Below are positions 1 to 64,000 of a stretch of 64,000 nt of DNA, in pieces (positions within the stretch are counted from its first letter, which is position 1; each line of letters opens with the position of its first letter). The DNA lies in the IMG/VR virus record IMGVR_UViG_3300028177_000001, positions 62,001 to 126,000 of that record. One strand, given 5' to 3'. Below the pieces are notes generated by a model. The model ran no database searches. It was given only the letters and a program-made list of their open reading frames with translations, and had not been told where the DNA came from. The position numbers were made by a program, and so were the translations under genes.

Positions 1-794
1 GCAGACGGCAGCACTGAGCCGTCGTAGTCGTACGAGAGAGCAGGGCCGACTGTGAGGTTGTATGTTGCGGACGTCATCGGGTGGACGTCCAGATCCACCC
101 TGGACTTCAAGACCGCGCTCTGAGACGCTGACACCAGGCTGGGGGCCACTGGGTAGGTCGTCGTCACAGCATAGGAGGCAGTGCTGTTCACACCCGGACT
201 AAACCCAGCCTCCGTGAGGAGAGTTTGAGCCAGGCTCCGAGAGTCCTTGAAGTCCAGGCGAACCGTGCGACCGTCATCCGGGCTCGGAAGCGAAACAGTG
301 ACAGTAGTGGTGTCGCCGTAGCTGGAGAAGGTGGCCGGGCTCGGGGAGATTTCGTTCCCTGCCAGGTCCTCCACTGATGACACAGTGGCCTGGTACTGCC
401 CTCCCAGAGAAGATCCGGAGTGCGTGACAATGACAGAGGTGTAGCCCCCGTAGGAACCCGCTGTGCCCAGAGCTACCGATACCGTCGTGAGAGGGGCACC
501 GTACACTGCTGTAAAGAGGTAGTTCCCCGCGAGGACGAGAGCGGCGTTGCTCCGCATCTCCTCGCTAAAGAACACCTCGACCCGGAAGCCGTCCAGGGAG
601 CTCGCCCCTGTCACCTTCGGGGGGATGACATCCAGCGAGCCGTAGGAGTTCACCCCAAAGCCCGAACCGCCGAAACCTCCAGTCGTTGCGAATGGGAGTC
701 TCGGAAACGCAGACGAGCCGTAGGCCGAGTGGCCGTAGGCAGCGCCTCCGTATCCGAGGCCACCCAACGTCAGTCCCGGAAGATATACCGGCAT
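1..794 (-). CDS. Virion structural protein with Ig-like repeats (runs off the left edge; absent from the ORF track)
   Basis: Translated by hand from the ATG at 794 (RBS GGGAGAG): MPVYLPGLTLGGLGYGGAAYG...RVEVFFSEEM...VEDLAGNEI. No stop before the window edge. The Gly/Tyr-rich N-terminus is followed by Big-type Ig motifs, and the late motif precedes the gene. Confidence 0.7.
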   Translation of the reverse strand, partial: MPVYLPGLTLGGLGYGGAAYGHSAYGSSAFPRLPFATTGGFGGSGFGVNSYGSLDVIPPKVTGASSLDGFRVEVFFSEEMRSNAALVLAGNYLFTAVYGAPLTTVSVALGTAGSYGGYTSVIVTHSGSSLGGQYQATVSSVEDLAGNEISPSPATFSSYGDTTTVTVSLPSPDDGRTVRLDFKDSRSLAQTLLTEAGFSPGVNSTASYAVTTTYPVAPSLVSASQSAVLKSRVDLDVHPMTSATYNLTVGPALSYDYDGSVLPS

Positions 795-821
795 TCAGCT
801 CTCCCTGAGCTATCGAAGCGA

Positions 822-836
822 ATAGGGGAGCCACCG
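822..836 (-). promoter_or_regulatory. Putative late promoter CGGT-N8-TAT
   Basis: cggt ggctcccc tat upstream of the ATG at 794. Confidence 0.65.
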
Positions 837-842
837 TCAGGG

Positions 843-1163
843 CTACTTCTTGACGGCTTCCTTCTCTGCAGGCTTCTCGGCTTCCTTCTCTGCAGGCTTC
901 TCGGCTTCCTTCTCTGCCCGCTTGGTCTCGGCTTCCATGGCCTGAGCGATGCGTTCGTGCTGCTCATCAGCTTCGGCGACGAACTTGTCCACGGCGGGCT
1001 TGTCGTTGTCGAGATCCTGGGTGGGGCGGGATCCGGGAAGCCATGGGATGTCCTGGCCTGCGTTGTCCAGGTTGTCGAAAGTCAGAGTAGGCTGACTACG
1101 AACAGGCCCCAGCATCCAGTTCTGGATGCTGTCGATGGGCACCGACCACTGCTTGACACTCAC
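843..1163 (-). CDS. Hypothetical protein with C-terminal (EKEAEKPA)n repeats
   Basis: 106-aa ORF in the co-directional gene run, GTG start with GGGAG RBS. Confidence 0.6.
   Translation of the reverse strand: MSVKQWSVPIDSIQNWMLGPVRSQPTLTFDNLDNAGQDIPWLPGSRPTQDLDNDKPAVDKFVAEADEQHERIAQAMEAETKRAEKEAEKPAEKEAEKPAEKEAVKK
854..917. repeat. 24-bp tandem repeat (~2.7 copies), coding for AEKEAEKP
   Basis: Unit cggcttccttctctgcaggcttct at 854 and 878, partial copy at 902. Confidence 0.9.
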
Positions 1164-1238
1164 CCAGGCTCCCGAAAAGGACTATGAGAGTCCGACAATC
1201 CCGGTGCACAGGATGTGGGTGGTGGGAGGTTGGTCTAC

Positions 1239-4079
1239 TCAAGTGTTGGGGTAGGACATTCGGTAGATGTCCCCTTCGGCCGTGATGTCAGCCCCGATCT
1301 CGAGAGCTGATCCGTTGAGCCGAAACTCTTTGTAAAGAGTAGGGTTCGCAGGGCCGACGTTATCAAGATCGTTTACTCCGTTCCGCGATAGGGTGATCAT
1401 TCCGATCAAAGCACTATTTGTATCGGGAGTCGCGGAAAGAGCCACGGAAGACACGGTGCCGTTCCATGTGAAGTCTGCCGAGGCAAACACATCCAACGTG
1501 ACTCCGGAAAGCAAGGCCCCCGAACTCGCGGCGGAGATGTTGATGGGCGAACCCCCAGTCGCTCCAAACTCATGGACAAAGTAGAGATCTCCCAGGACCG
1601 ATCCGCCGGTGCCGTCACCCACATACAGGGTTCCCGCGCCCGCTTCGAAGGCGGTCGGCGGAGAGTTGGTCTGGATGATGTACGTGGGGTCCAGGGGACC
1701 GGGGACCGTGAGCTTGCCTGTGACTGCGTTGTAGATCATGGGGTTAGGAGCGTTCGCCCCGAACGTGATCTCGTTCGCCGCAGAGACAGTGACTTCCATG
1801 ACGGAAGGGTAGGTGCCCTGCGTCATAGTCTGACCGGCGAACACTCCCAGCGCTGTATCCAGGCCGGTGTCCGCGCTCAGGAAGAACACCTCCGACATCG
1901 GCCCGTGGGAAACAGCGGTGAGTAGGATGACCCCTCCCCCTGCGTCAGTCGCGACCACGTACCGAGTTGCATTGAACTTGGCCAGGACTGCGACCAGATT
2001 GTCAGCTGCGTCTACACTGACCTGAAAGCCTCCCATGTCCGTAGCGAACCGGGCCACTCCCGTGACCCCTCCCACGAAGACTCCAGCGGCCTGCACCGAA
2101 GCTGGAGTGCCGTCCTGAGCGCGCACCAGGAAGATAGAGCCTACCGAGCCTCCCGCAGAATCTCCCGGTGCCAGGTAGAGGTTGCCTCCGTCGCCGCCCG
2201 CTCCGTCGGTGCCTCGACCCGCTTGCAGGAAGATCGATGCCGAGTCCACAGGGCTGAGTAGGGAATCCCCACCGCGCACCACCACGTTGCCTACACGGCT
2301 TCCTCCGTCGGCGGACTTCGTTCCGACTCGGAGGTTGTAGTTGCGGTATCCGGGGGTCCCAGTTGAGTCACCCAGGATCAGAGCCGAGGCCCCCAGCGCT
2401 CCGTCGTTGGGCCAGATCTCCCTTCCCAGAAGGAACTGCGGTCCGTTCCCGTAAGGGTTCGGGTCCAGAGTCATCTCAGGCTTGGTGATTGCCCCTACCT
2501 GGATCAAGCCGACTACGTTCAAGCCGCCGTTGGTGTTTGCCGGGGGGATCGGGTCCGAGGGCGAAGAAGCATCAACAATCTGTACAGCTCCCTGATCGGC
2601 CACGATAGTGCGCCCGCCGCCCGAGGCAGGGGTCCCCGCGTCGTAGGCTTCGTCCAGGGTGGTGACCGCTGTGGCAAGTCCCCAGACCTCGTCAAGTGCG
2701 TCCTGCACATTGACTGCTGTCATGCCGGTCACGGCGTTGTTGAAGAAGACGGTACTGGAGGGCACCGTTGCCGACAAGGTGGTGGGGGACCCTCCGGGGA
2801 AACTCAATGTCCCGTGGTCCACCGCCCCCAGCGAGAGAGAAGTCGTCCCAGTGACGCCCGTCTTATCGAAGACCAGGCCGTCCAGCACACACCACCGAAT
2901 AGTGGCCGCCACGTTCCCGGTCACTGCTGCGCCAGCGGGGTTGAACGCTACGTCGGAAGAAGAGGCTCCGCTAACAGCGGTGTAGTCCATTGTGAAGGTC
3001 GTGGCGTCGGACCAGATCCCGTAGGTGCCTCCCACTTCAAAGACTGAGTCCCGGATGCTTACAGTGGAGCCTGCTACAGCATAGAGACCTCGGACCGAAA
3101 AGTGGGAGTCCCAGATGTCGGCCGTGGTGCCCGCCCCGACCTGCAAGGAAAGGCTGGCCGCCGAAGCTGCTACATTCGAGAGCAGGTGGCAGTTGCGGAG
3201 CTCAAGACTTCCTGTCCCAGCCGTGATAATCGCAGGTCCCTGGGGGCTTCCCGACCCGGACGCGATCAAAGAGCAGCCGACTACCTTGAGGGCTCCCGCT
3301 CCAGTCTGGCTAAGGACTGCGTTCGCGCTGGCGTCAAGCCTCGCGAAGTACAGGTTGGACAGGACCAGGGTGTCGCCGCTTAGAGGCAGAACAGCGGTGT
3401 GTGTTGCAGAGGAGTTGCGGATCCGAACGACCTTAGTCAGCTCCCCGCCAGGCCAGCCGAACACGTGGACGTAGGGCTTGAAAACAAGGTCTTCGGTGTA
3501 CGTTCCTGGGCGGACGAGGACTACCCAGGGCAAGGCCGTCGAAGGGCTCTGCGCTTGAGCGTAGTCGACGGCTGCCTGGATGGTGGTGTAGTCTCCTTGG
3601 GCGGCATCCACGTAGAGCAACCGACCCGTCGACCCGGTTGTCTTGATAAGACCCAGGATAGCGAGCAGGTTGTCATTTTGATCGTCAGCCCAGCCCGCAG
3701 GGGTGATGTCAACCGGAACCGGCACGGGGCCGACAGCTTCTCCGGCGGGAACAAGCTTGACCCCGCCGACTGCGGTGAGAGCCCTCAGACGTACGAACTG
3801 TTCGGTGGTGCCTGTTCCGTCGGTGTACGAGAGCCGAACCAGGTAGGGTCCTTCCTTGTCTACTGTGAAGGAGCCTGGGCTCTGAGCCACGGCAGACCCG
3901 GAGAAGGCAGCGACACTTCCGGACGGCGAAAACGCAATGGACCATGCGTATGCGGTCCCCGCGTTGACGGAGTTTAGAAGGACGACATCGTTGACTTCGA
4001 GGTCGTCACGGCTGGCGCCGATGACACTACCTTTCGGTGTGGGTGCAGTGACGGAGCTGTCAATCGAAGCGGTGGCCAT
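1239..4079 (-). CDS. Tail fibre/spike-like virion protein: PKD-like N-terminal anchor, pectin-lyase-like beta-helix, Gly-rich region
   Basis: GDYTTIQAAVDYA...VLVRPGTYTEDL is a typical beta-helix start. The protein is G/A/S/T rich and its N-terminal domain is paralogous to 4127..4915. Confidence 0.7.
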   Translation of the reverse strand: MATASIDSSVTAPTPKGSVIGASRDDLEVNDVVLLNSVNAGTAYAWSIAFSPSGSVAAFSGSAVAQSPGSFTVDKEGPYLVRLSYTDGTGTTEQFVRLRALTAVGGVKLVPAGEAVGPVPVPVDITPAGWADDQNDNLLAILGLIKTTGSTGRLLYVDAAQGDYTTIQAAVDYAQAQSPSTALPWVVLVRPGTYTEDLVFKPYVHVFGWPGGELTKVVRIRNSSATHTAVLPLSGDTLVLSNLYFARLDASANAVLSQTGAGALKVVGCSLIASGSGSPQGPAIITAGTGSLELRNCHLLSNVAASAASLSLQVGAGTTADIWDSHFSVRGLYAVAGSTVSIRDSVFEVGGTYGIWSDATTFTMDYTAVSGASSSDVAFNPAGAAVTGNVAATIRWCVLDGLVFDKTGVTGTTSLSLGAVDHGTLSFPGGSPTTLSATVPSSTVFFNNAVTGMTAVNVQDALDEVWGLATAVTTLDEAYDAGTPASGGGRTIVADQGAVQIVDASSPSDPIPPANTNGGLNVVGLIQVGAITKPEMTLDPNPYGNGPQFLLGREIWPNDGALGASALILGDSTGTPGYRNYNLRVGTKSADGGSRVGNVVVRGGDSLLSPVDSASIFLQAGRGTDGAGGDGGNLYLAPGDSAGGSVGSIFLVRAQDGTPASVQAAGVFVGGVTGVARFATDMGGFQVSVDAADNLVAVLAKFNATRYVVATDAGGGVILLTAVSHGPMSEVFFLSADTGLDTALGVFAGQTMTQGTYPSVMEVTVSAANEITFGANAPNPMIYNAVTGKLTVPGPLDPTYIIQTNSPPTAFEAGAGTLYVGDGTGGSVLGDLYFVHEFGATGGSPINISAASSGALLSGVTLDVFASADFTWNGTVSSVALSATPDTNSALIGMITLSRNGVNDLDNVGPANPTLYKEFRLNGSALEIGADITAEGDIYRMSYPNT

Positions 4080-4102
4080 ACGAGTCCCGCCCTATCGGTG
4101 AA

Positions 4103-4117
4103 ATAGTGGTGTCACCA
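4103..4117 (-). promoter_or_regulatory. Putative late promoter (TGGT variant)
   Basis: tggt gacaccac tat upstream of 4079. Confidence 0.55.
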
Positions 4118-4126
4118 CAAGCATGG

Positions 4127-4915
4127 TCAAACCTCGAACAGGAGTTCGATGTAGATTCCAGAACCCGTGAACGCAGGGTTGTCCGAGGTCAAGGTGATAG
4201 TCCACTTCCCCAGAGCTGCAAAGGCGAGGTCCGCAGCGGTAGCTGAGAGCGTCAGATTGGTGACTGTGTCCGCCACCAGGGTGTTCATGTCGAAGGGGCT
4301 ACTGACGAGAACTGTGTTCCCGGTGGCCACGTTCTGAACAGTGAGGTCGTACGCACCAGCCGCGTTGATGACCGTCATGTAGGCTCGGACACCCACAAGC
4401 GTAGAAGTCTCGGACACCCAGCCTCGGTACGAGACTGACCCGGCAGCGACCGGGGCCATATTGAGGTGGTACGGAACCCGGTAGGTCGTGGCTGCTTCGA
4501 GCGCCTTCAGGTTTGCGTTCTGCTCGTTCGCCCAGCCCTCGGTGTCTACGTCAACCGGAATGATGCCGGTTCCGTCGCGACGCTCCCCTGCAGCTACCAG
4601 CTTGAGACCCAGGTCCGTAGTGAGGGCACGGAGACGGACGTACTGAGTACTCTCCGTTGAGAGCCCCGCGTCTACAATCAGTCGGACCAGGTACGCGCCC
4701 GTCACATCGATTGTGAAGGAGCCTGGGCTGACAGCAGTGGTGGAACCGGAGAAGGTCGCTGAAGAACCCTCAGGGACGAACACCAGGGTCCAGGCGTAGG
4801 TCGTCGCCGCGTCCAGGGCCGAAACCAGCACGACATCCGTGGCAACCAAGTCATCCCGACTGCCGTCATCAATGGGAGTGATCCCGTTGCGCAGACTACG
4901 AATGCTTGCAGCCAT
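4127..4915 (-). CDS. Virion appendage protein sharing its N-terminal domain with the 946-aa fibre
   Basis: SRDDL...YAW...SPGSFT.D..G.YLVRL...QYVRLRALT...PVD....GWA..QN.NL is present in both proteins. Confidence 0.7.
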   Translation of the reverse strand: MAASIRSLRNGITPIDDGSRDDLVATDVVLVSALDAATTYAWTLVFVPEGSSATFSGSTTAVSPGSFTIDVTGAYLVRLIVDAGLSTESTQYVRLRALTTDLGLKLVAAGERRDGTGIIPVDVDTEGWANEQNANLKALEAATTYRVPYHLNMAPVAAGSVSYRGWVSETSTLVGVRAYMTVINAAGAYDLTVQNVATGNTVLVSSPFDMNTLVADTVTNLTLSATAADLAFAALGKWTITLTSDNPAFTGSGIYIELLFEV

Positions 4916-4942
4916 TTGGAGACCTCCGCCCTCGAAACGGAG

Positions 4943-4957
4943 ATAGGCGAGAAACTG
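4943..4957 (-). promoter_or_regulatory. Putative late promoter (CAGT variant)
   Basis: cagt ttctcgcc tat upstream of 4915. Confidence 0.5.
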
Positions 4958-4986
4958 TGCCCACCCCGCAGGGTAACATTGGAGCG

Positions 4987-5403
4987 ATGTCAGCTCGCTA
5001 CCAGGCCCTTGTTGCTCTTCTGGACGACCCTGTAAACAGGGCTTGCGTGCAGCGCGAGCTTCTCCGCCGGGATCGGAACGGAGGCTTCAGGCCTCTCTTG
5101 CCTCCGATCCCCAGAGAGGGAGGCGGCTGGGTATGGCCTACCTTTAGGGAATCCCTAAGAAAGTCCAGACCTGCGGAATATCCCCGGGAGGCTGTGGTGG
5201 ACTCAGCCTTTGAGGTCTACACGGACGGGGAAGGGTGGTTCGGACACAGTCACGCAGGGGATCTGGAAGTAGGTCCCTTCGACAGCGACAGCGCCGCTGT
5301 GGCCGAAGTCCGCAACCTCGCACTGGAACAGGGCTATGTGCTCTTGGCCCAGCTGCCGTGGGAGGAAGAGGACACAGACACCTGGCCTATCGGGCGCAGG
5401 TAG
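4987..5403 (+). CDS. Hypothetical protein (only convincing plus-strand gene)
   Basis: Fills the gap between two minus-strand genes. Likely start MSARYQ at 4987 after GGAG, and it ends at the terminator hairpin. Confidence 0.65.
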   Translation: MSARYQALVALLDDPVNRACVQRELLRRDRNGGFRPLLPPIPREGGGWVWPTFRESLRKSRPAEYPREAVVDSAFEVYTDGEGWFGHSHAGDLEVGPFDSDSAAVAEVRNLALEQGYVLLAQLPWEEEDTDTWPIGRR

Positions 5404-5416
5404 ATCCGAAAACGAG

Positions 5417-5451
5417 TGGAACCCTGCTCGGCCAGGCCGAACAGGGTTCCA
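5417..5451. terminator. Intrinsic terminator hairpin between the capsid gene and the convergent plus-strand gene
   Basis: Inverted repeat tggaaccctgctcggcc-a-ggccgaacagggttcca, followed by TTTT on the minus strand. A second hairpin ctcctcagg/cctgaggag lies at 5462-5483. Confidence 0.75.
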
Positions 5452-5489
5452 ACGGGGTCTACTCCTCAGGTTGCCCTGAGGAGGCTTGA

Positions 5490-6362
5490 CTACCGAGCGA
5501 TGGTCAGACGGGCGAGGCCCTTGGGGTTGAATGCCCCCAGACCGATGTTCTCGAAGCAGCTGAAGCCGATGGTGCGAGCCTTCGGGTCATCGGCGGAGAG
5601 CACGGTCAGCTCGGTGCGGACGGGAATCCGACCGAACATCTCGGGCTCGCAGCAGATGTACACGGTGCCCACGGGGACCAGACGGGAGACGATGATGCTC
5701 GCGCCCCAGATGGTGCCCATGAGGCCGGTCTTCAGCAGGTCACGCTGCGTCTCGATGTCCAGGATGTCGCGACCGAACTTGCGCAGGTCAGCGTAGTCCC
5801 GAGCGTTCATGAAGACGCGGGCGACCCGAAGGTCGTGGCGCTCCACGAGCGAGAAGGCGTCAGCGAGGACGGCACCCGAGATGGGGGCCACGACGGCGGT
5901 GTCGGCGTTCTCGCCACCGGCGATGCTGTCGAACCCGTTGGTCGCGATGCTGTCGAGGACGGCGAAGACACGCTCGTCTTCCGCTGCCTGGATCTGAGCC
6001 CGTGCCAGGTCCTGGGCGCGCTCGATCAGGTCGAACCGGCGCTCCTTGATCTGGGTCAGGGGGATCTCGGGGTTCGAGGCGATCTCGAACAGCGGGAAGA
6101 TGACCCGGCGCGGCTTGGTGATGGCGAGGATGTTCTCGCCTTCCTCGCCGACCACGTAGGCCGTGACGTCGGGGTCCTTGTCGTAGATGGGCAGGGCGCC
6201 ATCGGGAAGCTGCTCGACCAGGAAGGTCTTGCGACCCACTGCCATGTAGTCGCGGCGCATGCGCAGCGGCTGGGTCATGGAAGCGGCGAGCTTGTGACGA
6301 CCCGCCTGTGTGCCGATGAACTCACTGATGAGCTTGGCCTTCACGTCGTTGGATACGGACAT
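5490..6362 (-). CDS. Major capsid protein (HK97-fold)
   Basis: 290 aa, located after protease, scaffold and decoration genes. Shows E-loop/spine-helix pattern (YVVGEEG, DLIERAQDLARAQIQAAED, GTIWGASIIVS), strong codon bias and a downstream terminator. Confidence 0.85.
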   Translation of the reverse strand: MSVSNDVKAKLISEFIGTQAGRHKLAASMTQPLRMRRDYMAVGRKTFLVEQLPDGALPIYDKDPDVTAYVVGEEGENILAITKPRRVIFPLFEIASNPEIPLTQIKERRFDLIERAQDLARAQIQAAEDERVFAVLDSIATNGFDSIAGGENADTAVVAPISGAVLADAFSLVERHDLRVARVFMNARDYADLRKFGRDILDIETQRDLLKTGLMGTIWGASIIVSRLVPVGTVYICCEPEMFGRIPVRTELTVLSADDPKARTIGFSCFENIGLGAFNPKGLARLTIAR

Positions 6363-6373
6363 GATGTTTCTCC

Positions 6374-7048
6374 TCAGACGCGCTGGTCGAAGACGATCTC
6401 GGACTGCGTCGAGTCCGAGGGCATCTTGAGCAGGCCCAGAATGGTGACGCCGCCAGCGGCAGCAGGAACGGAGTTGGTGTTCTCGAGGAACCCACCAGCC
6501 GTGTAGTCAGCTCCTGCGGAGTCGACCATCGGGTACAAGTACCCGTTGTCCGACGCACCCAGAGGCATGCCCGTGGTGTAGGTCAGGTCGTCAGCAGCGG
6601 TGTAGGCTGCAGCGGTGACCAGAGCCTGCGTCTCGAAGAGCTGCGAGGCGTAGGTGCCCTGCCCGGAGACGTAGGGGCTCTTGTTGCTCGCGACGGCAGG
6701 CTGGTTCTCGAAGGAGTTCCCGGCTGCAGTGTTGATGAACATGCCCAGGGGACGGGTCAGGATCGCCTGCAGAGCAGTGATCCCGGAAGCCGCGACAGTG
6801 ACGGGACCGCCGATGTCGTTGCTACCCGAGTCGGGGCGGGAGAAGGCGACGGAGCCGCTCAGGCAGCCGAGGACAGTCGTGTCCACGTTGGTGCTGATGA
6901 GCGTCGTCGTCGTACGGATGGGGGGGTTGGTCTGGGTGAAGGCATCGGCCGACAGAGTTCCCACCGAGTTCCGCACACCAACGTGCAGAATCCGGAGCGC
7001 ACTCGAAGACTCCAACCATCCACCACTCGCCTGTCCAAGCAGAGGCAT
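6374..7048 (-). CDS. Capsid decoration/cement protein
   Basis: Directly upstream of the capsid gene with its own late motif. Beta-rich, and paralogous to 29878..30447. Confidence 0.6.
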   Translation of the reverse strand: MPLLGQASGGWLESSSALRILHVGVRNSVGTLSADAFTQTNPPIRTTTTLISTNVDTTVLGCLSGSVAFSRPDSGSNDIGGPVTVAASGITALQAILTRPLGMFINTAAGNSFENQPAVASNKSPYVSGQGTYASQLFETQALVTAAAYTAADDLTYTTGMPLGASDNGYLYPMVDSAGADYTAGGFLENTNSVPAAAGGVTILGLLKMPSDSTQSEIVFDQRV

Positions 7049-7145
7049 TTTGCTCTCCTCATTGTTTACAGCTGAGAGATGAACTGGGGCTGAGGGCAGA
7101 TTTGCCGTCCAGCCAGACCTTTACGATCTACCTTCCCTCCCCGGT

Positions 7146-7160
7146 ATAAAGAGGGTATTG
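7146..7160 (-). promoter_or_regulatory. Putative late promoter (CAAT variant) for decoration and capsid genes
   Basis: caat accctctt tat. Confidence 0.6.
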
Positions 7161-7241
7161 CTTGGAGTTGGACCTTGCAGGGGCTAAAGAAATCCCTGAA
7201 GCCGAAACTCTGGCCCGAATAAGAGGTCTGCCCTAAACGAG

Positions 7242-7274
7242 CTGGTGCCCCGAGGGGGTTCCTCGGGGCACCAG
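7242..7274 (-). terminator. Hairpin terminator after the scaffold gene
   Basis: Perfect 14-bp stem ctggtgccccgagg-gggtt-cctcggggcaccag. Confidence 0.7.
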
Positions 7275-7294
7275 GTTTCGCCGATCTGGGAAGA

Positions 7295-8413
7295 TCAGAA
7301 GTGCTTGCTCACGTCCGGAGCCGACTCCCAGAGCTGCTCGAGCTGGTTGACCTCGGAGGAAGCCTCCTTGGTCACCGGGCCGCCGAGCTTCGCCGCGCCG
7401 ACGCTCGCCTTCTTGGGCTGCGGGCGGAGCTTCACGGCTGCTTCCTTGGCGGCGGGGGTCTCCTCGCCGTACAGGGAAGCCAGAACGGCCTGCTCGTCGC
7501 CGTCGAGCTCGGTGGCCAGAACGCCCATGGGGTCGTCCATGTCGCCGTCGAGCGAGACGTCGAAGTCGGGGAGGTCCATGAGGGCCATGGCCTCCTCGCC
7601 ACACGCCTCTTCGTCGCCCATGGCCTCTTCGCCGCAGGCCTCCTCAGCCTCCATGCCCTCTTCCGCGAGCATCTCCTCCTCGGGAGCCTCGTGGTGCATG
7701 CCCTCTTCCATGAGCATCTCCTCGAGCATGGCCTCCTCGTCGTCCATCATGCCCTCTTCCATGAGCATCTCCTCGAGCATGGCCTCTTCGTCCATGAACG
7801 CCTTCTTGGAGGACTCCTCTTCCTCGACGACCTCCTCCTCGACTTCCTCGGAGTCGTCGTCCTTGTCGTCCTCGTCGTCCTCGGCGAGGCGGATCAGGAT
7901 GCGCTCGATGCGGGCGATGCGAGCCTCGTTGGAGGCGATCTTGGCAGTCGCGGCCTTGTTCAGGGAAGCCTTCTTGGACTCCTCTTCCTCCATCTCCTCT
8001 TCCTCAACATCCTCGCCAAGGCGCTTCAGGCTGGCCTTGATGGAAGCGTCGGGGAGGTCCATGAGGGCCATGGCCTGGTCCTCGACTGCGGCGACCTTGG
8101 TCTCGTCACCCTCGGGATCACCCAGCATCGAGATGGCGATGCGGATGCACTGGGCGGCGCGGCGGTCGAGCGCAGCAGCCTTGTAGGCGGGGGAAGCGGG
8201 GCCCTCGTCGGGGGTGGCGGGGTGCTCACCGTTGGTGTAGGGACCGGGGTGAACATCTTCAGCCCAGCTGGAGGTGTCTCCGTTCTTGTAGTCATCCTGA
8301 CCGGGATCCACGCCGTCTCCTGCCGGAGATGCGGGGCCCTCGTCGGGGGTGGCGGGGTGGGCAGAAGCCTTGCGGGCCTCTTCGGCCCAGGTCATGCGCT
8401 GGCGGGTGGACAT
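7295..8413 (-). CDS. Prohead scaffolding/core protein
   Basis: Very acidic with internal repeats (HPATPDEGPASPA x2, DEEAMLEEMLMEEGM x2). Lies between the protease and the decoration/capsid genes. Confidence 0.65.
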   Translation of the reverse strand: MSTRQRMTWAEEARKASAHPATPDEGPASPAGDGVDPGQDDYKNGDTSSWAEDVHPGPYTNGEHPATPDEGPASPAYKAAALDRRAAQCIRIAISMLGDPEGDETKVAAVEDQAMALMDLPDASIKASLKRLGEDVEEEEMEEEESKKASLNKAATAKIASNEARIARIERILIRLAEDDEDDKDDDSEEVEEEVVEEEESSKKAFMDEEAMLEEMLMEEGMMDDEEAMLEEMLMEEGMHHEAPEEEMLAEEGMEAEEACGEEAMGDEEACGEEAMALMDLPDFDVSLDGDMDDPMGVLATELDGDEQAVLASLYGEETPAAKEAAVKLRPQPKKASVGAAKLGGPVTKEASSEVNQLEQLWESAPDVSKHF

Positions 8414-8424
8414 TTCGAACTCCT

Positions 8425-9930
8425 TCAGAGAGGGGGTGTCGGGTTGTTGTAGCCTTCCCAGAGGGAAAGCAGAGTGCCGACCCGGACAACAACCCGGAGT
8501 TCGGCAAGACTAAGATCTCTACCAAGGACCCGAGCGCACTTGCGCACGTAGCTCTGCTCTGAGCTGGAGCCCTTGATTCCGCCGTGTGCAAGCACGGCGC
8601 GGTACACTCGGGGGTCAACACGAACCCCGAACGTCTTGTTGGTGGCGGCGCACCCCTCTACGAGAGCGGCGTCCGAAGAGGCGACTCGCACCAGGTTCTT
8701 CAGGGTGCTGTTGTAGCGAGCCCCTGCCTCCCGGTTCATCTGGCTGCGATGCGCCTGCGAAGAAAGAGTAGGGGCTGGGCGAACCGAGACCCGAGCTTCC
8801 TTGTTGAGAGTGTCGTTGGGACCGTCGGAGGGAGCAATAGCCTTCGCGACTTCCTTCTCTCGCATCTCTTGTTCCAGGCGCTTCCGAACCCGGTCCTTGA
8901 CCCGGTCGTAGACCTCATCCTCGAGATCCTTGAAGGGCGGAGCTGCGGTCTCTGCGGCAGGGGCTTCTCCGCCCTCTTCCTTTTCGTCGTCCCCGCCGAA
9001 CTCAAAGGCGACCCGGCTGCGGGACTGACCCACCACCCCCATAGACGCAGCCTTTGCGATCGCAGAGTCGGACCAGGAAGGGCGGGGAGTGGAGAGGATC
9101 CTGCGGATCTCAGATTCCTGAGCTGCGACATCGCCCGTGCTCAGGATGTTACGCATCACCGCTCCGGTGAAGGCGGGGACCGCGACCCAGCTGGCCTCGA
9201 TGAAGTGCACACCACCCGTCTCGTCGTGGTCCACATGCCCGCAGAGCTCGGCAATAACACGGGTCTGACTGTTGTCGTCAATGAAGGTGTTCAGCTTCGC
9301 CGTCTTGACGTGATCGCAGAGGTCTGTCTCGTCGACGGCGTAGTGGCCGCACTTCGTACAGATTGTGAAGTCGGTGGTGCAGCCCATGGAGAGCGTGCCC
9401 ATCTTCTTCGAGCGGATGTCCGCGATCAGGCCTGTGTGCTTCAGGGAAGTGGCGACCAGGATATCGACGTAGACCGAATCTCCGATATCGCGAGCGACCG
9501 CATCGATGATGCGACCCTTCGACTTCTCCTCTACCTGCACGTGCTCCTGGAAGTTGTGGCCTCCGACGAAGGTCGGGTAGCTGGCCAGAAGCACCTGGCG
9601 AGACCAGGAGTCACCGTTGTTGTTGACGTACTGGGAGCTTTCGGGCTTGATGTGGTAGTCGGTGTAGCGGCGATCCACCGTGGCGGAGCCGACCTTGATC
9701 TTGCCCGGCTCAGCACCCGCGACCTTGTCGACGTCCACTGACGCCACAATGGTGCAATGAGTGAACAGCCACTGGTCCGGGTCCAGGGACCCACCCAGAA
9801 TCTCACGAGCCTGGTCGGAGAGGTTCTGCGTCGAAGCCCCTGAGGCGGCAACCCGACGAACACCGTCCCACCCGCGTCCCGTCACGCGGGGGTGTGTGAC
9901 CATGGCATTGGCTGTCTTGAGGTGTCCCAT
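8425..9930 (-). CDS. Prohead (maturation) protease, HK97/herpes-like serine protease with Cys-rich insert
   Basis: NNNGDSW, NFQEH..GRIIDA, LSMGC..CTKCG..CDH and FIEASWVAVPAF.GA motifs, plus synteny. Confidence 0.8.
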   Translation of the reverse strand: MGHLKTANAMVTHPRVTGRGWDGVRRVAASGASTQNLSDQAREILGGSLDPDQWLFTHCTIVASVDVDKVAGAEPGKIKVGSATVDRRYTDYHIKPESSQYVNNNGDSWSRQVLLASYPTFVGGHNFQEHVQVEEKSKGRIIDAVARDIGDSVYVDILVATSLKHTGLIADIRSKKMGTLSMGCTTDFTICTKCGHYAVDETDLCDHVKTAKLNTFIDDNSQTRVIAELCGHVDHDETGGVHFIEASWVAVPAFTGAVMRNILSTGDVAAQESEIRRILSTPRPSWSDSAIAKAASMGVVGQSRSRVAFEFGGDDEKEEGGEAPAAETAAPPFKDLEDEVYDRVKDRVRKRLEQEMREKEVAKAIAPSDGPNDTLNKEARVSVRPAPTLSSQAHRSQMNREAGARYNSTLKNLVRVASSDAALVEGCAATNKTFGVRVDPRVYRAVLAHGGIKGSSSEQSYVRKCARVLGRDLSLAELRVVVRVGTLLSLWEGYNNPTPPL

Positions 9931-9931
9931 G

Positions 9932-10486
9932 TTAGACCGTCACTTCCACTTCGACCTGGGGGGCTGAGGTGGGGTTGATAACGTCGGTGTCCTTGATCAG
10001 GAACATGCACTGAGGACAGCCCAAGAGCTTGTCGCTGGCCCCGCCACGCCGCTTGTAGATGGCCTTCTTGAGAGGGGGAGCGCCTTCACACCGAGGGCAA
10101 CAGGGACGACCCGAGTCACACTCGGACTTGTCCATCCGGTACTTGCGGTCTCGGGAGGCCCAGTACAACGCCTTGCGAGCGAATGCCTGGGCTACCCGAG
10201 AAGGAACCGGTCCGCCTGGGACGCTGACTGTCTCGGCGCCACCCGCACCCGTGTTGGTGTGGGTGGGGTTCGCCGACCCGTCGTTGTCCATCCTCTGAAG
10301 GTCCTCGACCGGGAAGCGACGGTTGCCCGTCGACATCTCCACATCAACCATGCCGATGGCGGGCCACACTGCTGTGACACGTCCGGCCTGGCTGTCGAAC
10401 ATACCGAACGGAACCACCACTCCCCCTACGGAGAACTCGGCAGCTTTCGCTTGGTAGTCGATGAAGTTGTCTGCTTCCCGCTTCAA
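9932..10486 (-). CDS. Head-associated protein with C-terminal zinc ribbon
   Basis: CPRC...CPQC. Carries the tag variant SRVAQAF. Confidence 0.6.
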   Translation of the reverse strand: MKREADNFIDYQAKAAEFSVGGVVVPFGMFDSQAGRVTAVWPAIGMVDVEMSTGNRRFPVEDLQRMDNDGSANPTHTNTGAGGAETVSVPGGPVPSRVAQAFARKALYWASRDRKYRMDKSECDSGRPCCPRCEGAPPLKKAIYKRRGGASDKLLGCPQCMFLIKDTDVINPTSAPQVEVEVTV

Positions 10487-10494
10487 GAGAGCCC

Positions 10495-11682
10495 CTACTG
10501 GAACAGGTTGAAGTGAACGGATGCCTTCTTGGAAGACTCTTCTTCCTCGACGACCTCTTCGACCTCTTCCTCAGCGGCTTCGCGGGGAAGCTGCGAGGAA
10601 GCGAGCTTGCCGCTCATGATGTCCTTGGCCACGCCCATGAACTCGCCGTGAACCTTCTCGACGGAGCGGCTGGAGCCTGCGACGATGCGGGCTGCGTTCT
10701 GCACCACCTGCACCATCTTGCGCCAGTTCTTCAGAAGGAGGCTCTGGAAGCGAGCGAGGAGATCGGCGAGACCGGCCACCTTCTCGGAAGCGGTGCGCAG
10801 GGCGCGATCTTCGAGCTCGAAGCCCTTGAAGGCGATCGCCATCGTCTTGTTGGTGTCGCGAAGAGCGTCCGTGGTCTCGTTGATGAACTCGGAGACCTCA
10901 GCACCGTACTTCTCGGAGATAGCGTTCATCAGCTCCTTCTGGACCTGCGTGGCGGTGCGCTTGCGCTCAACCACCTTGAGCATCGCCCGAGCCTCCACCA
11001 GAGCGGTCTTGCGCTCGATGGTGATGTTGCCGACCTCGGAGAGCTTGTCCTTGTACTCCTTCTTGATGCCCTCGTGCGCGGCCTTGAGCTCCTTGTCCAG
11101 ACCCGCCTTCGCTTCGAGAAGAGGCGCCACTGCGGCGTCGATCTGAGCCTGAAGCTCCATGGCCTCAGTGTTGAGTGCATCCAGGCGACGGATCTGGTCC
11201 GTGAACTGGTCGTAGCCCTGCACAGTGACGTTGGGCATGGCCGCCGACTTGCTGTCGCTGAAGTAGGTCTCGGCAGCGGTCAGGAGGGAAGCGAACTTGC
11301 CCAGACCTCCGGACTCCTGCAGATCACCCAGCTCGTGGAACTCGGCCTGCTGGAAGTGGTCCGACATGTAGCCCGCCTCGTCCGGCTCGCTCTCAAGCGG
11401 TCCGGTCTCAGGCTCGGCGATCTCGTTCGGGTCGAAGTCTGCCTTCTTGGAAGACTCCTCGACGACTTCCTCTTCCTCGACTTCCTCGGAAGCGGTGACC
11501 GGGAAGTTGAGGACCGCCCGATTCTCGACCGCGTCGGAAATCAGGTCGCTCCGATAGGCGAAGTCGATAGCGATCTTCGGATCGATACCAAGGATGTCGG
11601 CGTTCTGCTGGACTGTGTCGGCGATCTTGTCGATGGCCACGGTCAGTTCGCGAGCACCCCGACGGGTCAGCTTACTGGGCAT
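10495..11682 (-). CDS. Acidic coiled-coil head/core protein
   Basis: Likely start MPSK at 11682 after AGGAG. EEVEEE..SSKKA linkers are shared with the scaffold. Confidence 0.65.
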   Translation of the reverse strand: MPSKLTRRGARELTVAIDKIADTVQQNADILGIDPKIAIDFAYRSDLISDAVENRAVLNFPVTASEEVEEEEVVEESSKKADFDPNEIAEPETGPLESEPDEAGYMSDHFQQAEFHELGDLQESGGLGKFASLLTAAETYFSDSKSAAMPNVTVQGYDQFTDQIRRLDALNTEAMELQAQIDAAVAPLLEAKAGLDKELKAAHEGIKKEYKDKLSEVGNITIERKTALVEARAMLKVVERKRTATQVQKELMNAISEKYGAEVSEFINETTDALRDTNKTMAIAFKGFELEDRALRTASEKVAGLADLLARFQSLLLKNWRKMVQVVQNAARIVAGSSRSVEKVHGEFMGVAKDIMSGKLASSQLPREAAEEEVEEVVEEEESSKKASVHFNLFQ

Positions 11683-11749
11683 TGAAGTACTCCTGAAGAA
11701 GGAAAAGCTTGAGCGGGGCGGCAGGGCCGACACACTATCGGTGTTGTGT

Positions 11750-11764
11750 ATAAAGGAGTTACCG
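11750..11764 (-). promoter_or_regulatory. Putative late promoter
   Basis: cggt aactcctt tat upstream of the core-protease-scaffold operon. Confidence 0.7.
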
Positions 11765-11839
11765 CGAAAGACCCGCTTCTGCTGCGAGAGAAGCGAGCTT
11801 TGGCTTGTAGAGGATCGGTTTTAGCGGTCGGAGGGAAAA

Positions 11840-14800
11840 CTACCCCCAGGGGGCAAAGTCCCAGGTCAAAGCAACCTTCTTTGCAGGGCCCTGCGCGTGC
11901 GCGTCAGCTCCCGCCCTGTCATCGAAGTAGTCCACGTCGCCCGCAGGGTTCTTTGCCCCGTACTTGCCCTCGTCCGTCTTCCAGACCGTGCCCGCTGCAT
12001 GCTCTTCCTCAACCACCTCCTTCTCGGAGGGCTGCGGCGCGGGCTTCTTCTCGGCGGGGGGCGGGGCAGAAGTCGGCTTTGCGGGGGTCTTCTTGGAAGG
12101 AGTCTTCTTGATGTGCTTGCCCAGCGCCTGGAGAAGGGTGTCCACCCAGCTCTTCTGTTCCTTCACGTCCTTCGGGAACTCCTTCTGCTTCTTGCCCACC
12201 TGCGCTCGGGTCTTCTTTGCCTCGGCGTCATGCTCACCCACCTTCGCGCCTGGGCCGACCTTGCGGGTTGTCGCGGGGTCAAGGAAGGCAGTGTCCATCA
12301 CCAAGAAGTCGATCATCATCTCCTTCATCATGGCGTGGTCGTCGGCCGACATGTTCTTGTTCTTTTCTGGGTCCGACAGAAGCTCAGCGATGGGGTACGC
12401 CGGGTGGTCGTCCGAAACCAGACCCAGGAACTGCGATCCTGTGAGGTCATCGTAGACATCGCGGATGAAAGCCTGGTCATCCGAACCGAGGCTCTCGTCG
12501 CCCCCCAGGGTGCCGATGCTCAGGATCTTGCGCAAGTTGCCGCCCGCATCCGCAGCGCCGACGAGCCTCGCCATCGAAGAACCCACCCCCTGGGCATCCT
12601 TTCCGTCTTCCAGGGCCCCTGCTACGACCAGACCCCTCTGGATAGCCTCTATCTCGATGCGTCGAGGGTCACCTTCTTTGAGGTCTTCCATCTCGCGAGC
12701 CAGCTTGTCCAGATGGCGGACACGCCCGTCCTGGTCCATCTGGCGGTACTTGGCCACAGCCGTTTCGGCGCGGGCCACCGCTACATCCTGAGCTTTTCGA
12801 AGATCGCCCTCCGTGAGAGGAGCACCAGATTCGGAGAGAGGGTTGTCCGCGTCGACCATCGGGTTGTCGATCACCTTCTCGTAGTGCTCGACCTTAGCCA
12901 GGAACTCGGCCATCTTCTTCGGATTAGCATGAAGCTTCTCCCCGACATCCCCCGTGTCCTCCAGGTCCTCTTGCGCTTGCTTTGCGTCCTTGATGAACTC
13001 CGCCAGGTCTTCCGGCGCTGCGGCGGCCAGGGCCGTGCGCGCTGCGTCCAGGGTTTCCTTGAAGACGGCGTATTGCTCAGGCTTGAGATCATTAATGGCT
13101 CGGGAGACCGTACTCTCGGAGGTCTCGGAAAGCACGTTCACGACGTTGTCGATCAACTCGGTTTTTGCCTTGCTCTCAGCCTTCTCCCTTTTCACCTTGG
13201 CCTTCGCTTCAGCCTCGGCCTTCGCTTCAGCCTCGGCTTCAGCCTTCGCCGCGCCAGCCTTCTCGGCTTCCTCTTCCAGAAGCTCTACGGCTGCCTCAGC
13301 GTCGCTCTTGTCGGAAAGACCCTCGGTGACACCCTTGATTTCGTCCTCAGCCAGGCCCAGAGCCAGATAGCGGTCCATCAAGGACTTCTGGAAGTCCTCA
13401 AACTTCTTCGGGTCTGGGTCGTCGTCGGAGCCGGGCAGGTTGCTGGGGTCTGGCTTCGGAGGAACCTCCGCCTTGCCCCCGTCGTCCTTCGGAGAATCGC
13501 CTTCCGAAGCGTCTCCCTCCTCGAGAGACTCGTACTCACTGCCTCGGTCACGTAGGGTGTCCTCAGTGACCTCAGTGACCTGCCCTGTGTCCTTCTTCCG
13601 AACCCGAACCTTCTTAGTCTCCTCGGCCAGAAACCTCAAGGCGACCCGACGGGCCGAGGAGTCCTTGTAGTTCTGGGACCGGTCCTTCTTGTCCTGCTTC
13701 TCGTCCGGGTCCTGTTCCTCGTCCGTCTCTTTCACCTTGCGGGTCTGGAGGTCAGTACGAGGCGGCTTCTTGGTAGGGGACTGCTTGATGAGGTCCTCGG
13801 TTGCCTCGTCTTCCTTCTCAAGGCGGGTCTTCGTACTGAACAGAGTCCGCAAGGACTCATTGAACATCGGGTCGTTGATTGAGCCCTGGTCTCGCGAAGC
13901 CCAGCGCAAGGCGACCCGAAATGCAGACGCATGCATCTTCTTGCCCTTGTTCCGATCTTCCTGGACCCAGCGCCAGAACTGACCCACAGGCATAGTGAGG
14001 AACTCACCGTCCTTGAAGAAGCCGGGACGGTCGTACTGCTTCTTGTAGAGACCGATCGCCTCCTCGGGTGAGTCGAACCCGAGCATGACCTTGTCCTCGT
14101 CGAACTTTCCAGTCCCAGGGTCCTGCTGGTGGATGACGACGACCACCGAGGAGTCGTGGTTATCCCCCACGTACACGTCCAGCTTGTCCCCGTCAGTGCC
14201 CTCGGTCCCTCGGATCTCGCCGTAGTGGGCGTGCATCTTGATCGACCACTCGGTCCCGTCGGGTGCCTCGCCAGAGCGGGTGGCACCCTTCTTGTTCTCA
14301 ACGTCGATCTGGATGCCCTGGAAGTCAAGGTAGCCCTCGAACGGGAACTCCTTCCGCTTTGCCTGGGGGGGCTCCACCTTCACCGGGTGGTGGTTGTGGG
14401 GGGCCTCAATGATGTCTTGGTTGCTGGCAGCAGTACGTCGCTGCTCCTGGTAGACATAGTCCAGGTATCCCCCGTCGGGGTTAATCTGACGGAGGGTTCG
14501 CCCCTTCCGGATCTCCCCCAGATACCAGGCCCAGACTTCCGGGAACAGCTTGCTGTACGTGATCTTGATGGGGATATCCCGCCCCAAGATCTTCCCCGCC
14601 ATGGCTCGATGGTGACCGTCGGAGAAAGCCACCGTCCCGTCGCGGTGTACCAGAACCCCCACCGGCTCCGAGAAGTCCACGGTTTTCGCCCACTCGCGAG
14701 CTTCCCGAGATCGGGGGTTGAAGCCCCGCCACCACCCTGCCTGGTACTCCCCCACTCCGCTCTTCAGCTCTGACGCCGGGAACATCAGTCGCTGGCTCGC

Positions 14801-17800
14801 GGTCTTCGACCCCCAGCCGCTCTGGGCGAACCAGGCCTTCTGCTTTGCAGCTCGCTCCTCCATGATAGGCAGGCGAGGGTCTTCAGTGGGGATCGGCTGC
14901 CATTCCTCGTCCTTGGACATCCTCTCGCAGGGGAGCCCTTCGCAGGGAGTGTCGTTCCAGTGCTTCGAGAAACCGCCGAGGTTGACCTCGTAGGGACAAT
15001 CACCACACCTGTCGTAGAACTTGGCGCCGTCGTGCAAGATGCCCATGCAGTGAGGGCAGTGGGAGGTGATGTCGAAGGCTGCGGTCTTCACAGAAGCACC
15101 CCGAACCTTCGGGTGTCCGTACAGTGCCTTCTGGACCATGCCCAGACTTGCGAGCTGACGCTGATAGTAGCCGTCGCCCTCCCACTTGATGTCCTTCCCC
15201 TTGAGGACAGCGCGGACTACCTTCTCGTCCGTGATGCGGGGAGCTCCCGCAGACTCAAACATCCGAGCTACCTTATGGGAAGCCTCTCCGTACCAGCCCC
15301 GTTGCTTGATTAGAGCCATGGTCTGCCGCACCACTGCAGACTTCGCAGCGCGGGTGCCGTCCGTGCCCATCAAGGCCAACTTGTTTCCGAACGGGGTGAC
15401 CTTGTACGCAATAAAAGCGTCCGGAGCCTGGTCGGCATCCAGGTCAATCAGCTTGAGGATCTTGTACTTGCTCAGAAAAGTGGCAAGGTCTGGGATGTGG
15501 GTGCCCAACTGCCCGTACGAGATGGAGTAGAGGTCCCAGACGGTCTCTCCCTCAGCCCGTTCAAGATCTGAGGTGGAAACATCAATCCACTTATTCTTAG
15601 GGAACTGGACCCGAGCATATCGCTCAGCCACTCGGTGGGCGGACACAAACCCCTGCTTGTTCAGCTTCTGGGGGGGCTTCCCCTCCTTCAAGAAAGCCTC
15701 CTCCAGGCCGGGAACCAGGTAGCTGGAGCGCAGCATCGAAGGGGCATGACCTACGGCCTCCGCAGCGCCCTCGAGAGCCTCCTTGAACTCTGCTTTGAGG
15801 ATCTTCTCCCGCTCCTTCTTGTCCGAGGGCAGCGTGCCCCCCTTCGAGCGGACTTGCTTCAGCCGGGCCTTCATTTCCTCGTTGGCGTGCAGGCCCCGGA
15901 GGTCCTTCGCTGTGACGCCGAAGTCCTTCAGGTATGCGTTCACGCCCTCTGCCCCGACCACGCAGTCGTCGCCCTCACAAAGGATTTGGTCGTCCGGCTT
16001 CTTGCCCTTGAGGGCTGCCTTCAAGGCTGAGACCACCTTTGCCGAGGAGATCTTCTTCTCCTGGTCGACCCCGGACTTGCCCGTGTACTTGATGGTGGCG
16101 GTGTTCCCGGAGAAGGAGACGTGCTTCTTGAGCCAGCCCGTGACCCCGAAGTGGCCGTCCTTGGCGGATTCGGAGTTGCCTACCCGCTCGTAGGTCTCGT
16201 CAATAAGCGCCACTGCAAGGGCTGTGAGGCGCTCTCTGGGGTCGTCGGAGGTGAGCTCGCGCTTGTACTGAGATCGGAGATCCGGGAGGGCCTGGCGGAT
16301 CTTCTCGACCCGGTTCGCCTTTTCCTTGTCCTGCTTGTCGTGGTGCTGCTCGGTGTACTCGTACACCACCCGCTCGACACCATCAGGGGTCTTCACCTTC
16401 TTCTTGGACTTGAAAGCTGCGGACGCGTTGATGTCCCTCCAACGACCCCCCTCGCTGCGAAACGAGACGATCTCGGGCTCCTTGAAACCTTTGGGGGCGA
16501 GAGTGGACACATCCCAACCGTGCGCCATAGACCATGCGTGGTCGCGGGCCTCCTGGATGTCATCCGCAAAGAACTCGAAGCTCTCCTCTCGGCCTGTGGA
16601 GTCTCTGATCAGCAATTGGTACTTGTTCGATGGGGCGACCCCACCAGGCAACCGAACCCACCGACGGCGGATTCCCGACCCTTGCGGGGTGAATCCGGAG
16701 CGCTTGTACCATGCAGCCAATTGTGCAGAGGACAGGTTCTTAGAACCCACCGCTGCTGGGATCAGGGAAAGCTCTGTGTCCGTACTATCCGCAAGGCGGA
16801 GGATCTCCTTCAGGACAGTGGAACCCGCTCCCCGACCAGAACAATCACGGGGGTCCTCCAGCTGAATCATGACCAGGTGTGCGCGACCCTGCTTGGGCTG
16901 GATCACGGTATGGACTCTACAATCCTGGAACTCCCAGAAACGGTGTCCAGGCTTCTGGGGGTCTTCGGGCTCCGCCGACAGTGCGCGGTAGCCTGTGAAG
17001 AACCTCGAGAGAGAGGCGACCCTAACAGCGGAAGACTGGATAACAAGCTGCTTGCGGAGCTTGCGCACCTGCTGGCCCAGCTGCTGAGAAGGAGCCTTGT
17101 TCTGATACAGGGTCCAGAGCTGCCGAACAACCCCAGGCAGCGGCCTCAGCTTCTCTGTTAGAGTGCCCGTCTTGTCCAGGCCAACCGCCTCCTCGAGGAA
17201 TGCCTCGGCCGTGAGGAGGTGCTTGCGGATGCAGTCTGGACAGAACTTCGCCGGGTGCGCCAGATGGTCCTCGAGCAGCAGGAGCTGCTTCGCTGCCTCC
17301 CTCAGGTTGAAGAGGGGGTCCATGATGGGCAGCTTCGACGCCGCCTTCTTGAAGGGCTTCGTCTCGAACTTCCCGTCTTCGCTGAGCTCGGTGTATTTGA
17401 ACACCTTCAGTACCACCTTGGGCTTGTATCCCGCAGGGAGGTCCGCCTCATAGCCGAGATACTCGGTGTCTCCGGGCAGGATGTAGAACAACACCTCCTT
17501 CGCTGTGGAGTCAAGCACCATCTGGCTCGAGGTGATCATGTTGTCCGTATTTCGGACCATGTTGTTCGGGTCGGCGCGGTCCTTCTTCCGCTTCCCGTAG
17601 AGAGCAGGCGCGATGTCAGCGGGGGACTTGAGACCCCGGAGCGTCTTCTGCGCCTGGTTCCTACGTGTCACCGAGGAAAGGTAGTCGTCTGAATCGTGGG
17701 TGTACCCCGCATTTTCGTGCGCGAACCCGTGGTTGGTCCGAGTGTGGATTTGATCCCCGCGCACTGTCTTGGTCACGCAATCGTGCTTAGACGTGTGCTC

Positions 17801-18232
17801 GATGCTCAGGGTCTTGTCGGGAGATACCAGGAAGGTATGCCCCTTGACACCGCCCTGGTACTCGCACGCAATAGCCAGAGCCTCATCGAGGCTCTTCTGC
17901 TCCAGGACCTTTAGGATCCGAGCTCCGTCCTTCGACTTCTTGCCCACTTCCTTGACGAGACGCTTCTCGGCCTCGTCGCGGGCCACCTGCAAGGCGGAGT
18001 TGACAACGCCGATGCCGAACTCGTTCAGGCCTTCGACCCAGCCCGTCCCCTCATCCTTGAGATACAGAACCTCAACGCCCTCGCGGATCTCGTGGTAGAT
18101 CTTTACCTTGGGGGCGTAGTTCCGGTCGCGGTTCTTCAGCAAACACCGATGGCCTCCCCATTGCCCCGCAGCAATGATGCAGGCAGTTCTGCCCTGCATC
18201 ATCGCCACCACCCTCGCGGGGGAGGGCTTCAC
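11840..18232 (-). CDS. 2130-aa polyvalent protein: Ntn-hydrolase, GNAT, topoisomerase IB, ParB-like, inorganic pyrophosphatase-like and acidic C-terminal domains
   Basis: Ntn: C-IIAAG..KNRDR..EGLNEFG..RTNH. GNAT: GRGAGS..WYKRSGF. Topo IB: RVGN/GKSG/KDLR/GH/SY pentad. ParB/Srx: DGHHR. PPase: YGEIRGTEGTDGDKLDVYVG..FDEDKVMLG. Confidence 0.85.
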   Translation of the reverse strand: MKPSPARVVAMMQGRTACIIAAGQWGGHRCLLKNRDRNYAPKVKIYHEIREGVEVLYLKDEGTGWVEGLNEFGIGVVNSALQVARDEAEKRLVKEVGKKSKDGARILKVLEQKSLDEALAIACEYQGGVKGHTFLVSPDKTLSIEHTSKHDCVTKTVRGDQIHTRTNHGFAHENAGYTHDSDDYLSSVTRRNQAQKTLRGLKSPADIAPALYGKRKKDRADPNNMVRNTDNMITSSQMVLDSTAKEVLFYILPGDTEYLGYEADLPAGYKPKVVLKVFKYTELSEDGKFETKPFKKAASKLPIMDPLFNLREAAKQLLLLEDHLAHPAKFCPDCIRKHLLTAEAFLEEAVGLDKTGTLTEKLRPLPGVVRQLWTLYQNKAPSQQLGQQVRKLRKQLVIQSSAVRVASLSRFFTGYRALSAEPEDPQKPGHRFWEFQDCRVHTVIQPKQGRAHLVMIQLEDPRDCSGRGAGSTVLKEILRLADSTDTELSLIPAAVGSKNLSSAQLAAWYKRSGFTPQGSGIRRRWVRLPGGVAPSNKYQLLIRDSTGREESFEFFADDIQEARDHAWSMAHGWDVSTLAPKGFKEPEIVSFRSEGGRWRDINASAAFKSKKKVKTPDGVERVVYEYTEQHHDKQDKEKANRVEKIRQALPDLRSQYKRELTSDDPRERLTALAVALIDETYERVGNSESAKDGHFGVTGWLKKHVSFSGNTATIKYTGKSGVDQEKKISSAKVVSALKAALKGKKPDDQILCEGDDCVVGAEGVNAYLKDFGVTAKDLRGLHANEEMKARLKQVRSKGGTLPSDKKEREKILKAEFKEALEGAAEAVGHAPSMLRSSYLVPGLEEAFLKEGKPPQKLNKQGFVSAHRVAERYARVQFPKNKWIDVSTSDLERAEGETVWDLYSISYGQLGTHIPDLATFLSKYKILKLIDLDADQAPDAFIAYKVTPFGNKLALMGTDGTRAAKSAVVRQTMALIKQRGWYGEASHKVARMFESAGAPRITDEKVVRAVLKGKDIKWEGDGYYQRQLASLGMVQKALYGHPKVRGASVKTAAFDITSHCPHCMGILHDGAKFYDRCGDCPYEVNLGGFSKHWNDTPCEGLPCERMSKDEEWQPIPTEDPRLPIMEERAAKQKAWFAQSGWGSKTASQRLMFPASELKSGVGEYQAGWWRGFNPRSREAREWAKTVDFSEPVGVLVHRDGTVAFSDGHHRAMAGKILGRDIPIKITYSKLFPEVWAWYLGEIRKGRTLRQINPDGGYLDYVYQEQRRTAASNQDIIEAPHNHHPVKVEPPQAKRKEFPFEGYLDFQGIQIDVENKKGATRSGEAPDGTEWSIKMHAHYGEIRGTEGTDGDKLDVYVGDNHDSSVVVVIHQQDPGTGKFDEDKVMLGFDSPEEAIGLYKKQYDRPGFFKDGEFLTMPVGQFWRWVQEDRNKGKKMHASAFRVALRWASRDQGSINDPMFNESLRTLFSTKTRLEKEDEATEDLIKQSPTKKPPRTDLQTRKVKETDEEQDPDEKQDKKDRSQNYKDSSARRVALRFLAEETKKVRVRKKDTGQVTEVTEDTLRDRGSEYESLEEGDASEGDSPKDDGGKAEVPPKPDPSNLPGSDDDPDPKKFEDFQKSLMDRYLALGLAEDEIKGVTEGLSDKSDAEAAVELLEEEAEKAGAAKAEAEAEAKAEAEAKAKVKREKAESKAKTELIDNVVNVLSETSESTVSRAINDLKPEQYAVFKETLDAARTALAAAAPEDLAEFIKDAKQAQEDLEDTGDVGEKLHANPKKMAEFLAKVEHYEKVIDNPMVDADNPLSESGAPLTEGDLRKAQDVAVARAETAVAKYRQMDQDGRVRHLDKLAREMEDLKEGDPRRIEIEAIQRGLVVAGALEDGKDAQGVGSSMARLVGAADAGGNLRKILSIGTLGGDESLGSDDQAFIRDVYDDLTGSQFLGLVSDDHPAYPIAELLSDPEKNKNMSADDHAMMKEMMIDFLVMDTAFLDPATTRKVGPGAKVGEHDAEAKKTRAQVGKKQKEFPKDVKEQKSWVDTLLQALGKHIKKTPSKKTPAKPTSAPPPAEKKPAPQPSEKEVVEEEHAAGTVWKTDEGKYGAKNPAGDVDYFDDRAGADAHAQGPAKKVALTWDFAPWG

Positions 18233-20988
18233 GGTTGGCCTCGCCTGCGGCGAACTTCAACCACACTGCCGCGCATCTCAAGCAGGCGGGCCACCCGCTG
18301 CACGCTGGCTTCGGGCAGGGGTTCCCTAAGAGACACCCTCTCGCCGAAGGGGATCACGTGCTTCTTGGGAAGCCCCCAGACCTCCATCTCGCCGAACTGC
18401 CAGCTGCCGGTCGGAGCCACCAGCTTCATGTCGGAGTGAGGGTCGTCCAGATACGCAATCGTGGAGTGAGGGTTGTACCGAGGGAACTTGTCGGCGACAT
18501 CGAAGCCCGCTCCCTCAAGCTTTGCCCAGACCTGGTCGCGAACCGCGCTCAGATCCTTCGAAAACCGGACGGTGCTGAACACCACCTTGCCTGTGGGAGT
18601 CACAAACCTGTCCAGTTCCCCCAGGGAGGCTTGCACCGGGGCGTCCAGGTCTACCAGAGCCGTCTCCAGAACCTGAAGAAACTCGTCCTGCCTCGCCTTC
18701 GGAACAGCCCCCACGTACAGGAAAGTGACATGCTGGGGCGAGGTGTCCTCTTCCTTTCTGGGGAACTGGGCGGAGATCTCCTTCGGAACAGGGATGAAGA
18801 GCCCAACACCGCTGCCGTCTCCGGTCTCCGCTGCCATGCGGACTTCTCTGGGGATCGCCGAGTTCTGGGAAGGAAGGTGGAAGTCCTCAGGCGAGCAGAT
18901 CAGCTCGTGCGCAGGCTGGTGGATGGGGAACGTCTGGATCTTGAGAGGACGGCCCAGCGCCTTGGATGTAGCCTTCAGGTCAGACTCGTACGTGGTGATG
19001 TTCTCGTTCTCCCAGATGTCAATCTCACTCACCGTGTTGAGACCGGCCAGAAGGTTGCGCAACACCACGACCTTGAACCGAGCCGCTGACATACCGGGGT
19101 TGAAGTACATCGCGTCAAACCGGAGTCCCTTCTGTCCCAGGAGCTCCTTCACCCGCTTGCTGTGCCTGCGGATGCGCCCCGTGACCACGACGGTGTAGGT
19201 GCTTGCCTCGCGGATCGCTTTCTTGGCTTCCTGCACGGGGGTGGGGATCCAGTAGTTCGACGAGGGCCGATCGGGCACACAAGGCTCGCCAAGGGACTCC
19301 TCCCGCACAAAGAAGGAGAAGGGACCGTCGTCCAGCTCCGAACCCTTCCACCAGGTCGGTGTCTTCTCCCAGGAACGGAACAGCGTTCCGTCAAAGTCGA
19401 ACATCGCGATCTTGGTGTAGCTGCGAGCGATCTTGACTGAGCCCTGGCGGGGCACACCCAGAACCGCCTCGGCGATCGTCGCGCCCCACTTCTGCTTCAG
19501 GCCGTCAGAGTTCATTTCCAGTTCCCTTGAGATCATTTGCTTCAGGCGCGAGGCCTGCTGCGCCAGGTCGGGGTTGTCCAGCAAGAGCTTCTGGCCGATC
19601 TGCCTCACTTGAGCCCCGAGTCTGCCCATGTCCCGAAGCTCGAGGTCGTACTTCCGAGCCAGGTCGGGAACGAAACTCTTGTCCTTGTATGCGTTGCCTG
19701 GGTTCTTGAGCATACCCAGGAACTCCCAGGCGTCATCCCGCTCCATCCCCAGGGTGATCTCGCGAACCCGAACCTGCTCGCTTGAGGGCAAGAACTGGAT
19801 GCTGGCACCCAGAGGAAGACCCACGTCCAGAAGCCCGAACACGAGATCCATGCGCTGGTCGCGAACGTAGTTCTCAAGAGTGGAGCGGAAGCCCTTGTCC
19901 TTTAGGATCAGTTCCCGTACCGGCTCCAGCAGTCCCAGGTCCTCCATCATGGCCAGCGCCTTCTTCCAGGTGCTCTCGGTGAGAACGATCTGGGTGAGAA
20001 GCTGGGCGAGGTGAGACGAGGGGATGTTTTTGAGCTTCGGCGCGTTCTGCTTGATGGCAGCGCGAGTGTCCGGGGTGAGCTTGTGTCCGTACCGGAGGGC
20101 GAACTTGATCACCCGGATCATTCGACTGGGGTCATCCGAGAAGGTCTTGCCTGGGTCCGCCGGGCACTGCATCCGACCCTCGGCCAGGTCCCGGAGTCCG
20201 CACCCCGTCAGATCGAGGATGTCCTTCTTGTCTGGGCCGTTCGCCAGGGCCATCAAGCGGATCAGCAGGGTGTTGTAGGTAAGCTCTCGCCGGTAGACAT
20301 CGTCCTGGATTGTTGACGGCGCCACGCCCGTGGGCTTGTACCCGCCCTCCTCGTAGGACTCGGTCCGGGCGTTTGCAATCTCGATTTCCTCGCCCTCCAT
20401 GTCAAGCCCGTTGAGATCCCAGGGCTCAAGCACCTTCAGAAGAACGACGCCCCACTGGTTGGTCTTCTTGTTCATCCGCGCAGGCACCGCACGAATCAGC
20501 TTGTCCGCGAACCATTCCGAATCATGCCCCAGGTTGACCGCGTCAACGACCGCGTCCACATCCTTGATAGGCCGGTCCAGAACGAAGTCCCGTACAGCAC
20601 CTCCGACCACGTAGACGTGCTTGCCCGCCTTGGGTCCGAGCGTCCGAGCGAACCCCGACAGGAACTTCATCAGCGCGACGGACTTCTTGTGAGCAAGAGA
20701 GGCATGCAGGAACTTCGCGGCCACCCGGCTGTCCGGCTGCGACGCCTGCTTAGGCTCCTCACCGTACTTCTTGCCCACGACCCCGCTCTTCGCCTTCCGC
20801 TCCTTAACGATCTCGCGATCACCCTCCGCCTTCTGCCAGGGTCCGTAGTGCTTACCGCAGAACCACGCACGTCCTCGGCCGTCCGCCCAGATGCACTCGT
20901 GCTCCGGGGAGCTCTTACACCCCTCGTGCATGCACTGGCTGAACGGCGCGTGCCCTCGGGCAACGCGGCTGGCCGAGGGCTGGATCAA
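18229..20988 (-). CDS. tRNA nucleotidyltransferase (CCA/polyA class II) + HAD phosphatase + 2H phosphoesterase fusion
   Basis: NTase: VVGGAVRD..DVD, ARTESY, DDVYRRELTYN, DDPSRMIR. HAD: FDFDGTLF..VVTGR. 2H: HVTF and HSTI. Confidence 0.85.
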   Translation of the reverse strand: MIQPSASRVARGHAPFSQCMHEGCKSSPEHECIWADGRGRAWFCGKHYGPWQKAEGDREIVKERKAKSGVVGKKYGEEPKQASQPDSRVAAKFLHASLAHKKSVALMKFLSGFARTLGPKAGKHVYVVGGAVRDFVLDRPIKDVDAVVDAVNLGHDSEWFADKLIRAVPARMNKKTNQWGVVLLKVLEPWDLNGLDMEGEEIEIANARTESYEEGGYKPTGVAPSTIQDDVYRRELTYNTLLIRLMALANGPDKKDILDLTGCGLRDLAEGRMQCPADPGKTFSDDPSRMIRVIKFALRYGHKLTPDTRAAIKQNAPKLKNIPSSHLAQLLTQIVLTESTWKKALAMMEDLGLLEPVRELILKDKGFRSTLENYVRDQRMDLVFGLLDVGLPLGASIQFLPSSEQVRVREITLGMERDDAWEFLGMLKNPGNAYKDKSFVPDLARKYDLELRDMGRLGAQVRQIGQKLLLDNPDLAQQASRLKQMISRELEMNSDGLKQKWGATIAEAVLGVPRQGSVKIARSYTKIAMFDFDGTLFRSWEKTPTWWKGSELDDGPFSFFVREESLGEPCVPDRPSSNYWIPTPVQEAKKAIREASTYTVVVTGRIRRHSKRVKELLGQKGLRFDAMYFNPGMSAARFKVVVLRNLLAGLNTVSEIDIWENENITTYESDLKATSKALGRPLKIQTFPIHQPAHELICSPEDFHLPSQNSAIPREVRMAAETGDGSGVGLFIPVPKEISAQFPRKEEDTSPQHVTFLYVGAVPKARQDEFLQVLETALVDLDAPVQASLGELDRFVTPTGKVVFSTVRFSKDLSAVRDQVWAKLEGAGFDVADKFPRYNPHSTIAYLDDPHSDMKLVAPTGSWQFGEMEVWGLPKKHVIPFGERVSLREPLPEASVQRVARLLEMRGSVVEVRRRRGQP

Positions 20989-23312
20989 AAGTCCCAGCCC
21001 CCGAAGATAACCTCAGCCACCTTCTCGTGTTCTGGGAAGTCTGGGGAGACTCCTTCCAGGTTGGAGTTGCGCAGGCCGAACTCGGCGGCGTCGTATGCGG
21101 GAGCGAACATCGACTGAGTCTGCTCACCGTCGCTCATGTTCGCGACTCGGACGTTCGCAGTCTTGAGCTGCTGCAGCTCCGGCCCCGTGGTGTCTTCCAG
21201 GATTGCCTTGTTGTAGGTCCCACACTTGCGGGTGCCGTTCTCCAGAGTGCGCACCATGTTGCACCCCGCGCAACGATCCATTGCTGCCACGGCGGGGAGA
21301 GCGTTGGCCCGGTGCTTCAGGGCTCCCTTCTCGCAACCGGCCATTCCGGTGGGCGACGCATAGGCGGAAGCTTCCACGTACAAGAAGCCCGCGCCGCCCT
21401 CGTGGGCCTGCCTCAGTTCCTGCAGACCGTCCGCCATAGCTGTCTGAACGCGGTCAGAGAACCGCTGGCCGATGAGCTCGTCGAGCCTGGCGCCTGCGTA
21501 GCCCTCGGACATGGCCTGGCGGACGTACCGCAGCCCCGCCCGAACATTGCGGAGACTGTCAGGGGAAGCCTTCTTGGCAACTGCCCTCTGGAACTGCGTG
21601 CCCTCGTAGGTACGGTTGTCGTCGAGCTCCTCCAGAGCTCCGGTCTTGGTCAGAAGCGGATCCAGGTACTTCGATGCAGACGGAACCATGTCCGCCGGGA
21701 TCAAGCGACGAATCTCCTCTGCCAGACGCTTGCCTCGCAGCCCGGACTTGATCACCCGAGCCACCTTGCGAACGGCGACCTTCACCCGCTCTTCAGCGCG
21801 CTCGGCTGCAACCCGCTGAAGGTTCTGGTCGTGGCGGGCCACCCGAGCCTGCCGACCTTCCCGACGCTGACGCCGAGCAGAGATATCCCCAGCCTGTCCC
21901 TGGTTGGGAGCCCCGCTAAAGCCAGCAGTGCGCAGCCACTCTGATGCCTGCTCCAGAGCCCGGTTGACCTCCGACTCGCGACGTGCCTCCCGCGCCGCCA
22001 GGGCCGCGTCCTTCTGAGCCCCTCGCTGGTCGACCTCGGCCTGGCTGCTCGCAGCGCGAGAGCGAGTTGCCTGAAGGCGAGCATCCAGAAGGGCCTGGCT
22101 TCCAGCCTGACCCTGATTCACGGCTCCGGAGAAGTCCCTCGACTGGGCGAGCTTGATGAGACGCACCCCGGCCTGAACCTTACGCTCAGGACTGGCCTCA
22201 GCTGCCAGGATACGGTTGCACGCCTCCTGCGAGAAGAACCCGTCGCGGGCCCAGCGCTTGATTTGAGCATGCGCCGACGCGGTCTTGCGAGCCAGGTGCT
22301 GGACCTGGGGGTCCTCAATCTGCAACTTCTTGTCGGCCAGGAAGCCTTCCCGGACAGCTTCAGAGTGCTGGGGCAGCCACGTCTGGGATGAGTTCTTCGA
22401 CGGAATCTCAAGGAAGGCTCGCTGGAGCCTGTCCCGATCCGAGCCTTCCCAGGTCGGGACCAGTGCTGCGATCCGAGCTTCAAAGCGCGGGAAGTAGAAG
22501 TCGGCCGCTTCCTTCCAGGGGATCTGGGTGACCGCGTGCTTGCCTGTGTACCCGCACCGACCGTTCTGGATCCAGGTAGCCTGCTCCATCTCGCTGGCGG
22601 ACACGAGAACGTACCGAGCCCGAGAAGCATGCTTCTTGACAGCCGTGGACCACTTGCCCGTGCCGTACCCAGGATAGGCAGAGGCGCGGATGTAGACGTT
22701 GCCTGCCAGGCCGTGCTCGGCGCGCACCCTCCGAATGAAGGGGGCGATACGCCCCATCTCTTCACCCATGCTCTCAAGGGCCTGCTTGCACACGACCTCG
22801 ATGTCCTGACCCTCGGCCGACCGACGCATGGCGTGAGCTACCACAGCCCGCATCTGCCTTGTTGTCGCCTTCTTGGTCTGCGGAGCATCCGCAGTGAGGG
22901 ACTCCTCGTATCGGGCCTGGTTGAGATCGCGGGACACGTGTCCGCGTCCGTCCGTGCGTCGGTTCACACCCCAGGCTTCCACCAGCTCTGGGATTATGGT
23001 GTCGTTGGTGCTGTGGGGAAGCCGCTCAGGATCCTGGGAAACTGTAGGGTTCAACCAGTTCAGGTCCGCCAGTTCTTCACCCTGGAGCATCTCCGTGAGG
23101 TCCATGTCCTCCGCCGCCCCCCTGGTCAACCCGGTGGGCAACGCAGGCGACGGGAGAAGCTCAGGATCGAACACGGCTTCAAGCACGCCCATCCCGTACT
23201 CCATGTCGGGATACTCACCAACCCCGAAGCCGGACCCCAGGGTGGACGTCAAGAGGTCCGAAGGAAACTCCGAGTTGCCCAGCTGGTCGATGGTCGAGGT
23301 CTTGTCACTCAT
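20985..23312 (-). CDS. Large putative head protein with Cys clusters
   Basis: 775-aa ORF translationally coupled within the operon, with an internal FSGA.NQGQAG duplication and KKA/KTA linkers. Confidence 0.6.
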   Translation of the reverse strand: MSDKTSTIDQLGNSEFPSDLLTSTLGSGFGVGEYPDMEYGMGVLEAVFDPELLPSPALPTGLTRGAAEDMDLTEMLQGEELADLNWLNPTVSQDPERLPHSTNDTIIPELVEAWGVNRRTDGRGHVSRDLNQARYEESLTADAPQTKKATTRQMRAVVAHAMRRSAEGQDIEVVCKQALESMGEEMGRIAPFIRRVRAEHGLAGNVYIRASAYPGYGTGKWSTAVKKHASRARYVLVSASEMEQATWIQNGRCGYTGKHAVTQIPWKEAADFYFPRFEARIAALVPTWEGSDRDRLQRAFLEIPSKNSSQTWLPQHSEAVREGFLADKKLQIEDPQVQHLARKTASAHAQIKRWARDGFFSQEACNRILAAEASPERKVQAGVRLIKLAQSRDFSGAVNQGQAGSQALLDARLQATRSRAASSQAEVDQRGAQKDAALAAREARRESEVNRALEQASEWLRTAGFSGAPNQGQAGDISARRQRREGRQARVARHDQNLQRVAAERAEERVKVAVRKVARVIKSGLRGKRLAEEIRRLIPADMVPSASKYLDPLLTKTGALEELDDNRTYEGTQFQRAVAKKASPDSLRNVRAGLRYVRQAMSEGYAGARLDELIGQRFSDRVQTAMADGLQELRQAHEGGAGFLYVEASAYASPTGMAGCEKGALKHRANALPAVAAMDRCAGCNMVRTLENGTRKCGTYNKAILEDTTGPELQQLKTANVRVANMSDGEQTQSMFAPAYDAAEFGLRNSNLEGVSPDFPEHEKVAEVIFGGWDF

Positions 23313-24249
23313 GGTTCTTCTCCAGATAGCGGGAGGCTACTCGCTCGGAACTGACAGAAGCCAGCCGATAGCGAGACAGGCCCACATCTGCCTTAGTTGT
23401 AGTCCGGTGCAAGTCCCAGGCCAGGCTCGCCAGCTCGTCCGCTTCCTGCACCAGGGTGTCGAAGAAGCGGGGGCTGTCCTCGAAACTGAAGTCCTGCTCG
23501 GCTTCTTCAGCGTTGATCTTCATGGACCGCACTCGCCCCTGAAGGTTCTGTACTCGGTGCGAGAGGTTGTTCAACGCAGTCTGGGCATCCAGAAGGGATC
23601 GCTGGAGAGGCCGGTGCTTGACGCGGGCTGTCTTTCCCTGTGGGGAATCCTCGTCCAACTCGTCTTCCTGGTCTTCCGCCCAGCCCTCGGGGTCTTCCTT
23701 GATGGCCTCGGCGTCCTCCACGATCTCCTTGACCTCTTCCCTGTCGCGGGAGTCCAGGGTGTCCTCGGCCGGATCCCAGTGAGGCGCATTGAGCTCGTCG
23801 TGAACGGTGTCTCCGATCGCCGACAGGGCCTCGATGCTGTTCATCAACTGGCGTCTCATGTCCGTGATCTTCTGAATGTACCCCTTCCCGCCGAGGTTGC
23901 CGTCCGGGCTCACGTTCCTGCTCTTGATCTTGACGAACCGGGCGTGCGCCGAGGTTGCGTGGCCCAGGGCCATCAAGGTGGAGCGAAGGACCTGCGCAAG
24001 AGGCTTCAGGTGCCGAGCATTGAACAAGAAGTTGTCGTGGATCTCGCGCTCCGAAGGTCCCGGAGTGTTCCAGGCCCACTCGCCTTTGTCGCCGCCCCGG
24101 TCCTTGATGAACCGGACTTCGCCAGCGGTCTTCACCTGGCCTGCATGCTTCTGCCGGGCGAAGCGAACGGCGACACGCTGAGGGTTCGGGGTAGACATGG
24201 GGCAGAGCTCCTCTGGTGTAGACGCACCCATAGGGTCTCTACCGCTCAT
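23305..24249 (-). CDS. Putative head protein with tags at both ends (start may be 24198)
   Basis: RVAVRF near the N-terminus and RVASRY at the C-terminus. Confidence 0.6.
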   Translation of the reverse strand: MSGRDPMGASTPEELCPMSTPNPQRVAVRFARQKHAGQVKTAGEVRFIKDRGGDKGEWAWNTPGPSEREIHDNFLFNARHLKPLAQVLRSTLMALGHATSAHARFVKIKSRNVSPDGNLGGKGYIQKITDMRRQLMNSIEALSAIGDTVHDELNAPHWDPAEDTLDSRDREEVKEIVEDAEAIKEDPEGWAEDQEDELDEDSPQGKTARVKHRPLQRSLLDAQTALNNLSHRVQNLQGRVRSMKINAEEAEQDFSFEDSPRFFDTLVQEADELASLAWDLHRTTTKADVGLSRYRLASVSSERVASRYLEKNHE

Positions 24250-24272
24250 TCTTGCCCTGGGAGGACGTTGTC

Positions 24273-24866
24273 CTATCCCTTCAGGGGGTCACCGTTGCCG
24301 TCGAACAAACGCTCGACGAGCAGGTTCCCGTCTGCGTCCTTGTTGAACGTCCAGAGGTCCTTGGTGCTCTTGTGGATGAGGGTCCCCTCGGCCACCTTGA
24401 GGAAGGACGTCAAGTCTCCCAGGCTGGCCGCATGCATACGGACGTTGCCCGCCGAGAAGGCCAGGCTTCCCATCTCCGCCGCTGTGAGAGGCCTGGTGGG
24501 CACAGCCGTTAGGAACTCCGCGTGGACCGGGCGGAACTTGCCGTCGGCCCACTTGACGAAGACCAAGCCCTCGTGGGAAGTCACATCCCCGCCCGCCGAA
24601 CGCACCGTCACTACCTCGCCGGAGACTCCCGGGGCAGGAGGATCATCCATCGAGAGGTAGGACCCCAGGGTTCCCTTGAAGGACACCTTGGTTCCAGACG
24701 CCACGGGAAGCTCGAGTGCAGCTGCCTCACGCCCCTTGTCTGTCAGAGCGCGAACACCCTCAAAAGCCTCGCCGAAGCCCTTGCCTGCCAGACGCTGGTC
24801 TACGGCACTGGGAACTGTCGTAGCGGTGTGTCCCGCAATCAAGCGGTCCCAGAAGTCTCCGTTCAT
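24273..24866 (-). CDS. Hypothetical virion protein
   Basis: 197-aa ORF, first gene after a late motif. Confidence 0.6.
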   Translation of the reverse strand: MNGDFWDRLIAGHTATTVPSAVDQRLAGKGFGEAFEGVRALTDKGREAAALELPVASGTKVSFKGTLGSYLSMDDPPAPGVSGEVVTVRSAGGDVTSHEGLVFVKWADGKFRPVHAEFLTAVPTRPLTAAEMGSLAFSAGNVRMHAASLGDLTSFLKVAEGTLIHKSTKDLWTFNKDADGNLLVERLFDGNGDPLKG

Positions 24867-24904
24867 GGTCTACAGCCTACCAGAGGGTTTGCAGAGAGCG
24901 GGGC

Positions 24905-24919
24905 ATAGGCCGATCACCG
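24905..24919 (-). promoter_or_regulatory. Putative late promoter
   Basis: cggt gatcggcc tat upstream of the operon containing the cargo polyproteins. Confidence 0.65.
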
Positions 24920-26146
24920 GATGAGCTCGTAGTTCCGGGTGCGGTTCCGGAACCATGGGTCCTGCACGGCCTGGAGACCCAGTTGGTCCGTAGCCCGAAG
25001 CCCCGATGTGTTCCCCATAGTGGAGAGCTGGTCGTCCGAGAGAGCAGAGGCGATCTGGTCTGCCTGGACCGTGCCCTGGAGAATGCGCGTGAAGGCGGGT
25101 CCGTAGGGAATCCTGATAGACCAGTCCGTCAACAGGGACACAGAGAGGGACGCTGTGTAGAAGTAGGAGTCCTCGTTCTCATCGTAGGTCTCTTCGGCCT
25201 CGCCCCCGTGGTTCACCTGATCGATCTCGATCCCCTCGAAGGAGAGCCGGTCGCGCAGCTGGGCCTGGAGGTACATGAGAGTGCGGTCGGTAATCTCACC
25301 TTGAGCGTACACGTCGCGGGCCATAATGTCGAGGTCCACGCTCATTTCGAACTTGCCGCCGAACTCTCGAGCTGCCTCTTCGCGGCGCTCGGAAATGCCC
25401 ACCGCCATCACGTCGCCTTCGTAGGCTCGCCGACCGAACGCCAGGACCACCCCTGGGATTGCGGTGTTGTTGGCGCCGTTCTCTTCGACCGGAAAGGGGC
25501 CGGTGCTCGTGCCCGCGTAGCGGTAGTCCACAGAGAGGGATGTCCCTGAGGGCAGAGGACGCACCAGCGTGATGATACCAGTGGCCGAGTCGGCGGAATA
25601 GTTGATTCCTTCATACAGCGGGAGGTTGCCCGGCATTTCGTAGACCACCATGGAGCCGGGGTGGAACGCCCCCTGGCTCACCGTGTAGACACGAGTATCA
25701 ACAGACGCGACCGGACGCTCGTCGATTACCGACAGCAACGGGTCCACATAGAACACCAGGTAGTCTCGGGTCACGCCCTTCCACGCCAGGGCTTCCTTGC
25801 GGACCTCGATGTAGTAGATGCCGGGAATCGTGGGGAACACCCCTGCGTTCTTCTGGATGGCTCGACTGTCCTCTCGAACCCACTCAATCGAGGTCCCGAG
25901 CTTCCCGTATGCCTTGTACAGAGTGCAGTAGGACACAACGGTGCCCTGGAAGTTGTCCGCCGAGAACCGCTGCGGGGTGGCGGACGTGCTCTTGAGGATG
26001 ATGGCCTGCTGAGGCCGTTCCTCGAATGAGTACTTCCCCTGGATGTTCGGTGTCAGGGAGTCCTTGTACTTCGGGTCCTTAGCCCAGAACTCCCGGAGCT
26101 CTCCGATCATCCGCTCCTTGATAGCTTCTGAGAGGACGTAGTACAT
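24914..26146 (-). CDS. Putative neck/tail-completion protein
   Basis: 410 aa, downstream of the portal, with a beta-rich fold pattern. The function is inferred only. Confidence 0.4.
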   Translation of the reverse strand: MYYVLSEAIKERMIGELREFWAKDPKYKDSLTPNIQGKYSFEERPQQAIILKSTSATPQRFSADNFQGTVVSYCTLYKAYGKLGTSIEWVREDSRAIQKNAGVFPTIPGIYYIEVRKEALAWKGVTRDYLVFYVDPLLSVIDERPVASVDTRVYTVSQGAFHPGSMVVYEMPGNLPLYEGINYSADSATGIITLVRPLPSGTSLSVDYRYAGTSTGPFPVEENGANNTAIPGVVLAFGRRAYEGDVMAVGISERREEAAREFGGKFEMSVDLDIMARDVYAQGEITDRTLMYLQAQLRDRLSFEGIEIDQVNHGGEAEETYDENEDSYFYTASLSVSLLTDWSIRIPYGPAFTRILQGTVQADQIASALSDDQLSTMGNTSGLRATDQLGLQAVQDPWFRNRTRNYELIR

Positions 26147-26152
26147 GCTTCC

Positions 26153-26209
26153 TCAGGGGTCAGGGGTGCCGGCTGCCTCTTGCGCGAGGATCTTGCGGAG
26201 GTTCTTCAT
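26153..26209 (-). CDS. 18-aa mini-ORF MKNLRKILAQEAAGTPDP
   Basis: The ATG overlaps the upstream stop (TGATG) and the ORF fills the intergenic gap exactly. Confidence 0.35.
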   Translation of the reverse strand: MKNLRKILAQEAAGTPDP

Positions 26210-27768
26210 CAGATGTCCCTAACTACGACGTAGCCCACGGTGCCCGTGAAGCTGGCGCTGGCTGCAATGGTGAAGCCGGTCACAGCCTTCGTGGTCGCGG
26301 CCAGAATGGCAGTGGTGCCTGGGTTATCCAGAAGCACCGTGAAGGAAGCGTCGGACATCGAGATGTCGAAGGCGACAGCCTCAGAAGCCGACGCAGAGAA
26401 CGCAGCCGAACCGATCAGGCGCGACTCGTCGATGGTCGGAGTCCCTCCTGTGAGAGTGAGGGCTCCTCGTGAGCAGTGGGACAGCGTCGCTGCGACAGTC
26501 TCGTCCAGAGCGATCGTACCCAGCCCGCACCGAGTGGCGGTGAATGCCTGAGTGCCCGACAAGGTCAGGCCCCCGACCACCGGGTTGTTGTACAGCACCA
26601 GAGCCCCGCCCGAGGCGAGGTCGCAGATGATGTCCCCGACGTTGCCCAAATCCTGGAGCTGGTATGCAGTCGCAGTGTTAGCAGGCACATCGTTGGCTGT
26701 GTCGTAGGAGAGGTTGAAGTCGTTCGCCCACTCCAGACCAGAGACTCGGAAGCTGGCGCAGTCGGCGATCAGAGTCGTAGAGGTCGCGCTGGAGCCGCGC
26801 CAGGTTCCGCCCCGGACCCAGATGTCGTTCGCCGTACTTGCGTTGATCTGGTAGCCGCCTGCCCCAGAAGCAATGAGGATCGTGTCCTCCACCAGAAGCG
26901 CCTCAGACAACACGAGACTGCCCGAGGCCGAGCCTCCGGACAAAGTCGCACCCGACAAGGTGATCCCGCCAGAGGGGGTCGTAGAGGTGGCGAGAGTGAT
27001 AGCATTCCCCCCGCTCCCCGCAGTAATCGCCTGGATGGTGACCACACCCGCAGCCGCTGTGGCCTTCACCGTTGTTGCAAAGCCGTTCAGCGCATCGTTG
27101 ATCGCAGCCGTGAGCTCCGCTGCCACCGCAGTGATTGTGCTGCCCAGCGTGGAGAAGTTGTTGCTGCCTGCAGCTCGGGTTCCGGCGATGCCTGTGAGCA
27201 CCGTGCCGTTGATGGTGAGGGTATCCCCCGCAGCCAGGGGCGCAGTCACTACTGTGACGGTTCCCGATGCAAAGGTGTCTGCTCCGTCCACCTTGATACA
27301 GGCGTAGGCCGCAGTAGTGCTCTCGATCTCCATGCCCCGAATGACGGTCTTGAGCGGCACCGTGTCCAGAGACGCAGAGATTGTGACCGTGTGTGCCGCG
27401 CCGCTGTTGGTGATCTTCGCTCCGCCGGGAGAGCACAAGAACACTCCGTCCTTCTGGAGGGTCACGTTCTCCGTGTAGACGCCCGGTAGGACCCAGACGA
27501 TTGACGGCAAGAGCGTGCTCGAAGTATCCGGGATCGCGTCCAGAGCAGCCTGGATGGTGGTGTACGCCGCGCCGTCGCCTGCTCGGCCTACGACGTAAAC
27601 CCCTGTGATCGCTCGCATTCCCACGAGGGAGGGGAGAAGCACGCCTGCCGTGAGGACGGCATCGACGAGCTTCATTGCGCCAGCAGTACTGTCCCTGCCT
27701 ACGGTGAGGGTGTCACCGGAGCCTGGTTCGATCTGAAGTGCATCTACCTGGAACGGTGATTGAGCCAT
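26209..27768 (-). CDS. Fibre/appendage protein: beta-helix with inserted domain and C-terminal small beta domain
   Basis: AYTTIQAALDAI..VLPGVYTENV. The C-terminus is paralogous to 54961..55389 and the insert to 33102..34001. Confidence 0.65.
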   Translation of the reverse strand: MAQSPFQVDALQIEPGSGDTLTVGRDSTAGAMKLVDAVLTAGVLLPSLVGMRAITGVYVVGRAGDGAAYTTIQAALDAIPDTSSTLLPSIVWVLPGVYTENVTLQKDGVFLCSPGGAKITNSGAAHTVTISASLDTVPLKTVIRGMEIESTTAAYACIKVDGADTFASGTVTVVTAPLAAGDTLTINGTVLTGIAGTRAAGSNNFSTLGSTITAVAAELTAAINDALNGFATTVKATAAAGVVTIQAITAGSGGNAITLATSTTPSGGITLSGATLSGGSASGSLVLSEALLVEDTILIASGAGGYQINASTANDIWVRGGTWRGSSATSTTLIADCASFRVSGLEWANDFNLSYDTANDVPANTATAYQLQDLGNVGDIICDLASGGALVLYNNPVVGGLTLSGTQAFTATRCGLGTIALDETVAATLSHCSRGALTLTGGTPTIDESRLIGSAAFSASASEAVAFDISMSDASFTVLLDNPGTTAILAATTKAVTGFTIAASASFTGTVGYVVVRDI

Positions 27769-27795
27769 CCGGTCCTCCGCTGGTCCTTCGGAGTG

Positions 27796-27810
27796 ATAGC
27801 GTCAGTACCG
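27796..27810 (-). promoter_or_regulatory. Putative late promoter
   Basis: cggt actgacgc tat. Confidence 0.65.
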
Positions 27811-27817
27811 TGAAGGG

Positions 27818-29527
27818 CTACCCGAACCTGCCGTCGCCTTCTTCCACCTTGGGGGCGTAGTCCAAGCCGAGTGCCTCGGCAATCTTCTCGTTTGCGTTGG
27901 TAGCTTCGGCCAGAGCGCGGCCAGCTTCGCCGTAGATGCCTCGCAGGACCTCGTTGAAGGTCGGGTCGCTGACCGTGAACAGGTCCCTCTCGATCTTCTC
28001 CCGAACCGCGACCGGGTCAAGGTTGAGGAGCTCAAGGATTGTGTCCACGTCCAGGGATCCCTTCGTGTACAGGTTGTACAGAGCGTCGAAGGTGTCGCGG
28101 TTGTCCCGCAGGGCCAGGCGGGTGAACGTGAGTGTGGGGACCACGACCACGTCTTCGCCGTCAGCGTCTGTTTCTACGAAGCCCATTCGGGAGCACATCG
28201 GCTTGAAGATGTGTTCTTCGACGAAGTCCTGTAGCTGCTCTCGGAGGAGCATGTACCGGGTGTTGATGACCTCCAGGTTGATTCGGTCACCCGAGTATGC
28301 GCTCTCCCCGGAGAGGAGCCCCTCGGTCACACCCAGCCCTGCGTAGAGCTGGCGGTCCGTCAGGTCGTACTCGCTGCTCAGATCCAGAAGTCTCTGGTCC
28401 GCTCCCATCTCTTCCCAGGTGACCTGGAAGTTGGCAATGATGGAGTAGTCCGGATCCATCAGAGCCTGGTCGACCTGCTCCCGCAACGCCTCCACGTCCG
28501 CGACACTAATGTCCTCGCCGTACACGATCCGAATCGGGGTCATGTGGCGGGAAGCGATACTCGTCTGTGCCTGGCGCAGCTTGTCCCTGTACACCAGGGC
28601 GCGCATGCACCGTTCCAGGATGGAGCGGCCCCGAGGTTCGTAGTCGGACTTCCGGTTCGCCATGTAGTGGACGAACGACCCCGCCATGGGGTCTGTGTTG
28701 AGGGGGATGTTCCCCCCGGCCATCACAGCAGCCACCACATCCGCTGGCATCGACTTGACGACCCGCTGGGCCTGCTCATCCCCCTGTCTGGCCTGGTCGA
28801 TGACGCGCTTGGTCTTGGAGTCCGGGATCAGCTCGACAATCTTCTCATCGGTGAAGTTGAAGCTCTCCATCCGGATCTGTTCAGGGGGAAGACACCGGAT
28901 GGATGTCCAGCCCTTGTAGTTCTTCTTCAGCCACTTGGCAGCCTTCTCGTCCGCGTCTTCGACCTCAACCTGCTCCTCAATAGCGAGCCCGTCCTCGGTG
29001 AGGGTGCGGCGTGTCTCGTACCTGACTTCATCCGGCATCTCCGGATTGTCGTCCTCGCACCAGATGAATGCCTCACCGATGAGGTTCCTCTCGTGAACGA
29101 TGGAGATGAGTCTCTGGAGGAGGCCGACCTTGCGTGCCCACTTGGTGCAGAACTTTGCAGCCGCCTCGGCCAGATCTCGATTTGCCGCCTTGGGTGTTCC
29201 GATGCGGACCTTGCTAAGGGGCAGTTCCGTGTGGAGGTCGATCGCCTGACCGACGAAGGGCTCGCTCCGATAGAAGAACCTGTAGTAGTTCCACTGTTCG
29301 TGAAGACTCTGGGGGAGCTCGAGGAAGTCGGTTGAGAGCTCGGGGCTGTAGAAGTTGCCGCCCGCGCCCTGCATGGTGCCCGCGCCGCCCAGACCTCCTG
29401 CCGTGGCGATGCGAGAACGCATCGAACCTGTGACCACACGACGCGGCTTCCCCGTCTTGGCCTTCTGTTTGCCGTCTCCGTTCTTGAACGTGGCTACAGA
29501 AGTCCCGCCGGCATCCTGTTCACTCAT
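27818..29527 (-). CDS. Portal protein
   Basis: 569 aa, downstream of terminase. YRFFYRSEPFVGQAIDLH, PRGRSIL..LR.AQ and LYAGLGV pattern. Confidence 0.8.
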   Translation of the reverse strand: MSEQDAGGTSVATFKNGDGKQKAKTGKPRRVVTGSMRSRIATAGGLGGAGTMQGAGGNFYSPELSTDFLELPQSLHEQWNYYRFFYRSEPFVGQAIDLHTELPLSKVRIGTPKAANRDLAEAAAKFCTKWARKVGLLQRLISIVHERNLIGEAFIWCEDDNPEMPDEVRYETRRTLTEDGLAIEEQVEVEDADEKAAKWLKKNYKGWTSIRCLPPEQIRMESFNFTDEKIVELIPDSKTKRVIDQARQGDEQAQRVVKSMPADVVAAVMAGGNIPLNTDPMAGSFVHYMANRKSDYEPRGRSILERCMRALVYRDKLRQAQTSIASRHMTPIRIVYGEDISVADVEALREQVDQALMDPDYSIIANFQVTWEEMGADQRLLDLSSEYDLTDRQLYAGLGVTEGLLSGESAYSGDRINLEVINTRYMLLREQLQDFVEEHIFKPMCSRMGFVETDADGEDVVVVPTLTFTRLALRDNRDTFDALYNLYTKGSLDVDTILELLNLDPVAVREKIERDLFTVSDPTFNEVLRGIYGEAGRALAEATNANEKIAEALGLDYAPKVEEGDGRFG

Positions 29528-29867
29528 GGATATCTACCTCTCCAGCCCGCTCTTGTTGTCGCTGCGCATTGTACTCCAGCAACCTCTTCTCTTCTCTTGC
29601 AACACGGGCCAGACGGTTGCGCTCTTCCTCCGACATAGAATCCGGATCACCGGCGCTGTAGCGCGGCGCCATCGTAGAGATGTCCTGGAGGAACCCCAGT
29701 GCTCGGCCCAGGTCCCTTTCAGTCCGACGAGCTCGCACTCCGAAGGAAGGGCGACCCTGGCGAGCGACCGCGATCGCTGACTCCAACTCCCGCTCTGCAC
29801 GATCGAGATGCTCAGCGATCTGACGGTCGCTGTCTGAGGGAGCTGTGCTGGCGCGGAGTCTACTCAA
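29520..29867 (-). CDS. Hypothetical protein
   Basis: Coupled ORF overlapping the portal start. Confidence 0.5.
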   Translation of the reverse strand: MSRLRASTAPSDSDRQIAEHLDRAERELESAIAVARQGRPSFGVRARRTERDLGRALGFLQDISTMAPRYSAGDPDSMSEEERNRLARVAREEKRLLEYNAQRQQERAGEVDIHE

Positions 29868-29877
29868 TGACCATCTC

Positions 29878-30447
29878 TCAGTACTTCATGTCCATAGCCA
29901 GACGATCCCCGTTCCCGGAGGAAGGGATCGCTGACACTATACCGACCACGATGGGAGTAGTTACCCCAGCTGTTGACAACTCTCCGTCAGAATCGTTGCA
30001 CAGGAGCCCGTTTTCACTCACCTTGAGACTCTCGCCCAGGGTGTAGGTGATAGCGCCCCCTGTCCGAGCACCCCCAGAAAGAGCGACTGTCTCGTAGACC
30101 TTGAAGAAAGCTCGGGTGCCTCCGTTCACCATGGTCGCGACGTTCTGGCCCCCGACCCCAGACAGAAACTGGTGCGACACCCAGTTCTCTGGAGAGCCGG
30201 GCCCAGTGCCGTTGGGGCGAATGATGCTGTAGTCCTCAGAGGCAAACAGTAGAAACCCGGCTGCGGAGTTGCCGTCGCTGACTTCCACCGTGAAGTCGCT
30301 GTCGCCGGTTGCATACATCACCCACAACCCGCCGCGCCATCCCGTTGAGCGAAGGGTAGCCCCAGCCACCACGGGGAACCTGTCGCCTGGGAAGAAGAGC
30401 TCCACATCCCCGGCGTCTTGAATCGATGAGTTCTGGATGTGGGCCAC
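29878..30447 (-). CDS. Decoration-protein paralog
   Basis: YET...ITYTLGESLKVSENGLL..VGIV resembles FET...LTYTTGMPLGASDNGYL..LGLL of 6374..7048. Confidence 0.55.
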   Translation of the reverse strand: MAHIQNSSIQDAGDVELFFPGDRFPVVAGATLRSTGWRGGLWVMYATGDSDFTVEVSDGNSAAGFLLFASEDYSIIRPNGTGPGSPENWVSHQFLSGVGGQNVATMVNGGTRAFFKVYETVALSGGARTGGAITYTLGESLKVSENGLLCNDSDGELSTAGVTTPIVVGIVSAIPSSGNGDRLAMDMKY

Positions 30448-30450
30448 TGA

Positions 30451-32394
30451 CTACCTCTTGCGCCCGGTCGAGCCCGGAAAGATTTGCCGAGAGGGATGGC
30501 TTCCGCCGTTCCCCCGAGCAGTAGGCTGCCTTCCGAAGCGGGAATAGCCAGGGGACCCGCCCTGAGACCTATGACCTGTGACTGCATGGGTCTTCATACC
30601 ATTCTGCGTGGCGCACCACACCATCCGGACCACTGCGTCCGAGAGGTCGTCGTGCTTCCCAGCCATGTCTGGGGCTTCCACCTTGATGATATACTTGCTG
30701 ATGTACTCAGCCTGAAGCTCCAGGAGCTCCGCGATAAGATCTCCGTGTTCTCCGTCTATGGGGTCGGCGGGGAGAGGCCAGTCGTAGAGGACCAGCTTCC
30801 GATCCATCATGAGGTTCTTGAAGTTCTGGAACATCCGGCTTGACAGCTGCCGGGTGTGGTGTACCGAAAGAAGCTGCGCCAGACCCTTCCGCTTTAGGGA
30901 CTGCTCCATGGGGATACCAGCCCACTGGTCGAAGATCCCCTCTTCAATGTAGAAACGGCGGGACCAGGCGCGAACCCAGTCGGCTACATCTTCGAACTCC
31001 AGACGCTCGAGCCCGATGTAGTCCCCCTCCCCGGCTCGAATGCGCTCGTACGCATCCAGAACCACTCGGCCTTCCGTGTCGTTGTGCCCGATCGCCAGAG
31101 CGCTGTAGTCCCCTACCAGGGCGACGTCCAGACCCATGAAGTGGGGCATGCGCGGCGCTGCGCGAGTCTTCGGTCGGAGGTTCGCATCAATACAGGCCAG
31201 CAAGTCCTCAGGAGACTCAAGCCAGCCTCGTGTACGGTCCGTGAACTCGGCCCCGAACTCCGTGAAGAAGACAGCGGGATCCTTGAGGTAAGACCCCACA
31301 AAGGTCTCGGCCGGGACCGTAGGGTTGACCTCCCAGGTAGGAGCCTGGATACAGAGCAGATTGTCCGCAGCCTGGTTATCACCGAAGCCCAGCAGGTACT
31401 GCTTGTAGAACAACCCCTGCTTGCCGAGAGGCGACGAGATCAGGATGATCCGCCCCTCATTCGGCATGTGCTTGCCGTCTGGTCCTCTCAGGACACGGGT
31501 CTTGTCCCGGGGGTCCTTCGGAGAGAAGGTCCGGGTGGAGGGCTCAACAGCCTGGTAGACCTCGTCAGCGGACGCCTGCCCCTTCTCACCGAAGTGAGCG
31601 GCCTCATCCAGGGCGACGAGGATGTTGTTGCCTCCTCGAAGCCCCTTGGCCACACAGGACTTGAACGTGACCTTGACCGAGTAGCGAGCCTTCGGGTTGT
31701 CCCTGTAGCTCCCGTATCGGTCGATGTCGTGCGGGGTCTGGAAGGTCGCGAAGCTCTGGGTTGCGTTCGCTGTGTACGCCTTGTAGAAGTCGCACTTTTG
31801 AAAGTGCCCCGAGGCTTCCTGGTATAGAAGCCCTGCCTGATCCCTGTCGGTGGCAACAGAGATCAGCTGGATGACGTTGGAGGCCGACACTCCGTAGTAG
31901 TGCTGCGCGTTCCCCTTGAGCAACAGCTTGTAGGTCTCGTAGGCAACGATGCAAGAGGTGATGAGGGTCTTGCCAGAACGTCGACCGACCGACAGCACCA
32001 TCTCCCGGCGTTCTTTGCCCGGGATGACCTCGCGGATGTTACACCGCTTGTTGTCGTACAGATACCGCAGGTATCCGGCCTCTGTGAGGTACTGGTCCTT
32101 CTCCCTACGCCAGTCCGTAGTATGGACCCGGAACTTGTAGAACCCATCGAGGTCCGTGAGCTCAATGTCGTAGTTCGGATGGCTCTTCGGGATCGGAACA
32201 TCGAGCGGGAACCCGTGCGGGTTGTCGTCCAGCTCCATTCCGTAGTGAGCCTTCAGAATCACCCGCTGCACTGGGTACAGCCGTAGACCCAGACCCCAGT
32301 CCGACTCTACGAAGGTGATGATGTCCGCGATGTCGGACACCTGCTCGTCGGCCGACCGGCGTCCGACGGCTGCTGCGAGCTCTGCCAGACTCAC
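30451..32394 (-). CDS. terL: Terminase large subunit
   Basis: Walker A VGRRSGKT, Walker B LVALDEAAHF, coupling motif ISSP, nuclease GLDVA..HDDLSDA. Confidence 0.92.
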   Translation of the reverse strand: MSLAELAAAVGRRSADEQVSDIADIITFVESDWGLGLRLYPVQRVILKAHYGMELDDNPHGFPLDVPIPKSHPNYDIELTDLDGFYKFRVHTTDWRREKDQYLTEAGYLRYLYDNKRCNIREVIPGKERREMVLSVGRRSGKTLITSCIVAYETYKLLLKGNAQHYYGVSASNVIQLISVATDRDQAGLLYQEASGHFQKCDFYKAYTANATQSFATFQTPHDIDRYGSYRDNPKARYSVKVTFKSCVAKGLRGGNNILVALDEAAHFGEKGQASADEVYQAVEPSTRTFSPKDPRDKTRVLRGPDGKHMPNEGRIILISSPLGKQGLFYKQYLLGFGDNQAADNLLCIQAPTWEVNPTVPAETFVGSYLKDPAVFFTEFGAEFTDRTRGWLESPEDLLACIDANLRPKTRAAPRMPHFMGLDVALVGDYSALAIGHNDTEGRVVLDAYERIRAGEGDYIGLERLEFEDVADWVRAWSRRFYIEEGIFDQWAGIPMEQSLKRKGLAQLLSVHHTRQLSSRMFQNFKNLMMDRKLVLYDWPLPADPIDGEHGDLIAELLELQAEYISKYIIKVEAPDMAGKHDDLSDAVVRMVWCATQNGMKTHAVTGHRSQGGSPGYSRFGRQPTARGNGGSHPSRQIFPGSTGRKR

Positions 32395-33089
32395 TTCATC
32401 TTCTCCCGCATACGGGCTCGAGCCTCTTCCTTCCAGTCGTCGTCGAGGTTGCCCACCAGGTGTGTGAAGGTCTGCTCGATCTGCTCAGCCCGACAGCCAC
32501 TGTGCTTCATGGCTTCCTTGAAGGTCTCGAGCTGGTACTGGAAGAGGACCTGGAAGGGTCCGGCGTCCAGGTCAATCATGCCGCCCGCACCGACCTGCTT
32601 CCTCTTGATGAGTGTGTCGGCCAGGGCCTTTAGGATTCGTGCTCGCTTTGAGGCCAGGTTGGCAGCGTCTTCTCCGCGCCCGTGACGCTGGGCCTCCATG
32701 CGCTCGAACTCGATGTGGCTCGCTTCTTCGGAGAGACCAACCAGGACGAGGTCCAGAACACTATCGCTGCCTGTGTTCTTCCGGGCGTCTCGCATCAACG
32801 GACTGCCGTCGATGTGGTCTTCCCGCGCCTGGGCTACCTCAGCAATCTGGGGTGTCACCGGCTGCAGCTGGTTCTTGGGGCGGCGTCCCGGCTTTCCCCG
32901 CATGACTACGGGAATCCCCTCAAGGGAAAGCGCGATCTCGTCGTTGACAACGTCGACGTCGTCAGGACGCTTGTACTGCTGAGCTCCTTGCTCGTTGATT
33001 ACCGAAACCCGGACTGTTCCTTCCGGCAGGTTGTCCAGGATGTACTTGCGATCTTCCTGGGTCTGTGGGGCCTTGGTCTTTGGAGGCAT
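32391..33089 (-). CDS. Possible terminase small subunit
   Basis: Helical 232-aa ORF overlapping the terL start. Called from position only. Confidence 0.4.
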   Translation of the reverse strand: MPPKTKAPQTQEDRKYILDNLPEGTVRVSVINEQGAQQYKRPDDVDVVNDEIALSLEGIPVVMRGKPGRRPKNQLQPVTPQIAEVAQAREDHIDGSPLMRDARKNTGSDSVLDLVLVGLSEEASHIEFERMEAQRHGRGEDAANLASKRARILKALADTLIKRKQVGAGGMIDLDAGPFQVLFQYQLETFKEAMKHSGCRAEQIEQTFTHLVGNLDDDWKEEARARMREKMK

Positions 33090-33101
33090 CTGAACTCCCT
33101 A

Positions 33102-34001
33102 CTACACAGAGACAATCGGGCCGAGAGCAGGCTCTGCTCCGGACATAGACCCGTTGTCAGGACTGAGGGTGAACACGTAGGGGGAACTCCCGCCCGCACG
33201 GAAGAGGGCGTAGTTGCCCTCTGGACCCACAGGGCCGGTGACCGTGACCACGTCGTCCACTGAGGTCGCGCTGTACCCGGGAAAGCTGATGGCTGCCGCG
33301 AGGTTGGTGGCTGTACCGTCCACGCTGCCGTCGAACGTCGCACCACTGACAGTGATGTCCCCCGCATCCGAAGTAGTCAGGGTCACCGCGTCGCCAGGTC
33401 CCCCCAGACTCACCGCAGTCAGAGTGATTGCTCCTCCTCCGGCATCTGAGGCTGTCGCGATCGCGGCAAAGCTGTTCGCGGCATCGTTGATGGCGGCTAC
33501 GATGTCCGCAGCGATCAACGCGGCGGAACCCAGGGTGCCGTCGTAGTCGTCGCTTCCCGGAGTGCGAGCTCCGCCTGCGTCGGTGAGAGCAGTGCCTCCG
33601 ACAGTCAGAGTGGCTGTGGAAGGGAATGCGACCACAGTCGCGGTCGCTGTTGCCTGAACGACTGCGAAGTCCTCACCAGATGTCAGGACATAGTTTCCGA
33701 GGAGAACCGTGGTGGGTCCCGCAAGGGCTGCTGTTCCGACGGTGATGGTACCTGTTGCGTTCACGGGCAGGGTGTCCGTAGTGTACTGCACATGCCCCAA
33801 ACGGGTGGCAGTGCCTGGGGTCGTTCCCTGGTCCACACCCTTCGGCCCACGACCCGGAACCTCCACGAAGTGCTGCATGGTCATGGCCGTGCGCACCTTC
33901 ACCGGGTTCCCCGCAGTCCCCTTGGAAGGGTCGCTGCCCCCCCGGATGTGGGCCACCAGGACAGTGAATGGCTTCTGGGCACCTGTGAGCTTCTTGGACA
34001 T
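33102..34001 (-). CDS. Virion structural protein with nested A/G/T-rich domains
   Basis: Shares the TLT.GG..LT...RT.GS..IAA.I.AAINDA domain with 26209..27768. Confidence 0.6.
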   Translation of the reverse strand: MSKKLTGAQKPFTVLVAHIRGGSDPSKGTAGNPVKVRTAMTMQHFVEVPGRGPKGVDQGTTPGTATRLGHVQYTTDTLPVNATGTITVGTAALAGPTTVLLGNYVLTSGEDFAVVQATATATVVAFPSTATLTVGGTALTDAGGARTPGSDDYDGTLGSAALIAADIVAAINDAANSFAAIATASDAGGGAITLTAVSLGGPGDAVTLTTSDAGDITVSGATFDGSVDGTATNLAAAISFPGYSATSVDDVVTVTGPVGPEGNYALFRAGGSSPYVFTLSPDNGSMSGAEPALGPIVSV

Positions 34002-34025
34002 AGTATCCTCTACCCGGAGGGGAGG

Positions 34026-34040
34026 ATAGGCTCTGTACCG
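34026..34040 (-). promoter_or_regulatory. Putative late promoter
   Basis: cggt acagagcc tat upstream of the terminase-portal operon. Confidence 0.65.
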
Positions 34041-35042
34041 CTACCTCTTAAAGAGGGCAGCGTCGGCGCGTCCCCCGGTCTGGTACAGCTTGTGTCGGAT
34101 CGCCTTCAGCTGCTTGTCGGAGAGGCCCTTGCCCGCCTTCAGATCACTCAAGAAGCTCTCGAACATCCGGTTCTGAGTCTTAGCTACGAGGCGCTCCAAG
34201 ATGGGGACCATCTTCTGGATTTCCCCGCGATCGAATTGGAACCGATCCACAGGCCCCGCAGGCGAGGGCTTGGGTGCCGAGACAGGCGTAGGGGCTGAAA
34301 CCCTTGGGCCAATCACGAGGTCGTTGCCCCTGCCAGGGGTGAGGCCGAAGTGCTTTTCGATCTTGGCCTGGTCGGCAGGTCGCAACTTGCTCCCGTCAAC
34401 TGTCACCCCAGAGAAGGTGATCTTGAGGGGCGGGTCATCCGGCATGTCGGCCAGCTTTCGCTTGTACTTGTTCTCCAGGCTCTCAACCCACCGAAGCTGT
34501 CCGGCAGTCATGGAAGTCGAATTCGACTTCTCTCGGAGGAACTTCTTGGACTTGGTCTCCCGGGTCGTCTCCAAAACCAGGAGCAGCCTGCGGATACGCT
34601 TCTGGAGATCAGGGACAGTGTTCCGAGGCTTCCTGGGAGAGTAGCTCCGCTCTTGGGGAGCCTGCATCACGATACGGGTCTTGTTGCGCCCGCCGTAAGT
34701 GCCCTCACCCCACCCTCTGACCGGCCAGGAATTGCCCTCGTCGTCATGGGCCACCCCGTTCTCGTCCACGTACACTTCACTCGCCATCTTCTGGGCGTAT
34801 CGGGCGGCGAGCCGCTCAGGGGAAGTCCTCTTGAACGAGAGCAAACGGTGTGCCGTCTCTGCTCGAGACTTCACCCGCTGGCTAGTGGCCCGGTCGTTGT
34901 GGATCATGGTAACGAGAGCGACTGTCGTGTCCTCTCCCACCTGAGCGTCAATTCGCTCGGCCAGTCCTGTCAACTTGCGAAACTCACCGCTCTCGAGAAA
35001 GGCCAGGACCTCGTCGTAGAACTTCTGGTATCGGCTGTGCAT
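34041..35042 (-). CDS. Hypothetical basic protein (tagged cargo candidate)
   Basis: SPERLAARY tag. Confidence 0.6.
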   Translation of the reverse strand: MHSRYQKFYDEVLAFLESGEFRKLTGLAERIDAQVGEDTTVALVTMIHNDRATSQRVKSRAETAHRLLSFKRTSPERLAARYAQKMASEVYVDENGVAHDDEGNSWPVRGWGEGTYGGRNKTRIVMQAPQERSYSPRKPRNTVPDLQKRIRRLLLVLETTRETKSKKFLREKSNSTSMTAGQLRWVESLENKYKRKLADMPDDPPLKITFSGVTVDGSKLRPADQAKIEKHFGLTPGRGNDLVIGPRVSAPTPVSAPKPSPAGPVDRFQFDRGEIQKMVPILERLVAKTQNRMFESFLSDLKAGKGLSDKQLKAIRHKLYQTGGRADAALFKR

Positions 35043-35049
35043 CAGATCC

Positions 35050-36000
35050 TCAAGTCAGGTAGGTCAGAACTTCGTACTTGTCGTTCCCGAGCTTCGTGTA
35101 CGACAGGTGCAACATCGAGTTGGAGATGCTCAGGGGAGAGAACGGATCGTCCGAGTTGCTGAAGGCCAGGTCGATGTTCAAGGTCCCGGCGTCCAGGCGG
35201 AACAGGTGGGAATTCACCACCTCGTCAAGCTCGATGCCTTCCTGACCCAGGATGTCGAGAGCCAGGACATAGCCGTCTTCGGCTCGGCGAAAGCGAGCGT
35301 TGCCGCCGAGGCCTCGGCGGTCCAGTTGCCCGTTGATGATGGACCTGGTTCTCTGATCGAGTCTGCCCTGGGACGCTGCGTAGCGTGAGGAGACCCTATC
35401 GGGAGACGCCCGAGGAACCAGGCCCCTGGACGAGGCCATCATCTGGCGCCCCCCGGCGGAGATCTCTCGCTCCAGCATCAAGGCAGGACGCCGCACCAGG
35501 TACTGAGGCCACTTCTCGTACCACTTCTTGTAGAACTCGTCCTCGTGCACAACGCGGATGAGCTTCTCCGGGTGCGGAATGTTCGAGTCCGCGACCCACA
35601 CGTACAGACCAGGGCCGGAGCCCTGGACGATCGCCTCAGGCGGGATGTCCTCTGGGAGACCTTCAGTGACGTCGAACACACACGAGGCGTGGGACCAGTC
35701 GCGACCCTCGGGGTTCCAGGCGATCATCACCGGCTTCTTCGCGTCGGTCCAACCCTTCAGCTGGGTGACCGTTGAGGGGCACGTCAACGTGGCCCGGCAG
35801 CCGTAGTGCTGGGCCGTGGCGAGGGCCTGCTCCCAGCACGCGCCCTTGGATGGGGTCGCCCCCATCACCTTGTTGACCTCGTCCTCGTTGCAGTCATGCC
35901 CGAGAGCTCGGAGGCACATCATCATGGACGTTGCCATACAGCTGTATTGCGTCCTCTGGCGGACGGGGGTCACATCAGCGCGGGCAGTGCGGGAACTCAT
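35050..36000 (-). CDS. C39-like papain-fold peptidase fused to an unknown domain
   Basis: QRTQYSC (Q..C), WSHA and VADS catalytic pattern. An SPDRVSSRY tag separates the domains. Confidence 0.7.
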   Translation of the reverse strand: MSSRTARADVTPVRQRTQYSCMATSMMMCLRALGHDCNEDEVNKVMGATPSKGACWEQALATAQHYGCRATLTCPSTVTQLKGWTDAKKPVMIAWNPEGRDWSHASCVFDVTEGLPEDIPPEAIVQGSGPGLYVWVADSNIPHPEKLIRVVHEDEFYKKWYEKWPQYLVRRPALMLEREISAGGRQMMASSRGLVPRASPDRVSSRYAASQGRLDQRTRSIINGQLDRRGLGGNARFRRAEDGYVLALDILGQEGIELDEVVNSHLFRLDAGTLNIDLAFSNSDDPFSPLSISNSMLHLSYTKLGNDKYEVLTYLT

Positions 36001-37106
36001 GTAGCAGCCTCAAGCTCTCTCGCACGAACAGTGAACAGCTCGCCCGTCTTTACGTCAAGAACTTCGATGCGAGGGAAATCGTAGCTACCCACTTCCAGGG
36101 TGGTTCCTTCAGCAATCCATGCGGTGCGAAGCTCCTTCCTGTTGCGAAGCCCGCCTCGGTTGACCCAGTTCACCGCCTTCCGCAGCTTGACCCTCTCTCC
36201 GGGGGAGAAACCCAGGTCTTCCAGGTCCTGTTCAGAAAACCCGTAGCCCGCCCGCTTGGGTGGCTTGTACTGACTTAGGAGATCCCCCACGCCATCGATC
36301 CAGCTCTGTGCGGCCTCGGCCTCCTCCAAAGTGGCCCGGAGCACGGAAAGGGGATGGTCGCGCTTGATGTAGCGCAAGCCCTCGAGGATCTCCCGCACAA
36401 GCAGCTGGCGCTCTTCCTCATCAAAGGTCGGGGAAGTCGTTTCCGACAGTCGGGTGAGGTTCATCCCGATCTCATGGACCACGCTGTAGTAACGGTCCAC
36501 CCTCTTCAGGTGTTCGCTTGGCGTCCGGGATGTGAGAGCCATCAGACGCTCGCCCAGCATCTCCGCTTCGACTTCACGAGATCGGGCTCGCTTCTCCGAA
36601 GACCGGCGTCGGTTCTTGCGATCCAGCTCCTCGTTGGTGTACTCGAACTCGCGAGGACCCTGACCCTTGCCCATTCCCTCAAGGAAGGAGTCCACTGCGT
36701 CCTTCCGCTTGCGGAACCTCACGCCACCGGGTCCATCCAGACTGGTGTGCCACCAACCGTCCATGCCCTTCCAAAGCTCACCGAGCTTCTTGGAGCCGTC
36801 GAAGACCTCGAACTGGCCCTTCTCCTTGTGGGTGTACACCCCGTCTGAGAAGGTCTTCTGCTTGATCTTTAGGCTCGCAAGCCGAGGGTTCTTCTCTCGG
36901 GGCTCGGAACCCTGCTCCTCGCGGAACTGGTCGACGACACGCTTCATGATGTCGGTGCCCCCGGAGAGGGGCTGGTCGTAGCCGTGGTCGATCTCTACCG
37001 GGTAGATGGGCTGGCCGTCTGGGTTCCCCGTATAGGAGGCAGTGATCAACCCTTCTTCTGCGAGGATCTGGGCGACCTTGCTATTCTTCATAAGAGCCTC
37101 AGTCAT
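35997..37106 (-). CDS. Mosaic hypothetical protein (start possibly 37091)
   Basis: Coupled ORF with N-terminal KVAQILAEEGLITA. Confidence 0.6.
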   Translation of the reverse strand: MTEALMKNSKVAQILAEEGLITASYTGNPDGQPIYPVEIDHGYDQPLSGGTDIMKRVVDQFREEQGSEPREKNPRLASLKIKQKTFSDGVYTHKEKGQFEVFDGSKKLGELWKGMDGWWHTSLDGPGGVRFRKRKDAVDSFLEGMGKGQGPREFEYTNEELDRKNRRRSSEKRARSREVEAEMLGERLMALTSRTPSEHLKRVDRYYSVVHEIGMNLTRLSETTSPTFDEEERQLLVREILEGLRYIKRDHPLSVLRATLEEAEAAQSWIDGVGDLLSQYKPPKRAGYGFSEQDLEDLGFSPGERVKLRKAVNWVNRGGLRNRKELRTAWIAEGTTLEVGSYDFPRIEVLDVKTGELFTVRARELEAAT

Positions 37107-38232
37107 TGTAGACGCGGAGAGTATGGGCCTGAGGTCCGTAGAGGGTCCAGTACTGAACCTCGTATTCGCGATCCCGGGTGGCTTCTGGGTTGCGGAACGT
37201 CATCTTGCCACCCGTGGAAGGGTTCACCAACGTGGCCGGGAAGCCCCCCCGGAGCATGCTCATCTCAGCGGTGAACTGCTTCTTCCGGGCGTCATACTCG
37301 ATGCCCGTCTTCTTGCCGATCTCTATCGTGGTGGCGGCCTGCCGAATCCCGAGCTTTTTGAACGCACTACCAAGGTCTATGGCCCAGGCTTGCCGCTGGT
37401 TGGAATCATCCATGAAGGAAATCCCGACCTTCTTGGGCTGGTAGTCGCCGCTGTCGATCTCTTCGGAATGGGCGCGACCCCATCTCCGAAGGCCTGCCTT
37501 CAAGGCGTGGAGGAAGTCCTCTACGTCGCCCTCATTCGCAATCTTGAGGAGGTGGTCGATATCGGTGAAGTTGGCGCCTCTGTACTCGGGGGCTCCTTGC
37601 AATGTAATTGCGTAGGTGTCCCTCATGTTGTACACGGACCAACCGGAACGACCCCAGATATGGCGGGCAGCCGCTCCGATCACTTCGAAGAGACTGTCAG
37701 AAGCCTTCTTGGGGCGGGCGAAGCCCACGTCGTGCAGGTTGCCCTGAGACCGGTACTTGGCTCCGGCGATGGCCTTGGCAGTCTCTTCTGAGTCGGCACT
37801 CACTGTGGTGAGCTTGGTGTCGACCTTCCGCGTCCGCTTGTTGCGGACCATGACCTCGACCTCCCACTTCGAGCGAGCGGCGTACCGGGAGGCGACCCGT
37901 GCTGAAGACGCCAGAAGTCGACGCGGCTTCAGGATCTCATCGTCGAGGTCCTCTACGATGCGGCCCAGTGCACTGATTGCCCGGGAGAACGACATGAGGC
38001 CTCGGAGCCTGCGCCTCTCCTCTGAGATGTCCGCCCAGATGGACTCAGTGTAGTCTTCCTCGAGAAGCTCCTTCAACAGCATCCCAATCCGGGTGGCTGA
38101 AGCAGCGATGTCGCTGAGCCCGTCCTTCTTGAGGGTTTGACCCCAGAAAATCATCCGGCCACTCAGGTAGGTGACCCGACGTTGGTTGAGGTCCCCCGAG
38201 GACGGAGAAAGTCTTGCGAGGTGCGTTTCCAT
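37099..38232 (-). CDS. Mosaic hypothetical protein (tagged cargo candidate)
   Basis: SSARVASRY tag, preceded by the late motif. Confidence 0.6.
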   Translation of the reverse strand: METHLARLSPSSGDLNQRRVTYLSGRMIFWGQTLKKDGLSDIAASATRIGMLLKELLEEDYTESIWADISEERRRLRGLMSFSRAISALGRIVEDLDDEILKPRRLLASSARVASRYAARSKWEVEVMVRNKRTRKVDTKLTTVSADSEETAKAIAGAKYRSQGNLHDVGFARPKKASDSLFEVIGAAARHIWGRSGWSVYNMRDTYAITLQGAPEYRGANFTDIDHLLKIANEGDVEDFLHALKAGLRRWGRAHSEEIDSGDYQPKKVGISFMDDSNQRQAWAIDLGSAFKKLGIRQAATTIEIGKKTGIEYDARKKQFTAEMSMLRGGFPATLVNPSTGGKMTFRNPEATRDREYEVQYWTLYGPQAHTLRVYND

Positions 38233-38246
38233 GACCTCTACGCGGG

Positions 38247-38261
38247 ATAGTAGACCTACCG
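38247..38261 (-). promoter_or_regulatory. Putative late promoter
   Basis: cggt aggtctac tat. Confidence 0.7.
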
Positions 38262-38266
38262 AAGCC

Positions 38267-38623
38267 TCACCCAGCCGACCCGTGCTTCTTTAGGAGAAGC
38301 CTCAGAGTTTCCTTCTCTCGCGCCTCCCTCTGAGCCTCTCGCTTCTCTCGCTCCCGCGTGTGTCGGGCATGGATCAGGGGCATCGCCTTCGCGAAGGCAG
38401 CGTCCTCGTCAAACGGGACCCGCTCGGTCTTGTAGACTGGACCCACGTCCAGCTCGTACCGGAGATCCTCCTCGTCATGGGTCTCGAGACCCATCTCCTC
38501 GAGTTCCTCCGAAAGTTCAGCCAGCTGTTTGGGAATGTCGTCGAGGGACTTGACCTCGAAAGAGCCTCCGCCGCTGCGTCTGACCTCCCAGCAGACCAGA
38601 TAGGTGGTCTCGCTGTCGCTCAT
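38267..38623 (-). CDS. Hypothetical protein
   Basis: 118-aa ORF with ATGA overlap to the HD gene end. Confidence 0.6.
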   Translation of the reverse strand: MSDSETTYLVCWEVRRSGGGSFEVKSLDDIPKQLAELSEELEEMGLETHDEEDLRYELDVGPVYKTERVPFDEDAAFAKAMPLIHARHTREREKREAQREAREKETLRLLLKKHGSAG

Positions 38624-39195
38624 CCCAGCCCCTTGCCGTCACCGAAGTAGATGCGAGCGGAGACGTTGTCGCAATGGTGCACGTGTGTCGCCAGAGGGCT
38701 CGCCACCCGCTCATTTTTCTTGTGGTCCGAGCCTTCCCCGTGCGTGTACTTGAGGGCGTTCCACTCATCCGGGGTGAGCCAGATGTCGAACAACTCGAGA
38801 AGCTCTCGCAGGATCGCCTGCTTGGCAAACTCCCAGACCTCGTGCTCTGGGACGTCCTTCCGGAAAGACTTGACGTAGGTTCTCCACTCAACACAGACCG
38901 GGGAGTCTCAGGGCCCGTACCGGAAGGGCTTCTCGATGTCGTGGAGGAACAGGCAGATCGTGGCCGAGTCCGCCGTGAACGGGAGCGCTCGGTATGCGTT
39001 GAGGGCCTCCCAGGTGAGGAGGTTCACGCGGACCGCATCAGCGATGTGGTCCAGGTAGCCGCCCTCCCATGCCTGGTGGTTGTGGGAACTGCCCCGAGCA
39101 AATCTGAAGAGGTACTCGTACTTGTCGTAGAGTGCGAGAAAAGCTTCCCGACGAGGGTCGGACATCTCGGAGAGCAGTGTGCGAAGAGGCTTCAT
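38620..39195 (-). pseudogene. HD-domain phosphohydrolase interrupted by an in-frame TGA at 38908-38910
   Basis: HNHQAWEGGYLDH..LHDIEK lies before the stop. The same frame continues DSPVC..LTPDEWNALKYTHG..PLATHVHHCDNVSA to a TGA at 38620. Confidence 0.75.
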
Positions 39196-39199
39196 GCGG

Positions 39200-39724
39200 T
39201 CAGTCCTCGTAGAACTCTTCCAGTCCAGCGGTGTCGAAGCCTGCCTCTGCGAGAAGGTGGGCAATCAACTCGAGGGGGTCCTTCTCGTCCTCCATGTACT
39301 TGGCGAGGACTGCCATGACCCGGAGGCCGTCCTTCTCCGCGAACCGCATCAGGTTGCGGAAGGCACCCGCCTTGGACAACTTCACTGCGCCCTCGTAGTC
39401 GGGCTCCTTGGGGGGCTTCCCAGGCTCCGTTAGATAGCGAGGGGTGCGAGGAAAAGGGCTCTTCCGCCAGGCATCGTAGGCAGCGATAGACTCGGTGTGT
39501 CGCACCAGTGACTGCTCGTAGGACAGCTTCAGCTCCGCCTTCATGTCCTCGTAGTACTCGTCGGTGAAGCCGTACAGCTTCTCCAGACCTCGGATCTCAC
39601 CAGTTGAGAGAGCGAGACCGTTATGCGTCTGACCGCCCAGGAGCCGACACATCGTGGTCGAACTCTTGGTGGTGTGCACACACCCAGTCTCAGGGTGGCC
39701 TTCAAGGTGGGCAGGGTTGCTCAT
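39200..39724 (-). CDS. Hypothetical protein
   Basis: 174-aa ORF, no recognisable motif. Confidence 0.6.
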   Translation of the reverse strand: MSNPAHLEGHPETGCVHTTKSSTTMCRLLGGQTHNGLALSTGEIRGLEKLYGFTDEYYEDMKAELKLSYEQSLVRHTESIAAYDAWRKSPFPRTPRYLTEPGKPPKEPDYEGAVKLSKAGAFRNLMRFAEKDGLRVMAVLAKYMEDEKDPLELIAHLLAEAGFDTAGLEEFYED

Positions 39725-39827
39725 GACCCTGATTACCGCGATAGAAACTCGCGGGACCTCTTCCCTGTTGAGCTATGGGCGAAGTGCGGGGACTCGGGTG
39801 TTCGAGTCCCTGTCTTCTACCTGCCCC

Positions 39828-40301
39828 CTAAAGAAGCTCCCACCGACCCTCTGGAAGGCGACCACGCTCCAGGCCCCGAGCCACGTTTCCCACTGCCTCT
39901 TCGGCCCAGGCTGAGTCCGTGTCTCGCACCGCAGAGTACACGTTGATATCCCCACCGTCCTCCAGTTGTAGGTAGATCCCAATACCATTTGCGTCGGCAA
40001 CTACGTCTGCAGATGCTACGTCCCCGCTGGGTTCGTCCTCTTCTTCCAGCCAGTAGTAGATGTCTTCAGCCGTTAGTCTGGGCTTCCGCACAGAGGCCAG
40101 CCACGGGTTCCCCCCGTCTCCAAAAGGCCTGGAACCGCCGAACCCCGAACCAAGGTCTGACTGGGTCATCTCCCGGGGACGCACACCTGAGGTCTTCGCC
40201 AGGCCAGCCAGGATTGCCTTCCTCTCATCCGAACCCTTCTCCAGGGAGGAGGCCAGCTTGATGAGAGCGGAGCGGTCCGAGGCAGTGAGAGACTTAGGCA
40301 T
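39828..40301 (-). CDS. Hypothetical late protein with a helical N-terminal leader
   Basis: Preceded by the late motif. Leader SDRSALIKLASSLEKGSDERKAILAGLAKTS. Confidence 0.6.
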   Translation of the reverse strand: MPKSLTASDRSALIKLASSLEKGSDERKAILAGLAKTSGVRPREMTQSDLGSGFGGSRPFGDGGNPWLASVRKPRLTAEDIYYWLEEEDEPSGDVASADVVADANGIGIYLQLEDGGDINVYSAVRDTDSAWAEEAVGNVARGLERGRLPEGRWELL

Positions 40302-40338
40302 GTCGAAGAGACTCCGTAGACGGTAGCTCTACCGTGGG

Positions 40339-40353
40339 ATAGTAGACCTACCG
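40339..40353 (-). promoter_or_regulatory. Putative late promoter (identical to the 38247 copy)
   Basis: cggt aggtctac tat. Confidence 0.7.
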
Positions 40354-41856
40354 TGTCAGGGAATCCAGACGACCCTTTAGGTACATCACGTCGTCGAAGG
40401 GCTGGTCGTATCGGACCTCGAGATACCTCAAGTCCAAGGCTCCCTGGATCAACTCCCTCTTGTGCCGGTCCCTCGCTCTCCCAGCCAGGTACTGCTCCTC
40501 CGTCTTGTGGAAAGCGTTCGGGAACACGAAGTGCTGATGCCCGTGGAACTCTACAATCAAGGAGACATCCGGGAAGTAGCCGTCGAACTTGTATCTCCAC
40601 CCCGTCTTAGGGTTGAAGAACCTACGACTCTTCCACTCATCTTCCCACGGGAGACCTCCGAGAGCCTCGGAAACGGTCCCGAGGCATAGACCCTGGGAGA
40701 GCCCCCACTTGTATCGAGGCATCCCGTGCCGGTCGGCCTCTCGAGCCGCCACGCCCGAAGACACTCCGAGGCGGGACGCTGCCCAGGCTGCTACCAGCTT
40801 CCCGTTCTTGAGTCGATACGGGGCGAGCTGCTCCTCCGTGAGTCGGATGAACTGGGCCTCGCTCCGAGCCTTCACGTTCACGTCGGAGATCTCGAGTCCG
40901 TAGGTCGCCATGTATCTCTGACAAGCCTGCCAGGGGATCTCTGCGTCCAGTGCCTTCTGGCGGTCCAGTCGGCCATCCTCATCGAGGATCGGCTGGATAT
41001 CCTCCAAGGTCAGCTCAACCTTCAAGCCGTTGTGCCAGGGGCGGTTCTCTCCCACATACAACTTGAGCTTTGCTGAAGTCCGCCTCAGTGCCTCGTGATC
41101 CTCCGCTGTGAGACCTGCTGACCAACAAGGCTTCCCGAGCATCTTCTCCGCCTGCCGGGCGAGACTGGGGTGGGTCTCCTTTGTCAATCCCTTGTTCCAC
41201 CGGCCTGCGTTCTCGGACATCAAGGCTCGGGTCTCCTCCGACAGGGGGACTCCTCGGAGATGCCACTTCTGGGTCACAGCCTGGGCCATCTGGGGCGTGC
41301 CTGGATAGAGGGCCTGGTAGTCTGGGTGCTCCGCTTGGATATGGCTCACCAGACTGATCGCTCGGTGGCCGCATGCCCTGCACGTGACGTAGTCCTCGAG
41401 CTCCGTCTTACCAGCCCAGCGTCCGTCCTCTGCCGCTGCCTTGCACGCAGGACACATCCCCGGAGCTGCGAGCTTGTGTGCCTCGTAGGTCCCCGGACAC
41501 ACTGTGCAGGAGACTTCTTTGGTGCCCTCGTAGGCTGGAGAAGTGCGACGAGCCTTCGTGACTGCCTTGCGTTGACCCTGCTGAGAACTCAGCGAGCGTA
41601 GCAATGCCTGCGCACCGTGCTTCTCTCGGTACTGGGCGGCAGTCAAACTGTGAGTCCGCAAGTGGCCTGTCAGGCTGGGAGCCTTGAGTCCACACTCCCT
41701 ACAGGACACATAATCCTCGGGCTCCGCCTTACCAGCCCACCTCTGGTCCGCCTGCCAGGTCTTGTAGTCAGGGTGCGTCTCCGACTGGCGGCGGAAATGC
41801 GAGGCCATGCCTCGGGCATTCGCCACGCTCACGTTACACACAGGACACTCGGGCAT
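40348..41856 (-). CDS. Free-standing homing-endonuclease-like protein: zinc fingers, NUMOD3-like repeats, C-terminal Vsr/DUF559-like nuclease
   Basis: Repeated RWAGK..EDYV.CR.CG..L..H. SEETRALMSE..WNKGLTKE. YKFDGYF..IVEFHGHQH. Confidence 0.7.
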   Translation of the reverse strand: MPECPVCNVSVANARGMASHFRRQSETHPDYKTWQADQRWAGKAEPEDYVSCRECGLKAPSLTGHLRTHSLTAAQYREKHGAQALLRSLSSQQGQRKAVTKARRTSPAYEGTKEVSCTVCPGTYEAHKLAAPGMCPACKAAAEDGRWAGKTELEDYVTCRACGHRAISLVSHIQAEHPDYQALYPGTPQMAQAVTQKWHLRGVPLSEETRALMSENAGRWNKGLTKETHPSLARQAEKMLGKPCWSAGLTAEDHEALRRTSAKLKLYVGENRPWHNGLKVELTLEDIQPILDEDGRLDRQKALDAEIPWQACQRYMATYGLEISDVNVKARSEAQFIRLTEEQLAPYRLKNGKLVAAWAASRLGVSSGVAAREADRHGMPRYKWGLSQGLCLGTVSEALGGLPWEDEWKSRRFFNPKTGWRYKFDGYFPDVSLIVEFHGHQHFVFPNAFHKTEEQYLAGRARDRHKRELIQGALDLRYLEVRYDQPFDDVMYLKGRLDSLTR

Positions 41857-41932
41857 AGGGTTCCTCCGTAGAAGAACCCTACCCCGGTCGAACCGCCTTA
41901 GCTACCCGGCTGTAGGCTTTTGTAAGCCGGGG

Positions 41933-44900
41933 CTACAAACTTGCGCGGAGGTTGAACGTGAGAATAATATACAACAGGGGGAAGACGGGCTGGTAGTACG
42001 CCTCGACTTCCGCTGCCGTCGGGTCATCCTCGGAAACCTTTGCACTCACGCCCGTGTAGGCCGCGATGATCTGAGCCGCCTTGAGCTGCTTCAGAGTCGT
42101 GTTCATCTGGGTCTCGATCTGGCCGGTGATGCCCGCCAGGAACTTCGACCCGATGTACCGCTCCAGAGCCCCGCGTGCCTGACGCTGGACCTCGTCGGCG
42201 ATGGTGATCACCGTCGGGAGCTTCGTGAGCACGCTGGTCATGTCGGTGGTGAGACCCTGGCGGATCTTGATGACCGACTGCTGCTGGTCGATGACCGTGA
42301 GGCCTCGCACAGCGACCTGGTTCTGCTCGACGGCGTCCAGAACCCGAGCAACCGTGTCCAGACCGACGATGCGACCGCCAGTCCAGGGAGTGGCCACGTC
42401 GATGCTGGGAGCCGCTCGGCCACCGGCAACGGCTGCAGCCGCGTAGGTGCCGTCAACCAGGTAGGACTCCACGGTCCCGTCCGAAGTGCTGAGAGACAGG
42501 GTGTAGAGGTCCGGGTAGACCATCCGGAACCTGTACCGCTTGATAGCCTCGGCCACGGTGCCCGCGTCGCTGGGCTCCGTTCCTGCAGACAGACCGCCGA
42601 TGGCAGTACGCTCCGAACGGTAGCGCATACTGGACTGGATGTCGCAGTGCTGCGCCATGTACTGGAACAGCGTGGTGCTGTCACCCTTCAGGCAGGTGAG
42701 GGTGTCCGGGTAGACGCCCCCAGGCAGGGCTCCCTCGACATCGTCGACTGCTGCCATGTACGCAGCCAGGGTTGCCGTGTCCAGGACACCATCGCCGTCC
42801 GCATCGGAGTCCTTCTGCACCTGGCGAACCGCGACGACCACCGCGCCGTTGAGGATGGCCAGGTACGAGGCCAGCACGACCGGGTTCTCGGTCGAGTTGC
42901 TCCCGTAAGCGGCCTCAATCGTCGTCATCTTCGTGAAAAGGGCGGCGGTGTAGTCCGACTTGGTGTACTCATAGGAGACGTAGAACACGTCGCCGACCGA
43001 AGGCTGGCTGCCACCCTTGTCGTAGGTGGTTACCAGACCCGTGTCCCCAGCCGGGATGTCCAGGGTGTTGGAGACAGTGAGCTCCAGACCCGGGATGGTG
43101 TTCACTGGGAGGTTCGAGTCCGTGGTCACGTTGGCGCGAGATGTCAGGGTGACCGTGGAGGCTGCCGGGTAGCTGGACCCGCCAGACCGAGGAAGGATCG
43201 TGAAGGTCAGGCCCGTGATCGCGTCACGGTAGGTCTGGCCGACGTAGCCGTCCTGGCCCGTCCCGCTGTTGAGCACCGAAGTGTTCGCCGTTCCAGAGCC
43301 GTTCGCCGTGTCCGAGCTGGTAACGTAGAAGCCATCGATGGCGTCTTCGCCGGTGCCTCCGTCGCCGTCCGCCATTCCCAGCCCGGTTCCGGGGAGGGTG
43401 GAGGAGTCACTGGCGGCAGCGTCGATGGCGATGCTGGAGGTCGTGCCCGCTCCTGCGTTGCCGAGGCTCTGCAGGTAGATGTAGGCAGCGTTCGCCGAGT
43501 CGGTGACCCGCTTGGCCAGACCGGCGAAGGCGAAGTAGCCGCTGGCACCGGACCAGGTGAACAGAGACAGAGACAGCGTGGAGTTGGCGTGGGCCATCAT
43601 AGCCGAGACCAGCACCTTGACATCGAGCTCGGTGCGGTAGGCAATGTCGCCGTCGGAGAGACCCAGAGCGGTGTTGGCGCTCCCGGTTCCGACAACGATG
43701 CTCGCTGCAGTCGTGGAGAGGTCCCCGCGCAGACGCCAGCCCGCGCCTTCCTGGACCGGAACAGCCGAGAGACCCGCTGTGGTCATGGCCGCGCTGATCT
43801 GACCGAGGATGGTGTTGACCGAAGCGACCGGGCCCAGGGGCACATCAGCCGAGGCACCGGAAGCGATCGCCGTTCCGGTTGCGTCCGTGAACTCCACCGT
43901 GACCGGAGTGCCCTCGAAGGTGAACTTGAGGACGTTGTTCTGGGCGGTGGTGCCGCCCGCTGCGTAGAATGTGACGACCGGCTGGCTGTCCCGAGCGTCG
44001 GAGTAGGTGCCGCCCGCGACCTGTCCGTCTCCGAAGCCCACGATGCCGGCGAGGGTAGGCTCCATGACCGTGCCTCGGATGCCCGAGAGCCCAGTCTCCT
44101 TGGCGGTCAGACCGGCCTGGGTGGCACCCGTACCCCCCAGGACCTCAAGCTGGGTGAGACCCAGGATAAACGCGCCGTCCATCGAGCCACCGTTGCCCGG
44201 GATGAGCCGGTTGCGGAGGATGATGCGGTCGTGTACCAGCGGGGTAGCCGAGAAGGAGAACACCCGAGCGATGGGGGCGTTGACCACCTTGGCCTGTCCG
44301 CCCTGCGCGGTGTGGGTGTCCAGCCCTGCCAGGACTGCGAAGTCCACGGCGGTCGAAGCACCAGTCACAAACTCGAGGTAGCCGCCTGCGGTGTCGGCCG
44401 GATCGCATTCCAGAGTGAAGGTAAGGCGACCGCTGGTGTCGGTGCCGACGGTGACCTGGGGGGCCAGGGTTCCTGCGGCGATGGCTGCGTTCACCGCCGT
44501 CTGAACCGCTGTCGCCAGAGCCGAAGCGCTGGTGTAGACACCCGCCACGATGACGTTGGCTCCCGTCGCGGAGAAGGTCTCCTGACCTCCGGCCGACCCA
44601 GTGTAGCTGAACACCAGGGCGTCGTACTCACCCAGGGTGATGGTCGTCGAAGACAGGAACCGAGTGGCGCCAGTCATGTAGGGGGCGCTTTCGGAGTTCC
44701 AGAGCGAGAACACCGAGGTGGCGTCGTAGGTGACGCCACCGTCCAGAGTCAGGACGCCTGTGGAGCCGACGTAGTCCGTGACCGTACGAACAACGACGCC
44801 GTTTCCAGTTCCCGAAGTACAAACCACACTCCAACCGTTGTAGTGATCGTCCACATCGGAGGGGTCGGAAGCCGCAGGGATGGTGATGCTACCGGAGGCA

Positions 44901-47122
44901 CCCGCCGAAGCCGTTGCCCCGAAGATGCCGTGAGCTTCCTGGTTGAGGGCAGCGACGTAGTTGGCGGCGGTCGCCGTGGCGTCGGCAGCGGCCAGAGCAT
45001 TCAGAAGAACGCCGTCCACCTGCAAGTCAAGGGACTCGTTGGTAGCGTCAATCTCGTAGGTGATGCCGCCCGAGTCAGCATCGTACCCGATCTCGTCGCC
45101 GACCAGCTGGGCACTGAAGCCCGCGCCGGACCCCATGGGGTCCGAGAGGTTGACGAACCCGCCCGTCAAAGACGCGGCGTCAATCTCGACATCGAAGTTG
45201 TCGCTGGCGCCCGCGATGATGTAGTAGGGGCCAGGGTTGGGCACCGTGTACGAGCCCAGAGTTGCGTTGCGGGTCGAGAAGGTGACTGTGACGTCTTCCT
45301 CCACAGGACCCGTGAACAAGGTCGTGGTGAACGGGGACTCGAACCGAGTGTCGGCCGTGTTCTCCGAGCCGCTGGGGAACTGCACGGTGATGGTCGCCAG
45401 GCCTGCGCTCTTGGTCGAGTACAGGGCGGTGTACATCGCGTCGCCGTCAGCGTCGTCAACCGAGAAGGTGCCGACCCCCGAGGCCCCTTCCGAGACGGAG
45501 GTGAGGGTGTACTCCACATCCTGGATGGTGTTGTAGTAGAAGGTCGCGTAGACGCTCGCACCCACCGGGACTGCAGCGGCCAGAGTGACTCGGCTGTTGT
45601 CGGAGTCCACCTGGGTCACTTCAACCGCGCCACGGTTCACGGCGTCGCTGAGGCTGAAGCCCCAGTACACCAGAACGAGGTCGGGACGGTTGGTGGGGAG
45701 ATCCACGCGCCCGTTCGTCACGGAGAGGTAGGTCGCCGAGGAGATGAGGGAGTTGCGCCCGTTGCCCGTGGTGGGGGTGAGGGGCAGGGTGAAGATCTTG
45801 CGACCCTCGACCGGAGGACTCACCGAAGAGTCAACGTAGGCAGGGCACGCGGCCAGGTACTGTCGGGTGTCTACCAGGGTCCCGGAGATCTGCGTGTCGT
45901 CGAAGTAGGTGGACCCTGTGGTGTGGGTGCCCGACTCGATCAGGACTGCGGTGCCCCAGAGGATCAGGTCATCCTTGAGCACGAAGTCAGTGCCGTCGGT
46001 GTAGTCCGTCCGATCCGGGGTCAGGCCGCAGCGGGTGATGTCGGTGACATTCCGGTGGGCCAGGTAGTCGAAGGTGTCCTGCCAGGAGTTGAAGTAGTAC
46101 TGGCAAGTGACGACCGCGCCGACTTCGGGAGCGAAGGGCAGGGTCACTGCGCCACTGGCACCGTCAACCGCAGTCGGGATGACCTGGGTCCCGTCAACCT
46201 TGACAGTGACATCGGCAGGGTCGGTCGTGGTCACGCCGCCGTTGGTTCCGTCGACGATTGCCTTCTGGAACGTGTAGAAGACCTTGTTGCGTGCAGTGTC
46301 GGTGCCGCTGGTGAGGCCCAGGGTGGTGTTCGCCGTGCCCGCACCCACGATGACGTCGCGGTCTGCGGTGAGCGAGAGGACCGTGTTGCCGAAGTTGTCC
46401 GTGGCCGTCGAAGCGACCAGAGTCGTTCCCGTGGCCGCGCTGTTGATGAACGAGGCCACCTGCGCGGCGGTCCAGCCCGCCGTGGGGCTCTCGGAAAGCG
46501 TGACCGCGACGGCGTCAGCCGAGTCAACGGTGAACGCCAGGGTGTCGTTCGAGTCCGTTGTGATGACGAAGTTCTGGCCGACCGCGCCGTAGATCAGGGG
46601 AGCGGAGGTGCCAACCTGGTCGGTCAGCGTGTCCGTGATCAGCGTGTCCGTGCGGTTGAAGAAGTAGGTCACCTTGACGGTGTCGGTCAGCTTGGGGGCC
46701 GAGCTGAGGGTCAGGATGCCCCTCGTACCGTCGACAGCCAGGACTACGACCGGAGACCCGTTGAGGGTCACGTTGATGCTGGACGAGTTGGTAGCGGTTG
46801 TACCAGACCCGCCGCCCGTGACGATCGGGAAGTTCTTGACCTGGATCCGAACCGCAGCGCCGTCGAAGGCCCCCAGCGTGACCGCACCGGCCTCGGAGAT
46901 CGCCGTCACTGCACGGCCAGTCTCGTCCTCCTGGACGATCCGCTGATCAACGGAGGAGCTCGAGCCCCGGACTACTTCGAGAGAGTCCTGGAAGAGGATC
47001 TCGGAGCCAGTGCCCAGGATGAGGGGCACACGAATCGAGGCGGCCAGACCCTGCACCGGAGAGTCGAAGAAGGTCTGGGTGTATACGCCGGGAGGTGCGT
47101 AAATGCTGCCTGGAAAAGCCAT
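41933..47122 (-). CDS. Tail sheath protein (very long, with many inserted domains)
   Basis: N-terminal YAPPGVYTQT and C-terminal IRQGLTTD..IADEV..YIG..YYQPVFPLLYIILTF. Likely start MAFPG at 47122. Confidence 0.85.
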   Translation of the reverse strand: MAFPGSIYAPPGVYTQTFFDSPVQGLAASIRVPLILGTGSEILFQDSLEVVRGSSSSVDQRIVQEDETGRAVTAISEAGAVTLGAFDGAAVRIQVKNFPIVTGGGSGTTATNSSSINVTLNGSPVVVLAVDGTRGILTLSSAPKLTDTVKVTYFFNRTDTLITDTLTDQVGTSAPLIYGAVGQNFVITTDSNDTLAFTVDSADAVAVTLSESPTAGWTAAQVASFINSAATGTTLVASTATDNFGNTVLSLTADRDVIVGAGTANTTLGLTSGTDTARNKVFYTFQKAIVDGTNGGVTTTDPADVTVKVDGTQVIPTAVDGASGAVTLPFAPEVGAVVTCQYYFNSWQDTFDYLAHRNVTDITRCGLTPDRTDYTDGTDFVLKDDLILWGTAVLIESGTHTTGSTYFDDTQISGTLVDTRQYLAACPAYVDSSVSPPVEGRKIFTLPLTPTTGNGRNSLISSATYLSVTNGRVDLPTNRPDLVLVYWGFSLSDAVNRGAVEVTQVDSDNSRVTLAAAVPVGASVYATFYYNTIQDVEYTLTSVSEGASGVGTFSVDDADGDAMYTALYSTKSAGLATITVQFPSGSENTADTRFESPFTTTLFTGPVEEDVTVTFSTRNATLGSYTVPNPGPYYIIAGASDNFDVEIDAASLTGGFVNLSDPMGSGAGFSAQLVGDEIGYDADSGGITYEIDATNESLDLQVDGVLLNALAAADATATAANYVAALNQEAHGIFGATASAGASGSITIPAASDPSDVDDHYNGWSVVCTSGTGNGVVVRTVTDYVGSTGVLTLDGGVTYDATSVFSLWNSESAPYMTGATRFLSSTTITLGEYDALVFSYTGSAGGQETFSATGANVIVAGVYTSASALATAVQTAVNAAIAAGTLAPQVTVGTDTSGRLTFTLECDPADTAGGYLEFVTGASTAVDFAVLAGLDTHTAQGGQAKVVNAPIARVFSFSATPLVHDRIILRNRLIPGNGGSMDGAFILGLTQLEVLGGTGATQAGLTAKETGLSGIRGTVMEPTLAGIVGFGDGQVAGGTYSDARDSQPVVTFYAAGGTTAQNNVLKFTFEGTPVTVEFTDATGTAIASGASADVPLGPVASVNTILGQISAAMTTAGLSAVPVQEGAGWRLRGDLSTTAASIVVGTGSANTALGLSDGDIAYRTELDVKVLVSAMMAHANSTLSLSLFTWSGASGYFAFAGLAKRVTDSANAAYIYLQSLGNAGAGTTSSIAIDAAASDSSTLPGTGLGMADGDGGTGEDAIDGFYVTSSDTANGSGTANTSVLNSGTGQDGYVGQTYRDAITGLTFTILPRSGGSSYPAASTVTLTSRANVTTDSNLPVNTIPGLELTVSNTLDIPAGDTGLVTTYDKGGSQPSVGDVFYVSYEYTKSDYTAALFTKMTTIEAAYGSNSTENPVVLASYLAILNGAVVVAVRQVQKDSDADGDGVLDTATLAAYMAAVDDVEGALPGGVYPDTLTCLKGDSTTLFQYMAQHCDIQSSMRYRSERTAIGGLSAGTEPSDAGTVAEAIKRYRFRMVYPDLYTLSLSTSDGTVESYLVDGTYAAAAVAGGRAAPSIDVATPWTGGRIVGLDTVARVLDAVEQNQVAVRGLTVIDQQQSVIKIRQGLTTDMTSVLTKLPTVITIADEVQRQARGALERYIGSKFLAGITGQIETQMNTTLKQLKAAQIIAAYTGVSAKVSEDDPTAAEVEAYYQPVFPLLYIILTFNLRASL

Positions 47123-47220
47123 GAGAGATCCTGTTCTTGCCTGAGCAAGGGGCTCAGTGAGGTACAAGCGCCGAAGATTTGACCACCGGGCACACCGGGG
47201 AATACTCTTGGGCTGGATCT

Positions 47221-47235
47221 ATAAACAGGACACCG
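47221..47235 (-). promoter_or_regulatory. Putative late promoter for the sheath gene
   Basis: cggt gtcctgtt tat. Confidence 0.7.
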
Positions 47236-47242
47236 GGGTGTT

Positions 47243-47707
47243 CTACTCTGGCTTCGCCTTCTTGGCCGCCTGGGCAATCTGGAAGGCGGTCTCGCGGTTC
47301 TGGTTCGCCTTGACTCGCTCCTTTTCCTTGATCACTCGGTACTCGCCCGAACCGTCCAGCTTCGGAACCAGCTGGCTCCGGTTTACTGCCAGGCCTTCCT
47401 TGCGTGCGTCTCGAATAGCGGTGTCCTTGACGGTTCCTCGCTTCTCGATGATGCCCCACTTCTTCTCGGCGTCCCGGCCGATTGCCTTGTCCATTTTCCA
47501 GTCGTCCGAGGTGCCCGTGTTCGGCGGGGCCATGCCTCGGGTCTGGGAAGCCGGGTGCACGAACCTGTGGTTCGCTGCGGACACCTGCTTCTTCATGTCT
47601 GTAGAGCACTCAGGACACGGGATGGTGTCCTTGGCAATGGAGATGCGGCTCCAGATCTTCTCTGCCTGAAGCCCGCACTCGCCGCACTGATATTCGTAGA
47701 TGGGCAT
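47243..47707 (-). CDS. FmdB-family zinc-ribbon protein
   Basis: MPIYEYQCGECG...CPECS. Start at 47707 after GGAG. Confidence 0.8.
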   Translation of the reverse strand: MPIYEYQCGECGLQAEKIWSRISIAKDTIPCPECSTDMKKQVSAANHRFVHPASQTRGMAPPNTGTSDDWKMDKAIGRDAEKKWGIIEKRGTVKDTAIRDARKEGLAVNRSQLVPKLDGSGEYRVIKEKERVKANQNRETAFQIAQAAKKAKPE

Positions 47708-47735
47708 GAACTTCTCCGTGCCCACTCTACCCGCG

Positions 47736-47993
47736 CTACTCCCCCAGGGAGGAGAGCAGGTCGATGTACGAGAGATACTGCCCAGGCATGTCTGTGGGCG
47801 GGGCCACCTCCGCAGCATCGAACCGGCGCGCAAACAGAATGAAGAGCGCGGTGATGTCGGAGCCGGAGTAGCCTTCCTCCTGCAGTGTCTGTACAAACTG
47901 CAGGGTGTTGGCCGCGACAGCCTTCGACCAGAGAACGTCCGGGCCGAGGCTTCTAACGTAGACCGCCCACTCTTCGAGATTCTGCGGGTTCAT
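47736..47993 (-). CDS. Hypothetical protein
   Basis: 85-aa ORF coupled to the helicase stop. Confidence 0.55.
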   Translation of the reverse strand: MNPQNLEEWAVYVRSLGPDVLWSKAVAANTLQFVQTLQEEGYSGSDITALFILFARRFDAAEVAPPTDMPGQYLSYIDLLSSLGE

Positions 47994-50900
47994 CAGACTT
48001 CATCCTCGCCGAGATGGCTGGCGTAGGGCGAAAGTGAACGCTCCAGCATCCTTCGACTTACCGCGTGGAACTGGGAACGCTGCTTCTTGATCTTGATCCA
48101 CTCTTCGCCCAGCTTCTCGATCTGGGACTCCAGGACCACCTCGTCAAACAACTTCCCGTCGATTTCCTGCACGATGCTGCGGATCTCGTCCAGGGTCTGG
48201 TCGGCGTTGTCGTCCGCGACCGCGTCAGGGTAGACCATGTCCAAGGTGTACTCGGACACCTCTTGCTTGTTGCCAGAGCGCCAGGCTCGGGCGGTGCGCT
48301 GCTTCATGGTCTCGGCGTTCCAGTCATCTCTGTCCAGGTGGATGACTGTCGCGAAGGACTGTAGGTTCTGACCCAGGGCGTAGTGTCCGGTCAGGACGGC
48401 TGCGCAGACCGGCTTGTCCGGACGCTGCTTAGTGCCCAGACCGAGGATCTTGTTGAGGACGTGGGAGGCCCACTCGTCCGGATCGATCTTGCGCCCGGTC
48501 TTCTCGTCGACGTAGCTGTTGCGTCCCTTCCGCTTGCCGTAGCGCGTCTCCTCTCCAGACGGGGAAAGGTACAGGATACGATCAGACAGACCCAGGACCA
48601 GTCCCTGGGCAGGAAGGTCGCGCTGCAACCGGGCGAAAGCATCCTGGGCCATCTGTTCCGAGTCGGTGAACAGTAGGGTTCGGCCAGACAGTGCCTGGCG
48701 CACCAAACTCATCGCATGGTCGAGCTTCGGGTTTCCCACTCCCGGGAGTACCTGGTCGGGGGTGTCAGACAACAAGGACAGACGCTTTAGGAGTCTCTTC
48801 ACCTGCAGCCGGTTTCGGGACACCTCTACGCCCAGGGGGATGTTGTCCTTGAACGAACCGAATTTGGACCATTCCTGCAGGGCTTCCAGCATCTCGGACA
48901 TCGTCTCCCGATACGCAGACTCGATGCTGGGAGGCATAGTCACGGCGACAGGTTCTCTTTTGATGTCCCTCCCAGATTTGCCCATGCCTGTCAAAGCCAG
49001 CGCCGCGCCTTCCTCCTCTACGTCACGCTTGTCCGCAAAGAAGAGGTTGCGCTTTACCCAGACCCGAAGGTCGCGGGCTGCGGAGGGGTCCTGGGTAACC
49101 CCGACGATGCGGCCTCCGACACTCTCAGAGAACCTCTCGGAGAACTTCCTCGCCGTGAGCTGGCCCTCGGGAGAGTTGAGGTCCTCCCCGTTGGCCACCG
49201 AGGCCATCGTGAGGACCTCCATGGGGGACCGGGTCATGGGAGACGCGGTCAAGAGCACCTTGTGCGCGGACTGCATTCCCACAGCAGCCTTGTACCCCAC
49301 CCAACTCCGCTTCGAGAGCTTCGTGTGGGCCTCGTCGAAGTAGATAGCCAGGTAGCCGTCCCCGTAGGTCGGGTCTTTCCGGCGAGCGGCGATCATCTGG
49401 TCATACGAGACGATGTCCACCTGCTTCATGAGCTCGGCTGCTGAGTCTCGGGGGAGGAACTTGTATGCTTCCTTCGGAAGGTTGCCTGTCAGCTTCCCCT
49501 CCGTCACATACATGAACCGACCGGTCTCCCCCTTCTTGAGAAGGTTCATCATAGCGGCGATCGCTACAACGGTCTTGCCCATGCCTGTGTCCAGGGCGCA
49601 GATCCCCTTGTTGTCGTTCGCGTCCAGCCAGGCCAGCGACTGCTTCACGTGTCCGCGGATTCGGAGATTCGGCTTGTCCCTGAACCCGAGGGAGTCATTG
49701 CTGTAGCGGGACAGGTTCTCCGCCTGGGCTGCCTGCTCAGCGCGAGACAACTCGTCGTAGTAGTCGCGGAGCGCCTTTGCTGCGGAATGGCTCAGAGCCA
49801 TTCCCCCCAGAGTTTCCTGCACAATAGCGAAGTCGCGAGCTGTGAAGGTGTACTCCGTCCCTCGGCTCTTCTCGACATAGTTGACGGTCGGGATGTCCTG
49901 GACGAGGCCCCGGTGGGTCTTCGTCCGGCGCTTCCCGGTGTCGGGGTCCTTGTACTTTTCCTGGTGCCCCTTCATCAACTTCCGCAAGTGATCGAAGGGA
50001 CGCTGCATCGGAATGTGGATGAGGAACTTGTCGCCGTCGAGAGTGACGTAGGGCTCGGATGTACGACGGACATCCAGCTTGCCGTCGGACTTTCGGATTT
50101 CGCGTCGAGTGATGCGTCCTTGCTGGTTGTACGAGTAGCTGGACCCTTCGATCTGGCGACCCACTCGGTTCACCAGGCTGGACACTGGGATGCCCGTGAA
50201 CCGGCCCTCCGACACTACCTTCTTCCCCTCAACAACCTTCACGGGGTAGATGCGAGTGAGGGCCGACTCCTTGGTAGGGTCGTCAGTGAGGGCCAGGTAC
50301 TCAGCGCGCCCAGGCACCGAATCCATGTCGTCCTTAGAGTACTGTCTCAAGAAGTCCAGGTTCTCGGCCCACATGTACTGTGCCGGGTTGACTCGCGTGA
50401 GGTTGTCTGCGACCTCGCGCTTGCCCTTGATCTTGTCTGCGAACTCCGGCAGAGTAAGGACATCCCCGTCTGTGTCGTAGACCATCAGTCCGCCCGGACC
50501 GATCCCCACGTTCATCGGGCGGTTCATAATCCGACGGACGGCAGGCTCCAGACCATCGGCCTCAATCCGCGCCTTGATCTTTTCCATGATGACACGACGC
50601 TGTCTGCGGGACTCCTGGGTCCGCTCGTACAGGTCGGGGTCGGTGCGTCGCAAGTCCTCAATCTTCTCCTCTTTCGGAGAAGCCCTCTGGAGGCGCCACC
50701 AACGCACTGTGCCCGTACCGGGCATGCGTCGCTGGGTAAGGTAGATCTCCTTGTCCGCTGCCACACCCTGGATGATATCCGAGTATGCGTCGATCAAGAC
50801 CTTCCAGAGTGCGTCGGGCAACACCTGGGACTTGGCCCCAGGCCGTCTCCCGCGTCTGTCGAGTCTGCGCAGAAGAGGCTCGATCACCTTCACCTTGTCA

Positions 50901-51148
50901 GCCAGACGGTTCCGAGTAGCCTCCTGAGTGATCATGGAGTCGAGCTGGCTGGACGCCACTCGGAACTGCCGGTACAGACCAGACTCCTCGGAAACGAAGT
51001 CTGTCTCCTGGATGGCCTTCAGCTCTGAGTACAGCTCAAAGAACGCCTGCACACGGGGCGTTCTGCCGTAGGCTCGGGCCAGACTGCGCTGAGCCGTATT
51101 GGAGAGCGGCTGTAGAGCGTCGGAGACTTCAGGTGGCGACGGGGGCAT
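47993..51148 (-). CDS. SNF2-family SF2 helicase/ATPase with long N-terminal extension
   Basis: DTGMGKT, DEAH, LTASP, LGQNLQ, QRTARAWRSG. Confidence 0.85.
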   Translation of the reverse strand: MPPSPPEVSDALQPLSNTAQRSLARAYGRTPRVQAFFELYSELKAIQETDFVSEESGLYRQFRVASSQLDSMITQEATRNRLADKVKVIEPLLRRLDRRGRRPGAKSQVLPDALWKVLIDAYSDIIQGVAADKEIYLTQRRMPGTGTVRWWRLQRASPKEEKIEDLRRTDPDLYERTQESRRQRRVIMEKIKARIEADGLEPAVRRIMNRPMNVGIGPGGLMVYDTDGDVLTLPEFADKIKGKREVADNLTRVNPAQYMWAENLDFLRQYSKDDMDSVPGRAEYLALTDDPTKESALTRIYPVKVVEGKKVVSEGRFTGIPVSSLVNRVGRQIEGSSYSYNQQGRITRREIRKSDGKLDVRRTSEPYVTLDGDKFLIHIPMQRPFDHLRKLMKGHQEKYKDPDTGKRRTKTHRGLVQDIPTVNYVEKSRGTEYTFTARDFAIVQETLGGMALSHSAAKALRDYYDELSRAEQAAQAENLSRYSNDSLGFRDKPNLRIRGHVKQSLAWLDANDNKGICALDTGMGKTVVAIAAMMNLLKKGETGRFMYVTEGKLTGNLPKEAYKFLPRDSAAELMKQVDIVSYDQMIAARRKDPTYGDGYLAIYFDEAHTKLSKRSWVGYKAAVGMQSAHKVLLTASPMTRSPMEVLTMASVANGEDLNSPEGQLTARKFSERFSESVGGRIVGVTQDPSAARDLRVWVKRNLFFADKRDVEEEGAALALTGMGKSGRDIKREPVAVTMPPSIESAYRETMSEMLEALQEWSKFGSFKDNIPLGVEVSRNRLQVKRLLKRLSLLSDTPDQVLPGVGNPKLDHAMSLVRQALSGRTLLFTDSEQMAQDAFARLQRDLPAQGLVLGLSDRILYLSPSGEETRYGKRKGRNSYVDEKTGRKIDPDEWASHVLNKILGLGTKQRPDKPVCAAVLTGHYALGQNLQSFATVIHLDRDDWNAETMKQRTARAWRSGNKQEVSEYTLDMVYPDAVADDNADQTLDEIRSIVQEIDGKLFDEVVLESQIEKLGEEWIKIKKQRSQFHAVSRRMLERSLSPYASHLGEDEV

Positions 51149-52481
51149 CGTCGAGCTCTCGGATCCAGGAGGCCATGGTGACCTCGAAGCGGTTCAACGT
51201 AGAGAGCTCTGCGCCGCCAGGCTGGTCCGCGATCTCATCAGGCGTCGGAGGAGCCTTCAGAGCGTCCTGCACCGTCTCGGCTACAGGTAGGTCCAGGTTG
51301 TCCTCGTGCGCGGCGTCCTCGGCCACCTCGACGCTGTTGCTGACGGCCGAGGAGTCGGCGAACTCCCGCACTTCCCGCTTTTCAGGGTTGTCGAAGAAGT
51401 GGCCCTCGGCTGACGGGGCGCCAGAGCCGTAGTGTGGCGTGGGCATCTTCGAGGAGCGGACTTCATGGAAGTAGCTCTTCCCACCGTCCGGATGGATGAC
51501 GAACCCGTCCCGCCCCTCCCTGTGCATGCGAGCGACTTGGCGCTTCACCTGGCCCCAGTTTCGCACAGCCATCTCTTCTGTGTCGAGGACCCCATCAACC
51601 CGCGTGAAGCCCTTGACGACGTATTGGCCTGCGGCCCAGCGAGGATAGGGAGCTGGGCCCTTGTAGGGGCCGTCGTTGTTGGCAAGGGCTTCCTGGACGG
51701 CCCTCTCCAGCTTGGGCTTGGCCCAGGCCAAGAGCTTATCGAGGTTCTCTGTGCTCTGGCCGCCCCACTTGTAGGACTTGTGCCCGTAGGACTTCGGCCG
51801 GGAGAGTTTGCTGAACACATACCAGCTACGATCGTCCCCTCCTCGTCCTACGTTCCCCAGGTAGCCGTAGGACAGATTTGCCTCTGGGTACTTCCTCTTC
51901 AACCGGTCCACCAAGACCGCCAACTCCCGATCCGGAGTGGTGGAGGCAGTCTTCCCCGAGGGCTCGGCCAGAACCTGCTGCAGGAGATAGGTGTTCTCCT
52001 CGTGGGCGTTGGCGGCGGACATCAGCCAGTCATCCAGGCCCAGGGTCATTGCACCGATCTTCTTGATGCGGTCGTAGCCCGCCTTGATGGCGTCCTGGAG
52101 AGTGCTCTCCGAAAGAAGGCCGCGCTCATGCCGACAGGGCACCTGTTCCCAGTACTCGCAGAACCCCGTGATGTGCGGAAGCTGCGGACCCATGTCCACC
52201 GCGTCACGCCCCAGGTAGCCGACCATCTTCTCGGCGAGCTGGTCGATCTGCCCCTGGACCGAGTTGTAGAGTCTCTCGAACAGAAGGTGGTTCCCGTAGA
52301 AGGACGACCCCAGAGCTTGCCAGTGACTCACCTGATAGGAGAGACTCTGGGCCCGAAGAACGCAGAGCACCTCCAGCAGACAGAGGCGAACCTCCTCCCG
52401 CTGCATGGGAGTTGCGCTCAGGTACGCCTGCTTCTCGCGGGGGTCTACGGTCACCGGTTCTACTCCTGCCACTCCAGCCAT
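51129..52481 (-). CDS. Dps/ferritin-like domain fused to additional small domains
   Basis: SHWQALGSSFYGNHLLFERLY..IDQLAE matches the Dps ferroxidase signature. Confidence 0.7.
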   Translation of the reverse strand: MAGVAGVEPVTVDPREKQAYLSATPMQREEVRLCLLEVLCVLRAQSLSYQVSHWQALGSSFYGNHLLFERLYNSVQGQIDQLAEKMVGYLGRDAVDMGPQLPHITGFCEYWEQVPCRHERGLLSESTLQDAIKAGYDRIKKIGAMTLGLDDWLMSAANAHEENTYLLQQVLAEPSGKTASTTPDRELAVLVDRLKRKYPEANLSYGYLGNVGRGGDDRSWYVFSKLSRPKSYGHKSYKWGGQSTENLDKLLAWAKPKLERAVQEALANNDGPYKGPAPYPRWAAGQYVVKGFTRVDGVLDTEEMAVRNWGQVKRQVARMHREGRDGFVIHPDGGKSYFHEVRSSKMPTPHYGSGAPSAEGHFFDNPEKREVREFADSSAVSNSVEVAEDAAHEDNLDLPVAETVQDALKAPPTPDEIADQPGGAELSTLNRFEVTMASWIRELDDAPVAT

Positions 52482-54916
52482 TCGCTGACCGAGCTGGGGG
52501 TTGCGAAGCGAGAGCCTCTGGCAGCCAGGGATCCGGGGATGGCCCAGCTGTCGTTGTCTACCAGGACCACCTTGCCCCGGTTCTCCAGGCGCTGGAGCTC
52601 CTTGATAAGGGCATCGAGGTCCGACTGGGTGGGCTCGTCGGCTGAGATCTCGCGGAACACTTCCTCGGTGGTCAGCGGCTTGCGGGACCGGTTCTCCTGA
52701 AGGACGTACAGCAGGGCATGGCCCGCGACCTTCTGAGCCACCGTGTCCTGCATCTCGGAGTTGTCCTCCTGAGTGAAGTGGCCCTTCGGAGCACCGTCGC
52801 CTTCCACGGGACCCTTCTTGGTCTCGCCGATTTCGTCCTCAGTGTCCTTGGCGAGCTTCGCGAGCTCATCGGTGGACTCAGAGAGATCCTTCTGGGTGAA
52901 GTGACCTGCGGGGGCACCGTCCCCCTCCAGGGCACCAGAGGTCGGCTCGCCGATCTCCTCGGCGTCGAAGTCGGCGGCCTTCTTGTCGCCGTCGTCCTTC
53001 TTGGAAGCGGCTTCCTCCTTCTTCTTCTCGCAGTTGTCGCGCATGCCCCCCTCGGGGAGCTTCTCGCAACCGGCTTCCTTGTTCTCTCCAGCCCTGCGTC
53101 GGCCAGTGAGCTCCCGGTACTTGCCCCAGGCGAAGGCGGGGACCAGGTGGCCCATGTCCGCATCCTCGGCCTCGTCCCTCATAGCCTCGAATCCTTCCAC
53201 CCAGCCCTTCTTGTAGCCGGGGTCGTTCTCGAACCGCTTGTTCCAGCGGCCCTGGTAGCCGTCAAGTGCGCCCTGGCGCACTCCGCCTGAAGCCAGCCTC
53301 CCCTCCAAACCCTTTCGCTTGACCATCCCGCTCTCTTCGAGCTCGCTGAACCTACCGTCAGGGTAAACCCCCACCACGATCAATCCCCGAGGGAGATCCT
53401 GGTAGGCCATCACGGGGCCGTCCTCATCCTCCATGCGAGAGAAGAACTCGACCAACTTCTTAGACCTGGGGTCGTAGCTCCACACCCCCGGCTTCACGCG
53501 GGCTGCGGACTTGCCCAGAGGCCCGTCCGGGTAGCAACCCAGGAGCAGCTTGCTGTAGGCACACTTGCCCTGCTTGGAGTGCTGTCCGAGGAAGCCCGTG
53601 ATCTTCGCATACCGAGCGGTCCGTCGGGTGTGGAGGTCGGAGGCGACCTCACCGGCAAAGGCTCGGAAGTCTGCGCACACGGTGAGACCGAGACGGGCAG
53701 TCTTGGCCGGGTGCCCGTACAGGCCCTTGGCCTGCTTCTCAGAAGCATGCCGCATGGACTTAGAAGCATCGTACTTCTGGCTGGCATCCGACACGAACTC
53801 CAAGCTGGGCCCCTCTTCCCGGAACTCTACGACAACGTACTCTGACCGCCCGTCGTGCCCACTGTCATAAACCCGACCTCCGTGGGTTTCGATGAGATCC
53901 TCGATTCCCCAGAGCTGCCTGGTCGAGGTGTACCGAACGGTGACCCTGAACGAGCGAGCAATCTTCTCCGAAGCAGCTTCCTTCGGGGTCTCGGAGGCCA
54001 CCTTGGGTCCGATCTCCTTCATCGCAGCCAGGAGAAGCTTCGCCGAGGAGGACCGAGCTCGCTTCGAGTGGGCGACCAGGAACGGGGCGACACCTGCGTC
54101 CTTCTTGTATGCAGTCTTCACCAGGGACAGGGCTCGCTTCTGGAGCTTGCGGACCGAAGCCTCGACATCGCTCTGGGTCTGCTTGGTGAAGCCGTACAGG
54201 CCAGACGCTGCCTCCCTCGTCCAGGAGAGACGAGCTCGCTGGGCGGCCATGATCTCTACAGGAAGAAGGGGGCCATCCTTGCTCATCATCGACTCTTCCA
54301 TCTCCTGCTTCAGCTTCTCAACTGCAGGGGGAGGGTTCTCGACGTTGTCCTGGAGTTCCTGGGGCAGGTCGCTGAGGGGAACACTCTCGCCCTGGGCAAA
54401 CATCGCCTCTTCGGCGAGCTCGTTCTGGAGCACCACGTCGTCGACGTAGGACGGGGTGGCCTTCTTCAGCTTGTTGCCCATCTTGTTGAAGCCCGCGTCG
54501 TCCGGGTGCTTGTCCCGGTTGGCGATGGACTGAGCCTGGGCGAGACTAACCGTGCCCTGGTACTCCCAGGCATCCTCTTCCCACCCGTCCAGGTTCAGGT
54601 AGTAGAGCTCGCCGCTCTTCCACCAGTAGTCATGCATTTCGTCGGCGGAATCAAGCTTCTGGAATCCCAGGCGTTCCCAGCCCCTGTCGTCCTCAGGCGG
54701 GAACCGCCCAGCTTGCTTGTGCTTGTCCTTGACTACGTCGCCGTACTCCTCGTTCATCTTCTGCCAGGAGTCCTGGGTCTCCTTGGGCTGGGTCTTCATC
54801 CAGGCCTCGAACTGCTTGCGTCCCTCAGGCCCCTCAAGGAAGCGGGCGTGGACACTGCGGAGCTCGGTTTCGAGAGCAGCCTGGCGAGCGATTTCGGAAG
54901 GAAGAAGCAGAAGCAT
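52460..54916 (-). CDS. Mosaic head protein with numerous [KR]xA linkers and internal duplications
   Basis: GLYG..HSK...KLLL x2 and EIGE...G..EGDGAP.GHFTQ x2. Preceded by the late motif. Confidence 0.6.
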   Translation of the reverse strand: MLLLLPSEIARQAALETELRSVHARFLEGPEGRKQFEAWMKTQPKETQDSWQKMNEEYGDVVKDKHKQAGRFPPEDDRGWERLGFQKLDSADEMHDYWWKSGELYYLNLDGWEEDAWEYQGTVSLAQAQSIANRDKHPDDAGFNKMGNKLKKATPSYVDDVVLQNELAEEAMFAQGESVPLSDLPQELQDNVENPPPAVEKLKQEMEESMMSKDGPLLPVEIMAAQRARLSWTREAASGLYGFTKQTQSDVEASVRKLQKRALSLVKTAYKKDAGVAPFLVAHSKRARSSSAKLLLAAMKEIGPKVASETPKEAASEKIARSFRVTVRYTSTRQLWGIEDLIETHGGRVYDSGHDGRSEYVVVEFREEGPSLEFVSDASQKYDASKSMRHASEKQAKGLYGHPAKTARLGLTVCADFRAFAGEVASDLHTRRTARYAKITGFLGQHSKQGKCAYSKLLLGCYPDGPLGKSAARVKPGVWSYDPRSKKLVEFFSRMEDEDGPVMAYQDLPRGLIVVGVYPDGRFSELEESGMVKRKGLEGRLASGGVRQGALDGYQGRWNKRFENDPGYKKGWVEGFEAMRDEAEDADMGHLVPAFAWGKYRELTGRRRAGENKEAGCEKLPEGGMRDNCEKKKEEAASKKDDGDKKAADFDAEEIGEPTSGALEGDGAPAGHFTQKDLSESTDELAKLAKDTEDEIGETKKGPVEGDGAPKGHFTQEDNSEMQDTVAQKVAGHALLYVLQENRSRKPLTTEEVFREISADEPTQSDLDALIKELQRLENRGKVVLVDNDSWAIPGSLAARGSRFATPSSVSEWLEWQE

Positions 54917-54943
54917 GGGGAATCTCCGGAAGCGAACTTCGGA

Positions 54944-54958
54944 ATAGGGAGGCTACCG
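54944..54958 (-). promoter_or_regulatory. Putative late promoter
   Basis: cggt agcctccc tat. Confidence 0.7.
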
Positions 54959-54960
54959 TA

Positions 54961-55389
54961 TTACAGCAGCACGTCGTAGCCGACAGTGCCTGTAACGGTA
55001 GCGCCTGCTTCGATGGTGAACCCAGTGGTGGTCTTGCTGATGACTCTGAAGGGAGCGAAGACATCCGAAACGAGGTGCACCCGGTAGGTGGTGCCAGACA
55101 GCGCGGTGGCGAAGGTAACAGTCTTGGAGGTCTCAGCCGTAAAGGTGAGGGTCCCGTTGACTGCGCTGGTGAGTGCCAAGAGGTCCTCCACTTGTGTCAG
55201 GGCAGAGGCAATATCAGCCACCACCGTCTGAGGGATCTCAGTGTACGGGCTGACCACCAGCCCGTAGGGGTCCTGAATGTCCCGGACCAGCAGGGTTCCT
55301 GCCTGGTTCTGCATCAGGGTGAACGTGTACAGGTCCGGGCTTGTTCCCGACCGGTACGTGAAATCAGCCTGGATCAGTGTGGCTGCCAT
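54961..55389 (-). CDS. Small virion protein
   Basis: C-terminal KTTTGFTI...TGTVGY is shared with 26209..27768. Confidence 0.6.
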   Translation of the reverse strand: MAATLIQADFTYRSGTSPDLYTFTLMQNQAGTLLVRDIQDPYGLVVSPYTEIPQTVVADIASALTQVEDLLALTSAVNGTLTFTAETSKTVTFATALSGTTYRVHLVSDVFAPFRVISKTTTGFTIEAGATVTGTVGYDVLL

Positions 55390-55392
55390 CAG

Positions 55393-55713
55393 CTACCAGA
55401 TCCCCGTGGTGTCGCAGCCCGTCTTGCTGAGCCACTTTTCCAGAGCTACGATCCCCTCTCGGTCTGTTGACCAGAGATCCATTCGCGGACCCTTCACGTC
55501 GATCCCCAGATCCGCAATGCGGTCTACGTTTGCGATGCGAGCGCGTCCGTCACGGAATGCCTTGAGGTAGCTCGGCAGGTTCCGAACCCCGAAGGAAATG
55601 TCGAGGACTGCAATCCGGTACTCCGGCCGAACACGTTCTTCCAGCCACTTTGCGGCGACGCGCTTGGCCATTGCCACACGTACCACGGAGGGCTTGGTTC
55701 GGTTCTGGGCCAT
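55393..55713 (-). CDS. Small late protein with N-terminal tag
   Basis: Start MAQNR after AGGAG. Carries PSVVRVAMAKRVAAKW. Confidence 0.6.
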   Translation of the reverse strand: MAQNRTKPSVVRVAMAKRVAAKWLEERVRPEYRIAVLDISFGVRNLPSYLKAFRDGRARIANVDRIADLGIDVKGPRMDLWSTDREGIVALEKWLSKTGCDTTGIW

Positions 55714-55738
55714 TGTATGCTCCTGGCTTCGGTGGAGC

Positions 55739-55753
55739 ATAGGTCAGATATTG
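55739..55753 (-). promoter_or_regulatory. Putative late promoter (CAAT variant) at the replication/late boundary
   Basis: caat atctgacc tat. Confidence 0.55.
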
Positions 55754-55760
55754 ACCCGCT

Positions 55761-56369
55761 TCAGCAGATGCTGTGGATCAGGTCTTCGGACCAGGCTGAC
55801 CGGGAGGTGTTCTGGAGGATATTCAGGTTGTCGCGCACCTTGTTGAACAACTCCACGTACACCTCCATCCCCTTGACATCCTCGAGGGCTGCTACAGTCC
55901 TCAAAAAGCGGTAGCGAACGAACCCCTGGGACACATCGAGCTCTCGGGCTACCTCACTCTGGCAAGTAGTGCTCACCATACGGACCATGATTCGCCGATC
56001 AATCGGGTCGGAGATGTGAGGCACGAGGTCCAGAGCCATCTGGTCCAGGTTGTACTCTGGGATCTCCACCAGGTAGCGGAGTCGGGCTGCGCCTCTCTGC
56101 AGACGATAGCAGACCGTAGGTTGACTCACATTGAACAGCTCGGCGATCGCCGTCTGGCGCAGCCTGCGGAAGAAGTACAGTTCGATGAAGTCTGCCTCTC
56201 GGGGAGGCAGTTGGTCCAGGAGGTCCTTCACCTGGTCCAGCAACACCAGACTGTCTTCCTGGAGTTCCTCCCAGACAGTGGGTAGCTCGCCGAGCCCGTC
56301 TTCTTCTGAAAACACCCGCTCCAGATCTGCGGGATCAAAGAGCAGGTGTCCGCCCCAGTAGTTACTCAT
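55761..56369 (-). CDS. Protein with two tandem sigma70 region-4-like HTH domains
   Basis: LPPREADFIELYFF..QTAIAELFNVSQPTVCYRLQRG and QSEVARELDVSQGFVRYRF. Confidence 0.7.
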   Translation of the reverse strand: MSNYWGGHLLFDPADLERVFSEEDGLGELPTVWEELQEDSLVLLDQVKDLLDQLPPREADFIELYFFRRLRQTAIAELFNVSQPTVCYRLQRGAARLRYLVEIPEYNLDQMALDLVPHISDPIDRRIMVRMVSTTCQSEVARELDVSQGFVRYRFLRTVAALEDVKGMEVYVELFNKVRDNLNILQNTSRSAWSEDLIHSIC

Positions 56370-56911
56370 GGGAGTTTGTCCTTGGGTAGAAGGGCAAACC
56401 GAGGGAATGCCCGAATGGTGCGCAACGTGCGCAATGTGATAAGTACGTGCGCTGTATCCTCGCTGAGGGAGAGTACAGTGCCAGCCAGACCCTGGCAGAT
56501 CCCCTTGCGGACCTCCACTTCCATTCCATCTTCAATCTCTACCGCTATCATATCGTCCAGACGCTTCTGCAGCTCCTGGACATTACTGTCTGGAACCGTG
56601 AGCAACGCGGGATAGCTGCGATAGCCCCCGGAAGAGAACACCTTCTTCAGGAAGGGGGATTCCGAGGCGGCGCGAATGTAGAGGGTGTCTTCTTCCACCC
56701 CCGACTCCACGAAGCAGTACCCCTCCATAGCGTTGAACACGCTGGTTTGACCCCCGTAGGTGTAGGTCAGATAGGGGACAAATATCTGCGTGTCCTTCGA
56801 GAAGTAGTTGCGGAGATGTTCCTCGAGCAAGCCTTCGGCTGCGAGCCCCTCTCCGGCATAGGTCAGTTCAAAAACAACCCAGGTTCGTTCGTCACGGTCG
56901 TCCCCTACCAC
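56366..56911 (-). CDS. NusG-family transcription elongation factor (NGN + KOW)
   Basis: WVVF..IFVP..MEGYCFVE..VPDSNV..GMEVEVRKGICQGLAGTV. Confidence 0.8.
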   Translation of the reverse strand: MVGDDRDERTWVVFELTYAGEGLAAEGLLEEHLRNYFSKDTQIFVPYLTYTYGGQTSVFNAMEGYCFVESGVEEDTLYIRAASESPFLKKVFSSGGYRSYPALLTVPDSNVQELQKRLDDMIAVEIEDGMEVEVRKGICQGLAGTVLSLSEDTAHVLITLRTLRTIRAFPRFALLPKDKLP

Positions 56912-58259
56912 TGATTAGAGTCCTGAGGTGGTGGAGCACCAGCTCACGAAAAACCTCGGGGGCGAGGAATTTAGTTGAGGCACCGTTGCTCTGAGAGACT
57001 TCACCTGGACCCTTCCCTACAGCCCTCTGGTCTACCCATACACCAGCGACAGTCTTCGCTGTGCCCTGAGGCGGGGGAGCGCCCTCGGAGGGTTTCGAAA
57101 AAGTACCCTCCGACAATGGCTGAGGAACTTCTTTTTCGACCGGAGGGGCGGAAGTAACCCCCGCAACAACATTCCTGGCCTCTGAGGGAGCGATACCACC
57201 TGCCAGAACATAATACGAAGTTCCAGTATCCAGCACCAAGGTGTGGCTTGTAGGGCGATGAGGAGGCGCGGAGAACCGAGAGCAGATGCCCAGCAGCCCA
57301 GCTCCAAGCTCCGACAACTTCTGGATACGAGCTGCGTCCCACTGGGAGGGGATCTTCCCGACACCGAGGTGGCAGCGATAGGCTGCCAAGGCTGCTTCGG
57401 AGATTCGAGCGTATGCGGCCGAGGGGCTCACCTCGTGGGCCAGCGTCGTCGCAAAACCGACAGCTGCTGGGAGGTCGGTCAGCAACGACTCCAGCAGGGA
57501 CAGGACCAGGTCGTTGGCCCCGAGTTGAAGGTAGCTCTCGACGCCCGCCTGGTTCACAGGGCCGACCATCGAGATGCCTTCCACCAGCTTCAACGCGTCC
57601 CGGATGTGACACTCGCTGGCCTCGGCGACGGTCACCAGGGCCGACTCTTCGTACTCCACACCCTCTTGTTCGCAGATGTACGCCAGCCGCTCGGCGATTC
57701 CTTCGGGCGACACGGCACGGATCACGAAGGCGGGGGCGCACCGAGAGAAGATAGTGGAGCTCATCTTCCCAGGGTCAGTCGTGCAGAAGATCAGAACGAG
57801 CTTCTTCTCCTCCGAGCCCTCAATGCTGTCCTCCATGGGCTTCAGCAGGACATCCAGAGCCTGCTTTGACAGTCGGTGGCTCTCGTCCACAAGGTAGATG
57901 CGCCGCTTTCCCGAGAAGGTTGCGTAGGTGACGTCCTCTACAATCCGAGCCAGGTCCGCCTTGCCGGACTTCGAGGCCGCATCAAACTCCTCAAACCCCT
58001 CGTGGGGCTCACCTGCCAATAGCGTAAGGCACGAAGGGCACTCGCCGCAGGGATCCCCCTCGACAGGAGCGGCGCACAGCAGCGCACGCGCCAGAATACG
58101 CCCCAGGGTTGTCTTGCCTGAGCCGTGCTGGCCACAGAAGACGTAGCTCTGGTGGTAGCCTCGGCCCTCCTTGACGAACTGGCGGAGAACCGCCACGGAG
58201 CCGCCCTGGCCGAGGACGTCATCGTAGACTCGCGGTCTGTAGCGTGTGTCGAGTGCCAC
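56892..58259 (-). CDS. dnaX: DNA polymerase III gamma/tau-like clamp-loader subunit
   Basis: YRP..DVLGQ, GSGKTT, C..PCGEC.SC, DAAS, DESH, SRC. Confidence 0.9.
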   Translation of the reverse strand: MALDTRYRPRVYDDVLGQGGSVAVLRQFVKEGRGYHQSYVFCGQHGSGKTTLGRILARALLCAAPVEGDPCGECPSCLTLLAGEPHEGFEEFDAASKSGKADLARIVEDVTYATFSGKRRIYLVDESHRLSKQALDVLLKPMEDSIEGSEEKKLVLIFCTTDPGKMSSTIFSRCAPAFVIRAVSPEGIAERLAYICEQEGVEYEESALVTVAEASECHIRDALKLVEGISMVGPVNQAGVESYLQLGANDLVLSLLESLLTDLPAAVGFATTLAHEVSPSAAYARISEAALAAYRCHLGVGKIPSQWDAARIQKLSELGAGLLGICSRFSAPPHRPTSHTLVLDTGTSYYVLAGGIAPSEARNVVAGVTSAPPVEKEVPQPLSEGTFSKPSEGAPPPQGTAKTVAGVWVDQRAVGKGPGEVSQSNGASTKFLAPEVFRELVLHHLRTLISGRGRP

Positions 58260-58369
58260 TATGCCCCACTGGGTTGCATTTCAGAGCAATACCGGCTGAT
58301 GAGTTCATCGAACTCGCATGCACCCACAGACTGTTTCGCCAGAACCAGATTGGATAGCCGGGTCACGCC

Positions 58370-58849
58370 CTACGGAGCTTCCGGGGGAGCGTCTGGAGTG
58401 GCGTCGCCGAACATCTCCTCAACAGGAGTGGGTCCCTCTTCCTCTTCCTTCGGGAACCACATGCCGTATCGCTCGATGTTCTCGCGGTAGGCAGTGATGT
58501 CTGGGGCGAGCGTGGAGTACTTGGTCTCCCCGGACTTCGGATCCTCTTCCGCCCCGCAGCCGCAGAGCAGGTGGTCCAGCAGAGCTTCGCGCTGCAGGGC
58601 CGTCATCTCGTGCTCCCAGGTGTCAGCCGCGAGCTCCAGGATGAACTTGAAGCTCTCGCCCGCCAGGGCATTCGCCAGAGCGCTGGCTCGCTTCGAACGA
58701 CCCAGGATCACCTGACCACCCGACTTGCCCGCCTTCTCGCGGAAGACGATCGCGATCTCGTCCACTGCCATCGCCAGGTCCGGATGGTTCTGGCCGATCA
58801 AGCCCCGCATGGTGGTGTGGATGTCTTCGTTTGCTTTCCAGTAGTCCAA
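58370..58849 (-). CDS. Phage metallopeptidase-like protein with degenerate HExxH
   Basis: F..EL...W......REALLDHLLC..PDI..Y.E..ERYG.W family pattern. Confidence 0.6.
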   Translation of the reverse strand: MDYWKANEDIHTTMRGLIGQNHPDLAMAVDEIAIVFREKAGKSGGQVILGRSKRASALANALAGESFKFILELAADTWEHEMTALQREALLDHLLCGCGAEEDPKSGETKYSTLAPDITAYRENIERYGMWFPKEEEEGPTPVEEMFGDATPDAPPEAP

Positions 58850-58859
58850 GGTGTCCTCT

Positions 58860-59585
58860 CTACAGTTTGAAGGAATGCTTTAGGGCAGCGCGTCCGCCAC
58901 GCTCCCAGATTTCACCGGGGTCTTTACCCCCTCTGTATCGAACAGCACGGCAAGAGAGCTCTACCCGCTCCAGACGTTCGATCACTCCGAACACTCGGCG
59001 ACCCGTCTTCTCGTCCGTGTACCCGTCCACATGCGCTCGGCCTGTAGGGTCTTCGTCGAAGGCTACGTGGACGGTTGCATAGGACGCCAGGAATCGCTTC
59101 AAGAAGTTGATCTGGTTGTTCGATACTCGGGCGCTGCCGCAGGCCAGGACGGTGTCCCTCTCAGGAACGGCGTGGGCCAGAGCGATATCAAACACTCCCT
59201 CTACGAGCCAGACGTCACCGCCGTCCCAGATCTTCTGCATCGCCGCAGGGGTGAGCCCCATAAACACAGGGACCGTGGAGGCTTCGGGGAGCCGGTATTC
59301 CTGGACGCCCTTCTCACCGTCCCAACGACGATACTCGAGTCCTACCAGACGACCTCTGGGAGACCAGAACGGCACCGTGAGCCAGTGTTGACGACGTTCT
59401 CCGTGAGGGCCGTTCCGTTTGCGGTAGACCGGGTCGGGTGCCGGGGTAGCGGTCAGGCAACTCATGCCCACTTGCATGTCGTCTGCAAGCGTGGAACGGA
59501 GTCCTCTCCCCAGCACGTAGCCTTCGATCTCTTCGGACCGCTCCTTGTAGGCTCGAGCCACCGCTTGCACTAACCATTCGCGCAC
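58860..59585 (-). CDS. DnaG-like primase catalytic/Toprim domain (no Zn-binding domain)
   Basis: WLVEGVFD, AFDEDPTG, GKDPGE. Confidence 0.8.
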   Translation of the reverse strand: MREWLVQAVARAYKERSEEIEGYVLGRGLRSTLADDMQVGMSCLTATPAPDPVYRKRNGPHGERRQHWLTVPFWSPRGRLVGLEYRRWDGEKGVQEYRLPEASTVPVFMGLTPAAMQKIWDGGDVWLVEGVFDIALAHAVPERDTVLACGSARVSNNQINFLKRFLASYATVHVAFDEDPTGRAHVDGYTDEKTGRRVFGVIERLERVELSCRAVRYRGGKDPGEIWERGGRAALKHSFKL

Positions 59586-60301
59586 TATTCCCCCTTGAGG
59601 GAGAACCCCTGCACGAGCAACGCTGCGCGCACCTGTTCAACAGCACGGGGTCCCATCCCCTTGATGTTACGCAGTTCGGAAGCCGTGCTCCCCCCCAAGT
59701 CCTCAGCGAAGTTGTAGTCCTTCTGGAGAAGCTGGGCCACGCGGGGGGTGAGGTCGAGGTCCGAGAGCTTGGTAAGGCCCGGAGCCGCAAAGGCGATGCC
59801 TCGGGATGCGTTGTGCAACACCAGAGCAATCTGACCCGACCCGAAGTCTACAGCAGTGCCCACGAAAGCACGGTCTTCGGGCACGACCACTGCCCAGTCA
59901 GCGGGAACCCACGTCGTCTCCGTGGCCCTGACATCTGGGGGCAATAGCTCACGCTCAAACCGAGACCCGTGCAGAATCTCAACGGGCGTGAGATCGTACT
60001 CAGCCAGGTAAGCCATAGCCTCCAACAGGCCCTCTGCAGTGGGGGGATGCAAGCTGTCCCAGCCCCTCGCTACAGACTCCCGGGCCACCTTCAACAAAGC
60101 GTCTCTGAACAGGAACGACAGCGGCACCTTGCGCACAGCGGCGCGCACCACCCCTTGAGGGAACTTGTTCTTGATCCAGAGCAGATCCCGAGACGAGGAC
60201 ACCAGGAATGGTCCGTCCAGTTCCGGGGCGATAGGCACCTCAATCATAAGGGGCGTGCGGGCTTCTGCGTGGCTGGGAATGATCTGTGTGAGAGCGCTCA
60301 T
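59585..60301 (-). CDS. Unknown N-terminal domain fused to an RNA polymerase alpha-CTD-like domain
   Basis: LSDLDLTPRVAQLL...ELRNIKGMGPRAVEQVRAALLVQGFSL resembles alpha-CTD. Confidence 0.65.
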   Translation of the reverse strand: MSALTQIIPSHAEARTPLMIEVPIAPELDGPFLVSSSRDLLWIKNKFPQGVVRAAVRKVPLSFLFRDALLKVARESVARGWDSLHPPTAEGLLEAMAYLAEYDLTPVEILHGSRFERELLPPDVRATETTWVPADWAVVVPEDRAFVGTAVDFGSGQIALVLHNASRGIAFAAPGLTKLSDLDLTPRVAQLLQKDYNFAEDLGGSTASELRNIKGMGPRAVEQVRAALLVQGFSLKGE

Positions 60302-61119
60302 GCAAACATCCTCTGAAGAACACCGCGCAACCCCTTGCGGGGAACCGGCACCAGGGCTCGTTCCCGAGCGTCCAGGTCCGCAGACCGTTTGTCTACAGTC
60401 AGTTCCTTTTCAAGGAGGCGGGCCTTCTTGGCAGCCCAGTCCGAAAGGAAGTGCTCCAGTTTCTTCTCGCTTTCCAGGAGCTCCTGGACCCGAGCCTCGG
60501 GGGAGTCCGCTTCCCCGCCCAGCAGCTGCGTGAGATCTGCTATGTATTTGTCGGCCGCGTCCAGGAGGCCGAGTTTCGACACCAGAGTGTCGTGAAGGTC
60601 CTCTGAGAGACACTCCAAAAGGTCTGCGGCAGTGTCCGCCAGAGCCGCACGAGTCTGCCAGTCCAGCATTGCCTCTTGGAAGACGGCTACTTCTCCCGGG
60701 GAGTCAATCCAGACTTCGATCCCGAAGAAGGTGGGGCAGGGAAGCGCTCCAGGAAACATCGCCCCGGCCTGGGGGTCGTCGGGGTCCTGGAGCGCCCACA
60801 TGAGGGCAGCCACGTCGGGGAACCGCACGGAGACCTCGTGGGTGGGGCGTTCCCGGAAGAACGTCTGCAGGCTCTCCTTGATCTCCTCTCGTGTGTGAGA
60901 CTGCTGGAACATTCCGCAGGAGTCCGCTCGATCTTCAACGAGGGCGTCGCACGTCTGGTTGTCCTTGACGCAGATCCGCATGTGCCCAGTGGGGGTCTTC
61001 ACCCTCCGACTGTTTACACAGTTCTCGCCGGACACTCGAAGAAGTCGTATGAGCTCTCGCTTCAGGTGCCTGAAGCGAACCTGCTTGAGCTTCTGCGCGA
61101 CTTGCCCGGCAGTCTTCAT
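60298..61119 (-). CDS. Hypothetical protein (Cys-containing N-terminus, coiled-coil C-terminus)
   Basis: 273-aa coupled ORF. Confidence 0.55.
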   Translation of the reverse strand: MKTAGQVAQKLKQVRFRHLKRELIRLLRVSGENCVNSRRVKTPTGHMRICVKDNQTCDALVEDRADSCGMFQQSHTREEIKESLQTFFRERPTHEVSVRFPDVAALMWALQDPDDPQAGAMFPGALPCPTFFGIEVWIDSPGEVAVFQEAMLDWQTRAALADTAADLLECLSEDLHDTLVSKLGLLDAADKYIADLTQLLGGEADSPEARVQELLESEKKLEHFLSDWAAKKARLLEKELTVDKRSADLDARERALVPVPRKGLRGVLQRMFA

Positions 61120-61769
61120 CTTGAACGCACCCTGGTGAAGGAAGCAACACCACCCTGGTTCCGAATGCGGTAAGCCGAGTCGGCCGCGTCTACAATCACC
61201 GGATTGTGGCTGACAGCCAGAACGTCAATCCCCAGACGGTCGGCCAGGATAGAGAGAAACTGACCCACGCGGGGAACGTAGTGCTCCGCGACGGCGGACA
61301 AGCTCTCATCAAGAAGCAGCAGAGGGCGCAGACCCCTTCGCGTGAGCACCACGATGCGCAAGAGGACCGACTGGATGGTGCTGACTGATCCCCCGTAGGC
61401 ATCGGTGCTGGAGCCCTCAGTGATTGAGCCGTCCGGGTGCTTTTGAACTGTCAGCAGGTCGACCGAGACCTTGCCCCGCTGGATGTCTACTTGTGAGCGT
61501 ACACTGAGGTCCAGGTCATCGAACACAGCCTGGAGCCCCTCAGTGAGAAGCTCCTCGGCGGTCTTGGCATTGTCGATGACCTCCCGGTCCACCAGGAACC
61601 GGAACAGGTCAGCCACACGTGCAAGAACCTCCTCCTCAGCCGTGAGGCGTAGGATTCGGATCTCTTCCTCGCGCAGCCGCTTCACAGCGGAGTCCCGAAG
61701 AGCCTCAGCCCGAGAAAGGTCCTGGGTAAGGTCATCCAGCTGCTGGAGTGTGTCTCTCAGGTCCGCCAC
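61116..61769 (-). CDS. SbcC/Rad50-like ATPase, C-terminal half only
   Basis: Coiled coil, YGG signature variant, LLLLDES Walker B and AVSH H-loop. No Walker A. Confidence 0.75.
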   Translation of the reverse strand: MADLRDTLQQLDDLTQDLSRAEALRDSAVKRLREEEIRILRLTAEEEVLARVADLFRFLVDREVIDNAKTAEELLTEGLQAVFDDLDLSVRSQVDIQRGKVSVDLLTVQKHPDGSITEGSSTDAYGGSVSTIQSVLLRIVVLTRRGLRPLLLLDESLSAVAEHYVPRVGQFLSILADRLGIDVLAVSHNPVIVDAADSAYRIRNQGGVASFTRVRSR

Positions 61770-62914
61770 ACGATCACCGCGAAGTAGCTGGTGCCGTTAC
61801 CGTCCCCACCCTCTTCGCTCTTGAAGGAGACGAACCCGCCCCGGTTGCGCTTGGTGACGCCGAGGGGGATCACGTCCAGGTTGAACGCGGTGGAGAGACC
61901 CTTGATGTACTGGTAGTCCACGGTGAAGGGCGTGTCGAACTTGTCGGCTCCCTCCACGCTGGACCCGGAGAGGGGGTAGTGGTTCTCTCCGCCCGCGTCG
62001 CAGGGCATGCTGACCTTGAGCACCGACTCGGTCGGGTCGTACGAGAACGTGACCGAGCCGTGACCCTTGGGTGCTCCCGCCTCCAACACCGCCACAGCGG
62101 CCTGGAACTCTTGAACGTTGAGGTTGACAGAAACCTCGGGGGGCGCGTCGCGGTCCACGTTGAGAGTCGGGAAGGTAGAGAGCGGCCGAGTCACACCCAG
62201 GAAGGAACCGTCTGGGCGCACGAACAGAGCGCTGGCACCGCCGCCGTCCGCAGCCGGACGCTCGACCTCCTTGATCTCCACCGGGAAGTCCGTGGCCCGC
62301 TTGTCGGAGAGGAAGCGAACGATCGACGGCACGTCCTTGCCCGGAATCCGGATGCCCAGGGTGGGCAGGGCCTCGATCTTGAACGAGGAGAGGGCACGAC
62401 GGTCGGTAGCCCAGAGGACCCCTTCGACTGCCTCGACCTGACACAACTCCGGCTTGGAGGTGTCGTCGGCGGAGACGAACCACCGGCTGACGCTCAGGGC
62501 GCGGGCCAGGGAGAGGGGGTCAATGGAGCCCGCCACAGTGGAGTGCTTGAGAAGCTCGTCCATGTACGGGTACTTCGCCGGATCCAGAGACCGGAAGCGG
62601 ACCTTGCTGCGAGTGCTGCTGGCAGTCACCTCGCCGTCCTTGCCCGTGGAGAACTTGAGGACACCGTCAGCGACGCCAGCCACCCACTTGTCCAGACGCC
62701 AGCCCTCAAGGGTGAAGGCTTCGCCATCGTCGCCCTCGTAGTTGCAGATCACAGGGGCGGAAGCGAACAGACGCAGATCGAAGGTCAGCACCTCCACGCC
62801 CCCGTCTCGAATCCGAAAGAGGTAGTGGGAGGAGAGGTCCGACGCGGAACCCAGAGCCAGGCCTGCAACGGCCAGGGCATTGTCCAGGTCGGACTTGGCA
62901 ACTTCGATCTTCAT
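61757..62914 (-). CDS. dnaN: DNA polymerase III beta sliding clamp
   Basis: 385 aa, three-domain pattern (KYP, ATDRR.L, FP..), next to dnaX-like gene. Confidence 0.75.
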   Translation of the reverse strand: MKIEVAKSDLDNALAVAGLALGSASDLSSHYLFRIRDGGVEVLTFDLRLFASAPVICNYEGDDGEAFTLEGWRLDKWVAGVADGVLKFSTGKDGEVTASSTRSKVRFRSLDPAKYPYMDELLKHSTVAGSIDPLSLARALSVSRWFVSADDTSKPELCQVEAVEGVLWATDRRALSSFKIEALPTLGIRIPGKDVPSIVRFLSDKRATDFPVEIKEVERPAADGGGASALFVRPDGSFLGVTRPLSTFPTLNVDRDAPPEVSVNLNVQEFQAAVAVLEAGAPKGHGSVTFSYDPTESVLKVSMPCDAGGENHYPLSGSSVEGADKFDTPFTVDYQYIKGLSTAFNLDVIPLGVTKRNRGGFVSFKSEEGGDGNGTSYFAVIVWRT

Positions 62915-63192
62915 GACGGGTCCTTGATGTAGGGTGCGAGGGCCGATGCGGCCGACTGTACTTCGGTCTCGAGCAACTCCACGGCTGTTGCGTAGGCGTC
63001 CTCGAGCTGGGAGATGGTGCTGTCGAGGGTGTCCGGGTCCAGCTTGGCTGCGCGGACTTCGGCCTCTACGGTTTCGAGGGTGCTCTCTGCCGCTTCCTTC
63101 TTCCCCTGGACGCGCTGGGCCTCAGCCGCGAGGGAATCACGTAGTGTAATGGCCGCCCTCAGACGATCGTCCAGATTCAGATCCTGTTCCAA
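62911..63192 (-). CDS. Small coiled-coil protein
   Basis: 93-aa heptad-rich ORF coupled to the clamp gene. Confidence 0.6.
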   Translation of the reverse strand: MEQDLNLDDRLRAAITLRDSLAAEAQRVQGKKEAAESTLETVEAEVRAAKLDPDTLDSTISQLEDAYATAVELLETEVQSAASALAPYIKDPS

Positions 63193-63243
63193 CTATCACC
63201 TCCAGGGGGCGGAGTACCTGTCAGGCACCGCACGACTCCCCTC

Positions 63244-64000
63244 TTACATGCCGAAATCTGAAAACCCGCCGTCGCCCGCAATCCCCTCTACCTGAGAAGG
63301 AGTACGGTTGGCGGAGTTCTTGTTGCGCTGCGCCTGACGCTCAGGGCAGACGGATTCGTAGTTGCAAAAGTCGCAATGGCTGGGAACAGGGTTCGCCTCG
63401 AACTGCTCCTTGCGCATGCCGTTGCGAGCCTCCACGGCCCGAGCAGCCAGGCCCTGCAAGTCTTCCTTAGTGAACGGGATCCACTCGACCCCGGTTTCCT
63501 TCACCACTGTGCCGTCTTCCTCTGTGGTCTCGCTCCCGTGGGGGAATCTGTACCACACGAACCCAAGCCGGTCCGGCATCTTCTTATACGAGAGGAAGAA
63601 GCACAAGGCGTACCACCGAAGCTGGTCTGCGTCGGTGTGCTTCATCTTGTGTCGGGTGTTCTTCCCGTCGATAATCGTGAGACCTGTGTCGTCCCTGCGG
63701 ATGATAACATCGGCGATGCCCCCCACAGCGGTCCACTTGTCAATCCAGCCCAGAAGGGGCACTTCCGCTCGGGCGTAGGGGCCCAGCAGTTTGTGAGCCT
63801 TCATGGTCTGAATGTAGCCCCGAACGGCATCGCGGCATTCGGTAATCATCTCGCTGCGAGACTTTCGAGCCTCATCGTAGTCGATGAACCTACGGGGCTT
63901 GCCCTCTTGGCGGACCCACTCTCGCTCTGCCAGGGCTTCCATTCGGGCAGTGAGGTTCTGCGGGTCCACGTACAACTCGTCGTTGTACAGCTTCTCCACA
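63244..64000 (-). CDS. PD-(D/E)XK RecB/Cas4-like nuclease (5' end outside the window)
   Basis: GIADV..IIDGK..QLRWYA..CDFCNYESVC. Confidence 0.8.
   Translation of the reverse strand, partial: VEKLYNDELYVDPQNLTARMEALAEREWVRQEGKPRRFIDYDEARKSRSEMITECRDAVRGYIQTMKAHKLLGPYARAEVPLLGWIDKWTAVGGIADVIIRRDDTGLTIIDGKNTRHKMKHTDADQLRWYALCFFLSYKKMPDRLGFVWYRFPHGSETTEEDGTVVKETGVEWIPFTKEDLQGLAARAVEARNGMRKEQFEANPVPSHCDFCNYESVCPERQAQRNKNSANRTPSQVEGIAGDGGFSDFGM

What the first reader, a model, noticed from the sequence alone, without database searches (positions are those of the whole stretch)
822..55753. Fixed-spacing DNA motif CRRT-N8-TAT upstream of 13 late genes: phage-specific late promoter
Seen: on the minus strand, nearly every larger intergenic gap before a late/virion operon holds CGGT (9 copies), CAAT (2), CAGT (1) or TGGT (1). 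In each, exactly 8 nt follow and then TAT, always preceded by a pyrimidine. Sites are 822, 4103, 4943, 7146, 11750, 24905, 27796, 34026, 38247, 40339, 47221, 54944 and 55739. It is absent before the HD cassette, the endonuclease and the replication-region gap at 63.2 kb. It does not match sigma70 -35/-10 spacing, and although compact like sigma54 sites it lacks the GG-N10-GC consensus. Inference: a late promoter read by a phage-encoded or phage-modified RNA polymerase. It also independently marks the cargo enzymes as late genes.
Basis: partly seen in the sequence, partly recalled or inferred. Interest (0 to 1): 0.75.

Follow-up and report, generated by a model that had tools for sequence, protein, structure and literature searches.

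The report
Conserved late promoter of jumbo phages
The fixed-spacing motif is real: it is the CGGTAG-N5-CTAT late-gene promoter shared by a large family of uncultured jumbo phages that have no RNA polymerase gene, and is probably read by host polymerase steered by a conserved phage protein pair encoded in this window.

Summary
Observation confirmed and extended. All 13 sites are as described, and a 14th lies at 24230. The window is part of a 288-kb marine jumbo phage. Genome-wide, CGGT-N8-TAT occurs 45 times, 39 in the 12% of sequence that is intergenic. The 8-nt spacing is required. Sites point at the downstream gene on both strands, mostly 24-40 nt before the start codon.

The refined motif is CGGTAG-N5-CTAT, a near-palindrome (TAG/CTA), with nothing conserved around it. 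It recurs in related phages and sits at the same place before the scaffold/capsid operon in about 40 relatives, often directly after an intrinsic terminator. So it starts transcription.

It is a late promoter, but neither this genome nor a complete relative has a recognisable phage RNA polymerase. The one full sigma factor here is absent from the five relatives checked.

The best candidate reader is inferred, not shown. It is a family-conserved 201-aa protein with two sigma-region-4 helix-turn-helix domains (55761-56369). It lies next to a NusG/RfaH-like gene, the clamp loader and the sliding clamp.

No transcription start data exist. A second promoter class that differs between phages (GGGTTCCC-N13-GACGTAA here) drives replication genes.

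The parts
822..836 (-). Class B promoter CGGTGGCTCCCCTAT, 27 nt before a 1792-aa gene that runs out of the window
4103..4117 (-). Class B variant TGGTGACACCACTAT, 23 nt before the 946-aa gene 1239-4079
4943..4957 (-). Class B variant CAGTTTCTCGCCTAT, 27 nt before gene 4127-4915; lies downstream of the capsid-gene terminator
7146..7160 (-). Class B variant CAATACCCTCTTTAT before the scaffold-like gene (6374-7048) and major head protein (5490-6362); its position is conserved in about 40 relatives
11750..11764 (-). Class B promoter CGGTAACTCCTTTAT before the 10495-11733 / protease (8425-9930) operon; a terminator-like hairpin at 11840-11856 lies just upstream
24230..24244 (-).
24905..24919 (-). 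Class B promoter CGGTGATCGGCCTAT, 38 nt before gene 24273-24866
27796..27810 (-). Class B promoter CGGTACTGACGCTAT, 27 nt before gene 26209-27768; lies just after the portal gene
34026..34040 (-). Class B promoter CGGTACAGAGCCTAT heading the operon 33102-34001 ... large terminase (30451-32394) ... portal (27818-29527); a GGGTAG element follows it 9 nt before the ATG
38247..38261 (-). Class B promoter CGGTAGGTCTACTAT before 37099-38232
40339..40353 (-). Class B promoter CGGTAGGTCTACTAT (same 15-mer as 38247) followed by a partial copy CGGTAGAGCTACC; heads gene 39828-40301, one of 8 paralogous cassettes
47221..47235 (-). Class B promoter CGGTGTCCTGTTTAT before the 1729-aa DUF2460-like (tail-related) gene 41933-47167
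54944..54958 (-). Class B promoter CGGTAGCCTCCCTAT, 27 nt before the 818-aa gene 52460-54916
55739..55753 (-). Class B variant CAATATCTGACCTAT immediately after the stop codon of the tandem-HTH gene; a class B site has the same placement in relatives G001 and G003 (a TAG-N5-CTAT palindrome lies there in LR745208.1)
55761..56369 (-). Candidate reader: 201-aa protein with two sigma-region-4-type helix-turn-helix domains and no region 2
56366..56911 (-). 180-aa NusG/RfaH/Spt5-like protein (NGN + KOW), co-conserved next to the tandem-HTH gene
56892..58259 (-). Clamp-loader ATPase (DNA pol III delta'/tau-like), conserved neighbour of the transcription-factor pair
61757..62914 (-). Sliding-clamp-like processivity factor (phrog_947) in the same replication block
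5417..5451 (-). Strong intrinsic terminator (16-bp stem plus T run) right after the major head gene

Best explanation
The motif is the late-gene promoter of this jumbo phage and of a large uncultured family around it. Its refined form is CGGTAG-N5-CTAT, which holds two inverted TAG/CTA half-sites one helical turn apart.

Shown:
- It is an oriented, spacing-specific, intergenic signal.
- It heads the virion-gene operons.
- It is conserved in sequence and position across relatives.
- It often directly follows a terminator, so transcription must start there.

Inferred:
- The phage has no polymerase of its own, so host RNA polymerase is redirected to these sites by phage factors made earlier from the replication block.
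- The best candidate is the 201-aa protein at 55761-56369. It is a duplicated sigma-region-4 helix-turn-helix with very similar recognition helices (SQ..V.YR..R). It could read the two half-sites and dock on the beta-flap, the site where sigma region 4 normally sits.
- The adjacent NusG/RfaH-like protein may then make transcription processive through the long late operons.
- The start site is predicted within about 1-12 nt downstream of TAT.
For: Enrichment, spacing and orientation:
-.
- Logo of 103 sites from three phages: only C-G-G-T-A-G-N5-C-T-A-T is conserved. The ribosome-binding signal starts 12-19 nt after TAT, leaving no room for a separate -10 element.

Gene content:
- Class B sits before the capsid, protease, portal/terminase and giant virion genes.
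- The replication block at 160-190 kb has only the other class.

Conservation:
- TAR-N6-TAT intergenic/total is 52/67 in G001, 34/35 in G004 and 10/10 in G005. Other spacings are near zero in G000, G004 and G005, and lower and mostly genic in G001.
- G002 (38% GC) has AATAGTTTnTTTATa.
- About 40 relatives carry YRRTA-N7-NAT about 100-125 nt before the scaffold gene with a free spacer.
- Roughly ten of them have a hairpin plus T-run terminator within a few nucleotides upstream of the motif.
- Back-to-back divergent pairs share the central CCGG.

No phage polymerase.

Candidate reader:
- Sigma70_r4 scores 46 bits against a cut-off of 24.
- It has two HTH domains (AF2 pLDDT 80, sigma4 TM 0.8-0.88).
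- The two domains are an internal duplication.
- It is present in G000, G001, G002, G003 and G005, always beside the clamp loader, and in distant relatives.
- Its recognition helices are invariant in its clade.
- Its gene lies in the class-B-free replication block, and a class B site starts right after its stop codon in three phages.
- Tunturi_5 lacks a homolog and lacks the motif: 2 hits against 19 for the control.
Against: - There are no transcription start data. No RNA-seq run holds this phage.
- No binding evidence exists. The protein-DNA prediction was not folded.
- The candidate has no sigma region 2, so how DNA is melted is unexplained. Host sigma or an unrecognised partner would be needed.
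- LR745208.1 has a homolog (46% identity) but no clear enrichment of the motif.
- Distant relatives with a different first recognition helix lack TAR-N6-TAT. That fits covariation, but the sample is small.
- Class B also precedes small genes among the tRNA cluster at 250-272 kb, so 'late' is an association, not a measurement.
- My gene calls are home-made.
Confidence: 0.6

Rival explanations
1. The motif is an ops-like loading site, not a promoter. CGGTAG on the non-template strand would recruit the phage NusG/RfaH-like protein to polymerase that started further upstream. This would suppress termination and polarity across the long co-directional late operons.
For: - The E. coli RfaH ops element is GGCGGTAGCGTG. 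Its recognised core C3-G8 is CGGTAG, with G4, G5, A7 and G8 essential (PMC5995543).
- That core is identical to the 5' half of class B in G000, G001 and G004.
- A full-length NusG/RfaH-fold protein is encoded in the window and is co-conserved.
- The motif is on the sense strand in 5' leaders.
- 49 of the 50 genes lying wholly in the window are co-directional.
Against: - Roughly ten relatives have an intrinsic terminator within a few nucleotides upstream of the motif.
- Back-to-back divergent pairs leave no room for upstream promoters.
- No promoter-like conservation is seen in the 20 nt upstream.
- The CGG part is not conserved across the family: CAATAG, CGCTAG, AATAG.
- A at the fifth position is only 64% in G000.
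- The ops TG pause dinucleotide is absent.
- A 6-mer match could be chance.
Confidence: 0.12
2. The motif is read by an unrecognised phage-encoded RNA polymerase, for example one of the conserved giant proteins of unknown function. It would work like the 17-23-bp promoters of single-subunit or crAss/YonO-type phage polymerases.
For: - The motif is compact, information-rich and lacks a -35 element. CTAT near the predicted start recalls the T7/SP6 'CTATA'; site 4103, TGGTGACACCACTAT, resembles the SP6 promoter (from memory).
- Several conserved proteins of 1000-1800 aa have no family match, e.g. a 1788-aa protein 32% identical between G000 and G002.
- The record is only 79% complete.
Against: - No PF00940, Rpb1 or Rpb2 hits in G000. 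The PF00940 control did not ring anywhere, so that one test is weak.
- No DxDGD, T7 motif A or C, or RpoN-box signatures in six-frame translations of G000; in the 100% complete G002 only one stray VHDSF (motif C) match and one DMDGD match, with no motif A beside them.
- A sigma4-type factor and a NusG paralog imply use of a multisubunit bacterial polymerase.
Confidence: 0.1
3. The motif is an operator for a dimeric regulator (repressor or activator) that overlaps ordinary host-type promoters, rather than the promoter core itself.
For: - It has a near-palindromic TAG-N5-CTA core. Perfectly palindromic versions (AATAG-N5-CTATT) occur before the capsid operon and hit both strands.
- GGTAG resembles the GGGTAG element that sits 9-10 nt before about 12 apparently leaderless genes, which could be the true -10.
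Against: - Strong orientation bias: CGG is always on the upstream side.
- There is no other conserved element between the motif and the ribosome-binding site.
- Sigma70-consensus promoters in the window are at chance level.
- The fifth-position A, which would be the -11 A, is dispensable in G000.
Confidence: 0.1
4. The motif is read by the phage's own full-length sigma70-family factor (334 aa, at 180.5 kb of the record).
For: The genome encodes one sigma with regions 1.2, 2, 3 and 4. It lies in the block that lacks class B sites.
Against: - It is absent from five relatives that have the motif, including the complete G002, and no region 2 is found in G001-G003.
- Its region 4.2 (SRERVRQIQ) looks like that of primary sigmas, which predicts a TTGACA-type -35 at 17-bp spacing (from memory). 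Class B lacks this.
Confidence: 0.05

Closest known systems
Phage T4 late promoters (TATAAATA) read by host RNA polymerase with gp55, gp33 and the gp45 sliding clamp
   Same: - Tens of short, -35-less promoters sit in small gaps before virion genes.
- There is no phage polymerase.
- A small phage factor is related to part of sigma.
- The factor genes lie beside the clamp and clamp loader.
- Iyer et al. 2021 (PMC7824862) describe 'minimal sigma' HTH factors and gp33 in T4-like jumbo phages.
   Different: - The motif sequence and architecture differ: a two-part CGGTAG-N5-CTAT instead of a single -10-like octamer.
- The factor is a tandem sigma-region-4 duplication, not a region-2-like gp55. No gp55 or gp33 homolog was detected.
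- A NusG paralog is part of the module.
- Clamp dependence is untested.
- Iyer et al. state that the group-3 jumbo phages (which include the phage G-like subgroup 3.2) lack both polymerase subunits and sigma factors.
Sigma54 (-24/-12) promoters, TGGCAC-N5-TTGC
   Same: The length and geometry are the same: xGGxAx-N5-xTxx, with GG and the downstream dinucleotide 10 nt apart. There is no -35 element, and reading is by two DNA-binding modules of one factor.
   Different: The -12 dinucleotide is AT, not GC. No RpoN-box protein is found in the phage. The candidate reader is built from sigma70 region 4 modules. No AAA+ activator link is known.
RfaH ops element (GGCGGTAGCGTG) and NusG paralogs
   Same: The core CGGTAG is identical, lies on the sense strand, and sits in the leaders of long operons. 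A NusG/RfaH-fold protein is encoded next door.
   Different: - There is no TG pause.
- The CGG part varies across the family.
- Terminators lie directly upstream, and divergent pairs imply initiation at the motif.
- There are about 50 copies per genome rather than a few.
Lambdoid Q antiterminators acting at the late promoter
   Same: A DNA-binding phage factor would act at a late promoter together with the elongation machinery. There are weak profile hits of the tandem-HTH protein to Q-like families (phrog_79 E 1.6e-4; Pfam Phage_antitermQ E 0.1).
   Different: There are many sites rather than one late promoter. The hits fall on the generic HTH and are far below family thresholds.

Membership tests
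Sigma70-type promoter | -35 and -10 hexamers 16-18 bp apart | tested here: not met
   No conservation from -20 to -1 upstream of the motif in 39 and 103 sites. The consensus scan finds 0, 0 and 3 sites in 60 kb, which is chance level.
Sigma54-type promoter | GG-N10-GC at -24/-12 | tested here: not met
   The GG-N10 spacing is present, but the downstream dinucleotide is AT in nearly all sites.
Sigma54-type promoter | A sigma54 (RpoN-box) factor is available | tested here: inconclusive
   No RRT..KYR signature in six frames of G000 or G002. The host is unknown, so host sigma54 cannot be excluded.
T7-like single-subunit polymerase promoter | A cognate T7-family RNA polymerase gene | tested here: not met
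   PF00940 gave no candidates, although its control rang in no genome. Motif A (D.S.SG.Q) is absent from G000 and the complete G002; motif C ([VIL]HDS[FWY]) is absent from G000 and gives one isolated match in G002.
T7-like single-subunit polymerase promoter | A contiguous conserved block of about 17-23 bp from -17 to +6 | tested here: not met
   Only 10-11 positions are conserved. The 5-nt spacer and the downstream bases are free.
T4-type late promoter system | A TATAAATA -10-like octamer | tested here: not met
   The motif is CGGTAG-N5-CTAT.
T4-type late promoter system | Phage factor(s) replacing sigma domains on host polymerase, linked to the sliding clamp | tested here: inconclusive
   A sigma4-type factor is encoded beside the clamp loader and clamp. 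No gp55- or gp33-like hit among 60-odd proteins scanned. The function is untested.
RfaH ops element | A GGCGGTAGnnTG core on the non-template strand | tested here: inconclusive
   CGGTAG is identical in G000, G001 and G004. The flanking GG and TG are absent, and the core varies in G002, G003, G005 and in capsid-operon sites.
RfaH ops element | Lies inside a transcribed leader downstream of a promoter | tested here: not met
   Terminators lie immediately upstream in roughly ten relatives. There are overlapping divergent pairs. No upstream promoter signal is seen.
Sigma70-family sigma factor (for the 201-aa protein) | Region 2 (core binding and -10 melting) plus region 4 | tested here: not met
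   Region 4 is met: PF04545 46.4 bits against a cut-off of 24.1, and fold TM 0.8-0.88 to sigma4 domains. There is no region 2; the second domain is another HTH.
NusG/Spt5 family (for the 180-aa protein) | An NGN domain followed by a KOW barrel | tested here: met
   AF2 pLDDT 86. Foldseek gives NusG at E 3.5e-9 over 180 columns and RfaH at 1.6e-6. The PDB profile gives NusG at E 2.4e-4 and Spt5 at 3e-6. KOW and NusG Pfam hits occur in homologs.

The most novel reading that the evidence does not exclude
A previously undescribed way of re-programming bacterial RNA polymerase. A 'minimal sigma' made of two duplicated region-4 helix-turn-helix domains would read a near-palindromic, sigma54-like two-part promoter (TAG-N5-CTA). 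The upstream half (CGGTAG) would double as an ops-type loading site for a phage-encoded NusG/RfaH paralog, coupling initiation and antitermination at about 50 late promoters per genome. This would hold across a very large family of uncultured jumbo phages (more than 1000 protein clusters).
Probability: 0.25. Interest if true: 0.85.

Novelty: new variant of a known kind. Interest (0 to 1): 0.62.

Why it matters
This jumbo-phage lineage is common in metagenomes: more than 590 capsid relatives were found in IMG/VR. It is said to lack both polymerase and sigma genes, so how it times its genes is unknown.

A defined late promoter, plus a second promoter class that differs between phages, gives a sequence-only way to split these 200-500-kb genomes into temporal classes, to assign unknown genes to the virion/late programme, and to find operon boundaries.

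The tandem region-4 protein and the NusG paralog are concrete candidates that can be expressed and tested. If confirmed, they would add a new type of sigma-like specificity factor and the first phage RfaH-like system.

Tried and rejected
- RNA evidence: no RNA run holds the phage. Metatranscriptomes from the same study share none of its words.
- Protein-DNA complex prediction of the tandem-HTH protein with a class B site was not folded by the tool, so it gives no evidence either way.
- Nucleotide search of phage records found no near relative.
- Polymerase hunt: Pfam families on G000 and catalytic-motif regexes on both genomes were negative apart from stray motif matches in G002 and two short D-x-D-x-D matches in G000. 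PHROG scans of the eleven largest unknown proteins gave no polymerase or transcription-related family.
- The 9n9q 'RpoE' hit that spans both HTHs is weak (E 0.03, TM 0.28). It belongs to a dCas12f-sigmaE complex and was not pursued.
- Ortholog-by-ortholog promoter sharing between G000 and G002 was only marginal (3 shared, Fisher P 0.08), limited by my gene starts and pattern.
- Covariation between recognition helices and motif was only suggestive. Clades with another first helix lack TAR-N6-TAT but keep (G/T)GTAG in their gaps.
- LR745208.1 showed no enrichment by a crude control.
- Whether TAT is at -12/-10 or at -4/-2 could not be settled from sequence. Leader lengths by analogy with class A favour the first; the GGGTAG leaderless genes favour the second.

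Full report
**What the window is.** The window is bases 62,001-126,000 of a 288,255-bp IMG/VR virus record. The record is 62% GC and CheckV rates it 79% complete. It is held by marine metagenomes.

The window carries the following genes:
- major head protein, 5490-6362
- a prohead-protease-like gene, 8425-9930, and the portal, 27818-29527
- large terminase, 30451-32394
- a 2100-aa virion-type protein, 11840-18232
- a polyA/CCA-polymerase-HAD-2',5'-ligase fusion, 18229-20988
- a 1729-aa DUF2460-like protein and an SNF2 helicase
- at the high-coordinate end, a replication block with clamp loader, primase-like gene and sliding clamp

By my own codon-usage gene calls, 49 of the 50 genes lying wholly in the window are on the minus strand.

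All 13 sites are as described, and one more lies at 24230. CRRT-N8-TAT gives 16 hits against 4.9 +/- 2.5 in shuffles.

In the whole record CGGT-N8-TAT occurs 45 times against 11 for the reversed control. Thirty-nine are intergenic although only 12% of the sequence is (P about 6e-30). Spacings of 7 or 9 nt give 6 and 12 hits, mostly inside genes. Sites on the plus strand precede plus-strand genes. The distance from TAT to the start codon is mostly 24-40 nt.

A logo of the 39 sites shows C-G-G-T-A-g-N5-C-T-A-T. A logo of 103 sites pooled from three related phages shows the same. Nothing is conserved in the 20 nt upstream. Nothing is conserved downstream until the Shine-Dalgarno signal, which begins 12-19 nt after TAT. 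The conserved core is a near-palindrome, TAG-N5-CTA.

**It is a family-wide element.** The capsid protein has more than 590 relatives in IMG/VR at 84-92% identity. In about 40 non-redundant relatives, a YRRTA-N7-NAT element lies about 100-125 nt before the scaffold gene that precedes the capsid gene. Its spacer varies freely.

In roughly ten of these (for example L034, L047, L070, L076, L081 and L084) a hairpin followed by a T run ends within a few nucleotides upstream of the element. Polymerase arriving from upstream is therefore released, and transcription must start anew at the motif. In the window itself, terminator-like hairpins lie after the capsid gene (5417-5451) and about 75 nt upstream of the site at 11750.

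I fetched five large relatives in full. The TAR-N6-TAT counts, intergenic over total, are:

| Record | Count | Note |
|---|---|---|
| G001 | 52/67 | |
| G004 | 34/35 | |
| G005 | 10/10 | as CGCTAG-N5-CTAT |
| G003 | 14/28 | |

Neighbouring spacings give almost nothing in G000, G004 and G005, and fewer, mostly genic hits in G001. G002 is 38% GC, has terminal repeats and is 100% complete. Its equivalent is AATAGTTTnTTTATa, 20-50 nt before start codons. Back-to-back divergent pairs that share the central CCGG occur at 255880/255893 and 259106/259119 of the record.

**Temporal class.** A second motif, aGGGTTCCC-N13-GACGTAA, has ECF-like -35/-10 spacing. It marks 34 intergenic sites, concentrated at 160-190 kb among replication and recombination genes. 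It has no intergenic site in the window. Class B (the motif under study) is absent from 150-190 kb.

Class A (this second motif) differs strongly between relatives:

| Record | Class A motif |
|---|---|
| G001 | GGGGGGTTCAACT...CCGTATAG |
| G004 | CCGTTAAAAC-N8-CTGCTTCCGTAAGTA |
| G003 | AATCGTGTAAT...CCGTTAC |
| G002 | CCCCC-N10-TTGATAAG |

Class B is conserved by contrast. So 'late' is well supported by association with the virion genes. Class B also precedes small, partly paralogous genes among the tRNA cluster at 250-272 kb.

**Who reads it.** No phage RNA polymerase is visible:
- T7-type, beta and beta' families give nothing in this record. The T7 test lacked a positive control.
- Six-frame searches for catalytic signatures find none in this record; the complete G002 gives only one stray VHDSF and one DMDGD match, with no T7 motif A.
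- The largest unknown proteins match no polymerase or transcription-related family.

The record encodes one full sigma70-family protein of 334 aa at 180.5 kb. Five relatives lack it, and three relatives checked (G001-G003), including complete G002, have no region 2 at all. It therefore cannot be the conserved reader.

The only transcription-type proteins I found shared across the family are two adjacent genes in the window.

The first, 55761-56369, encodes 201 aa:
- It has a sigma region 4 domain at residues 44-97 (PF04545, 46 bits).
- A second, homologous helix-turn-helix lies at about 108-162.
- The two recognition helices share the pattern SQ..V.YR..R.
- The model has pLDDT 80. Only single sigma4 domains match it, at TM 0.8-0.88, and no known two-domain protein does.
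- It has 1119 cluster representatives at E <= 1e-3. Its nearest ESM-Atlas clusters are almost all viral.

The second gene, 56366-56911, encodes a full-length NusG/RfaH/Spt5 fold.

Both genes lie directly downstream of the clamp loader in G000, G001 and G002; G003 and G005 have the tandem-HTH gene about 550 nt after the clamp loader, with no NusG homolog detected. Distant relatives keep the order clamp loader, NusG/KOW-like (in L179 and L181), tandem HTH. The pair sits in the class-B-free replication block. A class B site begins right after the HTH gene's stop codon in G000, G001 and G003; in LR745208.1 a TAG-N5-CTAT palindrome sits there.

Tunturiibacter phage Tunturi_5 has 49% capsid identity and no detectable homolog. 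It has 2 TAG-N5-CTAT sites against 19 for the control.

**Mechanism proposed.** Host polymerase is redirected to class B sites by the tandem region-4 protein. Two similar recognition helices would read two inverted TAG/CTA half-sites one helical turn apart. Region 4 is the sigma domain that docks on the beta flap (established knowledge of sigma structure). The NusG paralog may then ride with the polymerase through the long late operons. All of this is inference.

**Open points.**
- It is unknown how the DNA is melted without a region 2.
- The start site is unknown. If TAT is the -12/-10 part, leaders are as short as those predicted for class A. If CGGTAG is the -10-like part, TAT lies at -4/-2. 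The second reading is suggested by about 12 genes with GGGTAG 9-10 nt before an ATG that lacks a ribosome-binding site.

**A striking coincidence.** The E. coli RfaH recruitment element ops is GGCGGTAGCGTG. Its recognised core, C3-G8, is CGGTAG (PMC5995543). This equals the 5' half of class B in G000, G001 and G004.

An ops-only reading would need a promoter upstream. Three things argue against it: the terminators directly upstream of the motif in relatives, the divergent pairs, and the variability of CGG across the family. A dual role, promoter plus loading site, is not excluded.

**Comparison with known systems.** The system works most like T4 late transcription: many short promoters without a -35 element, no phage polymerase, sigma-fragment-like factors, and linkage to the clamp genes. 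It fails the defining features of the T4, sigma70, sigma54, T7 and ops families as listed in the membership table.

Iyer et al. 2021 state that the group-3 jumbo phages, which include the phage G-like subgroup 3.2, have neither polymerase subunits nor sigma factors (PMC7824862). I found no transcription study of this family.

**Verdict.** The motif is a real, conserved late promoter of a new sequence type. The reading machinery is unproven, but there is a specific, testable candidate.

Noticed in passing
G000 record 14-31 kb and 160-262 kb (outside the window; e.g. L015, L016): A second promoter class, aGGGTTCCC-N13-GACGTAA, with ECF-like spacing. It has 34 intergenic copies before replication genes and a tRNA gene. 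Each relative has its own long version, which suggests a fast-evolving factor/promoter pair whose reader was not identified.
   Followed up: partly
Window 34011-34015 (GGGTA just before the ATG of gene 33102-34001); G000 22288, 31320, 34629, 45097, 52144, 55306, 158092, 201836, 248810, 257738, 279245: GGGTAG lies exactly 9-10 nt before about 12 start codons that lack a Shine-Dalgarno sequence. This looks like leaderless genes with a TAGnnT-type -10, possibly the host-type (early) promoter class.
   Followed up: partly
L022:997-2001 (G000 180502-181506, minus strand): A full-length sigma70-family gene with regions 1.2, 2, 3 and 4 and a primary-sigma-like region 4.2. It is present in this phage but absent from five relatives, so it is probably a recent acquisition. 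Its promoters are unknown.
   Followed up: partly
Window 6374-7160, and L023-L102 upstream of the scaffold gene: A conserved small hairpin, CCC-TGTAAACA-GGGAGCA, lies about 20-35 nt before the scaffold-gene ATG in most relatives. In the window it reads CAGCTGTAAACAATGAGGAG. It may be a 5'-UTR regulatory or processing element of the capsid operon.
   Followed up: no
G000 51760-51812 (L011), and window 40320-40353: Three exact tandem copies of CGGTAGAGCTACTAT at a 19-nt period, plus a partial copy (CGGTAGAGCTACC). The same partial copy follows the site at 40339. The arms GTAG..CTAC are palindromic.
   Followed up: no
Window 39828-40301, and G000 47893, 51272, 52164, 217936, 255940, 257088, 272847: Eight small genes share a 29-38-aa N-terminal stretch at 31-94% identity, each with its own class B promoter. 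They look like mobile or duplicated promoter-plus-gene-start cassettes, several lying antisense among the tRNA genes.
   Followed up: partly
G000 244-273 kb (L019-L021): About 40 tRNA genes, all on the minus strand, including three tRNA-Met, plus a tRNA-like gene with an odd anticodon at L010:2066-2142 downstream of a class A promoter.
   Followed up: no
Window 18229-20988 (-): A fusion of a polyA/CCA-type nucleotidyltransferase, a HAD phosphatase of the 'Swiss Army Knife RNA repair' type and a 2',5'-RNA-ligase-like domain. It is encoded inside a virion-gene run between a 775-aa unknown protein and the 2100-aa virion protein.
   Followed up: no
Window 40348-41856 (-): A 502-aa protein with a ROS/MucR zinc-finger DNA-binding domain near the N-terminus and weak HNH or homing-endonuclease hits near the C-terminus. 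No class B site lies in front of it, but GGGTAGGGT does.
   Followed up: no
Window 59585-60301 (-): A weak match (E 0.0012, below threshold) of residues 176-227 to the C-terminal domain of the RNA polymerase alpha subunit, in the replication block near the transcription-factor pair.
   Followed up: no
L176:2240-2330 (Tunturiibacter phage Tunturi_5, upstream of its capsid operon): The cultured distant relative has a different repeated element (AAATCACAGTGAACGnAAAACCAACTACG, twice) where this family has class B. It may be that phage's own late promoter or operator.
   Followed up: no

What the first reader, a model, noticed from the sequence alone, without database searches (positions are those of the whole stretch)
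7295..54916. [KR]-x-A linkers at domain boundaries: polyproteins probably cut by the prohead protease
Seen: KTA, KKA, KQA, KEA, RTA, KIA and RxA recur exactly where domains change. In the 2130-aa protein: GRTA|CIIAA, FKKA|AS, VKTA|AF, SKTA|SQ, RRTA|AS. In the 919-aa protein: PKQA|S, VKIA|RS, VRMA|AE. In the Dps fusion: EKQA|Y, GKTA|S. The 818-aa protein has more than ten, and the scaffold, the 396-aa core protein and the protease itself (LKTA|N, AKAA|S) carry them too. Cleavage at RTA| would expose the Cys that an Ntn-hydrolase needs at its N-terminus. Known: T4 gp21 and phiKZ gp175 process many head proteins at a short motif ending in Glu. Inference: this protease cuts after Ala with Lys/Arg at P3, turning giant ORFs into separate enzymes inside the head, a viral-polyprotein strategy in a phage.
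Basis: partly seen in the sequence, partly recalled or inferred. Interest (0 to 1): 0.8.

Follow-up and report, generated by a model that had tools for sequence, protein, structure and literature searches.

The report
Phage head protease cut-site motif
A short Lys/Arg-x-Ala signature marks where a jumbo phage's head-maturation protease very probably cuts its scaffold, itself and giant multi-enzyme cargo proteins, so these giant phage proteins would be true polyproteins; no protein experiment has tested this yet.

Summary
The quoted peptides are all present, and the motif is not chance. In an unbiased scan of all 400 a-x-b patterns, K-x-A ranks 1st and R-x-A 3rd in the head-internal proteins; neither is enriched in the other 31 proteins of the window. 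Reversed, re-spaced and substituted controls are flat. The same scan recovers the known L/I-x-E motif from the T4 scaffold. It puts K-x-A first in three other lineages with this protease family: Tunturi_5, phage G and Mycobacterium phage Alice. The giant enzymes carry no excess of sites overall, but the sites sit at module borders. Among representative polyproteins, [KR]xA lies exactly before the pyrophosphatase module in 15/19 and just after the topoisomerase IB module in 100/127. ORF splits and fusions in relatives fall on the same sites. The Ntn-hydrolase nucleophile Cys is directly preceded by [KR]xA in about 34 of 36 homologs, including Cys 1235 of a 2792-aa protein. A distant phage group has L-x-E before the Cys instead. 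The protease model has a prohead-protease/assemblin-like fold. Best reading: a prohead protease that cuts [KR]-x-A↓(S/A) and processes polyproteins. All cleavage is inferred. Sites are not enriched in predicted disordered stretches.

The parts
8425..9930 (-). Prohead protease, 501 aa. Catalytic domain is about residues 40-290, followed by a roughly 200-aa helical C-terminal extension.
   Evidence: PHROG head maturation protease, E 1.4e-8. Sits between the portal/cargo genes and the scaffold/MCP genes. AF2 model pLDDT 91.8. Foldseek: 143 viral hits with E<=1e-3, many named prohead protease; the best PDB hits are herpesvirus proteases.
9541..9543 (-). His130, candidate catalytic histidine
   Evidence: Invariant in 68 homologs. 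The catalytic role is inferred.
9388..9390 (-). Ser181 in LSMGC, candidate catalytic serine
   Evidence: At least 90% conserved. hhalign places it on the GMSVGF serine of HK97 gp4, but that alignment is not significant.
9910..9918 (-). Protease N-terminal site K5-T-A7|N
   Evidence: M-x-F-x-[KR]-x-A is nearly universal in about 68 protease homologs, and present in Tunturi_5 and phage G.
9046..9054 (-). Protease site K293-A-A295|S just after the catalytic domain, in the position of a release site
   Evidence: K293 and A295 are invariant in 9 orthologs. K-[AV]-A|S follows the domain in nearly all of 68 homologs, and the short 285-aa forms end 2-4 residues after it.
7295..8413 (-). Scaffold-like acidic protein, 372 aa, with 15 [KR]xA sites
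   Evidence: 15 vs 4.6 expected (z 5.6). Every ortholog is enriched (z 2.5-10) and the reversed control is flat. Alignment.
7361..7369 (-). Scaffold site K349-E-A351|S, 21 residues from the conserved C-terminal tail LWESAPDVSxxF, in the position of a herpesvirus M site
   Evidence: Motif kept in 10/10 orthologs. Tunturi_5 gp332 has KVA|S about 20 aa from its C-terminus.
7406..7414 (-). Scaffold site PQPKKA|S
   Evidence: Kept in 8/10 orthologs.
10495..11733 (-).
   Evidence: 14 vs 6.2 expected. A 60-nt module is shared with the scaffold gene. Homologs start M..K[RK][GK]A|A.
9932..10486 (-). 184-aa conserved head protein; MKREA|DNF at its N-terminus and SRVA|QAF at residue 97
   Evidence: In L022/L011 it is fused behind another module, and the junction reads KVA|ENF. 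Site 97 is kept in 7/8 orthologs.
11840..18232 (-). 2130-aa cargo polyprotein. Order: Cys-Ntn hydrolase (18-297), unknown modules, TopoIB (about 603-866), Zn-ribbon module, InPase (1269-1438), C-terminal modules.
   Evidence: Pfam Topoisom_I and InPase. AAT E 0.004. Atlas and homologs carry PF03417. The modules recur in proteins of 272-3381 aa.
18182..18190 (-). R15-T-A17|C18: end of the leader, directly before the Ntn nucleophile Cys
   Evidence: [KR]xA directly precedes the Cys in about 34 of 36 clade homologs, including internal Cys 85, 195 and 1235. A distant group has L-L-E, I-T-E, I-N-E or L-N-E there.
17342..17350 (-). K295-K-A297|A: C-border of the Ntn domain
   Evidence: Stand-alone homologs stop here. 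All 12 extended homologs and 8 of 11 have [KR]xA at this junction.
15626..15634 (-). R867-V-A869|E: C-border of the TopoIB module
   Evidence: 100/127 representatives have [KR]xA within -2..+18 of the module end, against 0.27 expected (p 8e-34). Control: 48/127.
15080..15088 (-). K1049-T-A1051|AFD: start of the Zn-ribbon module
   Evidence: The same KTA|AFD / RTA|AYDF plus HCP.C module follows TopoIB directly in P0069 and P0083.
14429..14437 (-). R1266-T-A1268|A: N-border of the InPase module
   Evidence: [KR]xA lies exactly at this aligned position in 15/19 representatives with unrelated upstream sequence (expected 0.015, p 1e-24). Control: 0/19.
13910..13918 (-). R1439-V-A1441|L: C-border of the InPase module
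   Evidence: The median end of module homology is residue 1439. 13/19 have a site within -6..+20, but the control Ax[KR] is also 13/19, so this border is weak.
18229..20988 (-). 919-aa cargo polyprotein. Order: leader, Zn-finger-like N-domain, CCA/poly(A) nucleotidyltransferase, HAD phosphatase, 2H phosphoesterase.
   Evidence: Pfam PolyA_pol, PolyA_pol_RNAbd, HAD_SAK_1, 2_5_RNA_ligase2.
20959..20967 (-). N-terminal leader MIQPSAS-R8-V-A10|
   Evidence: The same start, MIQPSPSRVA, heads an unrelated 209-aa ORF of L005. 37 of 138 representatives have R[VI]A in the first 25 residues.
20743..20751 (-). K80-Q-A82|S: border before the nucleotidyltransferase module
   Evidence: In L005 and L008 the homologous module opens an ORF with a short leader ending KQA|E.
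19426..19434 (-). K519-I-A521|R: border between nucleotidyltransferase and HAD modules
   Evidence: In L013 the two modules are separate ORFs. The second ORF starts MRPKVA|KSY at exactly this position.
18832..18840 (-). R717-M-A719|A: border between HAD and 2H modules
   Evidence: HAD homology ends at 745 and 2H homology starts at 723-750. The border is only approximate.
20985..23312 (-). 775-aa head-internal protein with 31 sites
   Evidence: 31 vs 14.2 expected. Orthologs z 4.1-5.8.
52460..54916 (-). 818-aa protein with 26 sites; contains a KKA|ADFD segment paralogous to the 412-aa protein
   Evidence: 26 vs 11.7 expected. BLAST of 412-aa residues 96-137 against 818-aa residues 646-683.
51129..52481 (-). 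450-aa Dps-like fusion; KQA|Y at residue 17 and KTA|S at residue 177
   Evidence: DUF5856 and PHROG DNA-binding/Dps-like hits at residues 35-101. Stand-alone DUF5856 proteins are 121 aa. Borders were not tested further.

Best explanation
The window is the head module of an uncultured jumbo phage (IMG/VR contig of 288 kb).

The protease. The 501-aa ORF at 8425-9930 is a divergent prohead serine protease with an assemblin-like fold. Its recognition motif is [K/R]-x-A, and the scissile bond lies after the Ala. Ser or Ala is preferred at P1'; Val, Thr, Lys and Gln are common at P2.

Proposed mechanism (every step inferred). The scaffold, the core proteins, the protease (carried in by its C-terminal extension) and the cargo proteins co-assemble inside the shell of the 290-aa MCP. 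The protease then becomes active and makes four kinds of cut:
1. It trims itself at K5-T-A7 and at K293-A-A295|S, which sits just after the catalytic domain.
2. It cuts the scaffold and the 412-, 775- and 818-aa proteins at 14-31 sites each. One cut falls 21 residues before the conserved scaffold tail.
3. It removes short N-terminal leaders, often M-x-P-S-x-x-R-V-A-x-R-Y...[KR]-x-A.
4. It cuts the 2130-aa and 919-aa cargo proteins at exposed module junctions.

Predicted products. These cuts would release an Ntn hydrolase whose Cys18 becomes residue 1, a topoisomerase IB, a pyrophosphatase, a CCA/poly(A) nucleotidyltransferase, a HAD phosphatase and a 2H phosphoesterase. All are presumed to be ejected with the DNA. 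Sites buried inside folded domains are probably not cut.
For: Specificity of the signal.
- K-x-A ranks 1st and R-x-A 3rd of 400 patterns in head-internal proteins. In the other proteins of the window K-x-A ranks 379th and R-x-A is at expectation.
- Pooled count 102 vs 45.4 (z 9.6), with seven controls flat. [KR]xAS is 18 vs 3.1. Ser at P1' is 28 vs 10.7.

Method control. The same scan returns L-x-E and I-x-E as ranks 1 and 2 for the T4 gp22 scaffold.

Link to the protease family.
- K-x-A is rank 1 in Tunturi_5 gp328+gp332, phage G gp19-21 and Alice gp90. Tail proteins show none.
- Every scaffold, protease and 775-aa ortholog is enriched. MCP and decoration proteins are not.

Self-sites. M-x-F-x-[KR]-x-A at the N-terminus and K-[AV]-A|S after the domain occur in about 68 homologs.

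Borders.
- InPase N-border 15/19, p 1e-24. TopoIB C-border 100/127, p 8e-34. TopoIB N-border 93/118.
- ORF splits and fusions fall on the sites.
- All 12 extended Ntn homologs have a site where stand-alone forms stop.

Register of the cut and internal cutting.
- [KR]xA directly precedes the Ntn Cys, with leaders as short as M-x-[KR]-x-A.
- It also precedes internal Cys 85, 195 and 1235.
- Homologs in a phage group without this protease have L-L-E, I-T-E, I-N-E or L-N-E before the Cys, and neighbouring genes there start M..I-N-E|A (no Chryseobacterium hit).

Fold. pLDDT 91.8. BFVD hits are prohead proteases. The top PDB hits are herpesvirus proteases, which by established knowledge cut (V/L/I)-x-A|S.

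Context. Virion proteins of PaBG, whose protease is a structural neighbour, run as multiple bands (PMC7412058).
Against: There are no protein-level data for any member.

- The total site count in the giant ORFs is at expectation.
- The long predicted disordered stretches of the 2130-aa protein hold almost no sites.
- The N-border of the window's own TopoIB module has no site.
- About 20-40% of module borders in relatives lack one.
- The control motif is also raised at two borders.
- Column-exact conservation across orthologs is weak overall (p 0.05).
- Representatives are related, so the p-values overstate independence.
- Ntn hydrolases can self-process.
- The protease of the x-x-E group was not identified.
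- The protease matches no Pfam peptidase family, and hhalign to HK97 gp4 and T4 gp21 is not significant.
- Packaging of the giant ORFs in the head rests on gene position and leaders only.
Confidence: 0.68

Rival explanations
1. The protease does cut at [KR]-x-A, but only in the scaffold and core proteins, in itself, and at N-terminal leaders, as in T4 and SPN3US. The motifs at internal junctions of the giant ORFs are leftovers of leaders from genes that became fused. The giant proteins stay whole or nearly whole in the virion.
For: - In SPN3US, apart from the protease's self-cleavage, all identified cleavages produce N-terminal propeptides (PMC10052503).
- Overall site density in the giant ORFs is at expectation.
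- The window's TopoIB N-border carries a decayed version of the motif (NASAAFKSKK).
- Some borders in relatives lack a site.
- The N4 vRNAP polyvalent protein is packaged unprocessed (PMC5512222).
Against: - Internal junction motifs are kept as a pattern (K or R, any P2, Ala) while residues just upstream are unrelated. InPase shows this in 15/19, only one of which is N-terminal. That argues for selection in the internal context.
- An Ntn nucleophile at residue 85, 195 or 1235 needs an endoproteolytic cut at that very junction.
Confidence: 0.18
2. [KR]-x-A, and especially the longer S-A-x-R-V-A-x-R-Y-L signature, is a docking or capsid-targeting signal and is not cut. It would bind the scaffold, shell or portal so that each module is packaged.
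For: - The RVA signature is an extended motif of about 11 residues, found at N-termini and junctions, like the T4 capsid-targeting sequence.
- It also occurs at C-termini of stand-alone modules, for example L022 TopoIB and the window's 314-aa ORF.
Against: - Minimal leaders M-x-[KR]-x-A|C carry no RVA signature yet keep the triplet directly before a residue that must become N-terminal.
- 14-31 copies per scaffold or core protein fit degradation better than docking.
- The triplet frames the protease domain itself.
- The two roles can coexist: targeting first, then cleavage, as for T4 internal proteins.
Confidence: 0.08
3. Another agent does the cutting. The Ntn domain processes itself, and a host or second phage protease, or none at all, acts at the other sites. 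The association with this prohead protease is coincidental.
For: - Cys-Ntn hydrolases of the AAT/CBAH type are known to self-process (established knowledge).
- Phage G also packages ClpP/ClpX (PMC12484599).
Against: - The same triplet flanks unrelated modules that have no self-processing chemistry.
- It is top-ranked in four lineages that share this protease family and little else.
- It is conserved at the protease's own termini.
- The residue triplet before the Ntn Cys changes to x-x-E in a phage group without this protease.
Confidence: 0.04
4. The motif is a by-product of composition or low complexity in Lys/Ala/Glu-rich helical proteins, or a DNA-level repeat, and has no function.
For: - The motif is short and Ala is common.
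- Part of the scaffold signal comes from a repeated 60-nt acidic+SSKKA module.
Against: - Reversed and re-spaced controls have the same local composition and are flat.
- The signal is absent from 31 other proteins.
- Placement is position-exact at borders.
- P2 and K/R vary, so the conservation is at the level of the protein pattern.
Confidence: 0.02

Closest known systems
T4 gp21, phiKZ gp175 and SPN3US gp245 prohead proteases
   Same: A head-module serine protease processes itself, degrades the scaffold at many sites and removes propeptides from internal or ejection proteins at a three-residue motif whose last residue is P1. The T4 motif is recovered by the same scan used here.
   Different: Those enzymes cut after Glu (L/I-x-E or S/A/G-x-E). 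Here P1 is Ala and P3 is Lys/Arg. There is no detectable sequence relation. In SPN3US, cargo cleavages remove N-terminal propeptides only. Here the junctions between enzyme modules carry the motif.
Herpesvirus assemblin (MEROPS S21) with its R and M sites
   Same: These are the best solved-structure matches of the protease model. They share Ala at P1 and a preference for Ser at P1'. One site lies right after the catalytic domain (K293-A-A|S, compare the R site) and one about 20 residues before the scaffold C-terminus (K349-E-A|S, compare the M site; site architecture in PMC2949831). The assemblin consensus (V/L/I)-x-A|S is from my own knowledge.
   Different: P3 is basic here, not hydrophobic. 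Protease and scaffold are separate genes. TM-scores are only 0.36-0.43 and Foldseek E is 0.02. A Cys4 Zn-ribbon is inserted in the catalytic domain. There are dozens of substrates, including enzymes.
Polyvalent proteins of phages and conjugative elements (Iyer et al. 2017, PMC5512222)
   Same: Giant multi-domain proteins encoded next to virion genes, with shuffled effector and repair domains (InPase and 2H are named there as phage-type domains). They are proposed to be packaged and injected, and the analogy to RNA-virus polyproteins is drawn there.
   Different: That work proposes release by an embedded zincin-like MPTase or a C-terminal assemblin-like peptidase domain and gives no cleavage motif. 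Here Pfam reported no peptidase-family hit in the giant ORFs. A separately encoded prohead protease and a defined junction motif are proposed instead.
[quoted passage not shown] 2021, PMC7824862)
   Same: Probably the same protease clade. It is predicted there to be the head-processing peptidase of jumbo phages that lack an S77 enzyme. Phage G gp19 is the top structural neighbour here.
   Different: No substrates or specificity were described. Identity with their exemplar (AYD81192.1) was not tested here.
T4 capsid-targeting sequence of internal proteins
   Same: A short N-terminal leader shared by unrelated cargo proteins that ends at a protease site, for example MIQPSASRVA| and M-x-PSA-x-RVA-x-x-Y-L...[KR]xA|C.
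   Different: The sequence is different. Here the leader also occurs internally at module junctions and sometimes at C-termini. A targeting function was not tested.
Cys-Ntn hydrolase zymogens (AAT/C45, CBAH/C59)
   Same: A conserved nucleophile Cys must become the N-terminal residue after a leader is removed.
   Different: Classical members self-process. Here the leader ends in the phage's maturation-protease motif, and that ending changes between phage groups, which suggests activation in trans inside the head.

Membership tests
Prohead (capsid maturation) serine proteases, clan SH / assemblin-like fold | Gene lies in the head module between the portal and the scaffold/major capsid protein genes | tested here: met
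   Portal 27818-29527, protease 8425-9930, scaffold 7295-8413, MCP 5490-6362. The order is the same in 20 related loci and in Tunturi_5.
Prohead (capsid maturation) serine proteases, clan SH / assemblin-like fold | Assemblin-like/HK97 gp4-like fold | tested here: met
   AF2 model from a 68-sequence alignment: pLDDT 91.8, pTM 0.84. BFVD: 143 hits with E<=1e-3, including many named 'prohead (serine) protease' or COG3740. PDB: herpesvirus proteases dominate the top hits, but weakly (prob 0.97, E 0.02, TM 0.36-0.43).
Prohead (capsid maturation) serine proteases, clan SH / assemblin-like fold | Conserved catalytic His and Ser | tested here: inconclusive
   His130 is invariant and Ser181 (LSMGC) is at least 90% conserved in 68 homologs. 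The spacing of 51 residues is similar to HK97 gp4 as I recall it (His65/Ser114), and a non-significant hhalign puts Ser181 on the HK97 GMSVGF serine. The geometry of the model's active site was not inspected.
Prohead (capsid maturation) serine proteases, clan SH / assemblin-like fold | Sequence membership of a curated family (Pfam S77, S78/U35, S21) | tested here: not met
   No Pfam hit on the window protein or on 9 orthologs. None is precomputed on the listed homologs (120 of 306 hits). No PDB hit by sequence or profile. hhalign to HK97 gp4 and T4 gp21 has probability 0.2. Only PHROG 18299 matches.
Prohead (capsid maturation) serine proteases, clan SH / assemblin-like fold | Demonstrated cleavage of head proteins | not testable with these tools
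   No proteomic data for this clade were found.
Assemblin-type specificity, (V/L/I)-x-A|S | Ala at P1 | tested here: met
   This is an inference only. The triplet ends directly before the Ntn Cys in about 34 of 36 homologs.
Assemblin-type specificity, (V/L/I)-x-A|S | Ser at P1' | tested here: inconclusive
   Ser is enriched (28 vs 10.7; [KR]xAS 18 vs 3.1). At module borders, however, P1' is often A, K, C, G or N.
Assemblin-type specificity, (V/L/I)-x-A|S | Hydrophobic P3 | tested here: not met
   P3 is Lys or Arg. V/L/I-x-A are not among the top patterns.
T4 gp21 / phiKZ gp175 type specificity (x-x-E|) | Glu at P1 | tested here: not met
   No x-x-E pattern ranks among the enriched ones in the head proteins. 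L-x-E and I-x-E are recovered only in the T4 control.
Polyvalent proteins (Iyer et al. 2017) | Several unrelated effector or repair domains in one polypeptide, encoded among virion or late genes | tested here: met
   Ntn hydrolase + TopoIB + InPase in the 2130-aa ORF, and nucleotidyltransferase + HAD + 2H in the 919-aa ORF, both between portal and protease. The modules recur in shuffled order in proteins of 272-3381 aa.
Polyvalent proteins (Iyer et al. 2017) | Embedded peptidase (MPTase or C-terminal assemblin-like domain) proposed to release the domains | tested here: not met
   Pfam scans of the whole ORFs and of eight pieces found no peptidase-family hit. The protease is a separate gene here. 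It is fused to large proteins in Alice gp90 and L021.
Cys-Ntn hydrolases (AAT PF03417 / CBAH PF02275) | Family profile match and fold | tested here: met
   PF03417 E 0.004, below the curated cut-off, on the window piece. PF03417 is precomputed on 14 of 67 homologs. Atlas feature score is 0.98, with structural neighbours in C45/AAT and CBAH.
Cys-Ntn hydrolases (AAT PF03417 / CBAH PF02275) | Conserved nucleophile Cys that becomes residue 1 after leader removal | tested here: inconclusive
   Cys18 is at least 90% conserved and always follows a leader of 1 to about 40 residues or an upstream module. Removal of the leader, and by what agent, cannot be tested here.

The most novel reading that the evidence does not exclude
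A large, mostly uncultured clade of jumbo and huge phages (phage G, Tunturi_5, cluster C mycobacteriophages and hundreds of metagenomic relatives) uses a divergent assemblin-like protease with herpesvirus-like Ala|Ser chemistry and a basic P3. This protease acts as a general processing enzyme. It converts shuffled 'polyvalent' giant ORFs into sets of separate enzymes inside the capsid. It also works as a zymogen activator, so an Ntn hydrolase gains its catalytic N-terminal Cys only after head maturation. [KR]-x-A junctions would then be the grammar that lets cargo modules be shuffled freely between genes.
Probability: 0.55. Interest if true: 0.82.

Novelty: new variant of a known kind. Interest (0 to 1): 0.72.

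Why it matters
- **New specificity and a reusable method.** It would give a large, poorly understood group of giant phages its first cleavage specificity. The same simple sequence scan can be applied to any phage head module.
- **Polyvalent proteins become testable.** The idea that polyvalent proteins work like viral polyproteins would become a testable map of junctions and products. For this window the products are a topoisomerase IB, a pyrophosphatase, a tRNA/RNA-repair set and an Ntn hydrolase, delivered with the DNA.
- **Better annotation.** It shows where giant ORFs should be split. It also shows which start codons are right: the database call for the 2130-aa ORF omits the leader and the catalytic Cys.
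- **A link to herpesviruses.** Phage and herpesvirus maturation proteases would share their cut-site chemistry as well as their fold.
- **Tractable experiments.** Cultured relatives exist, so a single virion N-terminomics experiment could settle it.

Tried and rejected
**Protease identity**
- The first AF2 run used only 9 orthologs. It gave pLDDT 51, and its Foldseek hits were meaningless. A 68-sequence alignment replaced it.
Those rows were dropped.
- PDB sequence and profile searches, Pfam, and hhalign to HK97 gp4 and T4 gp21 gave nothing significant.

**Tests of the motif that were weak or negative**
- Column-exact conservation in ortholog alignments is weak, because motif copies turn over in low-complexity regions. 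Per-ortholog counts are the better measure.

**Dead ends in the databases**
- Megablast of the region against GenBank phages found nothing.
- Two further walks along the 52.7-kb contig found, plus one 40-kb stretch of Chryseobacterium phage MA9V-1, did not reveal the protease of the phage group with x-x-E|Cys. That covariation therefore remains suggestive.
- The PaBG proteins reported as multi-band could not be matched to locus tags in one call, and this line was dropped.

**Literature**
- The phage G structure paper (PMC7316594) is not held.
- The searches that looked for it found no description of a K/R-x-A phage cleavage motif.

**Explanations rejected**
- A lipobox or signal-peptidase reading of RTA|C, because there is no hydrophobic signal segment.
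- Pure composition, because the controls are flat.

Full report
**What the window is.**
All long genes lie on the - strand and GC is 62%. Terminase (30451-32394), portal (27818-29527), major capsid protein (5490-6362) and a head maturation protease (8425-9930) are recognised by PHROGs. Between portal and protease lie a 775-aa ORF, a 919-aa ORF and a 2130-aa ORF, followed by 412-aa and 184-aa ORFs.
- The 919-aa ORF has PolyA_pol/CCA nucleotidyltransferase, HAD_SAK_1 and 2H phosphoesterase domains.
- The 2130-aa ORF has TopoIB and InPase domains.
- After the protease comes an acidic 372-aa scaffold-like ORF.

The window is identical to part of a 288-kb IMG/VR contig. Twenty related viral contigs carry the protease at 42-61% identity. 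The nearest GenBank relatives of the protease are an uncultured 485-kb phage, the cultured jumbo myovirus Tunturi_5, phage G gp19 and cluster C mycobacteriophages.

Against composition-preserving shuffles, [KR]xA is two- to three-fold over-represented in these proteins:

| Protein | Observed | Expected |
|---|---|---|
| Scaffold | 15 | 4.6 |
| 412-aa | 14 | 6.2 |
| 775-aa | 31 | 14.2 |
| 818-aa | 26 | 11.7 |
| Protease | 11 | 6.3 |
| 2130-aa (not enriched) | 35 | 32.3 |
| 919-aa (not enriched) | 13 | 10.4 |

In the 11 head-internal proteins K-x-A ranks 1st (90 vs 51, z 5.9) and R-x-A 3rd (z 4.1). In the other 31 proteins K-x-A ranks 379th and R-x-A is at expectation.

For the scaffold/core/protease set, [KR]xA is 102 vs 45.4 (z 9.6). 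The controls Ax[KR], [KR]A, A[KR], [KR]xxA, [KR]xxxA, [KR]xG, [KR]xS and [DE]xA are all at expectation. [KR]xAS is 18 vs 3.1. Ser is enriched at the next position (28 vs 10.7), and Val and Thr in the middle position. The reversed control has the same local composition, so low complexity does not explain the signal.

**Does the scan find real cleavage motifs, and does the motif follow the protease?**
Applied to the T4 scaffold gp22, the scan returns L-x-E and I-x-E as ranks 1 and 2. That is the established gp21 motif.

Applied to head proteins of three other lineages with this protease family, it returns K-x-A as rank 1 each time:
- Tunturi_5 gp328+gp332: 35 vs 14.4, z 6.0.
- Phage G gp19-21: 16 vs 6.0.
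- The protease-fusion gp90 of Mycobacterium phage Alice: 19 vs 8.8.

In Tunturi_5 the sheath, tail and capsid proteins show nothing. Every scaffold ortholog (z 2.5-10), protease ortholog (z 2.2-3.7, except the intein-containing L021 form at z 0.8) and 775-aa ortholog (z 4.1-5.8) in the related loci is enriched. MCP and decoration proteins are not.

**The protease carries the motif at its own ends.**
In 9 orthologs, M1, A7, K293 and A295 are invariant. In about 68 homologs at 38-65% identity, plus Tunturi_5 gp331 and phage G gp19, almost all start M-x-F-x-[KR]-x-A, and almost all have K-[AV]-A|S a few residues after the catalytic domain. The short 285-aa forms end 2-4 residues after it. This is the layout expected for self-processing.

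The scaffold has a site kept in 10/10 orthologs, 21 residues before a conserved C-terminal tail. Tunturi_5 has the same arrangement.

**What the protease is.**
It matches no Pfam peptidase family, no PDB sequence, and neither HK97 gp4 nor T4 gp21 significantly.

A first model from 9 sequences was useless. With 68 sequences the catalytic domain modelled at pLDDT 91.8.
- Against predicted viral structures it has 143 hits with E<=1e-3. Phage G gp19 leads, followed by proteins of Gordonia phage Pupper, phiRSL1 and PaBG. Many further hits are named prohead protease or COG3740.
- Against the PDB, herpesvirus proteases dominate the top hits, but weakly.
- His130 is invariant and Ser181 nearly so. A Cys4 Zn-ribbon is inserted in the domain.

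Iyer et al. [quoted passage not shown] From my own knowledge, assemblins cut (V/L/I)-x-A|S at a release site after the protease domain and at a maturation site near the scaffold C-terminus. The layout here is parallel, except that P3 is basic.

**Are the giant ORFs cut at junctions?**
Overall counts cannot tell, because a handful of junction sites is lost among folded-domain residues. I therefore defined borders independently of the motif.

1. *ORF splits and fusions in relatives.*
   - In L013 the nucleotidyltransferase and HAD modules are separate ORFs. The second starts MRPKVA|KSY exactly where the window's 919-aa protein has KIA|RSY (residue 519).
   - In L005 and L008 the nucleotidyltransferase module opens an ORF after a leader ending KQA|, matching KQA|S at residue 80.
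   - The 184-aa protein (MKREA|DNF) is fused behind another module in L022, and the junction reads KVA|ENF.
2. *Representative polyproteins.* An exhaustive search with residues 260-1459 of the 2130-aa protein found 14,711 relatives. The best 150 are proteins of 272-3381 aa that carry the TopoIB or InPase module at any position.
   - Module homology to the InPase begins at a median of residue 1266 and ends at 1439. Both are [KR]xA sites.
   - [KR]xA sits exactly before the InPase module in 15/19 representatives whose upstream sequences are unrelated (expected 0.015, p 1e-24; reversed control 0/19).
   - It sits within -2..+18 of the TopoIB end in 100/127 (expected 0.27, p 8e-34; control 48/127).
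   - It sits at the TopoIB start in 93/118.
   - These p-values overstate independence, because the sequences are related. However, only the K/R...A pattern is kept, while P2 and everything upstream vary.
3. *Negative points.*
   - The window's own TopoIB N-border has only a decayed motif.
   - The InPase C-border is no better than its control.
   - 20-40% of borders in relatives lack a site.
   - A crude disorder scale puts the long disordered stretches of the 2130-aa protein elsewhere.

**The Ntn hydrolase fixes the register of the cut.**
Residues 18-297 of the 2130-aa protein are a Cys-Ntn hydrolase of the AAT/CBAH kind. Such enzymes need their nucleophile Cys as residue 1.
- In 24 of 25 clade homologs sampled, and in 10 of 11 representative polyproteins, the Cys is directly preceded by [KR]-x-A. 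Examples are TREA|C, SKQA|C, LRKA|C and PRVA|C.
- Leaders can be as short as MNKTA|C or MSREA|C.
- The other two homologs have K-T-S.
- The domain is internal in P0085 (Cys85), P0099 (Cys195) and P0074 (Cys1235 of 2792 aa, preceded by PSAARVA...GKTA|C), so an endoproteolytic cut inside a giant protein is required there.
- Where homologs extend beyond the domain, all 12 of the first set and 8 of 11 of the second have [KR]xA where stand-alone forms stop. This matches KKA|AS at residue 295.
- In a distant branch of the family the Cys follows L-L-E, I-T-E, I-N-E or L-N-E, or just Met. This branch comprises Chryseobacterium jumbo phages MA9V-1/-2 and relatives, which gave no hit to this protease. 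Neighbouring MA9V-1 genes begin MSNYINE|A and MNFNKNE|A.
- That is the Glu-type signature of T4-like and phiKZ-like proteases. It suggests that the leader ending co-varies with the phage's maturation protease. I could not find that group's protease, so this step is suggestive only.

**A second signature.**
R-V-A is the most over-represented triplet in the polyproteins (298 vs 76). It sits in a longer motif, [AP]-S-A-x-R-V-A-[AS]-R-[YWF]-L.
- It opens many ORFs (MIQPSASRVA..., MSHSAIRVAARYQ...).
- It lies in the Ntn leaders upstream of the final [KR]xA|C.
- It recurs at junctions and at some C-termini.

It may be a preferred cleavage site, a capsid-targeting leader like that of the T4 internal proteins, or both. 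This is open.

**Comparison with what is known.**
- Maturation by a prohead protease at a three-residue motif is classical for T4, phiKZ and SPN3US.
- Giant shuffled 'polyvalent proteins' near virion genes, including InPase and 2H domains, were described by Iyer et al. 2017. They drew the analogy to RNA-virus polyproteins but proposed release by embedded MPTase or assemblin-like domains, and gave no cut site.
- PaBG, whose protease is a structural neighbour, has virion proteins that run as multiple bands.
- None of the papers found describes a K/R-x-A motif, module-junction sites, or activation of an Ntn enzyme by a head protease. Nine searches were run; eight looked for a cleavage motif or proteolytic processing, and only located the Tunturi paper.

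I therefore rate this a new variant of a known kind.

**Verdict.**

| Claim | My estimate |
|---|---|
| [KR]-x-A is this protease family's recognition motif | about 0.8 |
| Cleavage occurs at least at some internal junctions of the giant ORFs | about 0.6 |

All cleavage events, the packaging of the giant ORFs and the catalytic residues are inferred. A single virion N-terminomics experiment on Tunturi_5, phage G or a cluster C mycobacteriophage would decide.

Noticed in passing
L021:9968-12877 (IMGVR_UViG_3300013121_000030); proteins P0230, P0268: Some homologs of the protease carry an intein/Hint insert inside the Zn-ribbon of the catalytic domain. This makes a 969-aa ORF. PF05203, PF14890 and PF13403 are precomputed on two database homologs.
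   Followed up: partly
window 41807-47182 (+) and 41933-47167 (-): Two overlapping giant ORFs (1791 and 1744 aa) lie on opposite strands. The - strand one fits the gene orientation of the window and is very poor in Lys and Arg.
   Followed up: no
window 7800-7859, 7965-8024, 10523-10582, 11438-11497: A 60-nt module encoding an acidic run followed by SSKKA is repeated within the scaffold gene and in the 412-aa gene, at up to 82% DNA identity. The peptide VVEEEESSKKA is identical in both proteins.
   Followed up: partly
window 37099-38232 (residue 112), 34041-35042 (residue 77), 47993-51148 (residue 63): The RVA-type signature (for example LLASSARVASRYAA and SPERLAARYAQK) also occurs in proteins outside the head block, including an SNF2-type helicase. 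These may be packaged cargo too.
   Followed up: no
window 18143-18232 (start of the 2130-aa ORF); protein P0068: The public gene call for this ORF is 2100 aa and starts 30 codons downstream. It therefore omits the leader and the Ntn nucleophile Cys18, both of which are conserved in homologs.
   Followed up: yes
window 5490-6362 and loci L003-L022: The 290-aa major capsid protein has no delta domain. It stays 73-95% identical (84-95% in all but the most divergent locus, L021) in relatives whose protease, scaffold and cargo proteins are only 35-60% identical.
   Followed up: no
window 9316-9381 (protease residues 184-205): A Cys4 (plus His) zinc-ribbon is inserted in the catalytic domain right after the candidate catalytic Ser181. 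It is conserved in all homologs.
   Followed up: partly
L027:6851-11386 (Mycobacterium phage Alice gp90): In cluster C mycobacteriophages the protease domain is the N-terminus of a 1511-aa protein rich in K-x-A sites. The protease is itself part of a polyprotein-like ORF that is annotated as hypothetical.
   Followed up: partly
window 11840-20988; representatives P0069-P0217: Relatives of residues 260-1459 of the 2130-aa ORF number 824 at E<=1e-30. Of the best 150, 132 carry the topoisomerase IB module, at any position in proteins of 272-3381 aa. This suggests a virion-delivered TopoIB is common in this phage group. The 919-aa ORF combines a CCA-type nucleotidyltransferase, a HAD phosphatase and a 2H phosphoesterase, which looks like an RNA-repair set.
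   Followed up: partly

What the first reader, a model, noticed from the sequence alone, without database searches (positions are those of the whole stretch)
9932..55713. Shared 'RVAxR[YFW]' peptide tag across unrelated late proteins: candidate capsid-loading signal for injected cargo
Seen: the motif [RK]-[VL]-[AS]-x-[RK]-[YFW], usually preceded by a Ser/Pro-containing stretch, occurs 10 times in 7 otherwise unrelated proteins. Sites are RVALRF 13631, RVALRW 13901, RVAERY 15617, RVAAKF 20710, RVASRY 23326, RVAVRF 24160, RLAARY 34797, RVSSRY 35380, RVASRY 37882 and RVAAKW 55645. Degenerate copies sit at protein termini (MKPSPARVVA, MIQPSASRVAR, ASVQRVAR, PSRVAQAF). The DNA uses different codons, so conservation is at the protein level. 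Copies lie at termini or between domains. I found no full match in the sheath, fibres, terminase, portal or replication genes. Known: T4 internal proteins share an N-terminal capsid-targeting sequence. Inference: this is a portable amphipathic-helix address tag that docks diverse enzymes into the prohead for co-injection with DNA. Unlike the T4 sequence, it is used internally and several times per polyprotein.
Basis: partly seen in the sequence, partly recalled or inferred. Interest (0 to 1): 0.9.

Follow-up and report, generated by a model that had tools for sequence, protein, structure and literature searches.

The report
Shared helix tag on phage head cargo
A giant phage and its uncultured relatives put the same short helix-forming peptide (R-V-A-x-R-aromatic) on many unrelated enzymes encoded among the head genes, most likely as an address label that loads them into the capsid, but this rests on sequence analysis alone.

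Summary
All 10 sites sit at the stated coordinates, in frame in long minus-strand ORFs. Shuffling predicts 0.5 sites. Among about 59,000 reduced-alphabet patterns this one ranks first.

The window is part of a 288-kb uncultured jumbo phage whose capsid protein, portal and protease resemble those of Bacillus phage G. The tagged proteins are unrelated outside the motif. They include two polyvalent proteins (topoisomerase IB + InPase; CCA-adding + HAD + 2H), a C39-like peptidase, an ORFan and conserved head-module proteins.

In relatives the motif is about 8-fold enriched. It is concentrated in these cargo-like classes and absent from portal, capsid protein, protease and one scaffold-like protein.

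The motif lies at protein ends and at module junctions, and a helix N-cap (S/T/D-P) precedes it. It often lies next to a second, stricter motif, [KR]-x-A followed by S or G. That motif also recurs in the scaffold-like proteins and the protease, so it is the likelier protease cut site.

Best reading (confidence about 0.5): a portable capsid-docking helix that the prohead protease later cuts off. Main rival (about 0.25): the motif is itself the protease recognition site.

Packaging, the binding partner and cleavage are all untested. I rate it a new variant of a known kind.

The parts
13631..13648 (-). Tag RVALRF, aa 1529 of the 2130-aa polyvalent protein. It follows a charged linker.
13901..13918 (-). 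Tag RVALRW, aa 1439, 15 aa after the InPase domain (1300-1424). Ala-Ser dipeptides flank it on both sides.
15617..15634 (-). Tag RVAERY, aa 867, at the C-terminal edge of the topoisomerase IB module (631-833). Homology to relatives ends at aa 850-875.
20710..20727 (-). Tag RVAAKF, aa 88 of the 919-aa protein, at the start of the CCA-adding module. Homology to relatives starts at aa 80-97.
23326..23343 (-). C-terminal tag RVASRY of the 314-aa family protein, 6 aa before the stop.
24160..24177 (-). N-terminal tag RVAVRF of the 314-aa family protein. The model places it in a short helix (aa 23-35) between low-confidence, probably disordered, stretches.
24124..24132 (-). K-T-A, followed by G-E-V: candidate prohead-protease site between the N-terminal tag and the conserved core. 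It is near-invariant in the family.
   Evidence: K/R 98%, T 89%, A 97% of 117 members
23626..23634 (-). K-T-A after the acidic end of the core: candidate protease site upstream of the C-terminal extension and tag.
   Evidence: 80 of 108 family tails have such a site
34797..34814 (-). Tag RLAARY, aa 77 of a 333-aa protein of unknown function.
35380..35397 (-). Tag RVSSRY, aa 202 of the 316-aa protein. It lies just after the C39-like peptidase domain, which ends in an invariant M/R-A-S junction.
37882..37899 (-). Tag RVASRY, aa 112 of a 377-aa ORFan.
55645..55662 (-). Tag RVAAKW, aa 27 of a 115-aa protein. Homologues conserve the N-terminal tag and lie within about 10 kb of the portal in relatives.
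10181..10198 (-). Variant tag RVAQAF in the 184-aa protein encoded just upstream of the protease. Orthologues keep RVAxA[YFW] at the same place.
18280..18297 (-). Degenerate copy RVARLL just after the 2H module of the 919-aa protein.
11840..18232 (-). 2130-aa polyvalent protein: weak C45/AAT-like N-terminal module, topoisomerase IB, InPase and unknown modules.
18229..20988 (-). 919-aa polyvalent RNA-repair-like protein: CCA-adding/poly(A) polymerase, HAD_SAK_1 and 2H phosphoesterase.
23305..24249 (-). 314-aa helical head-module protein with a tag at each end. Database gene callers start it at M18, giving 297 aa. It has 925 metagenome homologues and no Pfam family.
8425..9930 (-). Putative prohead protease. 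It has no RVAxR[YFW] tag but carries K-x-A and R-T-A-S type sites.
   Evidence: 34% identity to phage G gp19
7295..8413 (-). Acidic scaffold-like protein with three K-K-A sites, two of them after Glu-rich runs.
10495..11733 (-). Coiled-coil scaffold-like protein with an 'acidic run + SSKKA' unit near each end.
5490..6362 (-). Major capsid protein, a homologue of phage G gp27. It is one candidate receptor for the tag.
27818..29527 (-). Portal protein. It has no tag.

Best explanation
R-V-A-x-R-[Y/F/W] is a clade-specific short linear motif. It is usually preceded by an S/T/D-P or S-A helix cap and followed by L/A. It forms a short amphipathic helix: V, A, the aromatic residue and L/A make one face, bordered by the two basic residues.

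Inferred mechanism:
1. The helix docks its carrier onto a component of the assembling prohead. The receptor could be the inner face of the capsid protein, the acidic scaffold-like proteins, or the conserved 314-aa family protein.
2. In this way enzymes encoded among the head genes are enclosed in the capsid.
3. A separate, stricter motif is the probable prohead-protease cut site. It reads [KR]-x-A followed by S or G and often comes after an acidic run. It lies between tag and cargo, and at module junctions.
4. After assembly the tags would be cut off and the polyvalent proteins divided into modules.
5. Tag-plus-module cassettes have been shuffled among giant proteins, which explains several tags in one protein.

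Shown: the motif, its enrichment, its gene-class specificity, its placement, its conservation and the neighbouring second motif. Inferred: docking, the receptor, cleavage and injection.
For: - Enrichment in the window: 10 sites against 0.5 expected, and top-ranked in two unbiased pattern tests.
- Enrichment in relatives: 63 sites against 7.8 expected in 290,063 aa.
- A scoring matrix trained on relatives alone ranks sites in the window proteins as its top hits.
- Class specificity in relatives, as hits per 10,000 aa: 7.0 in polyvalent-like, 7.5 in CCA/2H-like and 11 in 314-family proteins. Counts elsewhere are 0 in 24,085 aa of portal, 1 in 21,464 aa of terminase, and 0 in capsid protein, protease and the 372-aa scaffold-like protein.
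- The carriers have domains that the literature assigns to virion-packaged phage polyvalent proteins: InPase and 2H.
- Sites coincide with homology-block boundaries.
- Around the CCA module the tag appears in N-terminal, internal or C-terminal settings in different relatives.
- C-terminal copies lie 4-12 aa from the stop. N-terminal copies lie within the first 15 aa.
- AF2 places the N-terminal tag in an isolated helix flanked by low-confidence, probably disordered, stretches.
- Tag position 3 tolerates A, V, L, S and M, whereas the Ala of [KR]-T-A|G is 97% conserved. The spacing between the two elements varies from 1 to 28 aa, so they are separate elements.
- The K-x-A motif recurs without the tag in the scaffold-like proteins and the protease, so cleavage at K-x-A would not require the tag.
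- The tag also sits on an ORFan.
Against: - There is no virion proteomics, no cultured relative and no binding or cleavage data.
- The receptor is unidentified, and co-folding could not be run.
- 'R-V-A' also fits the [KR]-x-A pattern, so the tag could be a special class of cut site.
- Ala-Ser dipeptides are enriched on both sides of the tag.
- At some junctions, such as after topoisomerase IB, relatives keep K-x-A-[ST] but lose the tag. The tag is therefore dispensable there.
- Phage G and Tunturi_5 share the head genes but show no enrichment in their first 50 kb.
- The structure models are of low to medium confidence (pLDDT 66 and 53).
Confidence: 0.5

Rival explanations
1. [quoted passage not shown] R-V-A would be P3-P1 and R-aromatic would lie on the primed side. 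It would mark where polyvalent proteins and propeptides are cut, with no docking role.
For: - Sites sit at nearly every module junction.
- R-V-A fits the [KR]-x-A pattern seen in the scaffold-like proteins, the protease N-terminus and the K-T-A|G site.
- Ala-Ser dipeptides are enriched next to the motif.
- In some relatives the two motifs merge, for example K-R-T-A-R-Y.
Against: - The full motif is absent from the usual protease substrates: capsid protein, portal, the protease and the 372-aa scaffold-like protein.
- Position 3 is not strict (A, V, L, M or S), unlike the invariant Ala of K-T-A.
- The position after it is free.
- The helix cap, the helical periodicity and the AF2 helix do not suit a substrate that must bind in extended form.
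- Copies 4-12 aa from the stop would release only a tiny peptide.
Confidence: 0.25
2. The motif is a structural junction helix that travels with shuffled modules. It might cap a domain or act as a linker or self-association element, with no shared binding partner in the prohead.
For: - Its placement at module boundaries and its spread with module shuffling fit this idea.
- In the 314-aa model the C-terminal copy is simply the end of a long helix.
Against: - The same six-residue pattern flanks unrelated folds and an ORFan.
- It occurs at free N- and C-termini separated from the core by disordered spacers of variable length.
- It is restricted to particular gene classes. A generic linker would not be.
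Confidence: 0.1
3. The motif is a shared docking peptide for a hub other than the capsid. Candidates are a host or phage protein met after injection, or a chaperone or other compartment during infection.
For: - Short shared peptides on DNA and RNA enzymes often bind hubs.
- One tagged gene lies next to a sigma-factor-like gene, outside the head block.
Against: - Tags occur in conserved head-module proteins, including one always encoded just upstream of the protease.
- Near-invariant candidate cut sites separate tag from core, which suggests the tags are removed before injection.
- Homologues of the outlying gene lie within about 10 kb of the portal in relatives.
Confidence: 0.1

Closest known systems
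Capsid targeting sequence of phage T4 internal proteins (Mullaney & Black 1996, as cited in PMC10052503)
   Same: A short peptide shared by several otherwise different head-internal proteins. It lies next to a prohead-protease site and is removed after loading. The N-terminal tag plus K-T-A|G of the 314-aa family has the same layout.
   Different: The sequence is unrelated. Here the tag is also C-terminal and internal, occurs several times per protein, and sits on giant multi-enzyme proteins. The candidate cut follows Ala, not Glu. The T4 function is demonstrated; this one is not.
Encapsulin cargo-loading peptides (review PMC7355545)
   Same: A short conserved peptide, mostly terminal, on unrelated enzymes directs them into a shell of HK97-fold protein. 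The capsid protein here is a homologue of the solved phage G capsid protein.
   Different: Encapsulin peptides are not cut off, are usually single, and have other consensus sequences. Encapsulins have no portal, DNA or injection.
Herpesvirus scaffold C-terminal capsid-binding helix with its upstream maturation site (established knowledge, not tested here)
   Same: The order 'core, then a cut site at an Ala-Ser bond, then a short C-terminal amphipathic helix that holds the protein to the capsid shell' matches the C-terminal K-T-A-S + RV[AM]xRY tails of the 314-aa family.
   Different: In herpesviruses the helix belongs to the scaffold only and is not shared by many cargo enzymes. The fold class of the protease here could not be established.
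Propeptides and A-X-E cleavage sites of head and ejection proteins in phiKZ-like giant phages such as SPN3US (PMC10052503)
   Same: Many internal head proteins of a giant phage are processed by one prohead protease, and the propeptides are suspected to help targeting.
   Different: Those propeptides are long (20-254 aa), are almost always N-terminal, and share no docking motif. Cleavage follows Glu. That lineage has different head genes.
Phage-type polyvalent proteins (PMC5512222) and the phage P1 Dar system (PMC12810830)
   Same: Multi-enzyme proteins with InPase and 2H domains, encoded near head genes and thought to be packaged and injected. [quoted passage not shown]
   Different: No shared loading peptide has been described for these. 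The cited paper proposes processing by built-in metallopeptidase domains, not by a shared junction motif.

Membership tests
Phage-type polyvalent proteins (Iyer et al. 2017) | Two or more unrelated effector or enzyme domains in one polypeptide | tested here: met
   Topoisomerase IB + InPase in the 2130-aa protein. PolyA_pol + HAD_SAK_1 + 2H in the 919-aa protein. Relatives combine the same modules in other orders.
Phage-type polyvalent proteins (Iyer et al. 2017) | Domains restricted to the phage type (InPase, 2H) and a neighbourhood of portal and terminase genes | tested here: met
   The genes lie between the portal and the protease.
Phage-type polyvalent proteins (Iyer et al. 2017) | Packaged in the virion and delivered with the DNA | not testable with these tools
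   No cultured relative and no proteomics.
T4-type capsid targeting sequence | A short peptide shared by several unrelated head-internal proteins | tested here: met
   Ten or more sites in seven or more unrelated proteins, conserved across the clade.
T4-type capsid targeting sequence | Strictly N-terminal, one copy per protein | tested here: not met
   Copies are N-terminal, C-terminal and internal, with up to three full copies per protein.
T4-type capsid targeting sequence | Removed by the prohead protease at an adjacent consensus site | tested here: inconclusive
   A near-invariant [KR]-T-A|G lies after the N-terminal tag, and K-T-A-S/R lies before the C-terminal tag. Cleavage itself was not observed.
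T4-type capsid targeting sequence | Sufficient to load a foreign protein into proheads | not testable with these tools
   This needs a fusion-protein experiment.
Encapsulin-type cargo-loading peptide | A conserved short peptide on unrelated cargo, together with an HK97-fold shell protein | tested here: met
   Motif. The capsid protein matches the phage G capsid protein, PDB 6wkk, at E 4e-66.
Encapsulin-type cargo-loading peptide | The peptide binds the inner face of the shell protein | not testable with these tools
   No complex prediction or binding assay was available.
Prohead-protease cleavage motif | Occurs in the canonical substrates (capsid protein, scaffold, portal, the protease itself) | tested here: not met
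   There are no full RVAxR[YFW] sites in these classes in the window or in relatives. The 412-aa scaffold-like class is the exception, with 3 hits. The K-x-A motif does occur in the scaffold-like proteins and the protease.
Prohead-protease cleavage motif | A strictly conserved residue before the scissile bond | tested here: not met
   Tag position 3 is A 70%, V 17%, plus L, S and T in the family's N-terminal tags, and M or L in its C-terminal tags.
Herpesvirus-type scaffold tail (cut site + capsid-binding helix) | A C-terminal amphipathic helix directly downstream of an Ala-Ser type cut site | tested here: inconclusive
   The sequence arrangement is present in most 314-family tails. Binding and cleavage were not tested, and the protease fold is unresolved.

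The most novel reading that the evidence does not exclude
This lineage of huge phages uses a two-part grammar: a portable docking helix plus a K-x-A cut site. With it, almost any enzyme module, ORFans included, can be loaded into the capsid and then released, and giant polyvalent proteins are built by stringing such cassettes together. The docking helix would copy the way a scaffold holds on to the capsid shell, as in herpesviruses. If so, the injected protein set of uncultured huge phages could be read directly from sequence.
Probability: 0.35. Interest if true: 0.8.

Novelty: new variant of a known kind. Interest (0 to 1): 0.62.

Why it matters
How phages choose which proteins to enclose and inject is known for only a few model phages. 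For polyvalent proteins and for huge uncultured phages it is unknown.

A shared tag that can be recognised in sequence would do three things:
- It would allow the packaged, and probably injected, enzymes of these phages to be listed from metagenomes.
- It would give a direct experimental handle: fusing the tag to a reporter, and mutating it.
- It would explain how modules are shuffled between giant proteins.

It could also serve as a tool for loading foreign proteins into capsid shells. The RNA-repair and DNA-topology enzymes among the tagged proteins suggest what these phages need in the first moments of infection.

Tried and rejected
Explanations rejected:
- Chance or amino-acid composition, by shuffles, permuted motifs and an unbiased pattern scan.
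- A DNA repeat: codons differ between sites.
- Hidden paralogy: the carrier proteins show no similarity outside the motif.
- The protease's RVAFEF as a true tag copy. Orthologues conserve V-x-A-F-x-F in a different register, with an acidic residue at position 5.

Steps that gave nothing useful:
- Fold search with the 314-aa model found no match.
- The AF2 model of the protease was poor (pLDDT 53) and its fold search was empty, so the protease fold class is unresolved.
- The protease and the N-terminal module of the 2130-aa protein have no sequence match in PDB.
- PHROG and Pfam gave nothing for the 333-, 369-, 377-, 410-, 519-, 775-, 818-, 946- and 1744-aa proteins, nor for the 1792-aa ORF left of the window.
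- A scan with the helicase fetched only the same contig.
- The 377-aa protein has no homologue at all, so its tag conservation could not be tested.
- An exact-residue pattern scan was too sparse to be useful.

Limits:
- Phage G and Tunturi_5 show no enrichment in their first 50 kb. This bounds the clade that uses the tag.
- About 9 kb left of the window holds no copy of the motif, but those genes could not be named.
Full report
**What the window is.** The window is 62% G+C and nearly all genes are on the minus strand. It is identical to part of IMG/VR contig IMGVR_UViG_3300028177_000001, which is 288 kb. One of its proteins is also recorded on a 350-kb contig.

The head genes resemble those of Bacillus phage G:
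- The major capsid protein (5490-6362) matches phage G gp27, PDB 6wkk, at E 4e-66.
- The putative prohead protease (8425-9930) matches a PHROG 'head maturation protease' family and phage G gp19.
- The portal is at 27818-29527 and the large terminase at 30451-32394.

The closest cultured phages are Tunturiibacter phage Tunturi_5 (38% portal identity) and phage G (27%). The only close GenBank record is an uncultured 485-kb phage. Two IMG/VR scans returned 72 loci that do not duplicate window sequence, flanking the portal or the protease of relatives.

The other frames of the 64 kb contain one further hit.
- Shuffling predicts 0.51 sites, with a maximum of 3 in 1000 trials. The pattern ranks first of 360 position-permuted versions.
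- It also ranks first in an unbiased scan of all five-position patterns in a reduced alphabet, with 10 observed against 0.64 expected. By my arithmetic that is P about 2e-9, or about 1e-4 after correction.
- Codons differ between sites, and the seven host proteins are unrelated outside the motif.
- A scoring matrix trained only on relatives ranks sites in the window proteins as its top hits. It adds RVAQAF in the 184-aa protein 9932-10486.

**Who carries it.** The main carriers are these:
- The 2130-aa protein (11840-18232) has topoisomerase IB and InPase domains.
- The 919-aa protein (18229-20988) has CCA-adding/poly(A) polymerase, HAD_SAK_1 and 2H phosphoesterase domains. InPase and 2H are described as restricted to phage-type polyvalent proteins that are probably packaged in the virion (PMC5512222).
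- The 316-aa protein has a C39-like peptidase domain.
- The 377-aa protein has no homologue among 5.8 billion proteins.
- The 333-aa protein and the small 115-aa protein have no known function.
- The 314-aa helical protein has a tag at each end. Its family has 925 metagenome homologues and no Pfam entry.

**Clade-wide pattern.** In 768 non-identical ORF products from relatives (290,063 aa) the pattern occurs 63 times against 7.8 expected.

Sorted by homology to window proteins, the density per 10,000 aa is:
- 7.0 in polyvalent-like proteins
- 7.5 in CCA/2H-like proteins
- 11 in the 314-aa family

By contrast there are no hits in 24,085 aa of portal, one in 21,464 aa of terminase, and none in capsid protein, protease, the 372-aa scaffold-like protein or the 519-aa protein.

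Homologues of the 115-aa protein keep the N-terminal tag and lie within about 10 kb of the portal in relatives. Orthologues of the 184-aa protein keep RVAxA[YFW] at the same place, and that gene lies directly upstream of the protease. Phage G and Tunturi_5 show no enrichment in their first 50 kb, so the tag belongs to a narrower lineage.

**Placement.** Homology blocks shared with relatives end or begin at the tags:
- The topoisomerase module ends at aa 850-875; the tag is at 867.
- The CCA module starts at aa 80-97; the tag is at 88.
- The 2H module ends at aa 880-889; a degenerate copy is at 898.

Around the CCA module, relatives have the tag directly before it, after it, or both. The tag can be at a protein's N-terminus, inside a giant protein, or at the C-terminus. 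Relatives arrange the same modules (CCA, 2H, PAP2, topoisomerase IB, GNAT) in different orders. The unit that moves therefore looks like 'module plus tag'.

**Shape.** The residues before the tag are enriched in S, A, P and T in the pattern of a helix N-cap: S/T/D, then P or A. The residue after the aromatic is L, A, V or M in about 75% of sites. V, A, the aromatic and L/A fall on one helical face (my inference from the i, i+1, i+4, i+5 spacing). In the AF2 model of the 314-aa protein (pLDDT 66) the N-terminal tag is a separate helix, aa 23-35, between low-confidence, probably disordered, stretches.

K-[KT]-A occurs 30 times against 11.4 expected, mostly in head-block proteins.
- The two scaffold-like proteins (7295-8413, 10495-11733) contain repeated units of a Glu-rich run followed by SSKKA and then S, D or F. 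The same unit is conserved beside the protease in relatives.
- Protease orthologues conserve K-x-A at residues 5-7, an R-T-A-S type site near residue 30, and A-K-A-A-S after the catalytic domain.
- In the 314-aa family, [KR]-T-A-G-E-V at the start of the conserved core is almost invariant: K/R 98%, T 89%, A 97% of 117 members. It lies 1-28 aa after the N-terminal tag.
- At the other end of that family, the acidic end of the core is followed by G-K-T-A-[S/R]. The C-terminal tag then follows after 0-3 residues, or after a variable insert, close to the stop.
- Near tags in general, [KR]-x-A-[S/T/...] occurs within 10 aa upstream in 17 of 64 sites against 3.9 expected. The Ala-Ser dipeptide is enriched upstream (16 against 3.0) and downstream (10 against 3.1).
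- The C39-like domain ends in an invariant M/R-A-S in all relatives, and the modules downstream differ completely.
- After the topoisomerase module, relatives keep K-x-A-[ST] more faithfully than the tag.

**Interpretation.** The two motifs obey different rules. K-x-A has a strict Ala, follows acidic runs, and occurs in the proteins a prohead protease normally cuts. I take it as the probable cut site, by inference from analogy with other prohead proteases.

The tag has helix features and tolerates A, V, L, M or S at its third position. It occurs on either side of the K-x-A site at variable distance, and it sits at free protein ends only 4-12 aa from the stop. These features suit a docking helix better than a scissile site.

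The layout 'tag, cut site, core' at N-termini repeats the logic of the T4 capsid targeting sequence. The layout 'core, cut site, short amphipathic C-terminal helix' repeats the way herpesvirus scaffold proteins hold on to, and are released from, the capsid shell (established knowledge, not tested here). Sharing one tag among unrelated enzymes is what encapsulin cargo does (PMC7355545).

I therefore favour a capsid-loading tag that is later removed, at about 0.5. Docking, the receptor, cleavage and injection are all inferred.

**Rivals.** Because R-V-A also fits [KR]-x-A, the tag may be a special, extended cut site that marks polyprotein junctions (about 0.25). Its absence from the canonical substrates, the loose third position and the helix features speak against this. 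Its presence at many junctions and the flanking Ala-Ser dipeptides speak for it. A purely structural junction helix, or a docking peptide for some other hub, each get about 0.1.

**Novelty.** No paper found here describes a shared loading motif for polyvalent proteins or for phage-G-like huge phages. The principle is known from T4, encapsulins and herpesvirus scaffolds. The new points are the motif itself, its use at N-terminal, C-terminal and internal positions, several copies per protein, and its coupling to module shuffling in giant proteins. I class it as a new variant of a known kind.

**Limits.** Only 64 kb of this genome and windows of about 20 kb from relatives were examined. Relatives are not independent samples. 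Gene calls are simple ORF calls. Both structure models are weak, and the protease fold class could not be established. The three adjacent large genes overlap by 4 bases and were analysed separately.

Noticed in passing
7295-8413(-) and 10495-11733(-); also 52460-54916(-): The scaffold-like proteins carry repeated units of a Glu-rich run (such as EEVEEEVVEEEE) followed by SSKKA and then S, D or F. The unit is conserved next to the protease in relatives. The 818-aa protein shares the stretch 'KKA-(A)DFD..EI.EP..G.LE' with the 412-aa protein.
   Followed up: partly
17333-18232(-), the N-terminal module of the 2130-aa protein: All relatives conserve the junction K-Q/T-A followed by C-I/V-I. Pfam gives a weak hit, below cut-off, to the AAT/C45 N-terminal-nucleophile hydrolase family (E 0.005). 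A cut after K-x-A would expose the Cys as the new N-terminus, as such hydrolases need.
   Followed up: partly
23305-24249(-): The 314-aa family has 925 metagenome homologues, no Pfam family, and no cultured phage apart from one uncultured GenBank record. Its most conserved stretch (K-T-A-G-E-V-R-F-I-K-D...) has low model confidence (pLDDT < 50), which suggests a disordered binding segment.
   Followed up: partly
L036:11708-20131 (relative): A 2808-aa polyvalent protein has an intein with a LAGLIDADG domain inserted in its CCA-adding module. It combines CCA, 2H, topoisomerase IB and GNAT domains. Other relatives add PAP2.
   Followed up: no
41807-47182(+) and 41933-47167(-): Two fully overlapping antisense ORFs of 1791 and 1744 aa. 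Only a weak DUF2460 hit on the minus strand hints at which one is the gene. PHROG gave nothing for the minus-strand one.
   Followed up: partly
8425-9930(-): Protease orthologues share an invariant Cys/His cluster (C184, C191, C194, C205, H207, C230, H232), possibly a metal site inside the catalytic region. A 240-aa helical C-terminal extension follows.
   Followed up: no
37099-38232(-): The tagged 377-aa protein has no homologue among 5.8 billion proteins, although the identical protein is recorded on four contigs of up to 350 kb.
   Followed up: yes
35050-36000(-): The C39-like peptidase domain ends with an invariant Q-x-M/R-A-S in all relatives. After that point the sequence is unrelated between genomes, which looks like module swapping at a fixed junction.
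   Followed up: partly
55761-56369(-) and 40348-41856(-): A small protein with sigma-70 region 4 lies next to the tagged 115-aa gene. A 502-aa protein has weak HNH/homing-endonuclease matches.
   Followed up: no
L079:14116-19491 (left of the window; the ORF starts near window 791 on the minus strand): A 1792-aa Gly-rich ORF runs off the left end of the window. It has no tag and no family match.
   Followed up: partly
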